NCBI GenBank assembly: GCA_002269645.1
Contig: NIVC01000815.1
Span: 361,902 to 425,901 of the forward strand
Direction of reading: 5' to 3'
Length of the DNA stretch: 64,000 nt
Source of the DNA: Macrostomum lignano
Lineage: Eukaryota
Shown here: positions 1 through 64,000 of the stretch, piece after piece
How the letters are laid out: each line of letters opens with the position of its first letter
How positions within the stretch are numbered: position 1 is the stretch's first letter
Made by a program: the position numbers and the translations under genes
The notes under the pieces: generated by a model
What the model saw: only the letters and a program-made list of their open reading frames with translations
What the model was told of the DNA's origin: nothing
The model's database searches: none

Positions 1-370
1 CCACAGCTCACAGCCCCACTGCTCAGAATCCCACAGCTCACAGCCCCACTGCTCAGAATCCCACAGCTCAGAATCCCACTGCTCAGAATCCCACAGCTCA
101 GAATCCCACTGCTCAGAATCCCACAGCTCACAGCCCCACTGCTCAGAATCCCACAGCTCAGAATCCCACAGCTCAAAATCCCACAGCTCACAGCCCCACT
201 GCTCAGAATCCCACAGCTCAGAATCCCACAGCTCAGAATCCCACAGCTCAGAATCCCACAGCTCAAAATCCCACAGCTCACAGCCCCACTGCTCAGAATC
301 CCACAGCTCAGAATCCCACAGCTCAAAATCCCACAGCTCACAGCCCCACTGCTCAGAATCCCACAGCTCA
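1..370. repeat. Minisatellite of 15/30-bp units (ccacagctcagaatc / ccacagctcacagccccactgctcagaatc), probably intronic
   Basis: Direct tandem repetition; ends about 45 bp before an acceptor-like cattcctcag at 407-416. Confidence 0.95.
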
Positions 371-416
371 AAGTCCCTCATTAAAAATGCCCCAATGCCC
401 CATCCGCATTCCTCAG

Positions 417-2062
417 GCGGACTGCAGGCTCTGCCACGACCTCAGCGGCCGCAACCACCGAATTCGCAGCGCTTTGGGCATCGCAGACGGCCTGAAACAG
501 CGGGAGGTGCTCAACCTGCTGCTGGCCAGCCACCCGAAGGTGTGCTCAGCCTACAACTCAGAATCCGGCTGTCAACAAGCTGACTGTGCCGACATTCACC
601 TGTGCAACAACGTCAAGTTCAAGCAGTGCGGCAAGTGCCGCTGCCGCAGGCAGCACGTGCTGAGCATGGATGAGCAGACCAAGATGAAGCTGTTCCCCTT
701 CGACATGGACAAGATGGAGCCTGGTCACGTGCTCAGGTCTTTCCTGATTCCCGCCGCGCTGCCCAACACCAACCCAAACGAAAAACCCGAGCCTCCAGCC
801 GCGGCCTCTCAGCAAGAGTTATCGAAACCAAAGGATTTGGCCCCTTCCGAGCAGGCCAAGGGCAAAAAGGCCAAGCCAGAAGTGCCTAGCCTATTAAATA
901 TTAATGCCGCTCAAGGCGTCGGCTTAAAGCCGCAACCGCAGGAGCAGCAGCATCAGAAAAAGAAAAAGCAGAAGACTCATTCTGTTGCTTCCGATTTATC
1001 CAGTGAACCCGACACTGCTGGGCTAAAAAAACAACAACAGCAACAGCAGCAGCAGAAGGCTGACTTGCAAAGCAAGCGCCAAAACAAGCTGTCCGCAGGC
1101 AGTGTGCCAAACATTGCAAAGTTGAAACTCGGCAGCAGCCCAAAAGCGCAGCAAAAGCCGCCCGTTGCCTCAGCCGCCGCCAATCCAAAGGCGTCTCGTG
1201 CCGCTCCTAGCGAGGAAACCCTGTGCGAGGAGTTCCTCCGGCACGAATGCTTCTCCCAGAATTGTCCTCGGCGGCACTGCCCTCACAAGGTCCCTTATCT
1301 GTGGCAGTGGCGGGCCGCCCACTGGCCGCCGGGCCGCTGGCAGGACGTGGACGCCGCGCTGAACGAGCAGCTGGAGGCGGCCTTCTGCCAGCCCGACCGC
1401 TCCGACTTGGTGACGGTCGGCAGCGGCGAGCTCGGCTCCGAGTTCCCCGGTCAGCTGACGCTGTCGTTCGTTGCCGGTTCGGCCGATAGATTCGAGATTC
1501 GGTCGGTCTCGGGACACCTGAAGCCTCCCGGCGGCCTCCGCTGCCTCCGCACGGAGAGCCGCGCCAGCCTCCACCGGCCCCTGGCCACCAACTGGCGCTG
1601 GTTCTTCCTTGGCAGCCACGGCGCCTGGAGCTCCGTTGAGATTCTTCCAGAGCCCGGCCTCAACGACAAGCTCGAGGAAGCGTTTTGCCGCGGCGACTCC
1701 AGCTTGACTGTCGGGCAGTGCGGCTGCAAGCTCGACTCGATGCTCATCTCCATGCCCGGAGCTCCGCAGGAGATGCCGCTACGTCGCAGGCCGGCGCCAC
1801 GGATGCAACCGGTGACCCATCCGCTCATGTCGGTGCAACAACCGGGTCTGTTCTATCCAGGCCAGAACCCTGTCATGGGCATCGGCCAGCCGTCCATGTA
1901 TCCCACTATGCCAACCTACGGCTACTCAATGGGTCAGATGAGCGGCCAGCAGGGCCCGGTGCATAGGTGAGCTCGTTTCCATGGAGTTAAACATCCAGTG
2001 GCTTGTGCTATTATTTATTGTCGATATACTTTACCTTTAGGCTACACGCTATTTTCATATGA
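417..2062 (+). CDS. ZAP/PARP12-like CCCH zinc-finger + tandem WWE protein (5' exons outside the window; no PARP catalytic domain seen)
   Basis: ORF 387..1970 contains CRLCHDL..NH, VCSAYN..GC..ADCADIHLC..CRRQH (ZAP/PARP12-type N-terminal CCCH array), a further finger LCEEFLRHEC..C.RRHC, and two WWE-like units (YLWQWR..WQDV..LEAAFC; NWRWFF..W..LEEAFC). Likely exon 417-1966 (acceptor cctcag; donor AG|GTGAGC). A possible short last exon is 2041-2062 (acceptor acctttag, LHAIFI*). The ORF-track Met at 387 is probably intronic. Confidence 0.72.
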
Positions 2063-2535
2063 TTCTTCATTTAACAATGGAAACCATTGAGTTTTGCATT
2101 GTTTCCGCTATGTACAGAGCCGACCTACATGGAGTGCCACTATACCAATTCAGGTATTTCAGGAGGCACATTAAATTTAATTTAATTTTAATTTAAAGGT
2201 TTCTTGGATCCTTTTTTCCTTTATTCAATTTTGTGACTCAAACTGACAATCTGCGCCCCCCGTTGAGGAGGAAACCAATAAAAAATTGAATAATCTGCAT
2301 GTAGATTTTCCACTTGCACAGTCACTTTTGTTACTTTATTGAGGAAAATGGTGTTTAAAGTAAAAAAGCATCCACCCTGACAGCCAGCTGTCTAGCCTAA
2401 GATATCAGCATCCCCTATGAGCTTTGGCTCAGACTATCTGAGGAACTCCTCACAGCCACAGCATTTCAGAAATTATCTCATGATGCGTCACATCTTAGCA
2501 ATTCCCTCCTCCATAAGCCACTGTATTTCAGCAAT

Positions 2536-2812
2536 ATCCCCCATGAGCATTGACAACTCAGCCATCCCCCATGAGCCTTGACAACTCAGCCATCCCCTCA
2601 TGAGCCTTGACAACTCGGCCATTCCCCCCCATGAGCCTTGACAACTCGGCCATTCCCCCCCATGAGCCTTGACAACTCGGCCATTCCCCCCCATGAGCCT
2701 TGACAACTCGGCCATTCCCCCCATGAGCCTTGACAACTCGGCCATTCCCTCCCATGAGCCTTGACAACTCAGCCATCCCCTCATGAGCCTTGACATCTTA
2801 GCGATTCCCCCA
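2536..2812. repeat. Minisatellite, ~30-31 bp unit (ccccatgagccttgacaactcggccattcc)
   Basis: About 9 tandem copies visible; explains ORFs 2488..2796 and 2558..2776. Confidence 0.95.
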
Positions 2813-3604
2813 CGAGTCTTCTATGATTGACAGGACAATTCTTTTTGGCTGAACCCTACCTTGACCTCATGAGCCACAGCAATTCAGCACTTTACCCCGT
2901 GTGCCTTTTTCTTTTTTTCTAGTATCTCACCATTTTTTTTAATATTAGTTTTTTATCAAAAACTATAAGTGACAATATTGAAATTCAATCATTTCAGACC
3001 TGGCGGACTTTAAATTGCGCAACGGACTGAATGATCTGAAGTGATAATTAATACACACTGCCTATATTGACTCTATTTACACATGGGTTGATATGGTGGA
3101 TTTTATTACTGTTACACACAATCGCAAATTAACTTAGCAATTCCATACAGCGTTTTTGTCTATCCTAAGTTTATTTATCGTCATAGATTATACCATTATA
3201 CAAGTAATGGTGTTTGCTTCCCCACTGGATATTTTCTGCAGCTACTAGTCCATCTCAAATACTTAAAAAATAAGCGCTCATACTGATACTATAATAGCGT
3301 ATAATACATGACTAGATTCTTCAAATAAAAATGCCAATGAAAATTTAAAAAAGATGGCTAAATTCGTCATTGTTGTTTTCAAACTTTTATTGTTGAAAAC
3401 TGTAGAGTTTTGTACTCGTAAAATTCCATATTGAAGACTATAGGATTGCGTGTGTATTTTAAGGATTGATGGGATTGATTAGCGACAATTTAGAAGCTTG
3501 AGCAGATTAAAATGTTCAGAAATAATCGACACTTATTTACTGTTCTTAAGGTTTAAAACAACTAATAGGCAGTCAGTTGTAGAGCTTGGAGTACTTGAAT
3601 GCCA

Positions 3605-6600
3605 TCACATGTACTGTTCGTCATCTTCATTGCCGTAGATGTACTGAAACATGACCAGCTTTTCCAGCACTTCTTTATATGCTTCTTTCTCCTCTCGGCT
3701 GAGGAATTCTCCTTCGGGGTCGATCTCATCTCGTAGGATATAGCCGTCTGAAATGTTTTTCAATTTTATCTGAATCAATAAAGCTAAAATACTACCAACT
3801 TTTCGACTACCTTTCAGGATCTCTCACTTGTCAGTGTTGAGCACAGCTGTTCCATGACCCACACACAGCAGACTCACACTTGTCAGTGTTGAGCAGAAAA
3901 GTTTTTCTGCTCCATGACCCACACACAGCAGACTCACACTTGTCAGTGTTGAGCACAGCTGCTCCATGACCCACACACAGCAGACTCACACTTGTCACTG
4001 TTGAGCACAGCTGCTCCATGACCCACACACAGCAGACTCACACTTGTCAGTGTTGAGCACAGCTGCTCCATGACCCACACACAGCAGACTCACACTTGTC
4101 ACTGTTGAGCACAGCTGCTCCATGACCCACACACAGCAGACTCACACTTGTCAGTGCTGAGCACAGCTGCTCCATGACCCACACACAGCAGACTCACACT
4201 TGTCACTGTTGAGCACAGCTGCTCCATGACCCACACACAGCAGACTCACACTTGTCAGTTGAGCAGCTGCTCCATGACCCACACACAGCAGACTCACACT
4301 TGTCAGTGCTGAGCACAGCTGCTCCATGACCCACACACAGCAGACTCACACTTGTCACTGTTGAGCACAGCTGCTCCATGACCCACACACAGCAGACTCA
4401 CACTTGTCAGTGTTGAGCACAGCTGCTCCATGACCCACACACAGCAGACTCACACTTGTCAGTGTTGAGCACAGCTGCTCCATGACCCACACACAGCAGA
4501 CTCACACTTGTCAGTGTTGAGCACAGCTGCTCCATGACCCACACACAGCAGACTCACACTTGTCAGTGTTGAGCACAGCTGCTCCATGACCCACACACAG
4601 CAGACTCACACTTGTCAGTGCTGAGCACAGCTGCTCCATGACCCACACACAGCAGACTCACACTTGTCAGTGCTGAGCACAGCTGCTCCATGACCCACAC
4701 ACAGCAGACTCACACTTGTCAGTGCTGAGCACAGCTGCTCCATGACCCACACACAGCAGACTCACACTTGTCAGTGTTGAGCACAGCTGCTCCATGACCC
4801 ACACACAGCAGACTCACACTTGTCAGTGTTGAGCACAGCTGCTCCATGACCCACACACAGCAGACTCACACTTGTCACTGTTGAGCACAGCTGCTCCATG
4901 ACCCACACACAGCAGACTCACACTTGTCAGTGCTGAGCACAGCTGCTCCATGACCCACACACAGCAGACTCACACTTGTCAGTGTTGAGCACAGCTGCTC
5001 CATGACCCACACACAGCAGACTCACACTTGTCAGTGTTGAGCACAGCTGCTCCATGACCCACACACAGCAGACTCACACTTGTCAGTGCTGAGCACAGCT
5101 GCTCCATGACCCACACACAGCAGACTCACACTTGTCACTGTTGAGCACAGCTGCTCCATGACCCACACACAGCAGACTCACACTTGTCAGTGTTGAGCAC
5201 AGCTGCTCCATGACCCACACACAGCAGACTCACACTTGTCAGTGCTGAGCACAGCTGCTCCATGACCCACACACAGCAGACTCACACTTGTCAGTGTTGA
5301 GCACAGCTGCTCCATGACCCACACACAGCAGACTCACACTTGTCAGTGTTGAGCACAGCTGCTCCATGACCCACACACAGCAGACTCACACTTGTCACTG
5401 TTGAGCACAGCTGCTCCATGACCCACACACAGCAGACTCACACTTGTCAGTGTTGAGCACAGCTGCTCCATGACCCACACACAGCAGACTCACACTTGTC
5501 AGTGTTGAGCACAGCTGCTCCATGACCCACACACAGCAGACTCACACTTGTCAGTTGAGCACAGCTGCTCCATGACCCACACACAGCAGACTCACACTTG
5601 TCACTGTTGAGCACAGCTGCTCCATGACCCACACACAGCAGACTCACACTTGTCAGTGTTGAGCACAGCTGCTCCATGACCCACACACAGCAGACTCACA
5701 CTTGTCAGTGTTGAGCACAGCTGCTCCATGACCCACACACAGCAGACTCACACTTGTCAGTGTTGAGCACAGCTGCTCCATGACCCACACACAGCAGACT
5801 CACACTTGTCAGTGCTGAGCACAGCTGCTCCATGACCCACACACAGCAGACTCACACTTGTCAGTGTTGAGCACAGCTGCTCCATGACCCACACACAGCA
5901 GACTCACACTTGTCACTGTTGAGCACAGCTGCTCCATGACCCACACACAGCAGACTCACACTTGTCAGTGTTGAGCACAGCTGCTCCATGACCCACACAC
6001 AGCAGACTCACACTTGTCACTGTTGAGCACAGCTGCTCCATGACCCACACACAGCAGACTCACACTTGTCAGTGTTGAGCACAGCTGCTCCATGACCCAC
6101 ACACAGCAGACTCACACTTGTCAGTGCTGAGCACAGCTGCTCCATGACCCACACACAGCAGACTCACACTTGTCAGTGTTGAGCACAGCTGCTCCATGAC
6201 CCACACACAGCAGACTCACACTTGTCAGTGTTGAGCACAGCTGCTCCATGACCCACACACAGCAGACTCACACTTGTCAGTGTTGAGCACAGCTGCTCCA
6301 TGACCCACACACAGCAGACTCACACTTGTCAGTGTTGAGCACAGCTGCTCCATGACCCACACACAGCAGACTCACACTTGTCAGTGCTGAGCACAGCTGC
6401 TCCATGACCCACACACAGCAGACTCACACTTGTCAGTGTTGAGCACAGCTGCTCCATGACCCACACACAGCAGACTCACACTTGTCAGTGTTGAGCACAG
6501 CTGCTCCATGACCCACACACAGCAGACTCACACTTGTCAGTGTTGAGCACAGCTGCTCCATGACCCACACACAGCAGACTCACACTTGTCAGTGTTGAGC

Positions 6601-9600
6601 ACAGCTGCTCCATGACCCACACACAGCAGACTCACACTTGTCAGTGCTGAGCACAGCTGCTCCATGACCCACACACAGCAGACTCACACTTGTCAGTGCT
6701 GAGCACAGCTGCTCCATGACCCACACACAGCAGACTCACACTTGTCAGTGCTGAGCACAGCTGCTCCATGACCCACACACAGCAGACTCACACTTGTCAG
6801 TGCTGAGCACAGCTGCTCCATGACCCACACACAGCAGACTCACACTTGTCAGTGTTGAGCACAGCTGCTCCATGACCCACACACAGCAGACTCACACTTG
6901 TCAGTGTTGAGCACAGCTGCTCCATGACCCACACACAGCAGACTCACACTTGTCACTGTTGAGCACAGCTGCTCCATGACCCACACACAGCAGACTCACA
7001 CTTGTCAGTGCTGAGCACAGCTGCTCCATGACCCACACACAGCAGACTCACACTTGTCAGTGTTGAGCACAGCTGCTCCATGACCCACACACAGCAGACT
7101 CACACTTGTCAGTTGAGCACAGCTGCTCCATGACCCACACACAGCAGACTCACACTTGTCAGTGCTGAGCACAGCTGCTCCATGACCCACACACAGCAGA
7201 CTCACACTTGTCAGTGTTGAGCACAGCTGCTCCATGACCCACACACAGCAGACTCACACTTGTCAGTGTTGAGCACAGCTGCTCCATGACCCACACACAG
7301 CAGACTCACACTTGTCAGTGCTGAGCACAGCTGCTCCATGACCCACACACAGCAGACTCACACTTGTCAGTGTTGAGCACAGCTGCTCCATGACCCACAC
7401 ACAGCAGACTCACACTTGTCAGTGTTGAGCACAGCTGCTCCATGACCCACACACAGCAGACTCACACTTGTCACTGTTGAGCACAGCTGCTCCATGACCC
7501 ACACACAGCAGACTCACACTTGTCAGTGTTGAGCACAGCTGCTCCATGACCCACACACAGCAGACTCACACTTGTCAGTTGAGCACAGCTGCTCCATGAC
7601 CCACACACAGCAGACTCACACTTGTCAGTGTTGAGCACAGCTGCTCCATGACCCACACACAGCAGACTCACACTTGTCAGTGTTGAGCACAGCTGCTCCA
7701 TGACCCACACACAGCAGACTCACACTTGTCAGTGCTGAGCACAGCTGCTCCATGACCCACACACAGCAGACTCACACTTGTCAGTGCTGAGCACAGCTGC
7801 TCCATGACCCACACACAGCAGACTCACACTTGTCAGTGTTGAGCACAGCTGCTCCATGACCCACACACAGCAGACTCACACTTGTCAGTGCTGAGCACAG
7901 CTGCTCCATGACCCACACACAGCAGACTCACACTTGTCAGTGCTGAGCACAGCTGCTCCATGACCCACACACAGCAGACTCACACTTGTCAGTGCTGAGC
8001 ACAGCTGCTCCATGACCCACACACAGCAGACTCACACTTGTCACTGTTGAGCACAGCTGCTCCATGACCCACACACAGCAGACTCACACTTGTCAGTTGA
8101 GCACAGCTGCTCCATGACCCACACACAGCAGACTCACACTTGTCAGTGTTGAGCACAGCTGCTCCATGACCCACACACAGCAGACTCACACTTGTCAGTG
8201 CTGAGCACAGCTGCTCCATGACCCACACACAGCAGACTCACACTTGTCAGTGTTGAGCACAGCTGCTCCATGACCCACACACAGCAGACTCACACTTGTC
8301 AGTGTTGAGCACAGCTGCTCCATGACCCACACACAGCAGACTCACACTTGTCAGTGCTGAGCACAGCTGCTCCATGACCCACACACAGCAGACTCACACT
8401 TGTCAGTGTTGAGCACAGCTGCTCCATGACCCACACACAGCAGACTCACACTTGTCAGTGTTGAGCACAGCTGCTCCATGACCCACACACAGCAGACTCA
8501 CACTTGTCAGTGCTGAGCACAGCTGCTCCATGACCCACACACAGCAGACTCACACTTGTCAGTGCTGAGCACAGCTGCTCCATGACCCACACACAGCAGA
8601 CTCACACTTGTCAGTGTTGAGCACAGCTGCTCCATGACCCACACACAGCAGACTCACACTTGTCAGTGTTGAGCACAGCTGCTCCATGACCCACACACAG
8701 CAGACTCACACTTGTCAGTGTTGAGCACAGCTGCTCCATGACCCACACACAGCAGACTCACACTTGTCAGTTGAGCACAGCTGCTCCATGACCCACACAC
8801 AGCAGACTCACACTTGTCAGTGTTGAGCACAGCTGCTCCATGACCCACACACAGCAGACTCACACTTGTCAGTGTTGAGCACAGCTGCTCCATGACCCAC
8901 ACACAGCAGACTCACACTTGTCAGTGTTGAGCACAGCTGCTCCATGACCCACACACAGCAGACTCACACTTGTCAGTGTTGAGCACAGCTGCTCCATGAC
9001 CCACACACAGCAGACTCACACTTGTCAGTGTTGAGCACAGCTGCTCCATGACCCACACACAGCAGACTCACACTTGTCAGTGTTGAGCACAGCTGCTCCA
9101 TGACCCACACACAGCAGACTCACACTTGTCAGTGTTGAGCACAGCTGCTCCATGACCCACACACAGCAGACTCACACTTGTCAGTGTTGAGCACAGCTGC
9201 TCCATGACCCACACACAGCAGACTCACACTTGTCAGTGTTGAGCACAGCTGCTCCATGACCCACACACAGCAGACTCACACTTGTCAGTGTTGAGCACAG
9301 CTGCTCCATGACCCACACACAGCAGACTCACACTTGTCAGTGTTGAGCACAGCTGCTCCATGACCCACACACAGCAGACTCACACTTGTCAGTGTTGAGC
9401 ACAGCTGCTCCATGACCCACACACAGCAGACTCACACTTGTCAGTGTTGAGCACAGCTGCTCCATGACCCACACACAGCAGACTCACACTTGTCAGTGTT
9501 GAGCACAGCTGCTCCATGACCCACACACAGCAGACTCACACTTGTCAGTTGAGCACAGCTGCTCCATGACCCACACACAGCAGACTCACACTTGTCAGTG

Positions 9601-12600
9601 TTGAGCACAGCTGCTCCATGACCCACACACAGCAGACTCACACTTGTCAGTGTTGAGCACAGCTGCTCCATGACCCACACACAGCAGACTCACACTTGTC
9701 AGTGTTGAGCACAGCTGCTCCATGACCCACACACAGCAGACTCACACTTGTCAGTGTTGAGCACAGCTGCTCCATGACCCACACACAGCAGACTCACACT
9801 TGTCAGTTGAGCACAGCTGCTCCATGACCCACACACAGCAGACTCACACTTGTCAGTGTTGAGCACAGCTGCTCCATGACCCACACACAGCAGACTCACA
9901 CTTGTCAGTGTTGAGCACAGCTGCTCCATGACCCACACACAGCAGACTCACACTTGTCAGTGTTGAGCACAGCTGCTCCATGACCCACACACAGCAGACT
10001 CACACTTGTCAGTTGAGCACAGCTGCTCCATGACCCACACACAGCAGACTCACACTTGTCAGTTGAGCACAGCTGCTCCATGACCCACACACAGCAGACT
10101 CACACTTGTCAGTGTTGAGCACAGCTGCTCCATGACCCACACACAGCAGACTCACACTTGTCAGTGTTGAGCACAGCTGCTCCATGACCCACACACAGCA
10201 GACTCACACTTGTCAGTGTTGAGCACAGCTGCTCCATGACCCACACACAGCAGACTCACACTTGTCAGTGTTGAGCACAGCTGCTCCATGACCCACACAC
10301 AGCAGACTCACACTTGTCAGTGTTGAGCACAGCTGCTCCATGACCCACACACAGCAGACTCACACTTGTCAGTGTTGAGCACAGCTGCTCCATGACCCAC
10401 ACACAGCAGACTCACACTTGTCAGTGTTGAGCACAGCTGCTCCATGACCCACACACAGCAGACTCACACTTGTCAGTTGAGCACAGCTGCTCCATGACCC
10501 ACACACAGCAGACTCACACTTGTCAGTGTTGAGCACAGCTGCTCCATGACCCACACACAGCAGACTCACACTTGTCAGTGTTGAGCACAGCTGCTCCATG
10601 ACCCACACACAGCAGACTCACACTTGTCAGTTGAGCACAGCTGCTCCATGACCCACACACAGCAGACTCACACTTGTCAGTGTTGAGCACAGCTGCTCCA
10701 TGACCCACACACAGCAGACTCACACTTGTCAGTGTTGAGCACAGCTGCTCCATGACCCACACACAGCAGACTCACACTTGTCAGTGTTGAGCACAGCTGC
10801 TCCATGACCCACACACAGCAGACTCACACTTGTCAGTGTTGAGCACAGCTGCTCCATGACCCACACACAGCAGACTCACACTTGTCAGTGTTGAGCACAG
10901 CTGCTCCATGACCCACACACAGCAGACTCACACTTGTCAGTGTTGAGCACAGCTGCTCCATGACCCACACACAGCAGACTCACACTTGTCAGTGTTGAGC
11001 ACAGCTGCTCCATGACCCACACACAGCAGACTCACACTTGTCAGTGTTGAGCACAGCTGCTCCATGACCCACACACAGCAGACTCACACTTGTCAGTGTT
11101 GAGCACAGCTGCTCCATGACCCACACACAGCAGACTCACACTTGTCAGTGTTGAGCACAGCTGCTCCATGACCCACACACAGCAGACTCACACTTGTCAG
11201 TGTTGAGCACAGCTGCTCCATGACCCACACACAGCAGACTCACACTTGTCAGTGTTGAGCACAGCTGCTCCATGACCCACACACAGCAGACTCACACTTG
11301 TCAGTGTTGAGCACAGCTGCTCCATGACCCACACACAGCAGACTCACACTTGTCAGTGTTGAGCACAGCTGCTCCATGACCCACACACAGCAGACTCACA
11401 CTTGTCAGTGTTGAGCACAGCTGCTCCATGACCCACACACAGCAGACTCACACTTGTCAGTGTTGAGCACAGCTGCTCCATGACCCACACACAGCAGACT
11501 CACACTTGTCAGTGTTGAGCACAGCTGCTCCATGACCCACACACAGCAGACTCACACTTGTCAGTGTTGAGCACAGCTGCTCCATGACCCACACACAGCA
11601 GACTCACACTTGTCAGTGTTGAGCACAGCTGCTCCATGACCCACACACAGCAGACTCACACTTGTCAGTGTTGAGCACAGCTGCTCCATGACCCACACAC
11701 AGCAGACTCACACTTGTCAGTGTTGAGCACAGCTGCTCCATGACCCACACACAGCAGACTCACACTTGTCAGTGTTGAGCACAGCTGCTCCATGACCCAC
11801 ACACAGCAGACTCACACTTGTCAGTGTTGAGCACAGCTGCTCCATGACCCACACACAGCAGACTCACACTTGTCAGTGTTGAGCACAGCTGCTCCATGAC
11901 CCACACACAGCAGACTCACACTTGTCAGTTGAGCACAGCTGCTCCATGACCCACACACAGCAGACTCACACTTGTCAGTGTTGAGCACAGCTGCTCCATG
12001 ACCCACACACAGCAGACTCACACTTGTCAGTGTTGAGCACAGCTGCTCCATGACCCACACACAGCAGACTCACACTTGTCAGTGTTGAGCACAGCTGCTC
12101 CATGACCCACACACAGCAGACTCACACTTGTCAGTGTTGAGCACAGCTGCTCCATGACCCACACACAGCAGACTCACACTTGTCAGTTGAGCACAGCTGC
12201 TCCATGACCCACACACAGCAGACTCACACTTGTCAGTGTTGAGCACAGCTGCTCCATGACCCACACACAGCAGACTCACACTTGTCAGTGTTGAGCACAG
12301 CTGCTCCATGACCCACACACAGCAGACTCACACTTGTCAGTGTTGAGCACAGCTGCTCCATGACCCACACACAGCAGACTCACACTTGTCAGTGTTGAGC
12401 ACAGCTGCTCCATGACCCACACACAGCAGACTCACACTTGTCAGTGTTGAGCACAGCTGCTCCATGACCCACACACAGCAGACTCACACTTGTCAGTGTT
12501 GAGCACAGCTGCTCCATGACCCACACACAGCAGACTCACACTTGTCAGTGTTGAGCACAGCTGCTCCATGACCCACACACAGCAGACTCACACTTGTCAG

Positions 12601-15600
12601 TGTTGAGCACAGCTGCTCCATGACCCACACACAGCAGACTCACACTTGTCAGTGTTGAGCACAGCTGCTCCATGACCCACACACAGCAGACTCACACTTG
12701 TCAGTGTTGAGCACAGCTGCTCCATGACCCACACACAGCAGACTCACACTTGTCAGTTGAGCACAGCTGCTCCATGACCCACACACAGCAGACTCACACT
12801 TGTCAGTGTTGAGCACAGCTGCTCCATGACCCACACACAGCAGACTCACACTTGTCAGTTGAGCACAGCTGCTCCATGACCCACACACAGCAGACTCACA
12901 CTTGTCAGTGTTGAGCACAGCTGCTCCATGACCCACACACAGCAGACTCACACTTGTCAGTGTTGAGCACAGCTGCTCCATGACCCACACACAGCAGACT
13001 CACACTTGTCAGTGTTGAGCACAGCTGCTCCATGACCCACACACAGCAGACTCACACTTGTCAGTGTTGAGCACAGCTGCTCCATGACCCACACACAGCA
13101 GACTCACACTTGTCAGTGTTGAGCACAGCTGCTCCATGACCCACACACAGCAGACTCACACTTGTCAGTGTTGAGCACAGCTGCTCCATGACCCACACAC
13201 AGCAGACTCACACTTGTCAGTGTTGAGCACAGCTGCTCCATGACCCACACACAGCAGACTCACACTTGTCAGTGCTGAGCACAGCTGCTCCATGACCCAC
13301 ACACAGCAGACTCACACTTGTCAGTGTTGAGCACAGCTGCTCCATGACCCACACACAGCAGACTCACACTTGTCAGTGTTGAGCACAGCTGCTCCATGAC
13401 CCACACACAGCAGACTCACACTTGTCAGTGTTGAGCACAGCTGCTCCATGACCCACACACAGCAGACTCACACTTGTCAGTGTTGAGCACAGCTGCTCCA
13501 TGACCCACACACAGCAGACTCACACTTGTCAGTGTTGAGCACAGCTGCTCCATGACCCACACACAGCAGACTCACACTTGTCAGTGTTGAGCACAGCTGC
13601 TCCATGACCCACACACAGCAGACTCACACTTGTCAGTGTTGAGCACAGCTGCTCCATGACCCACACACAGCAGACTCACACTTGTCAGTGTTGAGCACAG
13701 CTGCTCCATGACCCACACACAGCAGACTCACACTTGTCAGTTGAGCACAGCTGCTCCATGACCCACACACAGCAGACTCACACTTGTCAGTGTTGAGCAC
13801 AGCTGCTCCATGACCCACACACAGCAGACTCACACTTGTCAGTGTTGAGCACAGCTGCTCCATGACCCACACACAGCAGACTCACACTTGTCAGTGTTGA
13901 GCACAGCTGCTCCATGACCCACACACAGCAGACTCACACTTGTCAGTGTTGAGCACAGCTGCTCCATGACCCACACACAGCAGACTCACACTTGTCAGTG
14001 TTGAGCACAGCTGCTCCATGACCCACACACAGCAGACTCACACTTGTCAGTGTTGAGCACAGCTGCTCCATGACCCACACACAGCAGACTCACACTTGTC
14101 AGTGTTGAGCACAGCTGCTCCATGACCCACACACAGCAGACTCACACTTGTCAGTGTTGAGCACAGCTGCTCCATGACCCACACACAGCAGACTCACACT
14201 TGTCAGTGTTGAGCACAGCTGCTCCATGACCCACACACAGCAGACTCACACTTGTCAGTGTTGAGCACAGCTGCTCCATGACCCACACACAGCAGACTCA
14301 CACTTGTCAGTGTTGAGCACAGCTGCTCCATGACCCACACACAGCAGACTCACACTTGTCAGTGCTGAGCACAGCTGCTCCATGACCCACACACAGCAGA
14401 CTCACACTTGTCAGTGTTGAGCACAGCTGCTCCATGACCCACACACAGCAGACTCACACTTGTCAGTGTTGAGCACAGCTGCTCCATGACCCACACACAG
14501 CAGACTCACACTTGTCAGTGTTGAGCACAGCTGCTCCATGACCCACACACAGCAGACTCACACTTGTCAGTGTTGAGCACAGCTGCTCCATGACCCACAC
14601 ACAGCAGACTCACACTTGTCAGTGTTGAGCACAGCTGCTCCATGACCCACACACAGCAGACTCACACTTGTCAGTGTTGAGCACAGCTGCTCCATGACCC
14701 ACACACAGCAGACTCACACTTGTCAGTGTTGAGCACAGCTGCTCCATGACCCACACACAGCAGACTCACACTTGTCAGTGTTGAGCACAGCTGCTCCATG
14801 ACCCACACACAGCAGACTCACACTTGTCAGTGTTGAGCACAGCTGCTCCATGACCCACACACAGCAGACTCACACTTGTCAGTGCTGAGCACAGCTGCTC
14901 CATGACCCACACACAGCAGACTCACACTTGTCACTGTTGAGCACAGCTGCTCCATGACCCACACACAGCAGACTCACACTTGTCAGTGTTGAGCACAGCT
15001 GCTCCATGACCCACACACAGCAGACTCACACTTGTCAGTGTTGAGCACAGCTGCTCCATGACCCACACACAGCAGACTCACACTTGTCAGTGTTGAGCAC
15101 AGCTGCTCCATGACCCACACACAGCAGACTCACACTTGTCAGTGTTGAGCACAGCTGCTCCATGACCCACACACAGCAGACTCACACTTGTCAGTGTTGA
15201 GCACAGCTGCTCCATGACCCACACACAGCAGACTCACACTTGTCAGTGTTGAGCACAGCTGCTCCATGACCCACACACAGCAGACTCACACTTGTCAGTG
15301 CTGAGCACAGCTGCTCCATGACCCACACACAGCAGACTCACACTTGTCAGTGTTGAGCACAGCTGCTCCATGACCCACACACAGCAGACTCACACTTGTC
15401 AGTGTTGAGCACAGCTGCTCCATGACCCACACACAGCAGACTCACACTTGTCAGTGTTGAGCACAGCTGCTCCATGACCCACACACAGCAGACTCACACT
15501 TGTCAGTGTTGAGCACAGCTGCTCCATGACCCACACACAGCAGACTCACACTTGTCAGTGTTGAGCACAGCTGCTCCATGACCCACACACAGCAGACTCA

Positions 15601-18600
15601 CACTTGTCAGTGTTGAGCACAGCTGCTCCATGACCCACACACAGCAGACTCACACTTGTCAGTGTTGAGCACAGCTGCTCCATGACCCACACACAGCAGA
15701 CTCACACTTGTCAGTGTTGAGCACAGCTGCTCCATGACCCACACACAGCAGACTCACACTTGTCAGTGTTGAGCACAGCTGCTCCATGACCCACACACAG
15801 CAGACTCACACTTGTCAGTGCTGAGCACAGCTGCTCCATGACCCACACACAGCAGACTCACACTTGTCAGTGCTGAGCACAGCTGCTCCATGACCCACAC
15901 ACAGCAGACTCACACTTGTCAGTTGAGCACAGCTGCTCCATGACCCACACACAGCAGACTCACACTTGTCAGTGTTGAGCACAGCTGCTCCATGACCCAC
16001 ACACAGCAGACTCACACTTGTCAGTGTTGAGCACAGCTGCTCCATGACCCACACACAGCAGACTCACACTTGTCAGTGTTGAGCACAGCTGCTCCATGAC
16101 CCACACACAGCAGACTCACACTTGTCAGTGTTGAGCACAGCTGCTCCATGACCCACACACAGCAGACTCACACTTGTCAGTGTTGAGCACAGCTGCTCCA
16201 TGACCCACACACAGCAGACTCACACTTGTCAGTGTTGAGCACAGCTGCTCCATGACCCACACACAGCAGACTCACACTTGTCAGTGTGAGCACAGCTGCT
16301 CCATGACCCACACACAGCAGACTCACACTTGTCACTGTTGAGCACAGCTGCTCCATGACCCACACACAGCAGACTCACACTTGTCAGTGTTGAGCACAGC
16401 TGCTCCATGACCCACACACAGCAGACTCACACTTGTCAGTGCTGAGCACAGCTGCTCCATGACCCACACACAGCAGACTCACACTTGTCACTGTTGAGCA
16501 CAGCTGCTCCATGACCCACACACAGCAGACTCACACTTGTCACTGTTGAGCACAGCTGCTCCATGACCCACACACAGCAGACTCACACTTGTCAGTGTTG
16601 AGCACAGCTGCTCCATGACCCACACACAGCAGACTCACACTTGTCAGTGTTGAGCACAGCTGCTCCATGACCCACACACAGCAGACTCACACTTGTCAGT
16701 GTTGAGCACAGCTGCTCCATGACCCACACACAGCAGACTCACACTTGTCAGTGTTGAGCACAGCTGCTCCATGACCCACACACAGCAGACTCACACTTGT
16801 CAGTGTTGAGCACAGCTGCTCCATGACCCACACACAGCAGACTCACACTTGTCAGTGTTGAGCACAGCTGCTCCATGACCCACACACAGCAGACTCACAC
16901 TTGTCAGTGTTGAGCACAGCTGCTCCATGACCCACACACAGCAGACTCACACTTGTCAGTGTTGAGCACAGCTGCTCCATGACCCACACACAGCAGACTC
17001 ACACTTGTCAGTGTTGAGCACAGCTGCTCCATGACCCACACACAGCAGACTCACACTTGTCAGTGTTGAGCACAGCTGCTCCATGACCCACACACAGCAG
17101 ACTCACACTTGTCACTGTTGAGCACAGCTGCTCCATGACCCACACACAGCAGACTCACACTTGTCAGTGTTGAGCACAGCTGCTCCATGACCCACACACA
17201 GCAGACTCACACTTGTCACTGTTGAGCACAGCTGCTCCATGACCCACACACAGCAGACTCACACTTGTCAGTGCTGAGCACAGCTGCTCCATGACCCACA
17301 CACAGCAGACTCACACTTGTCACTGTTGAGCACAGCTGCTCCATGACCCACACACAGCAGACTCACACTTGTCAGTGTTGAGCACAGCTGCTCCATGACC
17401 CACACACAGCAGACTCACACTTGTCAGTGCTGAGCACAGCTGCTCCATGACCCACACACAGCAGACTCACACTTGTCACTGTTGAGCACAGCTGCTCCAT
17501 GACCCACACACAGCAGACTCACACTTGTCACTGTTGAGCACAGCTGCTCCATGACCCACACACAGCAGACTCACACTTGTCAGTGTTGAGCACAGCTGCT
17601 CCATGACCCACACACAGCAGACTCACACTTGTCAGTGCTGAGCACAGCTGCTCCATGACCCACACACAGCAGACTCACACTTGTCAGTGTTGAGCACAGC
17701 TGCTCCATGACCCACACACAGCAGACTCACACTTGTCAGTGCTGAGCACAGCTGCTCCATGACCCACACACAGCAGACTCACACTTGTCAGTGTTGAGCA
17801 CAGCTGCTCCATGACCCACACACAGCAGACTCACACTTGTCAGTGTTGAGCACAGCTGCTCCATGACCCACACACAGCAGACTCACACTTGTCAGTGCTG
17901 AGCACAGCTGCTCCATGACCCACACACAGCAGACTCACACTTGTCAGTGCTGAGCACAGCTGCTCCATGACCCACACACAGCAGACTCACACTTGTCAGT
18001 GCTGAGCACAGCTGCTCCATGACCCACACACAGCAGACTCACACTTGTCACTGTTGAGCACAGCTGCTCCATGACCCACACACAGCAGACTCACACTTGT
18101 CACTGTTGAGCACAGCTGCTCCATGACCCACACACAGCAGACTCACACTTGTCAGTGCTGAGCACAGCTGCTCCATGACCCACACACAGCAGACTCACAC
18201 TTGTCAGTGTTGAGCACAGCTGCTCCATGACCCACACACAGCAGACTCACACTTGTCAGTGTTGAGCACAGCTGCTCCATGACCCACACACAGCAGACTC
18301 ACACTTGTCACTGTTGAGCACAGCTGCTCCATGACCCACACACAGCAGACTCACACTTGTCACTGTTGAGCACAGCTGCTCCATGACCCACACACAGCAG
18401 ACTCACACTTGTCAGTGTTGAGCACAGCTGCTCCATGACCCACACACAGCAGACTCACACTTGTCAGTGCTGAGCACAGCTGCTCCATGACCCACACACA
18501 GCAGACTCACACTTGTCAGTGTTGAGCACAGCTGCTCCATGACCCACACACAGCAGACTCACACTTGTCAGTGCTGAGCACAGCTGCTCCATGACCCACA

Positions 18601-21600
18601 CACAGCAGACTCACACTTGTCACTGTTGAGCACAGCTGCTCCATGACCCACACACAGCAGACTCACACTTGTCACTGTTGAGCACAGCTGCTCCATGACC
18701 CACACACAGCAGACTCACACTTGTCAGTGCTGAGCACAGCTGCTCCATGACCCACACACAGCAGACTCACACTTGTCAGTGTTGAGCACAGCTGCTCCAT
18801 GACCCACACACAGCAGACTCACACTTGTCAGTGTTGAGCACAGATGTTCCATGACCCACACACAGCAGACTCACACTTGTCAGTGCTGAGCACAGCTGCT
18901 CCATGACCCACACACAGCAGACTCACACTTGTCAGTGTTGAGCAGAAAAGTTTTTCTGCTCCATGACCCACACACAGCAGACTCACACTTGTCAGTGCTG
19001 AGCACAGCTGCTCCATGACCCACACACAGCAGACTCGCACTTGTCAGTGTTGAGCACAGCTGCTCCATGACCCACACACAGCAGACTCACACTTGTCAGT
19101 GCTGAGCACAGCTGCTCCATGACCCACACACAGCAGACTCACACTTGTCAGTGTTGAGCACAGCTGCTCCATGACCCACACACAGCAGACTCACACTTGT
19201 CACTGTTGAGCACAGCTGCTCCATGACCCACACACAGCAGACTCACACTTGTCACTGTTGAGCACAGCTGCTCCATGACCCACACACAGCAGACTCACAC
19301 TTGTCAGTGTTGACCACAGATGTTCCATGACCCACACACAGCAGACTCACACTTGTCACTGTTGACCACAGATGTTCCATGACCCACACACAGCAGACTC
19401 ACACTTGTCAGTGTTGAGCACAGCTGCTCCATGACCCTATGTCACCGTTGGCCCTACACGCAGCAGACTCACACTTGTCAGTGCCGGGCAGCCTGCCCAG
19501 AGCTCTGTTGCACTCTCCATCGTCGCCAAAGTACTCCTTCCAGATCTCCACCTTCTCCCCGGCAGGCGGATCCAGCCAGACTGACCGGGACTTGCCGTCG
19601 ACCGTGTAGCGCTTATTCTTGCCGTTTTCTATTATCAAAGCTTTTTGCTTCTTAACAGCCGGTGTATTAACAGCATTTGAGGTGTAGACTGTGGCGATGA
19701 GACGGGTGCTCGGCATTATCTGCGATGGACAATAATCAATTTTGTCTAATTCCTTTCCTAACAACAAAGATAACAGGGCACACTGTCACAAAAGGTCTTG
19801 AAAGCGCCTCAAAACTTAAGAGATAGAATCCTTAAGCTAAAGGATGCCTGCAGCGTCAGCAGCAGCAGCACATCCTGTACGGGTTGTGGGTAGAAAGCCT
19901 CAGCGCGGATGATGTGGCCTATCAGATGTCGCTGACGTTTTATTAAAGGGGTCGGCAAACTCCGGACTGCGAACCGCATGGCGACTCGCAAAGCTTCTCT
20001 ATCCGGCCTTCGAGTTTTATAACTTCACAATAGCAATTCTTCTCATTTTTATTCCCTCAAATCGATCGTCCCAATCCTAACAAAATCTGTCTATTTACTT
20101 CGCTATACTTTTCTTTGATTCGCCATAGCTACAATTATTAGTAGAGCGTCTTGCATTTTAACAGTTCTTTGCATACTGACTGGTTCTCTCGCATAGAATC
20201 CTTAGCTGTTGCTTGAATAATTTAATTCTAATATAGACCAGGCTTTTAACACAGTAATCGCAAGGAAAATTGCTATGCACGTCAATTTGGTAAGCAAAGC
20301 TACACATTGCAAACATCGTTAAACTGTAAAGCGTAACAGATTAGAGAGCTTGGAAAGCAGTAAACCGCTGCCAATTTGCGTAAATTTGTGCAACCCAGTG
20401 AGGCTTATGATTGAAAAAATTCGACCGTAAATTTTCTTACACTGGCTCCGTTGGTAGCCAACTGGCCCAGTAACACTTCCTGTTTAGATGCTGAATCTTA
20501 AACTATCTATCCTATACTGTAATGTAAAGGCCATGTCACTGGCTTTTCCTTTCAATGCATATTGCTTCTTTTGGAGAAGCTTGAATGCGATAGAATTGAG
20601 GCCGTTGCAAAAGCTTTGTTTATTAACTAAACAAGAGAATTTACATGAAGTTCTTGACAAGAGAGGTGCGGTCATTTAAAAACCATCATCTCTAAGATTT
20701 GGCAAAGAAAATTGACTCACTTCGAAAAGAGATTTCACTTTTTCTGGCACGTCGTGCGGAAAATTCGATGTGCTTAGCAACTGATCAGTGCTTCCCTTCG
20801 ATTTGTCCTTCTTCCGGTTGAGAAATGAGAGCGGTTTTCTGCAATTTCACATGGTGAATTCAGCGACCACAAGTGCACTTCATATAGTGATTGCATCAAG
20901 TTGAAAAAACGCGCACGCTTCTAGACTTATAACAAACCTTAATACGAGCTACAAGTACATGTAGATAAATCGAAAAATATGATCATACTCTGATAGTAAT
21001 TCAATCTTTCCTGTTGATTGCATGCATGGCCTTCCTGGTGAAAGACCTGCGAAAAAGCTCTTGTGCTCGTGAGTCGTAAGCGACTTTGACTAAATTAAAT
21101 GAATTTGAATAATCTTAATTAGATTTCAAAGTGAACCCTGTAGATTGCTGTATGAATATCTGTAGATTAATTGCTACATGCTACATGAATTTTGTAGATT
21201 GTTCAAGGAATATCTGCAGATTGCCGTAGGAATACATGTATGTATAGATTGTTTAGGAATATCTGTAGTCTGCTGTATACCTTGTTGTTAGGAATATCTG
21301 TAGATTGCTGTAGGAATATCTGTAGATTGTTGTTAGGAATATCTGTAAGATTGTTGTTAATTAGGATCATGTCTGTAGATTGCTATCAGGAATATCTGTA
21401 GATTGTTGAGGGGATTTATTAGTTTCTGCGTGGATTTTTTAGATTTCTGGCTGTTTATTAGGCCTGGATCTCTTACGCACTTCACTCACTTGATGGGTGG
21501 CTTCGGCTTCTCGCTGACTGGTGGCGGCGCGTCGTTCACAGTCGCCTCGCCTCCAGTTTCGCTGTCAACGGTGTTCGAAGCGGATGCTGCGGCGGCGGCG

Positions 21601-23584
21601 GATGCTGCTGCTGCTGCAATTTCTGCAGCTGCCCTCGCCTTGCCCTCGTCGTGCGTTGGCACGCTGACTTCGCTGTCGGAGCTGCTGCTGCGGCGCGAGC
21701 CGTCGCCTCCGTCCGGAGGGTCCAGTCCAATTTCAACCGGCTGCTGCTGATCGCTGGGGGAGGGGTTGGGTGCAATTTTAAAGCCTAAATTTGATGACGT
21801 TCTCCACCATCAAACAAAACTAAAGCACGAGTAGTGAGTAGTGAGAGATCTCATAGCACGATTTCATAAAGATCTGTGCAGACTTCCAACTTACATCACT
21901 CCTCTGAACCAGCCTGTTTTAGTCTGCTAAACTATCCTTTTCAAACCAGTCTGTCTTCGAATTCCATAGTCGAAGTGCTCCCTTACTATTTTGATTTTCG
22001 TTATTTCTTGGACCGCGGAATCCCATACTGATTCCGCGGCATTTCCGCCCCTAGCCGCTCCCTACTATTCTGATTCCGCCCCCCCCCCAGCCGCTCCCTA
22101 CTATCCTGATTCCGCCCCCTAGTCGCTGCCTACTATCCTGATTCCGGCCCCTAGCCGCTCCCTACTATCCTGATTCCGCCCCCTAGCCGCTCCCTACTAT
22201 CCTGATTCCTCCCCGTAGCCGCTCTCTAGCATCCTGATTCCGCCCCTATCCACTCTCTCCCAACCCTGATTCCGCCCCGTAGCCGCTCCCTACCATCCTG
22301 CTGATTCCTCCCCTAGCCGCTCCCTACCATCCTGAATCCGCCCCTATCCACTCTCTCCCACCCTGATTCCTCCCATATCCACTCCCTACCATCATGATTC
22401 CTCCCCTAGCCGCTCCCTACCATCCTGATTCCTCCCATATCCACTCCCTACCATCATGATTCCTCCCCTAGCCGCTCCCTACCATCCTGATTCCTCCCAT
22501 ATCCACTCCCTACCATCATGATTCCTCCCCTAGCCGCTCCCTACCATCCTGATTCCTCCCATATCCACTCCCTACCATCATGATTCCTCCCCTAGCCGCT
22601 CCCTACCATCCTGATTCCTCCCATATCCACTCCCTACCATCATGATTCCTCCCCTAGCCGCTCCCTACCATCCTGAATCCGCCCCTAGCCGCTCCCTACC
22701 ATCCTGAATCCGCCCCTGGCCGCTCCCTACCATCCTGATTCCACCCCTAGCCGCTCCCTCCCATCCTGAAATCCGGCACTCACGGCGGATGCAGCTGCCG
22801 ATTCGAGGTTGTCAGCTTCCCGCCTCCGGCTGATCCGTCGGCGCTCGAACCCGAGACCGTCCTCCCCCCGCGGGTTGCGCCGGCCGCCTTCTTGTCAGAT
22901 GAATCGCGCTTGGGCGACTTTTTTCTTTTAATGATTTTGTGGAGCCTGAAAAGAAAGACAAAAGCTTTTTATGCAGTCATGCAGCTCAATGTCAGAATTA
23001 TTACTCATTCAATAATTGTAGTGGTTTTCAATATTTTACTGTTTTATTGCACATTAATGGAGTTAATTTAATTGATCCCTCGCGATGAGCATGCAATTAA
23101 CTTAAAATAACTTCCGTACATTGACTCCTGAAAGGGTGAAAGATAATTTAATGCGTAACGTAATCAATTATGAGCTTTTGCATAAGTACATCTGTGCATT
23201 CTGATAAGCATTCAAATCACTATACATGTATCTGTGCAGTGGAGCTGCTTCTGGGTTCCAGCTCACCTTCTTCTTAATTTTCTTATCGCTGACAGGCTGC
23301 TGCTCAGCACTATGGCTGTCCCCATCCGCTGTCGTGACGTTGACCTCCACCTCCGCCTGCTTGACCACCGGTTTCAGCTCCAGGCCGCTGATCTTGACGC
23401 TGATCGTTCGGATTTGCACCGTTTCGTTGTTGATGACGAGGCACAAGCCGGGCAGATTGGCGCAGCCGTCTGCTTGCTTTGGCGAGTCAGTCGATTCTTC
23501 CAGCGTCTGGAGTTTCGAGTCCAGCGAACAGCGCGACTCAACCTCCTGATCCACTTCTTTGTCGCGGCCGAGCGTGGCTGACAT
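3605..23584 (-). CDS. Uncharacterised 7-exon protein, paralogue A (~419 aa): low-complexity Lys/Ser/Ala-rich N-terminus and conserved ~145-aa C-terminal domain
   Basis: Exons (minus): 23584-23267, 23127-23120 (8 nt), 22945-22784, 21753-21490, 20838-20721, 19719-19473, 3747-3605. All introns are GT..AG, the phases chain without a stop (1260 nt), and exon structure and peptides match paralogue B (e.g. NFPHDVPEKVKSLFE|IMPSTRLIATVY, GTDK|YGYILRDEIDPEG). An extra upstream exon is possible (aaacag|GAAATG). Confidence 0.8.
3825..19483. repeat. Giant 52-bp satellite array (~300 copies) filling the last intron of paralogue A
   Basis: Sense (minus) unit CACTGACAAGT GTGAGT CTGCTGTGTGTGGGTCATGGAGCAGCTGTGCTCAA/G; 15.66 kb / 52 is about 300 units. 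The many MWVMEQLCS.. ORFs are artefacts of it. Confidence 0.99.
21139..21410. repeat. Degenerate ~23-bp minisatellite (gaatatctgtagattgttgttag) in an intron of paralogue A
   Basis: Repeated gaatatctgtagattg motif between exons 21490 and 20838. Confidence 0.8.
22040..22770. repeat. 30-bp minisatellite (ccctagccgctccctaccatcctgattcct) in an intron of paralogue A
   Basis: About 24 tandem copies, starting about 10 nt after the GTGAGT donor at 22783-22778 (minus strand). Confidence 0.95.
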
Positions 23585-24538
23585 TTCCTGTTTTGTACGT
23601 TTGCTAAATGTGAATCGCAGCCCAAAAAATGAATATACGCTCTTAGCTAGCTATGGCCGCCTATATACGGAATCGAACCCTTGTTCGTTGCGCTATTTTT
23701 GTAACTATTTTTGTAACTTAATGTATATAAATCTACCTGCATGATTATAACAAGAACATTAGATTAAAGAAATGAATTAAAAGTATAGAAATCGATCATA
23801 TTGGCTTTTTTACAGATAAAAGCTACAGACAGTTGTAGTAATAAAGCTAAAATATGAGCGAGCAATTGGAATTTTTATAAAAAAAAACATGACAAAGTAA
23901 AAACAGTAGGCCATGGAATTCAACCTCGGTTAGTAATTCCCCTTAATAGGTTATAAAAAAAGAAATTTATAGTAGATCTTTTCTATACACGAGCGTGTTT
24001 TAATTGAAAACTATAAACGGGAATAGCAGTTCTTTTGAGCATGTTCAAAAGCTAGCTAATCTTTTATTAAATATATTATAACTTATAGGAACTCAGAGAA
24101 CAAATTGTTTTTCTAAGAGAACAAAATTTTGTCCGTATATTTTCTTGACAAAAATCTTCCTGGATTCTTAGAGCTAATAATAAATATATAGAAATCCACA
24201 TACCTTTAGAGCAAACAGTAAAGTGCCGGTATTATTAAAGCAAAAGTGTAGCAATTTCAAATGAATTCCAACTGTGTGGATGAAGTTCATTTGAAATTTA
24301 AACAATCTGCCCCGTTATATTTAATTCTACATAGAACTAGTTATAACAAAGCATATCTTTTTTTCGTTCATGAACTTTATTCTATGCAGAAGTTTGCATG
24401 CTGCCAACGTAAATCTTTAAGAGAATTTTCGGTGAAATTTATTTAAAATTCTAAGCTAAGAGCTAGAAGTCGTAATCCGAGTAATTCAGTTAAATTTATT
24501 TTTTAATTTTTCTTACTGTATGTAAGTTTCTGTATTAA

Positions 24539-25255
24539 CAGTAGAACTACCAAGAGAGGGGATCCCCCCTGACAATTTTTTTTGCTGCGCCGGAACGGAG
24601 CAACGCAGGCACACGAAATTCAAGAACACGGGCTAACTTTTTGTTGCGCACCTTCTCAAACAAGAATCAAGTCGCCAGCCCTTCGGACCGTCGAGATATT
24701 CGACGATTCTGCCAGAAGGTCGGGTTTTTCCCATAAGTGCCAGTGTATTCAGTACACCCCTGTGCGCCAATCAGCACTGCGCCTCAGTGCAGCCTTGCCA
24801 AGTCTCCGAATTTCATCAGCACGTCGAACACATGTGTCTGCATCAGCTCTGACTTCGTTGGTCACTGGCCTTCACCCAGGCGGAGCTTCTGGACCTTCAG
24901 CAGGTGGCACCAGGTGACACCCTGATGCGGATTTCTCTAGTTTCGCCGATCAAGGCTCGACTGCTGGACTCAATTGCAACTGCTGGACTCACAGCAGAGC
25001 TGATGCAGACACATGTGGTGACGTGCTGATGAAATTTGGAGGCTTGGCAATGCAGCACTGAGGCGCAGTGCTGATTGGCGCACAGGGGTGTACTGAATGC
25101 ACTGGCGCTTATGGGAAAAATCCGACCTTCTGGCAGAATCGTCGAATATCTCGACGGTCCGGAGGGCTGACGACTTGATTCTTGTTTGAGAAGGTGCGCA
25201 ACAAAAAGTTGGCCCGTGTTCTTGAATTTCGTGTGCCTGCTTGGTATTCCTACTG
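24539..25255. mobile_element. Non-autonomous foldback/MITE-like DNA element with long internal inverted arms
   Basis: Terminal inverted repeats cagtagaactaccaag / cttggtattcctactg flanked by TTAA on both sides (24535-24538, 25256-25259). Inner arms 24605-24851 and 24995-25240 are near-perfect reverse complements around a 143-bp spacer. No coding capacity. Confidence 0.8.
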
Positions 25256-26701
25256 TTAAGTTAGTTTAATGAAAAATATTTTTTACTTTACCTTGCACTG
25301 TGGCAAGTGCATTAATACAATTCAATTAATTGAAATCACATTTTTCGCTTCCGAATCTCTCATAACCAATGAAATCACGTTTATTAAACAAGAAATAATC
25401 AATATATTCAGGCGATATTCCCATTCACCGTAAATCTATAAGCTTATAAATAAGCTTTATAACATGAAAAACTGCTCACAGGTCGAGGCATTGAAACGAA
25501 AAAGTAGCGAGCCTTTTTCAAAAAGAAAAATATAAGCAACATCTATAGATAAAGACATTTATACAGTAAGACAGACAGACAGAGTTTTGATTTTTATAGG
25601 TAGAGATATAGTCAGAATCGATTGTAGAATGATATCAGTATAAGGGTTTTTGCTTTGGGGCTTTGTCAAGGTATAAGCTAAAATAAACAGTAACATATAT
25701 ATTAGCATATGCATACATGCAGGCATTTAAGTAATATGTAGCTGATTATTATAACGATTAAATTAAACATGATTATGTGATGAAAGTTAACGCACCACTG
25801 CGAAAGCGACATATTAAAGGATTAATTTATGGCTCTAATGCATCACTGAGGCTTTTTATGAAACTTATGGCATTAAAAGGCTATGCAGTTTAAGAACAGG
25901 CCCGAATTGCAAGCGCACTTAAATTATAAAAATAGGTACAATTTAGTAGGGAACTAAAAATTTTTTTCCCATGGACCACACTCAAACACCAACTGAACCG
26001 AATTTGAGAAACAAATCTCTCGTATGAGCTGGTGACTGATGGCCTTGATAGGGATGCGTCTTAGGGTTTATAATATTTGATGCAAAAATATATTTAAAAC
26101 TAATCATTTTCAGATTCGTCTGCAGGCCTTCTCTGGCTCACCTGTAAACTTTTAGTCATGTAATTTAGTTCTCTGCAATAACTAAACGCTCTTAGCTCGT
26201 ATCTCACATGTTATCTTGATGCCTTCTGATTGGTTATCACCTCGTGCCCTCTGGCTTCTATCCTTTACCCTAAGGTCTTACTTATGCGTGTTCTTCTCCC
26301 TTCCTCTCGCTGCCTTCTGATTGGTTATCATTATCAACACATCATCCCCTCTGGCTTCTATCTCTTACCCTAGAGTATCACACAATGTCAACCAAGTTTT
26401 TAGTGAGCTAAGATTCTTGCATCAAAAATCAAATTGAAAAAAATCAACCATTTTAAATCATTAGCCACTCTAACGAGCTAAAAAAGATCCCAATTTTAGG
26501 TTGACTATTAAATTTGTTTTTTTCTCAATACCGAGTCCTTAAGTGTTACGTGAAATAATAGAAACTGTGTATGCGTTGCAGATGATTTTATAACTTCTTT
26601 AGTATCGCATTTATGAGATTTACCGGCTTGTTGAATAGTTAAGTATGGGAATATAAGTTTTTATGAATGCAGACTGCCTGGAATAAACCGAGATGCACGC
26701 G

Positions 26702-29700
26702 CTACCCGGCACTCTCGCCAGCCTCCCCGCCTTCAACTGCACCAGCTGAAGGCTCAGACTGCTGCTCACCAGGTGGTGCCGACTTCTCAATCAGTCCGGC
26801 TGACTCGCTGCTCTCAGCCCACGGCTGCAGCTCGCCAGAAGAGCAGAACAGATAGAATAGCGAGGTGGCCACGTGGACCAGGGCTGCGATGAAGAACACC
26901 AGCTGCCACTCGCCGGCTGTGCCGTGTCGAGTCACTGCGCTGGCCACGATGGGAGACAGGACGCCTGTGCGGTTTCAGGGTGGGGGGTTATAGCGGCTGA
27001 GTTGATCAGGCTGCGTATGCTCTATACGGATTATTCCTTTTGCACACATCAGATTGCTAATTAAGGACTTCTTAGAAGATAACGCAGGGGAGGGGCTACG
27101 GCTCTTTTAAAGAAGACGCTCCAGTACATGCATTTAGCCTCTTGGGCAGGACATCTGCCTACCTACCAAAAGAGACAGGTGCGCCCACCTATACATGTAA
27201 ATCCGTGCATCCGACGTCAGACGTTCCCGACATCGTGCGACGTCCATTGCAAATTTTTATTTTTATACCTTACACAGACGTTCACCCGACGTTAGTAAAA
27301 AGTATTTAGGACGGCAGGAATAACAAAAAATAATCAGAAGTACTCGATTGGTCATCGTAGGATGATGGATACACCTGTCAATCAGTGGAACATGTATAGC
27401 TACGAGCTACATGTAAAGCGCGATCAAGTAGAGCTCGGGACCAAACCCGAGACACTTTATCCAAGTCCCTCTCTTGTAGGGTTTTCAGCCGACTTTTCCG
27501 ACAATTTATCGATTGCATTCAGTAGCCCTCCCTCTGTTTCATTTGCCAACCAACAAAGTTCGACAGTCTGGCGCTCACCTGACACGGTGCCAACACCATT
27601 GGAGATGCCCATCAGGAATCCAGCGAATCTGGGCGCAATGTCCAAATGGTTGACGCCGTAGCCGGACATGCCAATCCCCGTGAAGCCCAAGCCTATGGTC
27701 AGGAAGGCTGTGGACAGGTAGAGATTGCGCGAGATGCCCACAACAACTAGGCAGGCCGCCATTACGCCGAACCCGACAGTGTTGAATAGACGACGCGTCG
27801 CCGTGGTGGACAGGAACTTGCGACGAACGCAGTCGGCAAGGGTGCCACCTGCAATTTTCAGGGAGAGTTTAAGATCCATTTAGCATACTTGCGGGAGTAT
27901 TTTTATAGTATTTTTCTAGGATTGTTACGAAAGACGCTAATTTAGGTTGGGTTTAGTTTGCTTAATAGAGGAAAGGCAGACTCAAGGATGAGGGAACGGA
28001 GAGACTGACTCAAGGATGAGGGAACGGAGAGACTGACTCAAGGATGAGGGAACGGAGAGACTGACTCAAGGATGAGGGAACGGAGAGACTGACTCAAGGA
28101 TGAGGGAACGGGGAGGCTGACTCAAGGATGAGGGAACGGAGAGACTGACTCAAGGATGAGGGAACGGAGAGACTGACTCAAGGATGAGGGAACGGAGAGA
28201 CTGACTCAAGGATGAGGGAACGGAGAGACTGACTCAAGGATGAGGGAACGGAGAGGCTGACTCAATGATGAGGGAACGGAGAGGCTGACTCAAGGATGAG
28301 GGAACGGGGAGGCTGACTCAAGTATGAAGGAAAAGAGAGGCTGACTCAAAGATGAGAGAACGGGGAGGCTGACTCAAGTATGAAGGAACAGAGAGGCAGA
28401 CTCAAGGATGATTAATCTAATTGCCTCGCAATATTGTTATCGATTTGTTCTTAGTGAGTGAGTTATATTCTAACATAAATGTACATCTTGGTTTGCATAA
28501 TTCATGTACATCGTATTGTTCACTTTTAGAACCTCAAATATATAATCGCTAACTTGGCCAGTTTGGGCCTCACGTTTTTTCTCGCTCAGCTTAAACCGCA
28601 GTCTTCAGACTTTACAATGAAGGAAGACTCAAGGATGATAAAGGAACGGAGAAGCAGACTTAAGGATGAGGGAACGGAGAGGCTGACTCATGGATGAGGG
28701 AACGGGGAGAGGCTGACTCATGGATGAGGGAACGGAGAGGCTGACTCAATGATGAGGGAACGGGGAGAGGCTGACTCAAGGATGAGGGAACGGGGAGGCT
28801 GACTCAAGGATGAGGGAACGGAGAGGCTGACTCATGGATGAGGGAACGGAGAGGCTGACTCAAGGATGAGGGAACGGGGAGGCTGACTCAAGGATGAGGG
28901 AACGGATAGGCTGACTCAAGGATGAGGTAACGGAGAGGCTGACTCAAGGATGAGGGAACGGAGAGGCTGACTCATGGATGAGGGAACGGAGAGGCTGACT
29001 CAATGATGAGGGAACGGGGAGAGGCTGACTCAAGGATGAGGGAACGGGGAGGCTGACTCAAGGATGAGGGAACGGAGAGGCTGACTCATGGATGAGGGAA
29101 CGGAGAGGCTGACTCAAGGATGAGGGAACGGGGAGGCTGACTCAAGGATGAGGGAACGGATAGGCTGACTCAAGGATGAGGTAACGGAGAGGCAGAATCA
29201 AGGGCTGAGCTGGAGAGCGAGTTAAGAAGCAAATTTTAGAAAGGTTGAAAACTTATTATAATAGTATATCTAAAAGCAATTGAAAAGCTTGAATAAAATG
29301 GACAGAACTGAAAGCAGACTTTGAACTGGGCATTTCTTGAAAAGCTTTAAAAAGAACGCACCAACTGGCGTGAGCCCGGCCATGAGCAGGAACGGAATCA
29401 TTAAATAAATTCCAACCTCCTCGCTATTCAAATCGAACACTCGCGAGAAATAGGCCGGCAGGCCGATCATGCTGAACTGGAAGCTCCAGTTGCGCCCGAC
29501 GTTGGCAAATACGATGGCCCATACGGGCAGCGACCTGACCATCGCTGCGCAAGGCACCTGGCCTGTAGCTGTGGCTGGCACGCTGCTGCTCTCAATGTAG
29601 GCCAGCTCCTCCGGGCTGATGTAGGGATCGGTTGCCGGCCTAGAGTGCACGATGAGGAACCAGGCAACCGCCCAGGCGCAGCCGAGCGCCCCAAAGATGT

Positions 29701-30331
29701 AAAAATTCACTGGCCAGCCCAGATTGGTGGTGACGGCGCCGCAGAGCGGCAGGCCAACAATGGGCCCGAGGGCCATGCCGAAGAAGGAAATCGTCACTAG
29801 TTTGGATCGCTCCATCTCGGGCGCCCAGAATCGCCAGATGCCGTGAACGGAAGGATAGAGGCAGCCCTCGGCCATGCCCTGCAGCAGCCGGATGGTGAGG
29901 GTGACGCCGAATGCGGCGGACGGCACCTCCAGATGAGCGGCCGTCGGCACGGCAATGTTCAATAGGCAGGTGATCAGCACGGAGCTTCCCAAGAGCATGT
30001 TTGGCTCCAGGTAGGACGACATGAAGCCAGCCGGTATGCTGAACAAAGCGTAGCCGATAAAAAATGAAGCCTCAATGATGCCAATGTCCAGGTGATCCCA
30101 GGCCACCTCCTGAACCAGCTCGATTTTGTAGTAGGTGTGATTCCGAGCGGTCATCTCCACCTTCTCCGGTTGCTTTTTGGTCATCTTGATAATGGCGATG
30201 CCCATCTCTGAGCGCATCGCCAGCACCACCATGAGGCCGAGGCAGCTGAGCCACGCCACTACGTAGCGCTTCCAGCCGGGGCCGGTGCAGCGGCCTTCAG
30301 CTATGCCGACGCCCGCCGATTTGCCCGACAT
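26702..30331 (-). CDS. VGLUT: SLC17 family anion transporter, vesicular glutamate transporter (VGLUT/EAT-4)-like, ~500 aa
   Basis: Exons 30331-29362, 27848-27579, 26964-26702 (GT..AG, phase 1/1, 1503 nt). Motifs KRYVVAWLSCLG, EGCLYPSVHGIWRFWAPEMERSKL, VNHLDIAPRFAGFLMGISNGVGT and SGELQPWA are typical of SLC17/VGLUT. The ORF-track start at 30448 is GTG with an in-frame stop upstream; the first ATG is 30331. Confidence 0.88.
27980..28412. repeat. 28-bp minisatellite (gactcaaggatgagggaacggagagact), block 1, VGLUT intron 1
   Basis: About 15 tandem copies. Confidence 0.95.
28626..29205. repeat. 28-bp minisatellite, block 2, VGLUT intron 1
   Basis: About 20 copies of the same unit, separated from block 1 by about 210 bp of unique AT-rich DNA. 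Confidence 0.95.
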
Positions 30332-31526
30332 TTGTCTTCGTTTTTCGCTTCCGCTCCGTCCAAGGCCGATGCCGCTGCCTCCTCTGCTGTCCCAGATGAC
30401 GTCGGAGTCGTCTGCGTCGCTATTGTCGCTAGAGCCGGTTGAAGGCACCGGTTGGTGAGTCGCTGCTGTCGCTGCCGCCGCCGCCGCTGCGGGAGTGCCT
30501 CTACGATGGCTGATCGTCTTGCTCTACGCGGTCGGGAGTTCTTCCGTCTGGAATTTTCTGCGCTCTAACGAATCTGTAGATTCAGTGCAACAGTTTCCAG
30601 TGAGGCCAATATATGCCTGAATTTAGTACGGAAATGGAAAGAGACCGACAGTGGGAAGAAAAATCAAGCAACCCGCGTGTGCAATTCCTTACAATTCTGA
30701 CAGTGAGAGATCAAGTTATAGGGAAGGAAATTGCAGGGTTAGTGGTCTCTTAGACTTGCGTTGGAAATATTTGCGCTTGAATTTTTTATGTAGGCGTACG
30801 TCTCAACGCTGAACCGGACGAGTGGGTAGGAAAGATCGGTTTCGGTGTAGAGCTGGCCGGGTATTGCAGCAGGAATTGGAGCACTATAAAGCTCAACTGA
30901 GCGAGTTCTGTATAGGGGCTTGAGCAACAACGGATTAGAAGCACGGATGTACAGTTCTTCCACTCCATTCAACTGGAGTTTGTCGCCTCGGTGTGCCATT
31001 TTAAGGGAGAGGGGGAGAGAAATACTAGGAAAAGAAAAGAGAAAAGTATACCAAACTTCTCGATCCCCATTGACTCTAACATTTTGCAAGGAGGCCCATA
31101 TATGAAGGCGAATTGATTTGGGTTAAATTCTATACAGACGAAAAATTATATAAAGCTCCTGCTGCTACGGAAGGACAAAATTTTACAGAGCGGCATGGCG
31201 ACTGACGATTGTGGCAACAGCTGGCAGCTGTTGCTCGCAGAGGGGCGCGTGTATAACAAGGTACATGTATTAATAATGTCCGTATATGTACACTATATAT
31301 ACCTCAATGCTCAAAAGGCAAATTACACTCTAATCATACACAAGTGTATTGTACATGTCGTAGCTTTAAATTCCTGCGCTGAGCACTCAAATCAAGGATT
31401 TGTCATTACTTTGCTCAATAAATGCGTGTAGCTACGAACGTGCGTACGTACTTACTGTCTTTGTTTACCGAAATTCCCAGTTTTTGTTTTTTTGCGCACA
31501 CTCGGACGGAAATTAATTATTGAAGG

Positions 31527-31757
31527 GTCTGTATAAAAGCGTATTGGACACTGGACACATTGGAACCCCTTATTTTAACATTATTTATATATATACTTTG
31601 TCTTTATAAAAACGTGTAAATATTTTTTATTATTACAATTTTGCATACGCTTTTTGCAATCTTTGAATTATTAGTATCAACAAGTTACGACTTTTGTTTA
31701 AAAAAAGGGGTGTCCAATGTGTCCAGTGTGTCCAATGTGTCCAGCTTTTATACAGAC
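31527..31757. mobile_element. Small MITE-like element with ~45-bp inverted ends
   Basis: Left gtctgtataaaagc..ttggacactggacacattggaacccct; right aggggtgtccaatgtgtccag..gcttttatacagac; AT-rich core; no clear TSD. Confidence 0.55.
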
Positions 31758-33190
31758 TCATTATATTGAACATTTAAACACAAATGGCCAGAAAATTAAA
31801 ACCAGTACGGAAGTTTTTTAAAATTATAATTAATTTAGAATAAGAATTATTTATTCAGAATTAAAATATACACAAATTATGCCGTTTTGCACTCGTAAAC
31901 ACAAATTGAGAAAATTAAGTTCAAGCAACGGTAAAGCGCCACATATTGGCGGAAAGGTGCGCCGTTAAATACGCGCGGAAATGGCGAGCACCAATAATGC
32001 AAAATGGGACCAAGGTGATAAATACAGCAGCATTTTGCCGTTAATTTGCCACCTTCTTGTCGGCAAACTTTAAAGTGGTTCCTTTACTAATGGTAGATGA
32101 TCAGTCTATAACAAAGAAAACAAAACTTGACTATAAGAAGATGACCATTCGATCGAACTATATTCAAATTATCGCGATTTTTATGCCGTTAAAATGAAAT
32201 GTTTTCATCTTCGTAGAGTATTGTTGCGCAAATTTGTTTGTTGCAGACAAGATTTATCGTAGAGTGGTGTTCACAAAAAACGATCCGAGTATGTAATTAA
32301 AGACAGGAAATAAAAGTGACTAGTGTTGCTATATAATGAATCATGCAACTAAACAAGTTACAAAAATTCAAATTAAATTCATTAAAATTCGATGAATGGC
32401 AGTAAAACTTTGTTATTTTAATGGAAAATTGTAAATTTAAAATATGTATCAGTTATCGTGTTTCAAATTGTAGAATTTTATGGCTAGAGGAATTCAAGAA
32501 AACTGTTATAGAAACGAAAGCGTACCCTTCTGAAAATTCTTGTTGAGAAAGTACACCTTGGTAAGACTGATATCAATAAAACTATATTTTCTCGTTTCTC
32601 GTCCTTTAACACAATGAAACTTCTGCTATCAAAAGAGCACTTCTAGTTAAAAAGAAACTTCCCATAATTTCTAATGTAAAGTAGTGGTCGTGGATATGGA
32701 GAATTTATTTTTATTTTTGTTTTTACTGTGTTGGAATAGAGACTAAAAACATTTATAAAACTTTACACTAAATTTTATCATTAGTTCTTACTTTAGTACC
32801 TCATATATCACAACGTACATTAAGACAGCAAAAAATACAGCACGTCATCGATCTCAAAGCCAGCGCATTCAGTTTAAAATACAATATTTACTGGTATCTA
32901 AGCTATAACAAATGCTAATAATTTTTCATGTAATTTTAAGTTTTATTTAGACTTGTACTTAATTGTTTTAAGTGGTACTTGTATATCAGTTGTTTAAACC
33001 CATCGCAATACTAATTATATGACCAAAAGTGCATGTATAGATCGCGAATATTAATTTCTACCTTGACTATAATTGAAAAAACTATTCACTTTATTGCAAA
33101 GCAAATTTAAGTTATATTCATTTTTCCTTGTTCCTGACAAAAACCATTTCGTATAGGCGCTTCCAGCCACGTGGCTACAGCTATCAAGCA

Positions 33191-35828
33191 ATGAACGAAA
33201 GGCCATCGCGAGATCCGGCAGTGGACCCAAAGAACGTCAGCGTTCAGCTGCCTGTTCCAGGCGGCGGCAGCAGCCCGAGGAACCTCACGATCACCCTGGC
33301 AATCAGCGTGCAGGTGACGGAGATTCCGGGCGTCACAATCGGGCTGGCCGGCGTGGATTTGAAGCATGCCGGTCCGGTGATCCCGGATGTGTCCACCGTT
33401 CCGGCGAGCACGATGCAACAGCAGCCTGCAACACGATGCGGCACGGACGAAGCATCTTCTATCAACAAGGAAAAGAAGGTAGATAACCAATCAAATTTAT
33501 ATCATGACTAGAGGATTTCTGTGACAGAAGACTTGATATTGGTGACTCTCGGTCCAATTTTTTCCCATTTCAGAAGTCGAATTTGTAAGCAAGATATTTG
33601 TTGAAGCTCAAGGAGCTGCGATGCTGCCGACCTGTTTAAATAACCTGTCAAACGTAAAATGAACGTTTGTCTTTTTTCAGCTTTTCCCGGAAGAAGAAAA
33701 CCCAGAATTCGCAGATACTTCAACAGCAGCAGCAGTTGGCAGGACCAGGCGAACCAGCGACCTCTGAAGCTCTTATGCCCCCTGAGCCTGTGAACAGCGC
33801 TCTTCCCGTCGCTCCGCAGGGCAAACCTTTGCCACCGACTTCTAGCGGCACCCTTGAACTGCCTACGCAGCCGTCGCTGCCTCTGCCCTCGGCCAGTTCA
33901 GCTAGAGCAGGCAAAAAGTACGACTCTGCGAGCATTGCTAGTCCGTCTGCTTTTTTAAATCAGAAGATAAAAAACCTATGGCAAGGGAGTCTGCGAAGGC
34001 GGGGATAGGAGGGACCTGCCTCCAATTTAGTTGCCTCACATTAGACTTGTGGAGAAATAAAGAAGCGCTAGCAGTAACCAATGAAACAAAGTGTACTTGC
34101 TTTTGAGAGAGTTATGGACTAAAAATGGAGCTATAATTCTGGACTTCTGCGGCGCCAAAATAAGTCCCATGGGCGCCAAGATAGGTGCCAAAAACTGCTG
34201 TTACTGTCCACCCCACCAACCTGACAAAGAAGACGATGTACGTTTGATCGTCCTATATTCACGTGCTTGTACAACATTGGTTCCTGAATTGACCATTCTA
34301 ATATTCAAAATCATATTAATAGCTCGTACAGCTAGTAAAACAAAATAGTAGAAATGCTTTAACCTAGTATAACAAAACATACTTTGAGTTGCTAAAAACC
34401 CCTATGAAAGGCCAAACAAAGGCGGCAAAACTGATGAAAACAAAACTGAAAACGGCGACGACAGCTCGGACGACGAAATCGACATGACGAAGGCGGCGGC
34501 GGCGGCGGATCTGGGCGGCAGGAACACGGTGGAAAGCGAGATTGGCGACAATGGGGAGAACACCTGCGGCTCAGGCGGCGCTGGCAAGGCGGGGGCCTCT
34601 GGCAGAAGCAAGTAAGCAGCTATTTGGTCTTCGATCTACGAGTATTACAATAGTTAGCTAGTGCGCAGAGGGCTCTAGGCTATCTCTGTAACCCGAGCAC
34701 ACATAGTACATCTTTTACATATTCAGACTTCAATGACTGCCATATTGAAACCACAGGCAACAATTAAAATAAATTTCCCCATCTTTTTAGAAAGTTTCAA
34801 CTCTTTGGCAGAAGCAAAAAAGACAAACCCAAGGGCAACGCCGATTCCGGAACGTTCAACTTCCCGCAAGATTTGCCAGACAATGCCAAGACGCTGTTTC
34901 AGGTAGGCTTCGGTGGCAATACCTATGCAATGGCGCAGCTGCAGAATCTCAGCAATCCAACCCGTCACTGCACTTCTAGATCATGTCGGACAGCCGCCTC
35001 ATCGCCACAGTCTACGCTTCTAACGCCGGTCGCACTCCGGCCGTGAAAAAGCAGAAAGCCCTGCTGACAGAGAGCGCCGAGAAGCGCTTCACGGTCGACG
35101 GCAAGTCCCGGTCAGTCTGGCTGGATCCGCCTGCCGGGGAGAAGGTGGAGATTTGGAAGGAGTACTTTGGCGACGATGGAGAGTGCAACAGAGCTCTGGG
35201 CAGGCTGCCCGGCACTGACAAGTGTGAGTCAGCTGTGTGTGGGTCATGGAGCAGCTGTGCTCAGCACTGACAAGTGTGAGTCTGCTGTGTGTGGGTCATG
35301 GAGCAGCTGCGCTCAGCACTGACAAGTGTGAGTCTGCTGTGTGTGGGTCATGGAGCAGCTGCGCTCAGCACTGACAAGTGTGAGTCTGCTGTGTGTGGGT
35401 CATGGAGCAGCTGTGCTCAGCACTGACAAGTGTGAGTCTGCTGTGTGTGGGTCATGGAGCAGCTGTGCTCAGCACTGGCAAGTGTGAGTCTGCTGTGTGT
35501 GGGTCATGGAGCAGCTGCGCTCAGCACTGGCAAGTGTGAGTCTGCTGTGTGTGGGTCATGGAGCAGCTGTGCTCAACACTGACAACATGACAACTGAATT
35601 TGTTGCGTGCTGGGTCTTAGCGGAGCCAAGATTGAATGTTTTTTGTCCCCATCAAACCAGAGTTTGCTGAGGAACAATCTTTTTCAACTATCTTTCAACT
35701 CAGACGGCTACATCCTGAGAGACGAGATCGATGAAGAAGGCCAGTTTGCGCCCAAGGAGGAGCAGGAAGCCTACAATGACAGCCTCCAATTGCTGACCAT
35801 GTTCATGGACATCTACGGCAACGATTGA
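33191..35828 (+). CDS. Uncharacterised 7-exon protein, paralogue B (~405 aa)
   Basis: Exons 33191-33478, 33574-33584 (11 nt), 33681-33917, 34411-34611, 34791-34902, 34980-35223, 35704-35828. GT..AG introns, phases chain (1218 nt), homologous to paralogue A (NTVESEIG vs NTVDSETG; NFPQDLPDNAKTLFQ|IMSDSRLIATVY; GTDK|YGYILRDEIDEEG). The acceptor at 34410 is weak. A possible extra upstream exon 31195-31260 would splice in frame to 33167. Confidence 0.8.
35213..35585 (+). repeat. Short array (7 full units + partial) of the same 52-bp satellite, last intron of paralogue B
   Basis: Units start at 35213, 35265, 35317, 35369, 35421, 35473, 35525; near-identical to the reverse complement of the 3825-19483 unit. 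Confidence 0.97.
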
Positions 35829-36639
35829 GCAGCAGACTTTACTAGTATATTGCTTCTTTTTTTATTAGGCTCATATGAGTCAACAAACAGAGCACGGGGT
35901 TACAAAGACTCCGATAATCTTAACTATTTCAGACCCGAGGTGTCGGAATAGAACCCTCACTAGGGAGCCATCAGACGCATTCTACTCTCGAAATTCGACT
36001 GATTTAATCTTAGTCGCCAGTTCACTACCTGCTTCCGTTACCTGTTAAGCTTTGAAGCAATATATCATTAAAGCACACATAATTATTCATATCGACAGTT
36101 TCAAACCACAGTTACTATCTTTACGACTGCATGCCAAATGTTTAGAACTAAGCTCGACTTAGAAGCGCATGAAAATAAAGTCTAAATTTTGTATTCCCGC
36201 AAAGCTTCATCGAACACATTTGAAATCGAGCATTAAGAGGTTGTGCCTAGTAGTTAATAGATCGAATATCATCATTGTCTGGCTGGCTGACTGAATCATT
36301 TGGTTTGCTCCCGGCAGATCTGCCTGCTAAATTAGTCCTGTCTAACCTATTTTGGATCAATTAGGGTTTTGAACAGCAAATGCAAGCGGCAGGATGTTTG
36401 CATTCTACGCATCTCTGATGGTGAAGGCTGTTCTGAAAGTAGACAGTCCCACAGAGGAAATGTTCAATGGACATCTACTTCCGCGTACACGGCTTGCAGA
36501 GTGGTATTCAAACCGGAAATTCCAAGTCACTGGAAATTACAAAGGCCTAGCAAAAAGCTGTCACTGTACAATCATGCACGCAACTAAGACATAAAATGGA
36601 TCATTTTACACACACCCCAGTTCTCTGTATAGTACAAGA

Positions 36640-37325
36640 CACATGAATCACTGTACATTCAACCAAGGCCTCACTAAAGTGGCACCAGACACACACATCG
36701 GATCACTGTGCATTCAACCAAAGGCCTCACTAATGTGGCATCAGACACACACACATCGGATCACTGTGCATTCAACCAAAGGCCTCACTAAAGTGGCACC
36801 AGACACACACATCGGATCACTGTGCATTCAACCAAAGGCCTCACTAAAGTGGCACCAGACACACACACATAGGGTCATTCACCCAAGGCCTCACTAAAGT
36901 GGCACCAGACACACACATAGGGTCATTCACCCAAGGCCTCACTAAAGTGGCACCAGACACACACATAGGGTCATTCACCCAAGGCCTCACTAAAGTGGCA
37001 CCAGACACACACATAGGGTCATTCACCCAAGGCCTCACTAAAGTGGCACCAGACACACACATCGGGTCACTGTACATTCACCCAAGGCCTCACTAAAGTG
37101 GCACCAGACACACACATCGGGTCACTGTACATTCACCCAAGGCCTCACTAAAGTGGCACCAGACACACACATAGGGTCATTAACCCAAGGCCTCACTAAA
37201 GTGGCACCAGACACACACATAGGGTCATTCACCCAAGGCCTCACTAAGGTGGCACCAGACACACACATAGGGTCATCACCCAAGGCCTCACTAAGGTGGC
37301 ACCAGACACACATCGGGTCACGATG
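36640..37325. repeat. 48-bp minisatellite (cacccaaggcctcactaaagtggcaccagacacacacatagggtcatt), with longer variant units
   Basis: About 13 tandem copies between the 3' ends of paralogue B and USE1. Confidence 0.95.
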
Positions 37326-37594
37326 CGAGTGTACGTGCTCCTGATGTGTGATTAAACGTTGGCACTCTTAACTTATCCATGTTAGCTACAGTAATTTAAT
37401 CCGTCAACTACTTAAGATTAAGAATATGCAGTGTAGAATATGAATAATGCATAGTTTCTGTGTCAACAAGTCACCAGTGCACCTTTAAATACGCGTAAAT
37501 CTGGTTAATTTAATATTTTAAACAGTATATTTTTACAAATTTATCAACAAGTCAATAAAAATCACCAAAGTAATTCCAATCGAATTGCACGCGC

Positions 37595-39493
37595 TCACAC
37601 GCTAGACGCGGGTCTGATTTTCTTAGAAAACAGTCGCATAAACAGCACCATGCCGACAAAGGTGACAGCAACTAGCGCAACCATGAACCACAGCAGCCAG
37701 TTGCACTGCCGGGCCAGCTGCTGGTCCAGCCGGCCCGATTCCGACTTCAGCCGGCCGTAATTCACGTCCGATAGGTCTGACAGCTGACGGATTTTGTCCA
37801 GATCGGCTCGGACAGTGTCCCCAGACATGCGGGCGGACTGTTTAAGCGACCTGGCCAAGCTGAGCATGTTCTCGGTGACGCTGTCCTGCAGGGCGCGCTC
37901 CTCGTCTGCTGCCGCACCTGCCGAGGCTGCTGCCGGCTTTGCTGGCGCAACGACCGGAGCGTCCTGCCGAGGCTTGGAGCGGTGCTCGGACTGGCTGAAG
38001 CTGAGCAGCTCGCGGCGGGCTTGAGTCTAAAAGATTAGACATTGGTGAGTAAAAGCAGGTGACCATCTGAGTCAAAGGGTGACCATCTGGGTCAAGGGGT
38101 GACTATCTGGGTCAAGAAAGACCATCTGGGTCAAGGGGTGGCCATCTGGGTCAAGGGGTGATCACCTGGGTCAAGGAGTGACCATCTCGGTCAAGGGGCG
38201 ACCATCTTGGTCAAGGGGTAACTATCTCGGTCAAGAAAGACCATCTGGGTCAAAGGGTGGCCATCTGGGTCAAGGGGTGGCCATCTGGGTCAAGGGGCGA
38301 CCATCTGGGTCAAGGGTGACTATCTGGGTCAAGAAAGACCATCTGGGTCAAAGGGTGACTATCTGGGTCAAGGGGTGGCCATCTGGGTCAAGGGGTGACC
38401 ATCTGGGTCAAGGGGTGACCACCTGGGTCAAAGGGTTCCATCTAGTTTAAGGGTGAGTGTCAGTAAAGACCCCCGAGCTTCACCTCCAAATGCGCCTTGC
38501 TCAGTGCCAGCACGTCCTTGGAGAACAGAACGTCACGCACGATTGATTCGTCGACGCCGCCGCCAGACGAAGACAGAGCAGCCCCGGTCTGCGCTTCAGT
38601 GCCGCCGCCGCTTGAGCCGTTGGAATTTGCCGCGGAAACGGCGGCTGCTGCAGCAGCGGCTACTGGCGCCGGCACCGATGAGAGGAGGTCGGTCTTCTCC
38701 TGCAGACTGGCCGACCGCTGCTCAGCGTCCAGAACGGACTGCAGCATTGTCAGGCGTTCTTCGTAGTACTTAATCCGAGCCTCGTCCGGCCGGAGAGGGC
38801 CTTCCAGCCGCTTTAGGTCGCCCAGGCGAGTGCGTAAGGACTGAGCAGAGCATGGGTGAGGGTGAGAGATTGGCCAGATATCCCCATCCTGACTTGCTAT
38901 CCTCATTTGAGATTGGCCAGATATACCCATCCTGACTTGCTATCCTCATTTGAGATTGGCCAGATATCCCCATCCTGACTTGCTGGGATCTTTATCCTCA
39001 TTTGAGATTGGCCAGATATCCCCATCCTGACTTGCTGGGATCTTTATCCTCATTTGAGATTGGCCAGATATCCCCATCCTGACTTGTTATCCTCATTTGA
39101 GATTGGCCAGATATCCCCATCCTGACTTGCTGGGATCTTTATCCTCATTTGAGATTGGCCAGATATCCCCATCCTGACTTGCTGGGATCTTTATCCTCAT
39201 TTGAGATTGGCCAGATATCCCCATCCTGACTTGCTGGGATCTTTATCCTCATTTGAGATTGGCCAGATATCCCCATCCTGACTTGTTATCCTCATTTGAG
39301 ATTGGCCAGATATCCCCATCATGAGATTTTTATCCTCATTCGAGATAGACACTACACACTAATAGACACTACTAACCTGAAGGTAGCGCCCAAATCGCCA
39401 ACCAGATGCAGCCCTGTCTCGCACCATCTCCTCCATGCGCCTGGCCAGTCTTGTAAAATTCACTTCAGCAGCGCTGCGCCTCTGTCCACCCAT
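37595..39493 (-). CDS. USE1: Vesicle transport protein USE1 (ER Qc-SNARE), ~301 aa
   Basis: Exons 39493-39377, 38840-38484, 38026-37595 (all phase 0, 906 nt). N-term EVNFTRLARRMEEM..WRF.RYLQ; C-term MLSLARSLK..NYGRLKSESGRL..NWLLWFM followed by a terminal TM helix, matching USE1. Confidence 0.9.
38058..38440. repeat. ~20-bp minisatellite (ggggtgaccatctgggtcaa), USE1 intron 2
   Basis: About 19 tandem copies fill nearly the whole intron. Confidence 0.95.
38865..39342. repeat. 43/52-bp minisatellite (tatcctcatttgagattggccagatatccccatcctgacttgctgggatctt), USE1 intron 1
   Basis: About 10 tandem copies fill nearly the whole intron. Confidence 0.95.
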
Positions 39494-42400
39494 CCTGCCT
39501 CTTTCTAAGTAATTTATAGCTAAGCTTATTGGAGTATCTAATAAAGCTTTTGTAGTTAATGAATTGTTAATGCTTGAAGTTAAATCTGAGCATATATATC
39601 CCAGAAAAGAATTTGGTGTATAAAAAGAATCAGGTCAATTGCTATGAGCATACTGACAGTTACAATTATAAAAATCTAAAGAAAAAGTACAAATGAACTA
39701 TACATTAAGAAGCATACATAGCATCTACTAAAGGATATAGCAAGGTCATAGAACATACAAGAAACTCAACTAAGAGCCTAATCAAAGAGTCTGAATAACA
39801 ATTTTGAATATAAAATTTTAGCATGGGTATATATTATTACATGATATATCAAAATCAAGATATATAGTATATTATACCTAAAAATCATGAATTGAAAGAT
39901 AGCAAGCAAAGTAAGGGCCTATCAACTGAAGCTCATAAAGTGGAACCTGAATAACTTATGTATTCAAATGATAGGTCATTCTGCTCACAGTGATACTAGG
40001 AAGCTGGGTTTGGTAAAAAATGTTATAAAAATTGGACCTGGGATAGTTAGAGACAATAAGGATTTTCACTGGATGATAATAAACTATTATTGTTTTCAGA
40101 GAAATGGCTTTTTCATTTTTGATTGTTTTTCTTTTTAATAGGGGCCTAGGTCCAAAGTCAAGAAAGTGGCATAGTGTGCACCAGAATAATTTTTTGGGAC
40201 AATCTGTGTGCTATCTATGTGCCATTTGTGCGCCATCTGTGCACCATGTTTCAAAGCTATTGCTTCTTGCTCTATTGCCTTTGTATGAGAGTCAAGAGTT
40301 AAGACAATGATGTGCATTAATCCATATAAAAAATACAAATAAATTAAACATTTGCTACCTTGGCTTTAGTCCAGAATAGGTCCTATCACAGTCTATTATA
40401 AGAAAAACAAGTAGCTTGATTAGGCATTAGTTATAGCAAAAATGGTAAAATGTTCTTTTATAGTCCTTTTATGCATTTTAAACCTAAGACTAAATTTTTA
40501 GATATTAGGCATATTGCAACTTAGATACAGGGTGGTCTATAGGCCTAGATATAATGGGATAGTAAGGGTTGCTTATTCCACTAGGTATTATTGCAAAGTT
40601 TTTGCTACTTTCCTTAGCTATATTAGATTTATTTTTATCAATTAAAGTATAGGATAAAACTATAAAAGTTAAACAATATATAAGGGGACTAAGCATATAA
40701 ATTGATTAAATAAAAAATATCAAAAATAAGTGAGATGGCTAAGCCTACTAGATCTGAGATCTCTATATAGTTATAGACCTAGCTATTAAAATAGGATTTA
40801 ATGCTACAAGTCTACAACTAGGCCGACATTATATTATATATAGCCATTGACAAAATTAAATGAATTCAATTTCTATTATTGCATTTTAATAATTCAATTT
40901 CATTTGTTAGCTAGACTGTCTAAGAGGGAGATAGACCCTTATTGGCATTCAGTAAGCCATGCCCATAACATAAGGGGCCATCCAGGTCATGGAGCCTGGA
41001 GGAAGACCAATAAAATTTGACTGAAAGTCACCAGTCAAAGGCACCATTTCTTTTAATGTTTATCGGCTATGTCCTAGGCAGTGCAACTGTTCCTTACCCC
41101 TAGATCCAGCCAGGTGGGAAGTGCCCCTCAGATCAGACTTCCTGGTAGGCCATAGCCCATACCATAGGCTTATATAGACCTATAGAATAGACCTACCTAC
41201 CAGTACCACAAGCCACGAGCAACCAAGTCATCCCTTACAAAATATAGTAAAAATCGTGTGCAACTTTATATTTACTTAGTTAATTAGGTTTTTAAACGCA
41301 CATCGTCTTATACGAGACTAGAGACTGTTAGTATATTATTTAATATATTACATCATTAGTTTTATTTGGATTCAGATAGCATCGATTCGACTCATTTATA
41401 AATTGTTTGCATTGCTGTTTTCTTGGAATAATAGGAGTTTAAATTAAATTATGCTTTACGTAGCATTCTAAGAATTATTTTAGGAACTAATATTTTTCAT
41501 AGGTTTTATTTTTCAGCTGAGGCTTTACGCTTGAAACAGCAGAAAATAGAAAGCTAAAAGTTATTTTAAGAAATGCAACAAATTTTTATGCTGAGTTTAC
41601 AATATTTTTAGTACGAAGAATAACATGTTTATCATATAGTGAATGGATAATTGAAATTACAAACTTGTTTTCAGTGTAGGCCCTATAGTGTGTATTGTAA
41701 AACATTCAAAAATTAATTAAGTAGCAAAATTCACGTGAAATGCTTATAAACATTGAATCAAAGACAATGGTGTTACCGTTGCATGGTTGTACCGTAAGTT
41801 TCCATAGGAGTGTGCTACGTCCTGACACAACGGTTTTAATTATAATATTGTACAGTGTATGCACATCCACATTCGTCTATTATATAAACTAATTGTTGCA
41901 AGTTTTTCTCACCATGTCGAAACGTTTTGCAGTTTTAGCATTCAATAGAGCAGCTATGCAAGGAACTACAGGTATAATTAAGGAGTTGTGGCTAAAATAT
42001 TTCAGCTCATCTTATTAATTGACATTCCTGTCGTTCAACATACAGCAACTTTAATAAAGAGCGCAGAAGGGTTAGCATAATACACGCGGAGAGTTTTCAT
42101 TGGCTGGCGGGAGAACTTGAAATTATCGATCGTGCAAGTTTTCTACGGTCGCGCGCGAGGATTGCAAAGTCACGCAGTGATTTAGCAATTGACACAGATT
42201 CGTTGGGCGCTACTACGAGTAAATGTTAAAATAAACTATTGGAGAATTTAAAATGAAAAATTGTAGAGAAACTGCAGTCCAACGGCCCTTTTGCGGGACC
42301 ACCTCAAACTGGCAACGTCACAGCGTCCTTTCCAATTTTCGCATTGAAGTCTCCTTGCTCCACCAAAACGTCCTTCCTTTTAATTGCTCTTGTAAAATTC

Positions 42401-42589
42401 ACCAGGTCTTCGTAGAGTTTGACAATCACATCCTCGCCGCAGTCATCGATCAGTAGGTCGTAGCATTTTCACATTGTTCCCGCAGCCCTTATTGCAATTA
42501 TATTTTGTCACTAATTAGTGGGACGCCTTCCGAAATAGAGTTTGGTTAACCATGAACTAGAAAATAGTGAATGCTCTTTTGTCATTCAT

Positions 42590-42800
42590 GCCTTCAAATC
42601 AAACTTTGTGTCCTGCCTCTGTTTTTCCTTCTCCGATTTCTTTCCAACGCATCTCAGGCCTTCCAAGGCTTTTACAGTCCGTCAGGCCATCTCAGCCAGA
42701 GGTTCCATCTTTCCACTCTGACGCAGCGATCGCACATTCCAACAAGTAACAATCGTGGTGATTACATGTACCTTCACCAGTCTCCTTCCCTTACTTTCCA
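42590..42800 (-). mobile_element. Degenerate non-LTR (RTE/LINE-like) APE endonuclease fragment
   Basis: Minus-strand frame reads VTCWNVRSLRQSGKMEPLAEMA*.., resembling the (G/T)WNVR(S/T)L..GK...LA.EM N-terminal motif of RTE-clade endonucleases; in-frame stop, no RT seen. Confidence 0.45.
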
Positions 42801-44184
42801 CTCCAGGGAGTCCATTTCCAGGGAGTTCAGAATTGGCAGCGCGCGGCCGTTGTTGACTCGTGCTAGATCGATTCGGTATATGATTGGTTGTCGTTGTCAT
42901 TTCATGGGTGTTTAGAACACAAATCAGTGGGGCCAATCTCCTCTCCTATTGGTGTGAAGGCCGTTGGCTCTAAGAAAAGCCAAGTGGGAGAGCCGGTTTA
43001 GTCACCCACTACCTGACCATGAACTCTATTTCGGAAGGCGTCCCACTACAGAAATAGCTAGCACCTTTGCTGGTTCACTGAGTGTTTTTTGCAATAGTCT
43101 GAAATCGAGCTTTATTACACGATTGCTACACAAAAATACGCCATACTGCATATGATTCTCGCGAGGGGTTTCGGCAAAAAAGTAAATGCTAATGCATTTG
43201 AATGTATGTAGTCACGTCCGTGTGGCATAAATGAATTTGCGCCAATGGAAAGATAGTGCACGGCTTGCAAGTGCAACAACGCCTAGGACCACGAGTGCGC
43301 GTGTCTCTATTATCATATAGACTAGCCAACAGTGGCTATTCATTTTTGTCTATGGCAATTTGCAAAGAACAGGGTTGAGGGAGGCAAGGAACATCTTTCT
43401 CTCCACTACAGCGCGATATTTTTTCGTCTCAGTGTGCGTTCATTTGAAAACATGATTCATCTGTCTCAATTCCCGGACAATTGCATAACCGGCTTGACTA
43501 CGGCGGAAATCGAGAAGCATGTAGAGCTCATGGACAGAAATTCGTTGATCGAGCGGACGATGTTCGATGATGAGCCGCTCCTACCTACTCTTCGTTAGCT
43601 ACTTAACAAATGGCAAGCGCAAGGCGAGCGAACTGGGCAAGATGTCCGACGCGTTGTCAGCATCGCTGTATGGAGCCAGTTCGTCTTCTGCGACCAACGA
43701 TAAGTCTGTGGCTATCGTCGGACCATCTGGCGATATGGATTCGGCGGGGGATGCTACGTCTATCTCCGAGGTCCCAAAGCGGGTGGCAAGTGTTGGAATG
43801 ACGACGTCAGTCCAAAATGTCAAGGTTGACGTTCAAGCATCTTCGGCCGATACTGTTCGACCGGAGCTACATATTCATCTGAGTGGTAGTTTCAGCAATT
43901 GCAACTTCAAATTCGGTGATCAGTGAGTACTGATGAATACTGAGTGAGTTACTGAGTTTTCGAGTTACTATTTGAGCACTGACTACTAGACAAAGAGCTC
44001 GTTAAAAATGTTCAAATATTTGCTACGTTTGCTTTTCGTAAAATATAAAGTTTGTGTTGTTGCATTCTTGCACGCTGAAAGCCGCCAGCGTGCATTTTTG
44101 GCGCATTATTGCACCCTAATTGTCAATTGTCTATGGTAAAATCTCCATTATTTTGACTCACTTGTTGGCTAAACTATATGATAA

Positions 44185-44666
44185 TGCAATTTCATCTGAA
44201 CTTGCTGTGCCAACGAACTCGGGCCATAAAAGGAGCACATTGCTATCTTATGTGGCAGGTTTTCTGGCTACGTAAACACGGCTTGCATTCCACGAAGCGG
44301 CCTTGGCAGGGCGAAGGGCTGTGCAGAGAAAGACAATGCAAAGAAAGATGGCTAACAGCAGCTGTAGTCAATGCCCCCCTCCCTATGCTTGAGAAGCGCC
44401 CAGCGGTGACAATTGAAAAAGCGGTAAAAATTTTTTATTGCACTTGGCCTAAAGACTCAAAAGAAAGCAGCCGCTCGTGAAGGCCATTGAGAAAACAGAA
44501 AAAAACAACTTGCGGAAAAACGTGCTGAGTTTATCTGCATAAATGCGAGACGCCTAAGAGAGCAGAACTCAACCAACAGCAAACGAGATATCTCTCAGCT
44601 TCTCAGCTTCATCAGGCTACACAACTCAACCAAGCAAGCATGAGATGGCAGTTCGTTCTCGGACTG
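44185..44666 (+). pseudogene. Truncated duplicate of the cationic-peptide gene (promoter, 5' UTR and first 9 codons MRWQFVLGL)
   Basis: Aligns by eye with 45502-45964 (shared tgcaatttcatctgaacttgc.., ..caagcaagcATGAG.TGGCAGTTCGTTCTCGGACT). ATG at 44640; the coding sequence runs into a microsatellite after codon 9 and soon reaches TAG. Confidence 0.8.
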
Positions 44667-45092
44667 GAACAGACTGGCACAGACCGGCACAGACAGGCAC
44701 ATACTGGCACACACTGGCACAGACTGGCACAGACTAGCACAGACTAGCACAGACAGGCACAGACAGGCACACACTGGCACAGACTGGCACAGACTAGCAC
44801 AGACAGGCACAGACAGGCGCACACTGGCACAGACTGGCACAGACAGGCACAGACAGGCACAGACAGGCACACACTAGCACAGACTGGCACAGACTGGCAC
44901 AGACAGGCACAGACAGGCACAGACAGGCACACACTGGCACAGACTGGCACAGACTAGCACAGACAGGCACAGACAGGCACACACTGGCACAGACTGGCAC
45001 AAACTGGCACAGACAGGCACAGACAGGCACAGGCAGGCACAGATTGGCACAGACTGTCACAGACTGGCACAGACAGGCACAGACAGGCACAG
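44667..45092. repeat. 10-bp tandem repeat (gcacagactg/gcacagacag)
   Basis: About 43 copies; explains the Cys/Val-rich minus-strand ORFs. Confidence 0.95.
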
Positions 45093-45835
45093 ACTGCTGC
45101 TTTCCTAGCTGCCCTTAGGTAGCTGCTGCAGAAGTGACAATGTACCATATCACCCTGTTGAGGCTGGAAAGCCAATGCTTTGGCTTTGTATTTATCGTGT
45201 GACAGCTCCATGGAACTGATGACCGTGGTCTCCCACAATGCATTGAGGCAGGGTGCCCTCAGCTCTTGCATTCGTACAGGTAAAAAACTCAATAAAATAG
45301 GAGCATTATATCGTACCAAGGTTAATACGATTATGAGATCCGTTCGTAATTCAGACTGGAAACTGAACTGCAAAAGCGATAAGCAAATCATAAAGGAATT
45401 CAATTCGATAGGAAATTTCCGAGCAGAACCAGTCGAAGCAGATTGAATCGAATCAGATTGCAGTTCCATGCAGTTCTTCTCAGTAAGCATCAATAATGCA
45501 GTGCAATTTCATCTGAACTTGCAGTGCCAACGAACTCGAGGCCATAATAAGAGCAAATTGCTATCTTATGTGGCAGGTTTTCTGGCTACGTAAATACGGC
45601 TTTTATTCCACGAAACTTTGCAGGGAAATACAATGCCAAAATGGCTAACAGTAGCTGCGGTCAATGCCACTCTATGCTTGAGAAGTGCCCAATTATGATA
45701 ATTGCAACAGCGTTCAAAGATATGAAAGCAATTTCATTGTTCTTGACCTGAGTCTAAAAGAGAGCAGCCGCTCGTGAAGGCCATTGCGAAAACAGAAAAA
45801 GAACAACTTGCGGAAAAACGTGCCGAGTTTCTCTG

Positions 45836-45870
45836 CATAAATATGAGACGCCTGAGAGAGCAGAACTCAA
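45836..45870 (+). promoter_or_regulatory. Candidate core promoter (CATAAATA TATA-like box plus initiator-like TCA) of the cationic-peptide gene
   Basis: CATAAATA at 45836-45843, TCA at 45867-45869 about 30 bp downstream, about 70 nt before the ATG; partly conserved in the upstream duplicate (CATAAAT). Confidence 0.45.
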
Positions 45871-45937
45871 CCAACAGCAAACGAGATATCTCTCAGCTTC
45901 TCAGCTTCATCAGACTACACAACTCAACCAAGCAAGC

Positions 45938-46213
45938 ATGAGGTGGCAGTTCGTTCTCGGACTCCTGCTGTGCGCAGCTCTGGCCGTCGCCAGACCCAGC
46001 CAGGAGATGTCGGAGGAGGACGCGGAGTCGATGGCGGCTCTGGAGGCTCTGGCTGACATGGACGAGCCGGAGATGACGGACGAGAAGGCTGCTGAGCTGC
46101 AGAAGAAGTGGCGCATCAGATTCCGTCGCATCCGCATCAGGTGGAGGCGGGTGTACCGCGTGGTTCGCACTGCCTACAGGATCTACCGCCACTTGCCGTT
46201 CCCAGGCAAGTAG
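45938..46213 (+). CDS. Secreted prepropeptide, candidate Arg/Trp-rich antimicrobial peptide (91 aa)
   Basis: Signal peptide MRWQFVLGLLLCAALAVA; acidic propiece with 13 D/E; dibasic KK; C-terminal WRIRFRRIRIRWRRVYRVVRTAYRIYRHLPFP-GK (12 Arg, no acidic residue, Gly-Lys amidation signal); GC-rich coding-like codons in an AT-rich context. Confidence 0.82.
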   Translation: MRWQFVLGLLLCAALAVARPSQEMSEEDAESMAALEALADMDEPEMTDEKAAELQKKWRIRFRRIRIRWRRVYRVVRTAYRIYRHLPFPGK

Positions 46214-48630
46214 GCCGCAGGTGCTCCGCTGCACCGACTGACCTCGGACACGGACCGGACTCTGCCCACCACTGCCGTCTTGATTTGCTGATGTTGATGT
46301 ACCGTATTTCCACGCTCAGAGTACTTCTTAAATTATATTTCTAATTATTTTTTAATTAGAAAAGTATACAACGGAAAAACATTATTCATTTATCACACTT
46401 CATATTCTTGTCTTCCTTTGATTGAAATATTGATCAAAGTGGTCAAAATCGCCATGTCACTCACAATTTCATGGTAAAAATAGTCTTCCGATGGGCGGGA
46501 CTCAGAGTGCTACTGAGCCGCAGTGAAAATTGAGTGCATTTTGGATCATGTGGGAAGTTATACTTATTTTATTTGTGCTTCGTTAAAGTCCTGGTTGGCT
46601 GATGCTGGAAATGTAAAAACCCCTAGTTTTGATTGAAACATCCTATACATCTTTGAATATTTTTATAGTCATGACCGTTGTCAACTGGATTCTTATTGCA
46701 TTTTGTTAAATTGTGTGCACCCAAGCTTCAAGTGTTTCGAAGAATTAGGCATCGAAAAATTTGTCAAGAGTGGGGATGGCGTCTTCCTCGTGCGGTTTTT
46801 TTATAGAAAAAATGAGTGGAAAAAGGCTCGACACTTCACTGCAGCATAAAGTTTTGTTCTGAAAGCACCTTTAATTGCATCTGGACGCAAAGCTTATATA
46901 AACCCAGCGTCCCAGAGTCACTTGCGTCGCCCCCAGAGTCTTTTCAGAGTCTTTGTAGGTAACGCAGGTAAAATAGGAAAGAAGTGACTCTAAATGACTT
47001 TAAGACAACGATATACGAGTATGTAACAGTGAAAGTCGCCCAAAAGTCGTCAAAGAGTTGCGACTCTCAAACGACACTGCATGGGACGACGCAAGAGACT
47101 TTGGGGCGCTTCTATAATGTCTCTGGGGCCATAGAGTCGTATCTGAGGCGTGCTGGAGTCGCTTTAGAATAACTGAGTTGCGTCTAAAGCGCATCTGCAT
47201 CAATTTATGAATTTGAATCGCATCTCGCATTTCTAACAACTCTGTTTAGTCTACTTGAGTTAGTAGAAAGTTAAGCGCTAACACAACGACTGTTGGACGA
47301 CTTGTTTTCGTGACTTTTCGCTTCATATGGGATTTCGTGCAATTTCGGGGTTCAGACTTTGGACTATGCTTTAACTACGATTAATTTGTTGAAGCTGGCT
47401 TAAGGGTCGTTTACATTGCCATCAAATCAAGTCGGTCACACGGCTTGTATACATAGTTTGTCGTCACTTTGACCATATCTCGTGTGATCCAACGGCTCAT
47501 TTTATGGCACTGTAAACGAGTCTTTAGGACACTGACCCTGTCACCAGCTAGGAGACAAATGGTCTTGTTGATTCCGCAGGCACAGACTCGCACAGGGTGT
47601 GCAGCGGTCCTGGCTTTCCGATCGTCAGGAGTGCACACTCTGTGCTAATTTGAGGCCATTTGAGGCAATTTGTTGCGGCCACACGCGGAAACAAACCCGG
47701 CCTGGAGAGTCGAACGCGTTACCGCTGAGCTGCTCTGTCGCAAAGGCTCTCTATTACAGTGTAATGTTTTAATTATCGGATTACAACTGGAACTTCCCAA
47801 ACCTGTCGCAGTCGGGAAGAAACTCTTAAACTGTACTTCTTAATCGGGCAGCTGTTGATCGACACGTCACCACCGCTTTCTCTCGAGCCATAGCTGCGAT
47901 GCTAAGAATGACAGGCGCTCGATATCACCTAGCAGCTTAGCTAGTGGCTCCTGACTGAGCAGCCATGTCTAGAGAAGTCCTATGCAAAGGCCTAACAGGC
48001 TTATAATATTTCTGCCTCACTATACTCTATTAAAAATAAACAAAGGAGGTCATATAACATCACTAATTTCATGCAGCCTCTCCTGGTTCTTGAACTGAAT
48101 TCCCGACTGTCCCAACTTTTCCTGGCCGGCCGAGCCCTATCGGAGACTGACAAAAGTGCAGTTCCAACAGATGTATAGCCAGAGGATTTTGCACTTTTCT
48201 TACAGTGCACACTGTGGCATCAGATAGCGAATTGCAAGCGAGTTGAGTTGCAATTCGATCATCGAACATGGCGATGCGTCGTAAAGCTGAGATGCGAGGG
48301 GCGCAGATCAGGCATCTAAATCTCTTTATCGGAAGTCCCCGCTGCCACGCAGGCCTTCCTCCGTTTCCTCCCATTCCGGAAAATACTTCGCATCGGTATA
48401 AAGGACTGGAATCCCGACATGACAGGTTTCAGCGCGTCGTTTTTGTTGTGGGTTGATGGCTTTGCCATAGACATTTTTGTTACGCGACTGCGTTGATGAA
48501 TTGAACCATGCTATTGAGTTATGAAATAAATAATAGACGCGTCAGAGGTCAGCAGACCGCTAGACTGACAATTGCTAAAGGCTAAAAGCCAAAAGCACAA
48601 CAGTGGCGTCGGCAAGCATAGGCTACGAAA

Positions 48631-49779
48631 ATGCCTGGAAGTACGCCAGCATCGCCAACTAAAGGAGTTGGTAAAACGGTTTCGAGCGACAAAGCACCAC
48701 CGCTTGCGATCTCGTCGAAATCAGTCCAAGCGACAAAGTCGGCAACAGCGACAGCGCAGAACCCAAGCGCACAAGTATCGAGAGGACAGCAAGTTGACAT
48801 CGAAAAACTCGATGAAAGTTCGAACTTCCAGAGGTGGTTGGACCGATTCACACTGTGCAGCGAACTCAACGGCTGGCAGGACGACACGAAAAACAAGCTG
48901 CTGCTGATGAAGCTCAGCACCAAGCTGTACGACGCATTGGCAGATCGAGCCGCTCCCAAGAAGCCGGGAGAAAAGAGCTTCGATGAACTGACCAAACTAC
49001 TGGCCAGCATCCTGGAACCAAAGACGTTCGTCATGGCTGAGAGATTCAATTTCCAGCATATCACTCGCACGGCATCAATGAGCATTCGTGAGTATGCACA
49101 GCAACTCTGCATGCAGGCAGACAAGTGTCAGTTTGGCCTATCCAGAGATGAGAGACTGAGAGATCAGCTCGTATTCGGTTTGAATGACAAGGTTGCCATC
49201 AGCAAGTTATTGGAACAGGACTTCAGCACTCTCACGTTTGAGACAGCTATCAACATCGCTGAGGCGCACCAGAACCTATCACAAACGCAAATACTAAAGG
49301 GTTGCACCAGTCAGCCGCAGTCTTCTGAAGTAATGAAAATTTCAGCATCGGTGACCAGAGGCTCCCATTCTACAAGCTCCAAGTGTGGCAGATGTGGCAC
49401 AATGCATGGCTCCAATGGAGGGTGTCCTGCGAAAGGAAAAACGTGCAACAAATGTGGCATGCAAAACCACTTCGCAACAGTTTGCAAAACGAAATCAACT
49501 GGTTTTGGCAAAGGCCGAAAATCGTTCAAAAGCCCGTCAGCATCTGGTCAATTTAGGCGAGCTGCAGTGTGCCCAAGGACCACAAGCTTTGTAGATGCAA
49601 GCGAAGCTGAACAGGAGGATTGTTTTCACATTCGACATCCCGTTGATAGCTACACCGTGCCTGTTAGGCTCAGACACACGAGCGGGTCGATGCTTAGCGT
49701 GAACGCACAAATCGATACTGGGGCAGGAGTTTCGGTAATGTCAAAAACGATCTGGAAACGATTGGGTTGTCCAAACTGA
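48631..49779 (+). CDS. Retrotransposon Gag with zinc knuckle and start of aspartic protease
   Basis: ERFNFQH..Q..I.EYAQQL..ADKCQF..LRDQLVFGL, CNKCGMQNHFATVC (CCHC), QIDTGAGVSVM (DTGA); frameshift near 49772. Confidence 0.9.
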   Translation: MPGSTPASPTKGVGKTVSSDKAPPLAISSKSVQATKSATATAQNPSAQVSRGQQVDIEKLDESSNFQRWLDRFTLCSELNGWQDDTKNKLLLMKLSTKLYDALADRAAPKKPGEKSFDELTKLLASILEPKTFVMAERFNFQHITRTASMSIREYAQQLCMQADKCQFGLSRDERLRDQLVFGLNDKVAISKLLEQDFSTLTFETAINIAEAHQNLSQTQILKGCTSQPQSSEVMKISASVTRGSHSTSSKCGRCGTMHGSNGGCPAKGKTCNKCGMQNHFATVCKTKSTGFGKGRKSFKSPSASGQFRRAAVCPRTTSFVDASEAEQEDCFHIRHPVDSYTVPVRLRHTSGSMLSVNAQIDTGAGVSVMSKTIWKRLGCPN

Positions 49780-52588
49780 CACCTACAGACACTGTTCTGA
49801 CAACATACGCTGATACGCAGATGAAGGTCTTTGGAACACACGACACTGAGTTGGAGTACAATGACGAGTTCATTCCAATCACATTCTTCATTGTGGAATC
49901 GCAGAGGAACTTTGTTCTGGTTGGCCGAGACAAGCTCAATTTCACGCTAAACGCTGTAGACAACAGCTGCACATCGGCAACCCAGTCATGCGAATTTCCA
50001 CCAGTAACTCTTAAGATCAAGGAAGGAACCACTCCAATTCATTGCAAACCCAGGCCGCTACCCTTCGCACTCAGACAGGGAGTCAAGGATGAAATCGATC
50101 GGTTGCTTGAAGAAGACACCATCAAGCCCGTCAAGTTCAGTGAATGGGCCTCACCAATTGTCGTGGTCAAGAAACCTTCTGGAAAGCTCAGACTTTGCGT
50201 CGACTACAAGGTGACAATCAATTCTCATCTTATCAACGATTCAAATCCGATGCCTGCACCTGACGAAGTGATTGCAACTGCTGCTGGCAGCCGGATATAC
50301 ACTCGTCTGGACCTAGAGAAAGCTTATCACCAGATCCCACTAGATGAAGCTTCCAAAGAGCTGACAGTAATGTCAACACCATTTGGGATGTTCGCTTTCA
50401 ACAAGCTTCCGTTCGGAGTGAAATCAGCACCTGCGATCTTCCAGCGGTACATTAGCCAAGTCCTACAAGGAATTCCTGGCGTCATTGCCTACGTAGACGA
50501 CATATTGATATGCGGCAAAGGCGTAGAACAATTGGCAGTTCGTGAGACGGAAGTATTGCATCGACTAAACCAGCAAGGATTGAGATCAACACGGCGAAAA
50601 GTGAATTCCGCAAGACTTCGATCAAGTTTCTAGGCTACTTATTGGAAGGAGATCAGCTCAAGCCGGACCCAGCCAAAGTGAAGGCAATCCAGGACATGAC
50701 ACCACCGCAGAACGTTGGCGAGCTTGAATCTTTCCTGGGTCTCGTAAATTTTAGCGGCAAGTTCATCAGAAACCTAGCTGCACTGACCAAGCCTCTCAAT
50801 CGACTAAGAAAGAAAAATGAGGACTTCGTGTGGACAAAGGAGTGTCAAATAGCATTTGACGAAATCAAGGTCACTCTCTCTGATCAATCGAGTCTTCAAA
50901 TATTTGATCCGGAGAAGCCCATTGAACTGGAATGCGACAGTTCTCAGCGAGCTCTGGGCGGAGTGTTGACACAAAGCGGTCAATTCGTGCTGTACATGAG
51001 CAAGACTCTGTCTGACGCCGAAACAAAATATTCGCAAATAGAGCGTGAAGGCCTGGCACTGGTTTGGTGCATTCAAAGATGCCATCGGTTCTTGTATGGC
51101 CGGAGGTTCACACTGATAACTGATCACCGGCCCCTCACATACATATTCGCGCCAGACAAACAGCTGCCCACCAGAGTTTCAGCTCGACTACAACGATGGG
51201 CAATCATGCTAGCTGCTTATGACTATGTCATACAGTATCGACCATCAAAGCTAATGCTGTCGGATGCGCTATCTCGACTGGTGCCCGCTAAGCTGAATGC
51301 ACAGACAGCATCGATCGGACTCCTCGAAGCTGACAACCCGGGAGTAATTCAGCTGGATCGCATTGCACACGCAACCAGAGAGGACCCGGAGTTCAGATGC
51401 CTGGGCGCAGCCATAATTAACAATAATCTATTTGACGACCCACACCTACTCAGCTACTCGAAGGTTCAAGATGAGCTAACTGTCAATGATGGAATTATTT
51501 ACAGAATGAACAGAATTTTATTGCCTCGTGTCCTGAGAGAAACTGCCCTGGCAGCTGTACACTCAACGCACCTTGGGGTTGAAAAGTCAAAGTCAATTTT
51601 GAGGGAACAGTTCTGGTGGCCACAGATGGACCGTGACATCGCTGACTACATTGGACGATGCAACGTGTGCAACGCGTACAAGTCCAGAAATAAGAACTTT
51701 CGGCACTCGTGGCCAGAACCTGACAACCCCTGGGAGCGAGTGCACATTGATTTTGCCGGTCCGATAGAGGGCAAGTACCTACTCATCATTGTGGATGCGC
51801 ACTCGAGCTACCCGGAAGTCTTCATCACGAGCGACATGAAGGCCGACACAGTCATTTCCAGACTTAGAAGATTGTTCTCACAACAGGGGGTGCCCAAGTG
51901 TCTCGTGTCAGACAACGGCCCTAGTTTTGTGAGCGAAGCGGTGACCGGCTGGCTCACCCAGATTGGCTGTTCGCACATCACAACGCCCGCCTACCATCCA
52001 CAGAGCAACGGCATTGCAGAGCGAATGGTGCGAACCGTCAAAGAGACAATCAAGACCAATGGTTTATCCCAAAGAAGTATTGACAGATTTCTACTGTTCT
52101 ACAGAGCTGCCAAAGGGAAGCAGCAAGCATCACCGTCCGAGTTGTTGAACGGCAGACAAATAAGACTCCCCATCTCGGAGAGCAGCACTCAGTCCAAGTG
52201 GATCCCAGAAGAATCACTCATCTACCGTGCATCGAGTTCTCATGAGCCACGAACTGTGAGATTCGCCAAAATGCTTGGCAGCAACACAGCAGTCGTCACC
52301 ACAGAGACTGGACGAAATCTAAAGACCCACCTCGATCAACTACGAATCGGTGAGGTACCTGAGGCTCACGGAACTACGGAAATGGGGGATTCCAAGCCCG
52401 GTGGCAACGGTCCAAGTGACGACGGCCAACAGACGCGTCCGTCATCGACAGACACTGAGATACTACCGGGAACAGAACAAGCTGAGAGAGCACAACAGCA
52501 ACAGACTGAGGTTGGAGTTCAATCCAAGCCGTCACCCAGGCGAAGCGAACGCTTGGCCAAGAAAACTAGAATTTTTTATCGCACCTGA
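49767..52588 (+). CDS. Retrotransposon Pol (RT, RNase H, integrase), split by a 1-nt frameshift near 50585
   Basis: RT WASPIVVVKK..LRLCVDYK, LDLEKAYHQ, LPFG..SAPAIFQ, YVDD; RNase H ECDSS..LGGVL, YSQIEREGLA, TDHRPL; integrase H-H-C-C, WERVHIDF, VSDNGPSF, SNGIAERMV. Confidence 0.92.
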
Positions 52589-53681
52589 GTGATAATTGTA
52601 CACCTACCTATAGAAGAGGGAGGGTGTTGTGGGTTGATGGCTTTTCCATAGACATTTTTGTTACGCGACTGCGTTGATGAATTGAACCATGCTATTGAGT
52701 TATGAAATAAATAATAGACGCGTCAGAGGTCAGCAGACCGCTAGACTGACAATTGCTAAAGGCTAAAAGCCAAAAGCACAACAGTTTTCTCGGACACTTT
52801 TCTTCACCAAACGGTAAAAGGTTTCGACGGATGAAGTTCCCAACGGCTGAAAGCATGTATGCCTTGTATGTAGTCAGTCCGGACTTAAGAAGCTTTGACA
52901 GTCGAATTGCAACTGACTGGCTTAAGTGCTGGGAAAAGGCGTGTGTTAAAATTGTCTCTCGCGCCGAGACTTCACACCCTGTTTCTTGTTCAAAGCCGAA
53001 TCAGGCACAGCGATGCACAGCTGATGAGATAAGGCCAGTTGTTCCGCAAACTCAACACCTCACGTCGCACCTTGTCTTACCAGATACGCGGTAGGTCAAG
53101 TTTCAAAGTGAAAGCTGGTTGCTTGAAACATTTTCTAAGCCTTTATCGGTTTGATATAAACATAATCTGTTGAATAGCATACTCATAATTACGAGCTCGT
53201 AAGCTCATTTAGTCACTGAGAACTTAATCCAGTTCACTACAACTACAATTTGAAAACGTTTTAGAAATTATGGGCAACCCTGACGAAACGCCTTCACGGC
53301 GAAATCAATCCCACAGCCAGCACCGAGGCAATTCTGGACATTTCTCTGACTCCTGAGCAAATGCAAGCGCGCCAATACTGTACACAGGCACTCGTGCATG
53401 TACACACGCTCAAACAGGATGTAAAGTGGCCCAAGGCAGACTATCAACAGTGGTACACTGACCAATCATCAAGCCATCCAATGGCAAAGAGAACATTCTT
53501 TTCAACTCTCCAATTGCAATCTCGTATTGGCCTCAGCCAATAGCATTTGGAGGACGGATTTCACATTCGTCTTTCTACTTTAGGCGTCAAACTCTACATG
53601 TGCCATATGCAATAAGCCGCCACTAATTATGCATCAAGTGCACAAAGCTTCAATAAGCCTGCTTCGTACAAGTTGCGGCAC

Positions 53682-53716
53682 TATAAATAGAAATTGCTGC
53701 TACTGGAAAAATCAGA
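53682..53716 (+). promoter_or_regulatory. Candidate TATA box plus initiator upstream of the protocadherin ATG
   Basis: TATAAATA at 53682-53689 and TCAGA at 53712-53716, 30 bp apart, just before ATG 53725. Confidence 0.45.
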
Positions 53717-53724
53717 GGACAGCA

Positions 53725-56700
53725 ATGCTTCTGCTCACTGTTGCACTTCTGCTGACTCTGTACCAGTCAGTCACAGCGGATTTGCCAGCTCTAGCAGCAG
53801 GGCGTCCGCGGGCGTCCAAGTTGGCCGCCACTCTGACCGTCTGCGAAGGCGCCTCCAGTGACGATTTTCGCGTCCAGCTGTCAGACCTGCCGCTGCCAGT
53901 CAGCGAAAGCGGCTTCGCACTGAGCCGAGGTGCTGCGACCGCGCAACCGTTTGTGATTGAGGCGGGCAGGTGGCTCACGTTGAACGGGCCGCTTGACCGA
54001 GAGGCACTGTGCGGCGCACTAGGGGGGCAGTCATCGCAATGCCAAGTTGAGTGCTGTCGGTTGCTCAGACTGGAACCAGTGGGTTTCCATCAACCTCAAT
54101 TCAGCTTAGTGAAGGTGAGTGCCAGAATCTTTCCTATTTTCAACAAAAGCGGCGAAATTAGATGCATCAGTGCGCTTATATTTGCGTTAGTGGTTGGTGA
54201 CAATGACTTGAAAGTACTGTTTACAACCTTGCAAATTACGAGCACGAGTCAGACGGCAAAGATCCCGCCCGGATTAAGGTGTTCCAGAGCCCAAGCAAGT
54301 ACAGCAGCTAAAAGTGTTGTTACTCATCGTCTCATACAATCCAGATTGTAATTTTGGACGTCAACGACAACCCGCCAGTGTTTCAAGACGGCAGCCGTCG
54401 CCGCTACGCGCTGACAGAGGACACGCCGTCGGGATTCAGCCTGTCGCTGCCGGTCGCTTTGGACGCTGACGAGCCGGGGTTGAACGGGGCGATAAGCGAG
54501 TACCGGCTGGCTGCTAAGCGGCCAGACGAGGCGCAGTTCGATCGGCATTTTCGTCTGCTGCCGCTCGAGTCTGGCGAAGTTCAACAGCCGACAGTGAAGC
54601 TGCTAGCGCCACTGGATCGAGAGGCCAATCCTGACGGTTTTGGCTTCGTCTTGGCGGCAGTGGACGGCGGAGAACCTGCGCTGACCGGCTGCCTGACGGT
54701 AACGCTGGAGGTCGTAGACGTCAATGATCGACGACCGCGGTTTGTCTGGCCAGTGCAATCTGGCTTGACCGCAATTTTAGTTAACGAGACAAGCCGCCCG
54801 GTCTTGCTGATTCGATTCGCAGTTGTGGATGAAGACCTTGGAGAGAATGGGCGAATTAGCTGTCAGATCAGGTGCGTCTGTTTTGATGGACCTTGCAAAG
54901 TCAAAGTGCCATTATAGGGTAGGTTTTAGTCTCGGTTGTAGCGTCGGACTCACTACTGAAAGGTCGTCTGGTACAGTTTGTGTCCTTAAGTGAGACACTT
55001 TACTCTGCATTGCTTCAGTTCACCCAGCTGTAAATGGGTGACAGCATTAGCTGGGGTAATTGAGGGTGTGTGTGGCGACTCCCCAGTCCTTGGGCTGAAC
55101 AGCCGTACGCAGCCTTCGGATGCGCCTCGCAACAGCTGCGAATGAGCTGTCGGTTTCCCATTCTAAATCATTTATTATATAAAAGACCTTGAACTCCTTT
55201 ACTGTGGCATACTTGGGCATCTAACCTTTTAGGCGGCATAAACAGCAGTCAGGTTAATAGTTACGCCTTGCACCCCCCCTTGAATTCGTGTTGAACAGAC
55301 CGCTGCCGGCGGCGCTGCTGGCCCGGCATCTGCTGCCCGAGCGTCACCTGGAGCTGCACCGAACTGACGGTGCAGGTTTCGGCTCCGATCTTTTATCGAA
55401 AGGCGCCTCCAACTGGAAGATCTTGGCGCCGCGAGGACTGGACTACGAGCTGACGCCGCGACTAGAGCTCCTGCTGGTGGCCAGCGACTTCGGCAGTCCG
55501 CCGCTCGACGCCACCGCCACGCTGACTGTGTCAGTTGCCAACCTAGACGACAACCCGCTGACAGTCACCATCTGGCGCGGCGGTTCCAGGCGACAGCGCG
55601 TCGACGTCCCGGAGAATCGGCCGCCCGGCCTCCAGGTGGCGACAGTGGAGGCACGGGACCTGGACTTTGCGTCGCCAGGCGAAGCCGAAGCACGCGTCCG
55701 GTGCCGCCTGGATGCGGGCGACGTAGACAACGGCTACTTCAGGTGGGACTGTAGCTATCGCGCTAAACAGCGCTAACCCAAGGTTTTCATAACACAGTAG
55801 TTTTTCTCCGATTTGGCGCGTTCAACAGTCTCCAGTAGCATTTTTTCCTGAATGAATTCCATGCACTTGTGAAGTCACCTTGGACCAAATGCTTGCTAGA
55901 TTCACAATCACGTGATAGTTGAAGGTACGGAATCGTCCAATGAGTGTTGGAAAAAAGTGGAAAAGTGGATAATTTCTATCTTGGTTGAACACGAGTAGTA
56001 GAGGATAACACAACTCTGCCACAGGGAAAGCCGCGGAAATTCCGTGGGCCCAGATCAGAAGGGCGCCTATGTGTTTGCATAGCTCAACTCTGCCGCAGGC
56101 AAAGCCATGGGAATTCCGTAGACTCCTAATGAGAGTACATAGGCGCCTCATGGAGGAATCCGCAAGTATGCACAAAGCCGAGCTAGGGGAATCTCTAGAA
56201 ATTGTGTTGAGCGATTGGCAAATATCAGCGATATTTTATTGTATTCAGTATTATACTAATACTTTATTATATAATTTTATAGGCAATAACAAACTTCTGT
56301 AAACAAAAATAGTGGTAGCCAAGCCTCTCTCCCGCTGTCTGGAAGCTGGCGGCGGCGGCGGCTTTGTTGCTGAAAGGAGAGAGTGGATCAGTTTTATTGC
56401 CACCCTCGACTGGGTGGGGTAAAGTTGGCGGCGTATGAAGATTGTCCATAGAACGTGACTGTTGCGTCTTGATACAAACGCAACTTCTAGTGGTCCTTGT
56501 TCTCGTATGCACTCTGCTCGTGCATAGCGTCGCTCTGGAGGGCATTACCCGAATAGTAGCACTATTTCTTCGAACATCAGTTTCTTCAAGTCGTGATTTC
56601 ACGAATGTCCGAAAACACCTTCATCGCGCAGACTCCAGCCAGCAGCTGCAACCCACGCACCAGGCATCGGCCCCGGCAGCGGCGGCGCCAGGGAGTTTCT

Positions 56701-59405
56701 TCTCATCACCTCGGCGACGCTCGACAGGGAGTTGATCGCCGAGCACCTGCTGCGAGTCGCCTGTTGGACTGACAGCGACGCAACGACAACGAAGTTGACA
56801 GCAACAGCAACGCTAACCGTGGCTGTCACCGACGAGAACGACTGCGCGCCGGAGTTCGCGGCGCCGGCCTACACCGGCCGCGTGGCGGAGAACTCGCCGC
56901 TGGGCCGCGCTGTCGAGCTTCATCCGCTGCCCAGACTGACAGCCGTGGACAGAGACGCCGCACCCAACAACCGTGTCGCCTATCGACTCGGCGGTAAAGA
57001 CGCTTCGGCGTTCAGCGTCGAGGAGCGCAGTGGAGAGCTGCGAGTGTCTTCAGTCTTGGACTTTGAGGAGCGCAGCAGGCCGTTCAGCTTCCGCGCTCTG
57101 GCCGTCGATCCAGCCAGCAACGCGACCGCCATCGCCGAAGCGAGCATAGTCATTAAAGTGGTCGATGCTAACGACAACGCGCCGATCATTTTGCCGGGCA
57201 GGCGGCGATTCCGTCTGGATCCGACGGCGCCAGCTGGCAGCCTCGTCGGCCAACTCGAAGCCGCCGATGCAGACGGCGATCCTCGGAACCGGCGCCTGCG
57301 CTTCAGCATTGTCCGACAGACGGGCAGCGGAGACGCGACGATGACATCGATGATAGCGCGGCGCTATTTTGAGGTTCACCCGAGCACCGGGGAGATCCGG
57401 CTGGCTGCGCCGTTCAGAGACGCCGCCTCATCTGCGGAGGCTCGCCAGTTCCGTTTCCGGGTGCGTGTCGACAATGAGCTGCCGCTGGAGCACGGCACCG
57501 GATATTCACCGGCTTCAGTTGCCGAGATTTGCATCGATGTCGGTCGGCCGTCATCGTCTCCTCCTCCGATGTTTTCAACGCCGCCGGTACCGGAGCTTCC
57601 TCCACGACTGTGCCGGCTGCCGCACGCTGTCCCCGAGCGCGGATGCGTGGAGCCGCCCGACCCTCTGCCTGTCGATCTCGTCAACGATGCGGTGGTCGAC
57701 GCGGATGGCCGGTTGGTCTGCGCAGTGCTGAGCTACGGAGTCGCGTCGCTGGCTGGCGGCAGCTTTGAGGCGACATTCGGTGAGCCACAGCCGCTTCAGC
57801 CAGACAGCTCTCACGGCGAGCTTCACTTCGAGCTGCCACCAGACAAAGGAAGTCAACGCATCTGTCTTCGGCGACTTCCTCCAAAGAGTTCCTCCGCTGC
57901 ACAGGGCGAGCTGGAGGTCAAGACTTTCCTGCTGCCGATGCGGCTGATAAATCGCGCGGTTTCTGTGGATTCCGCGGGGCGGACCTACCGGCTGCTCGTC
58001 ACGGCCGCCTTGCGGCAGCGCCGGCGGCAGCCAGCGGGGTGGGGAGCGGCGTCCGCCAGCCGAAGCGGCAGCCGCAAGCTGGTCTTCGCCGTCGCCGTTG
58101 CAACCCTGTGCGTGGGTGTCGGCGTTGTTCTGATCACAGCGATCGCCCTGACCGGCTTCGCCGTGGCTTGCGCGCGGCGGCTACGGGTGCAGCAGCAGCG
58201 CGAGGACGGAGCGGGTGAGTGCGCGAGAGCTTCTTGCTTGATGTGGCGCTTCATGAGATTCCATGGGATTATCCATTAGAATCGATGATATTCAATAAGA
58301 TTATCCATTAGAATCGATGAGATTCAATAAGATTATCCATTAGAATCGATGATATTCAATAAGATTATCCATTAGAATCGAAGAGATTCCGTGAGATTAT
58401 CAATTAGAATCGATGAGATTCAATAAGATTATCAATTAGAATCGTTGAGATTCCACGAGTTTATCCATTAGAATCAATGAGATTCCATGAGATTTTCAGT
58501 TAGAATTGATGAGATTCCATGAGATTATCAATTAGAATCGTTGAGATTCCACGAGTTTATCCATAAGAATCAATGAGATTCCATGAGGTTATCAGTTAGA
58601 ATCGATGAGATTCCATAAGATTATCAATTAGAATCGTTGAGATTCCACGAGTTTATCCATTAGAATCGATGAGATTCCATGAGATTATCAATTAGAATCG
58701 TTGAGATTCCACGAGTTTATCCATAAGAATCAATGAGATTCCATGAGATTATCAGTTAGAATCGATGAGATTCCATGAGATTATCAATTAGAATCGTTGA
58801 GATTCCACAAGTTTATCCATTAGAATCGATGAGATTCCATGAGATTATCAATTAGAATCGTTGAGATTCCACAAGTTTATCCATTAGAATCGATGAGATT
58901 CCATGAGATTATCAGTTAGAATCGTTGAGATTCCACAAGTTTATCCATTAGAATCGATGAGATTCCATGAGATTATCAGTTAGAATCGATGAGATTCCAT
59001 GATATTATCCATTAGAATCGATGAGATTGCATAAGAATCAATGACATTCCATGAGATTATCAATTAGAATCGATGAGATTCCATGAGATTATCAATTAGA
59101 ATCGTTGAGATTCCACGAGTTTATCCATAAGAATCAATGAGATTCCATGAGATTATCAGTTAGAATCGATGAGATTCCATGAGAATCATCTGATATTTTC
59201 AATGAGAATCGGAGATTACGTTAGATCATTGACTTTCATTCACCCTGTGGCGTGTTTATGCAAGAGAACTGCAATGATTTCAGAGCAACAAGCATATTAT
59301 ACTATTGGAGAACAGCCGATGGGTCACGCTGCCAGCACAGATGAATTCTCCAGCTCAGTGAACGGAACCGTGAGTGCAAAAGCTGTTCCCCACAACAGTT
59401 TGCGA
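53725..59405 (+). CDS. Protocadherin-like type I membrane protein (signal peptide, ~6 cadherin repeats, TM, cytoplasmic tail; 3' end uncertain)
   Basis: Exons 53725-54114, 54345-54871, 55299-55742, 56632-58214, then probably 59284-~59369/59405; phases 0/2/2/1 are consistent. Motifs DVNDNPPVF, LDRE, DGGEP, LDYE, DENDCAPEF, LDFE, DANDNAP; TM LVFAVAVATLCVGVGVVLITAIALTGFAVAC. Later exons (donor near 59611, acceptor 60428) are unresolved. Confidence 0.85.
58252..59185. repeat. 32-bp minisatellite (gagattccatgagattatcaattagaatcgat), protocadherin intron 4
   Basis: About 29 tandem copies starting about 40 nt after the G|GTGAGT donor at 58215. Confidence 0.95.
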
Positions 59406-59862
59406 GTAAGATAAGAAACCGCAGAGGACTAACAAGCTGTCTTAATGAGCTCAGCCGGCTTTCTTGGCTAGAAAGCAAGACTAAAAAGATTCGGCCCACT
59501 TTTGAGTAGAGGGAAAATTCGCCTGACCAACGTCTTGCTTTTTTTTAAATCAAAGCAAATCAGACAAGCCAAAGCCGGTTCGCGAAAATGCGTAATAAAA
59601 TTTGTACGACAGGTGAGCAGCAGATGCTCATTAATGCTTCGATGCTCAGTTATCAAAGCCAGAATCTGATACTCTAACGAACGAAATGGAATGTGCGGCA
59701 GTCTAACTGTTGTTTTAGCTAACAGAAAAGTAGATGGTGTACTTTATTGGCAAATACGAGTACAAGGCTAAAATATATGGTAAAACTATGTAAACTAGTG
59801 GTATAAATTAATGATTGACAGTTGCAAGACATGCTTGAAGCCAATTTCGTTATTAACAAGGA

Positions 59863-60392
59863 ATGACAGGTGAGAGGCCACTGGAAAGGACAGGTGAAAC
59901 AGGGAATGAAGAGGCGACTGGGGTACAGGTGGAACAGGGAATGAAGAGGCGACTGGAGCACAGATGGAACAGGGAATGAAGAGGCGACTGGGGCACAGGT
60001 GGAACAGGGAATGAAGAGGCCACTGAGTGACAGGTGGAACAGGGAATGAAGAGGTCACCGAAGGACAGGTGGAACAGGGAATGAAGAGGTCGCTGAAGGA
60101 CAGGTGGAACAGGGAATGAAGAGGTTACCGAAGGACAGATGGAACAGGGAATGAAGAGGTCACCGAAGAACAGATGGAACAGGGAATGAAGAGGCCACTG
60201 AGTGGCAGTTGGAACAGGGAATGAGGAAGCGACCGGGGCGCAGGTGGAACAGGGAATGAAGAAGCGACCGGGGCGCAGGTGGAACAGGGAATGAAGAAGC
60301 GAACGGGGCGCAGGTGGAACAATGAATGAGGAAGCGACCGGGGTGCAGGTGGAACAGGGAATGAGGAAGCGACCGGGGCGCAGGTGGAACAG
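59863..60392. repeat. 35-bp purine-rich minisatellite (caggtggaacagggaatgaagaggcgactggggca)
   Basis: About 15 tandem copies; followed by an acceptor-like ttctgttcccattgcag at 60428, so probably intronic in the protocadherin. Confidence 0.93.
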
Positions 60393-60810
60393 AGGACGAA
60401 AAGCTTTTAATTTCTGTTCCCATTGCAGACCAACCGAGCAGGACTGCAGTTGTCATTCAGGACACCAAACTGCCTACTAACAGAAGACTGCATTGACCAG
60501 ATGCACAGCAGCACTGTATAGCAGAAAGTGTCGCTCTAAACAGAATGAATGACAGGATGAAGATAATTATTGCGAATTTATTACTATATATTAACTGATT
60601 ATAAATATAAACTATCAGAACCCGCGCAAAGCTGGCTGTTATTACAGGTATATTGATTATTTATTAATCGCCGTTATTTTGTATTACAGAGCAGTTCAAA
60701 GCAAATCAATTACGAGTAGAAATAGTCAATAGAAGAATAAACTGCTTGCGGAGTAAAAATGCCAGGTGTCGTATTTGTAAACGCATCGTGAATAGCGGAG
60801 CCAACCGCTC

Positions 60811-63355
60811 TCACCAATCGGCCATGATAACCTCGTCCATGAACTTTTTATACACGGCCATGAACCTGGCCACGAAAGCCTCCAGATGGAAGATGGCCTT
60901 CTGGCCAAGCCGCATCCTGTGCTCGTACTCGGCGCCAAGAGTCAGCACCTCGGCCTTCAGCGTACCGTCGCATGAGCTGATCAGCTCGGTGACCAGGCAG
61001 CGCATGATGAGGTCAGGCGGGACGCAGTGGCTCAGCAGTTCGTACAGGCGAGTTCGGACAATCAGCAGGCGAGCCGGGCTCTGCTCTTCCAGCACTTTCT
61101 TGGCCGTCTCTTTCAGGTAGAGCTGCCAATCGCCCAGGCAAACTGACTGGTCCGGATCGAAGGGCTGCTGCTGGGCTCTGCAGGCCTCGGCCATTAGCAG
61201 GGCTCGACGCAGGTTGCGCTCGGACGCCTGGGCGATGCGGCGGGCCAGACTGTCCGGCAGGCTCAGGCCCTCCTTGCGGCAGGTGCCTTGCAGCACCTGA
61301 ACAATCTGTAAGGGTAGAGAGTGGGGAATCCACAGTTCTAAAAATAACCCACCTCACTTCCAGCAAATCGGCGGCTTTTATTCCACACCCACCTCACTCC
61401 CAGCCAATTAGCAACTCTCATTCCATACAAACCTCACTCTCAGCCAATCAGCGGCTTTCATTCCCCACCGAACCCACTCCCAGCCAATCAGCGGCGCTCA
61501 TTTCCCACCGTACCCACTCCCAGCCAATCAGCGGCGCTCATTCCATACAAACCTTACTCTCAGCCAATCAGCGGCTTTCATTCCCCACCGAACCCACTTC
61601 CAGCTAATCAGCGGCACTCATTACCCACCGAATCCACTCCAAGCCAATCAGTGGCGCTCATTCCATACAAACCTCACTCTCAGCCAATCAGCGGCGCTCA
61701 TTACACACCGAATCCACTCCCAGCCAATCAGCGGCGCTCGTTCCCTACCAAACCCACTCCCAGCCAATCAGCGGCGCTCATTCCCCACCGAAACCCACTC
61801 CCAGCGAATCCGTAGACCCGCAATAAAACTGACCTCATCCTCTGTAGGCGCAGATACTCTAACAGCCAAACATCGACTGCGAATGGCCTGAATAACTTTG
61901 CTAGTGCTGTTGGCGCACAGGATGAGCCGGCAGGTGGCCATGTACTTTTCCATGGTGCGGCGCAGAGCGTGCTGGGCGTCTTTTGTAAGCCGGTCGACTT
62001 CGTTTAGCACCACCACTGAAACAGAAACAGGAGAATGTGACGGCGCCTTAATTAATCCCCGTTTAATAGGAAAGAACTGTTTTTTGTCGCAAAGGATACT
62101 GCTATTTAGCAGAGGGAAAGGATCGGTGTATGTATGAATGATTCACTCCTGTTTGTCGGTAAGAGACCCCCTTGGCTGTAGGTAAGAGACACCCCTCTCT
62201 GCAGGTAACAGACACCCCTGTATGCAGGTAAGAGACACCCCTATATGCAGGTAGGAGACACCCCTGTCTGCAGGTAAGAGACACCCCTGTATGCAGGTAA
62301 GAGACACCCCTATATGCAGGTAAGAGACACCCCTTCTGCAGGTAAGAGACACCCCTGTCTGCAGGTAAGAGACACCCCTGTATGTAGGTAAGACACCCCT
62401 TCTGCAGGTAAGAGACACCCCTTCTGCAGGTAAGAGACACCCCTGTCTGCAGGTAAGAGACACCCCTTCTGCAGGTAAGAGACACCCCTTCTGCAGGTAA
62501 GAGACACCCCTTCTGCAGGTAAGAGACACCCCTTCTGCAGGTAAGAGACACACCTTCTGCAGGTAAGAGACACCCCTTCTGCAGGTAAGAGACACACCTT
62601 CTGCAGGTAAGAGACACCCCTGTATGCAGGTAACAGACACCCCTTCTGCAGGTAAGAGACACCCCTGTATGCAGGTAACAGACACCCCTATATGCAGGTA
62701 AGAGACACCCCTATATGCAGGTAAGAGACACCCCTGTATGTAGGTAAGAGACACCCCTATATGCAGGTAAGAGACACCCCTGTATGTAGGTAAGACACCC
62801 CTTCTGCAGGTAAGAGACACCCCTGTCTGCAGGTAAGAGACACCCCTGTCTGCAGGTAGGAGACACCCCTGTATGCAGGAAAAGGAGCCAGTATAACCGG
62901 TAATCTATAAAGAGATATTGCTACCAACAATCAAATCAGCTGCCCAAATACACAGCAAAATCACCTTTAAACTCGCGCTGCTGACTGGCATCCAGCTGAT
63001 TAACCGAGGCCACCTGTTTAATCAACTCCATGACAACAACCCGATCGTAGATGCCGGCATCGCCCGGACTGACCTCCAGATGAAAATTCGACGAAACAGT
63101 TTCAATTTCAACTTTCCGTTTCGACGGCGCGGTGAAGCTCTGCTGCTCCAACCGGAGCCGCTCAACGCCGGCTCCGTACAGCTCCCGCAGTAGCGCGTGA
63201 ATGCGAGTCTTCTTGCCCGCCCCAGGGGGCCCGTACACCAGCAGATGGGGGAAGTCGCCAGACTCCACCAGGGCTCGAAGGCGGTCGGCTTGATCAGTGT
63301 GATAGTCTAGCTTGTCCAGCCGCTTGGGCCTGTACTTGTCTACCCAGAGACTCAT
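60811..63355 (-). CDS. RFC3: Replication factor C subunit 3 (RFC3/RFC38), 355 aa
   Basis: Exons 63355-62965, 62015-61834, 61305-60811 (1068 nt). [72 protein letters not shown] are diagnostic. Confidence 0.96.
61345..61805. repeat. 40-bp minisatellite (cagccaatcagcggcgctcattccccaccgaacccactcc), RFC3 intron 2
   Basis: About 11 tandem copies fill nearly the whole intron. Confidence 0.93.
62160..62880. repeat. 22/23-bp minisatellite (ctgcaggtaagagacacccctt), RFC3 intron 1
   Basis: About 32 tandem copies. Confidence 0.95.
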
Positions 63356-63384
63356 TGTGACTGGTCAGATCTGAGGGGTGGCGC

Positions 63385-63990
63385 GACAGAGAGATGAGTA
63401 GAGAAATGAGTAGACAGATGAGTAGACGGATAAGTAGAGAAATGAGTAGACAGATAAGTAGAGAGATGAGTAGACATATAAGTAGACAGAAAAGTAGACA
63501 GATGAGTAGACAGATAAGTAGAGAGTTGAGTAGACAGAAAAGTAGACAGATAAGTAGAGAGATGAGTAGAGATGAGTAGACAGATAAGTAGAGATGAGTA
63601 GAGAGATGAGTACGAGCCGTAGACAGGTAAGTAGAGAGATGAGTAGAGATGAGTAGACAGATAAGTAGAGAAATGAGTAGACAGATAAGTAGAGAGATGA
63701 GTAGGCATATAAGTAGACAGAAAAGTAGACAGATGAGTAGACAGATAAGTAGAGAGTTGAGTAGACAGAAAAGTAGACAGATAAGTAGAGAGATGAGTAG
63801 AGATGAGTAGACAGATAAGTAGAGATGAGTAGAGAGATGAGTACGAGCCGTAGACAGGTAAGTAGAGAGATGAGTAGAGATGAGTAGACAGATAAGTAGA
63901 GATGAGTAGAGAGATGAGTACGAGCCGTAGACAGGTAAGTAGAGAAATGAGTAGACAGATAAGTACTCGTATATATGAGTAGACAAATAA
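63385..63990. repeat. 12/24-bp repeat (gagtagacagat/aagtagagagat) upstream of RFC3
   Basis: Tandem degenerate 12-mers; they end just before a minus-strand acceptor-like ccacccctcag about 16 nt 5' of the RFC3 ATG. Confidence 0.93.
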
Positions 63991-64000
63991 GTCGGAGAGG

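Follow-up and report, generated by a model that had tools for sequence, protein, structure and literature searches.

The last introns of two paralogous genes on contig NIVC01000815.1 of Macrostomum lignano share a 52-bp satellite, which numbers 7 copies in one gene and about 300 in the other. This raises the question of where the satellite came from, how it came to be present in both genes, and whether the difference in copy number matters to them. The window analyzed here is a stretch of 64,000 nucleotides of this contig (assembly GCA_002269645.1, positions 361,902 to 425,901 of the forward strand), and all positions below are counted from its first letter.

Inverted paralogues and their family

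The two genes, here called A and B, were modeled by reconstruction from consensus GT-AG splice sites.

3605..23584, minus strand: gene A, 419 aa, 7 exons
23584-23267, 23127-23120 (8-nt microexon), 22945-22784, 21753-21490, 20838-20721, 19719-19473, 3747-3605, minus strand: exons of gene A
33191..35828, plus strand: gene B, 405 aa, 7 exons
33191-33478, 33574-33584 (11-nt microexon), 33681-33917, 34411-34611, 34791-34902, 34980-35223, 35704-35828, plus strand: exons of gene B
26702..30448, minus strand: VGLUT2-like SLC17 gene between A and B, given as context

All 12 introns of the two models are bounded by GT-AG, and the ORF is intact in both genes, with all seven exons of A open. The reconstruction reproduced exactly the seven exons and the common intron phases (0,2,2,2,0,1) proposed in the first-pass annotation, and the models and blastp agree with its description of A and B as inverted paralogues transcribed away from each other, with the VGLUT gene between them. 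The blastp comparison (E = 7e-80, 43% identity overall) likewise bore out its claim of a conserved C-terminal domain behind diverged low-complexity N termini: the C-terminal ~150 aa are strongly conserved, whereas the N-terminal halves have diverged. Both genes encode a disordered N-terminal half followed by a globular C-terminal domain of ~130 aa. The 392-aa first-exon ORF of the VGLUT-like gene matches VGLUT2 structures (PDB 8sbe/7t3o, E = 6e-61); an intron of this gene holds a 28-bp array (27970-29203) that is unrelated to the 52-bp unit.

Both genes had been described as unannotated. For B this did not hold, given that UniProt A0A1I8HVP9 (P0001) aligns to it with 0 mismatches and a single 15-aa gap at the microexon, and that B is also present as A0A1I8GJU6 and A0A1I8GW80; in the UniProt models of B, the microexon is absent or a false 5' extension is present. 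For A the description survives only in the sense that the databases hold it solely as a frame-shifted, garbled fusion with VGLUT (A0A1I8F8L1; P0002). “Mis-annotated” fits the two genes better. The proposed exons 6 and 7 are joined in these entries, P0001 and P0002 linking them at TDK/YGYIL, for A just as predicted. The homologous mRNA contig L001 also runs unbroken across the position of the exon-6/exon-7 junction.

A third M. lignano paralogue, gene C (GenBank PAA71376.1, hypothetical protein BOX15_Mlig006728g1), which has the copies PAA92883.1 and PAA85080.1, independently supports the exon structure and with it the microexon, which is easily overlooked. On its own locus the PAA71376.1 model is split into 7 exons, the second of 8 nt, with phases 0,2,2,2,0,1; A, B, and C are thus alike in exon number, in a very short second exon (8 to 11 nt), and in all intron phases. 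Gene C and its copies show 42-45% identity in the shared C-terminal domain (tblastn, E = 1e-18 to 2e-20; 46% by phmmer), and their C-terminal ..YM is also present in gene A. Their locus is a different one, and its 10-kb flanks contain no inverted partner. Literature searches on the locus tag and on an SRA run turned up no publication.

The family to which these genes belong is uncharacterised and has no known domain. Among 1.84 billion representative proteins, searched exhaustively by phmmer with the translation of exon 6 as query, it has so far been met only in M. lignano and in one RNA-derived contig; with exon 6 of B, P0004 was retrieved at 2.3e-14 and P0003 at 2.0e-14. A separate homologue search, by a method that missed the M. 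lignano proteins retrieved by phmmer, returned none with the domain of B and only P0003 with the family profile, which added no relatives beyond this set. The bacterial repeat proteins retrieved by phmmer (P0005 and P0007-P0013) resemble the query in composition over short repeats and are not relatives. The family alignment has ~40 invariant columns, among them those of GKSRSVWL, AGE, WK, and PGT..GY.

A faint resemblance of the C-terminal domain to SH3BGR/thioredoxin-like proteins, noted in the first-pass annotation, found support neither in Pfam nor in the predicted fold. With hmmscan against Pfam-A, A and B lacked any SH3BGR or thioredoxin match at E ≤ 1; P0003 and the C-terminal domains of A, B, and P0004 gave none at E ≤ 10 either, and P0001, P0014, P0015, P0002, and P0006 were without a Pfam match at E ≤ 0.1. 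Sequence and profile searches of the PDB likewise gave no match. With no relative in Pfam or the PDB, this is not a known family. A sub-threshold Pfam match to HlyD_3 (E = 0.03) was discarded. The names carried by UniRef entries (IRS-type PTB, 53BP1-Tudor, MBD, and BRCT) are thus not borne out by matches to the corresponding Pfam models and, being four different names on homologous proteins, look unreliable.

The fold is described here from the model of P0003, since AlphaFold2 on full-length B gave a mean pLDDT of 33; even for P0003, no more than 2 of the 5 models were confident. The predicted secondary structure tentatively comprises a strand, a helix, five consecutive strands, and a C-terminal helix, and does not contain the alternating beta-alpha-beta core of the thioredoxin type. 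The C-terminal domain may therefore be a small beta-barrel with helices. All the best Foldseek matches of this model in the PDB were SH3 domains, with a TM-score of ~0.6 on target length; however, the best E value was 0.16, the probability was 0.66-0.77, and no SH3 match was found in Pfam, and the likeness to SH3-like small beta-barrels is one of predicted resemblance only.

A satellite derived from the exon-6/intron-6 junction

The satellite occupies the last intron of both genes.

3826..19472, minus strand: 52-bp satellite in intron 6 of A, 299 units, 300 GTGAGT donor copies
35224..35585, plus strand: 52-bp satellite in intron 6 of B, 7 donor copies

Intron 6 measures 15,725 nt in A versus 480 nt in B, and nearly the whole of this gap arises from the copy number of the 52-bp unit, as had been proposed from the letters. 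TRF delimited 299.3 copies in A (3907-19437, 98% matches) and 7.2 copies of the reverse complement in B (35212-35585, 97%), so that ~15.6 kb of the 15.7-kb intron of A is 52-bp array. No unit-like sequence was found elsewhere in the window.

What the unit copies is the exon-6/intron-6 junction: over its last 12 nt it agrees exactly with the exon-6 tail, over its last 18 nt at 16 positions, and the 5' splice site ACAAGT/GTGAGTCTG recurs in each unit. The 300 donors of A are all intact GTGAGT and have the same context as the true donor from -11 to +12; splicing from any later donor leads to a stop after 15 codons. An in-frame 21-nt cassette in each unit (SVLNTDK) is not claimed here as an exon, its acceptor context being poor and no gene model supporting it. 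Three satellite units folded as RNA showed no structure signal (z = -0.9), and Rfam gave no match in the window.

The array of A has a homogenised center and variant units at its edges, an architecture typical of unequal exchange, and contains 12 unit variants in irregular order. The G (“b”-type) variant, which is the closest to the exon tail, dominates both the array of B and the edges of the array of A.

Gene C has the exon-6 tail CCCGGCACTGAC and the identical phase-1 GTGAGT donor but no 52-bp array, which indicates that the exon is older than the satellite. The last intron of C and its copies contains instead an 18-bp array, unrelated to the unit of A and B and devoid of a sense-strand splice motif. 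It is present in 19, 26, and 87 copies in the three near-identical gene copies, a 4.5-fold variation.

The similarity between A and B extends from the satellite into the adjoining exon.

19473..19606, minus strand: exon part of the putative conversion tract in A, last 134 nt of exon 6; continues into the satellite
35090..35223, plus strand: exon part of the putative conversion tract in B, exon 6, adjoining the satellite

In this 3' stretch of exon 6, A and B agree at 133 of 134 nt, compared with 70% identity in the exon's initial 112 nt and 58-67% in the other exons. Tract and array together are ~99% identical between the genes, and the identity ends at the last satellite unit; an inverted-repeat finder placed the arms at 19453-19614 and 35082-35243 (97%). 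The value of pS is 0.03 within the tract versus 0.74 outside it. In the domain outside the tract dN is 0.28 and dS is saturated, a pattern that indicates purifying selection on the domain in both A and B. A near-identical tract in genes whose synonymous sites are saturated elsewhere points to recent ectopic gene conversion acting on an ancient duplicate pair, a reading drawn from the pattern of identity and not from a tree.

History of the array and competing readings

The history that we propose, and consider quite probable as a whole, starts from A and B as ancient, divergently oriented paralogues flanking the VGLUT gene. A 52-bp segment across the exon-6/intron-6 boundary, made up of at least 18 nt of exon tail and ~34 nt of intron head, would have been duplicated in tandem and amplified. 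If the first donor is the one used, presumably exclusively so in vivo, the whole array lies within the intron and is removed by splicing. We infer first-donor use from the gene models P0001 and P0002, whose origin is uncertain, and from L001, a homologous transcript free of introns. Ectopic conversion between the inverted genes would then have recently copied the array, along with the 134 nt of exon 6 next to it, from one to the other, probably after a break in or beside the array; the direction of this transfer is conjectural, as is the mechanism of repair. Later, unequal exchange or replication slippage would have let the copy numbers drift apart, to 7 and 299, and a derived unit variant would have swept through the center of the array of A. 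The array itself, we infer, is without function.

Near-identity of the 3' part of exon 6 could alternatively reflect strong selection at the nucleotide level, for splicing enhancers or RNA structure, and the tract does adjoin a splice donor, where exonic splicing signals lie. Yet only 1 of ~31 synonymous sites differs over the 44 codons of the tract versus ~74% in flanking codons, the identity continues into the noncoding satellite and ends at its far edge, and in C a similar peptide is specified by nucleotides that differ widely, all of which makes this explanation extremely improbable. The 299 copies might also be an artefact of assembly, the true difference between A and B being much smaller. 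This is unlikely: although 15.5 kb of repeats at 98% identity are difficult for an assembler, and the locus was not found in a second assembly by way of a neighboring 527-aa ORF, the 12 variants in irregular order, the distinct edges, and the homogenised center are as in read-supported arrays, and up to 87 copies were assembled for the related intron of C in the older Mlig_3_7. Nor is it at all likely that A is a decaying copy crippled by its giant satellite intron, with B alone functional. The enlarged intron and a sole database model that is a garbled fusion would agree with decay, but A has seven open exons with consensus splice sites, the contrast of dN with saturated dS outside the tract argues for purifying selection over most of its history, and the garbling of P0002 also affects the VGLUT part, which looks like the result of assembly indels.

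A regulatory role for the array was weighed in the same way. Its 300 5' splice sites might recruit U1 snRNP and compete with the true donor, so that splicing of A would be delayed or reduced relative to B, or its pre-mRNA held on chromatin, and copy number would set the difference in expression. This is in line with the conservation of GTGAGT in true-donor context in 300 of 300 units, with the truncated and probably degraded products of the later donors, and with the finding that the length of intronic tandem repeats alters splicing in humans (PMC10078293). Conserved donors are, however, to be expected anyway in a young homogenised array at 98% identity, the equivalent intron of C has unrelated arrays, without a sense-strand splice motif, that vary 4.5-fold between gene copies, and the RNA of the unit is without special structure. 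We consider such competition improbable, and have as little confidence in the broader view that the array is not inert and acts as a copy-number-tunable U1 snRNP sink, or as a set of decoy donors, setting how much, how fast, or where A is spliced compared with B. The history of junction birth, conversion, and drift is the reading carried forward here.

Comparison with known systems

In the human G-gamma and A-gamma globin genes, a simple repeat of the large intron marks the end of the converted tract, and in Y-chromosome palindromes arm-to-arm conversion takes place between inverted copies on one chromosome. The proposed exchange between A and B is alike in leaving a short near-identical tract in old, diverged duplicates, with a tandem repeat at or in its boundary, as in the globin genes, and between inverted copies, as in the palindromes. 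What sets it apart is that an entire minisatellite would have travelled with the tract, its copy number diverging 40-fold afterwards.

The Drosophila Y-linked fertility genes kl-3 and kl-5 (PMC6508621) share with A an intron in which a single tandem repeat takes up nearly the whole length and has to be transcribed through and removed. In contrast to theirs, the intron of A measures 15.7 kb and not megabases, and its repeat is a 52-bp unit, not a simple satellite, that copies the gene's own exon/intron junction; a paralogue whose version has 7 copies lies 16 kb away, and no dedicated expression programme is known for A. Human spl-TRs, intronic VNTRs or minisatellites with an influence on splicing (PMC10078293), resemble the present arrays as tandem repeats of variable length beside a splice site. 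Each unit in A and B is, however, a full-strength copy of a donor and not a motif for an RNA-binding protein, and an effect on splicing is here only putative.

In the M. lignano genome, 15% of the sequence consists of tandem and simple repeats (PMC5730564), and the copy number of intronic minisatellites changes easily in it. The A/B locus is a tidy case of genome dynamics common in this species and not a new kind of system; since intronic tandem arrays are very common there and no long-standing open question is touched, its importance is modest. One locus would nonetheless bring together three stages of a minisatellite, namely birth at a junction, spread to a paralogue by conversion, and 40-fold divergence in copy number. 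The natural contrast of 7 versus 299 copies also bears on how the spliceosome picks the right donor among hundreds of identical ones, which can be tested using the transgenesis that works in M. lignano (PMC5730564). Should the decoy reading be true, two old duplicates would differ in expression through a satellite that arose from their own splice junction. The annotation of both genes is corrected here, with the missed microexon restored to B and the false fusion with VGLUT removed from A.

Gene structures of the inverted paralogues and their database counterparts

Genes A and B were reconstructed from the raw sequence. The gene coordinates, protein lengths, intron phases and intron 6 sizes obtained coincide exactly with those of the first-pass annotation, which had described an inverted pair of genes around a VGLUT gene; this arrangement was recovered as follows.

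23584-23267, 23127-23120, 22945-22784, 21753-21490, 20838-20721, 19719-19473 and 3747-3605, minus strand: gene A, 419 aa
33191-33478, 33574-33584, 33681-33917, 34411-34611, 34791-34902, 34980-35223 and 35704-35828, plus strand: gene B, 405 aa
Between A and B, minus strand: VGLUT2-like gene (E = 6e-61)

All 12 introns of the two genes are GT-AG, with common phases 0,2,2,2,0,1, and intron 6 measures 15,725 nt in A versus 480 nt in B. Exon 2 is a microexon (8 nt in A, 11 nt in B); if it is left out, the strong exon-1 donor and the strong exon-3 acceptor do not share a frame in either gene. The two proteins align by blastp with E = 7e-80, strongly over the C-terminal ~150 aa, and their N-terminal halves are diverged and of low complexity, as had been noted from the sequence. 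A tblastn search of the window gave no gene copies besides A and B.

The exon-6 translation of B was searched exhaustively with phmmer against 1.84 billion representative proteins, giving five real matches; all named entries among them come from Macrostomum lignano. The other matches were bacterial repeat proteins aligned over short stretches only, and were discarded.

P0001, 398 aa: gene B (UniRef A0A1I8HVP9)
P0002, 589 aa: noisy model with gene A inside (A0A1I8F8L1)
P0003, 197 aa: ORF on a 1035-nt assembled contig (L001) of run SRR30276804
P0004, 462 aa: third paralogue, C (GenBank PAA71376.1, hypothetical protein BOX15_Mlig006728g1), with two more near-identical copies
P0006, 1050 aa: paralogue C, spuriously extended

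The contig L001 is unbroken across all homologous junctions, which indicates that it derives from mRNA, and its reading frame continues without a stop ahead of the TTG called as start. The structure of paralogue C was obtained by placing the GenBank protein exactly, under GT-AG rules, on its locus (L002) in assembly GCA_002269645.1.

L002 10001-10444, 10664-10671 (8 nt), 11048-11236, 12537-12710, 13170-13311, 13737-13986 and 14643-14824: exons of paralogue C, phases 0,2,2,2,0,1

The seven-exon organization proposed for A and B, with its microexon and phases, is thus repeated in C, where the microexon lies at the homologous place ahead of a similar basic stretch. The reconstructed protein of B matches P0001 without mismatches and with a single 15-aa gap, the P0001 model having left out the microexon and taken a downstream acceptor instead. 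Since the annotation of P0004 was transcriptome guided (PMC5730564) and places the microexon at the same position, the first-pass model of B is preferred over the UniProt one. The proposed join of exon 6 to exon 7 is identical in existing database models (…LPGTDK/YGYILRDEID…, with the slash at the junction).

Two entries carry pieces of the neighboring gene. In P0002 (window 26700-23470), frame-shifted VGLUT 3' exons are fused to gene A, and P0015 is gene B, falsely extended on the 5' side by a piece running antisense across VGLUT exon 1. The latter model spans 29600-33160, its antisense piece being joined to B via an acceptor near 33156. These fusions are either artefacts of unstranded assembly or read-through or polycistronic transcripts of the sort described in M. 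lignano, a trans-splicing species (PMC5730564). The 90% clusters of A and B contain no GenBank protein. Given that faulty UniProt models exist for both, the two genes are better called mis-annotated than unannotated.

A splice-junction satellite and a shared tract in exon 6

The difference in intron 6 size had been attributed to the copy number of one 52-bp unit, and Tandem Repeats Finder bears this out.

3907-19437, intron 6 of gene A: 52-bp array, 299.3 copies, 98% matches
35212-35585, intron 6 of gene B: the same array in reverse complement, 7.2 copies, 97% matches

Searches with the unit and half-unit, mismatches allowed, found no further copy in the window. In the sense orientation the unit reads GTGAGTCTGCTGTGTGTGGGTCATGGAGCAGCTGTGCTCA[A/G]CACTGACAAGT; exon 6 ends in …CTGCCCGGCACTGACAAGT and the intron starts with GTGAGTCTG. 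Unit end and exon tail agree at all of the last 12 nt and at 16 of the last 18. The unit opens with the intron's own donor and hence represents the exon/intron junction copied in tandem. Paralogue C lacks the 52-bp array but shares the exon tail (CTGCCCGGCACTGAC), and its phase-1 GTGAGT donor is in the corresponding position. The coding tail is therefore older than the satellite, which did not provide the exon's donor.

In the same −11 to +12 context, 300 GTGAGT sites were counted in intron 6 of A and 7 in that of B. A stop lies 15 codons past exon 6 into the array, so splicing from any later donor would yield a truncated protein. Folding of the unit RNA is not unusual (z = −0.9). Each 52-bp unit within 3826-19472 also holds CTGTGCTCAACACTGACAAGT between CAG and GTGAGT, a hypothetical 21-nt in-frame cassette (SVLNTDK) that could be inserted between exons 6 and 7 in any number of copies; its acceptor context is poor and it is used by no model.

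The array of A contains 12 unit variants, with long single-variant runs in the center and mixed variants at both edges, a layout typical of unequal exchange. The "b" variant, which carries the G of the exon, prevails in B and at the edges of the A array, and a derived A variant fills the center. This distribution suggests that the large expansion took place in A.

Similarity between the genes changes abruptly within exon 6.

Exon 6, first 112 nt: 70% nucleotide identity between A and B
Exon 6, last 134 nt (A 19606-19473, B 35090-35223): 133/134 identical
Exons 1, 3, 4, 5 and 7: 58-67% nucleotide identity (the 8-/11-nt microexon, too short to judge, was left out)

The identity runs on past the donor and the array and stops at the last unit, beyond which the rest of intron 6 and exon 7 are diverged. 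The tract was picked up independently by an inverted-repeat finder. By the Nei-Gojobori method, synonymous differences amount to a proportion of 0.03 within the tract versus 0.74, a saturated value, in the remainder of the domain, where dN is 0.28. These values indicate an old duplication, with purifying selection on both genes, and a recent tract.

Origin of the array

The best-supported account, which we consider likely, has five steps. The unit would have been born by local tandem duplication of the exon/intron junction and amplified into an array, which, together with the flanking exon, would have passed between the inverted paralogues through ectopic conversion. Copy number would then have drifted apart in A and B, with splicing from the first donor removing the whole array as intron. 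Selection acting on nucleotides, in place of conversion, is a highly improbable source of the near-identity, as it cannot account for identity that reaches into non-coding repeats.

The main rival is that the perfect donors of the array have a function, whether as a sink for U1 or as decoys. This would be compatible with the anatomy but is required by no observation, and we regard it as unlikely. Over-assembly of the array in A is similarly unlikely, given that the order of variants is irregular, and decay of gene A is less likely still, its ORF being intact and constrained.

The duplication, amplification and conversion account can be set against minisatellites elsewhere in this genome, 15% of which consists of tandem and simple repeats (PMC5730564). 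Many arrays occur in the window, intron 3 of gene A and a VGLUT intron among their locations; the last intron of C holds an 18-bp array with no relation to the 52-bp unit.

L002 14162-14631: 18-bp array, 26 copies
L003 14086-15633: 18-bp array, 87 copies
L004 13491-13835: 18-bp array, 19 copies

This variation among near-identical copies of C shows that the large difference between A and B is an extreme of normal genome behavior and not singular. In the 18-bp array GTGAGT occurs in the reverse complement, so that the donor-like motif is antisense. Among the closest known kinds is interlocus conversion with boundaries linked to repeats, for which the gamma-globin genes and the palindromes of the Y chromosome are examples. 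Others are the satellite-filled introns of the expressed Drosophila genes kl-3 and kl-5 (PMC6508621) and intronic tandem repeats that affect splicing (PMC10078293). Peculiar to the A/B locus is a repeat unit consisting of the gene's own splice junction, with hundreds of identical donors common to two old paralogues at 7 versus 299 copies. The locus represents a clean, well-verified curiosity and an annotation correction, in a genome rich in arrays of this sort.

The C-terminal domain and other features of the window

No Pfam family was found for A, B, P0003, P0004 or the UniProt models, and no relative was found in the PDB by sequence or by profile. The UniRef names (IRS-type PTB, 53BP1 Tudor, MBD, BRCT) differ among homologues and none is reproduced by Pfam; they were set aside as unreliable. 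The family alignment has ~40 invariant positions, in FP..P, GKSRSVWL.P.AGE..E.WK.Y and PGT..GY.L..E.D, and a C-terminal YM in three of four lineages. With a 4-sequence alignment, AlphaFold2 gave pLDDT values of 81-92 for residues 44-175 of P0003 (two of five models confident), in the predicted order strand, helix, five strands and C-terminal helix; full-length B had a mean pLDDT of 33. Foldseek searches of the PDB with the P0003 model returned SH3 domains only (best E = 0.16), and the faint SH3BGR/thioredoxin resemblance suggested earlier was not borne out. From the predicted structure, the domain is tentatively, and probably, a small beta-barrel with flanking helices.

The window also contains the following features.

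387-1970, plus strand: 527-aa ORF with a borderline WWE-domain match (E = 4e-4), immediately preceded by a 15-bp array (1-370); no identical protein is on record
2538-2811: 31-bp array downstream of gene A, different from that in its intron 3
22043-22769: 31-bp array, 23 copies, in intron 3 of A, making up most of that intron's excess over B
24605-25240: foldback inverted repeat between the start of gene A and the VGLUT 3' end (221-nt arms, 95% complementary, 194-nt gap), which may be a hairpin or MITE-like element
27970-29203: 28-bp minisatellite, ~44 copies, 78% matches, in a VGLUT2-like intron, unrelated to the 52-bp unit
48572-53094: LTR retrotransposon with gag-like (DUF7083), reverse transcriptase, RNase H and integrase ORFs; the ORF start MLKAKSQKHNS at both 48572 and 52753 suggests the two LTRs
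53629-58279, plus strand: cadherin-repeat gene
60811-63355, minus strand: RFC3-like clamp-loader subunit gene, with minisatellites of 40 bp and 23 bp in its introns (61355-61810 and 62144-62879)
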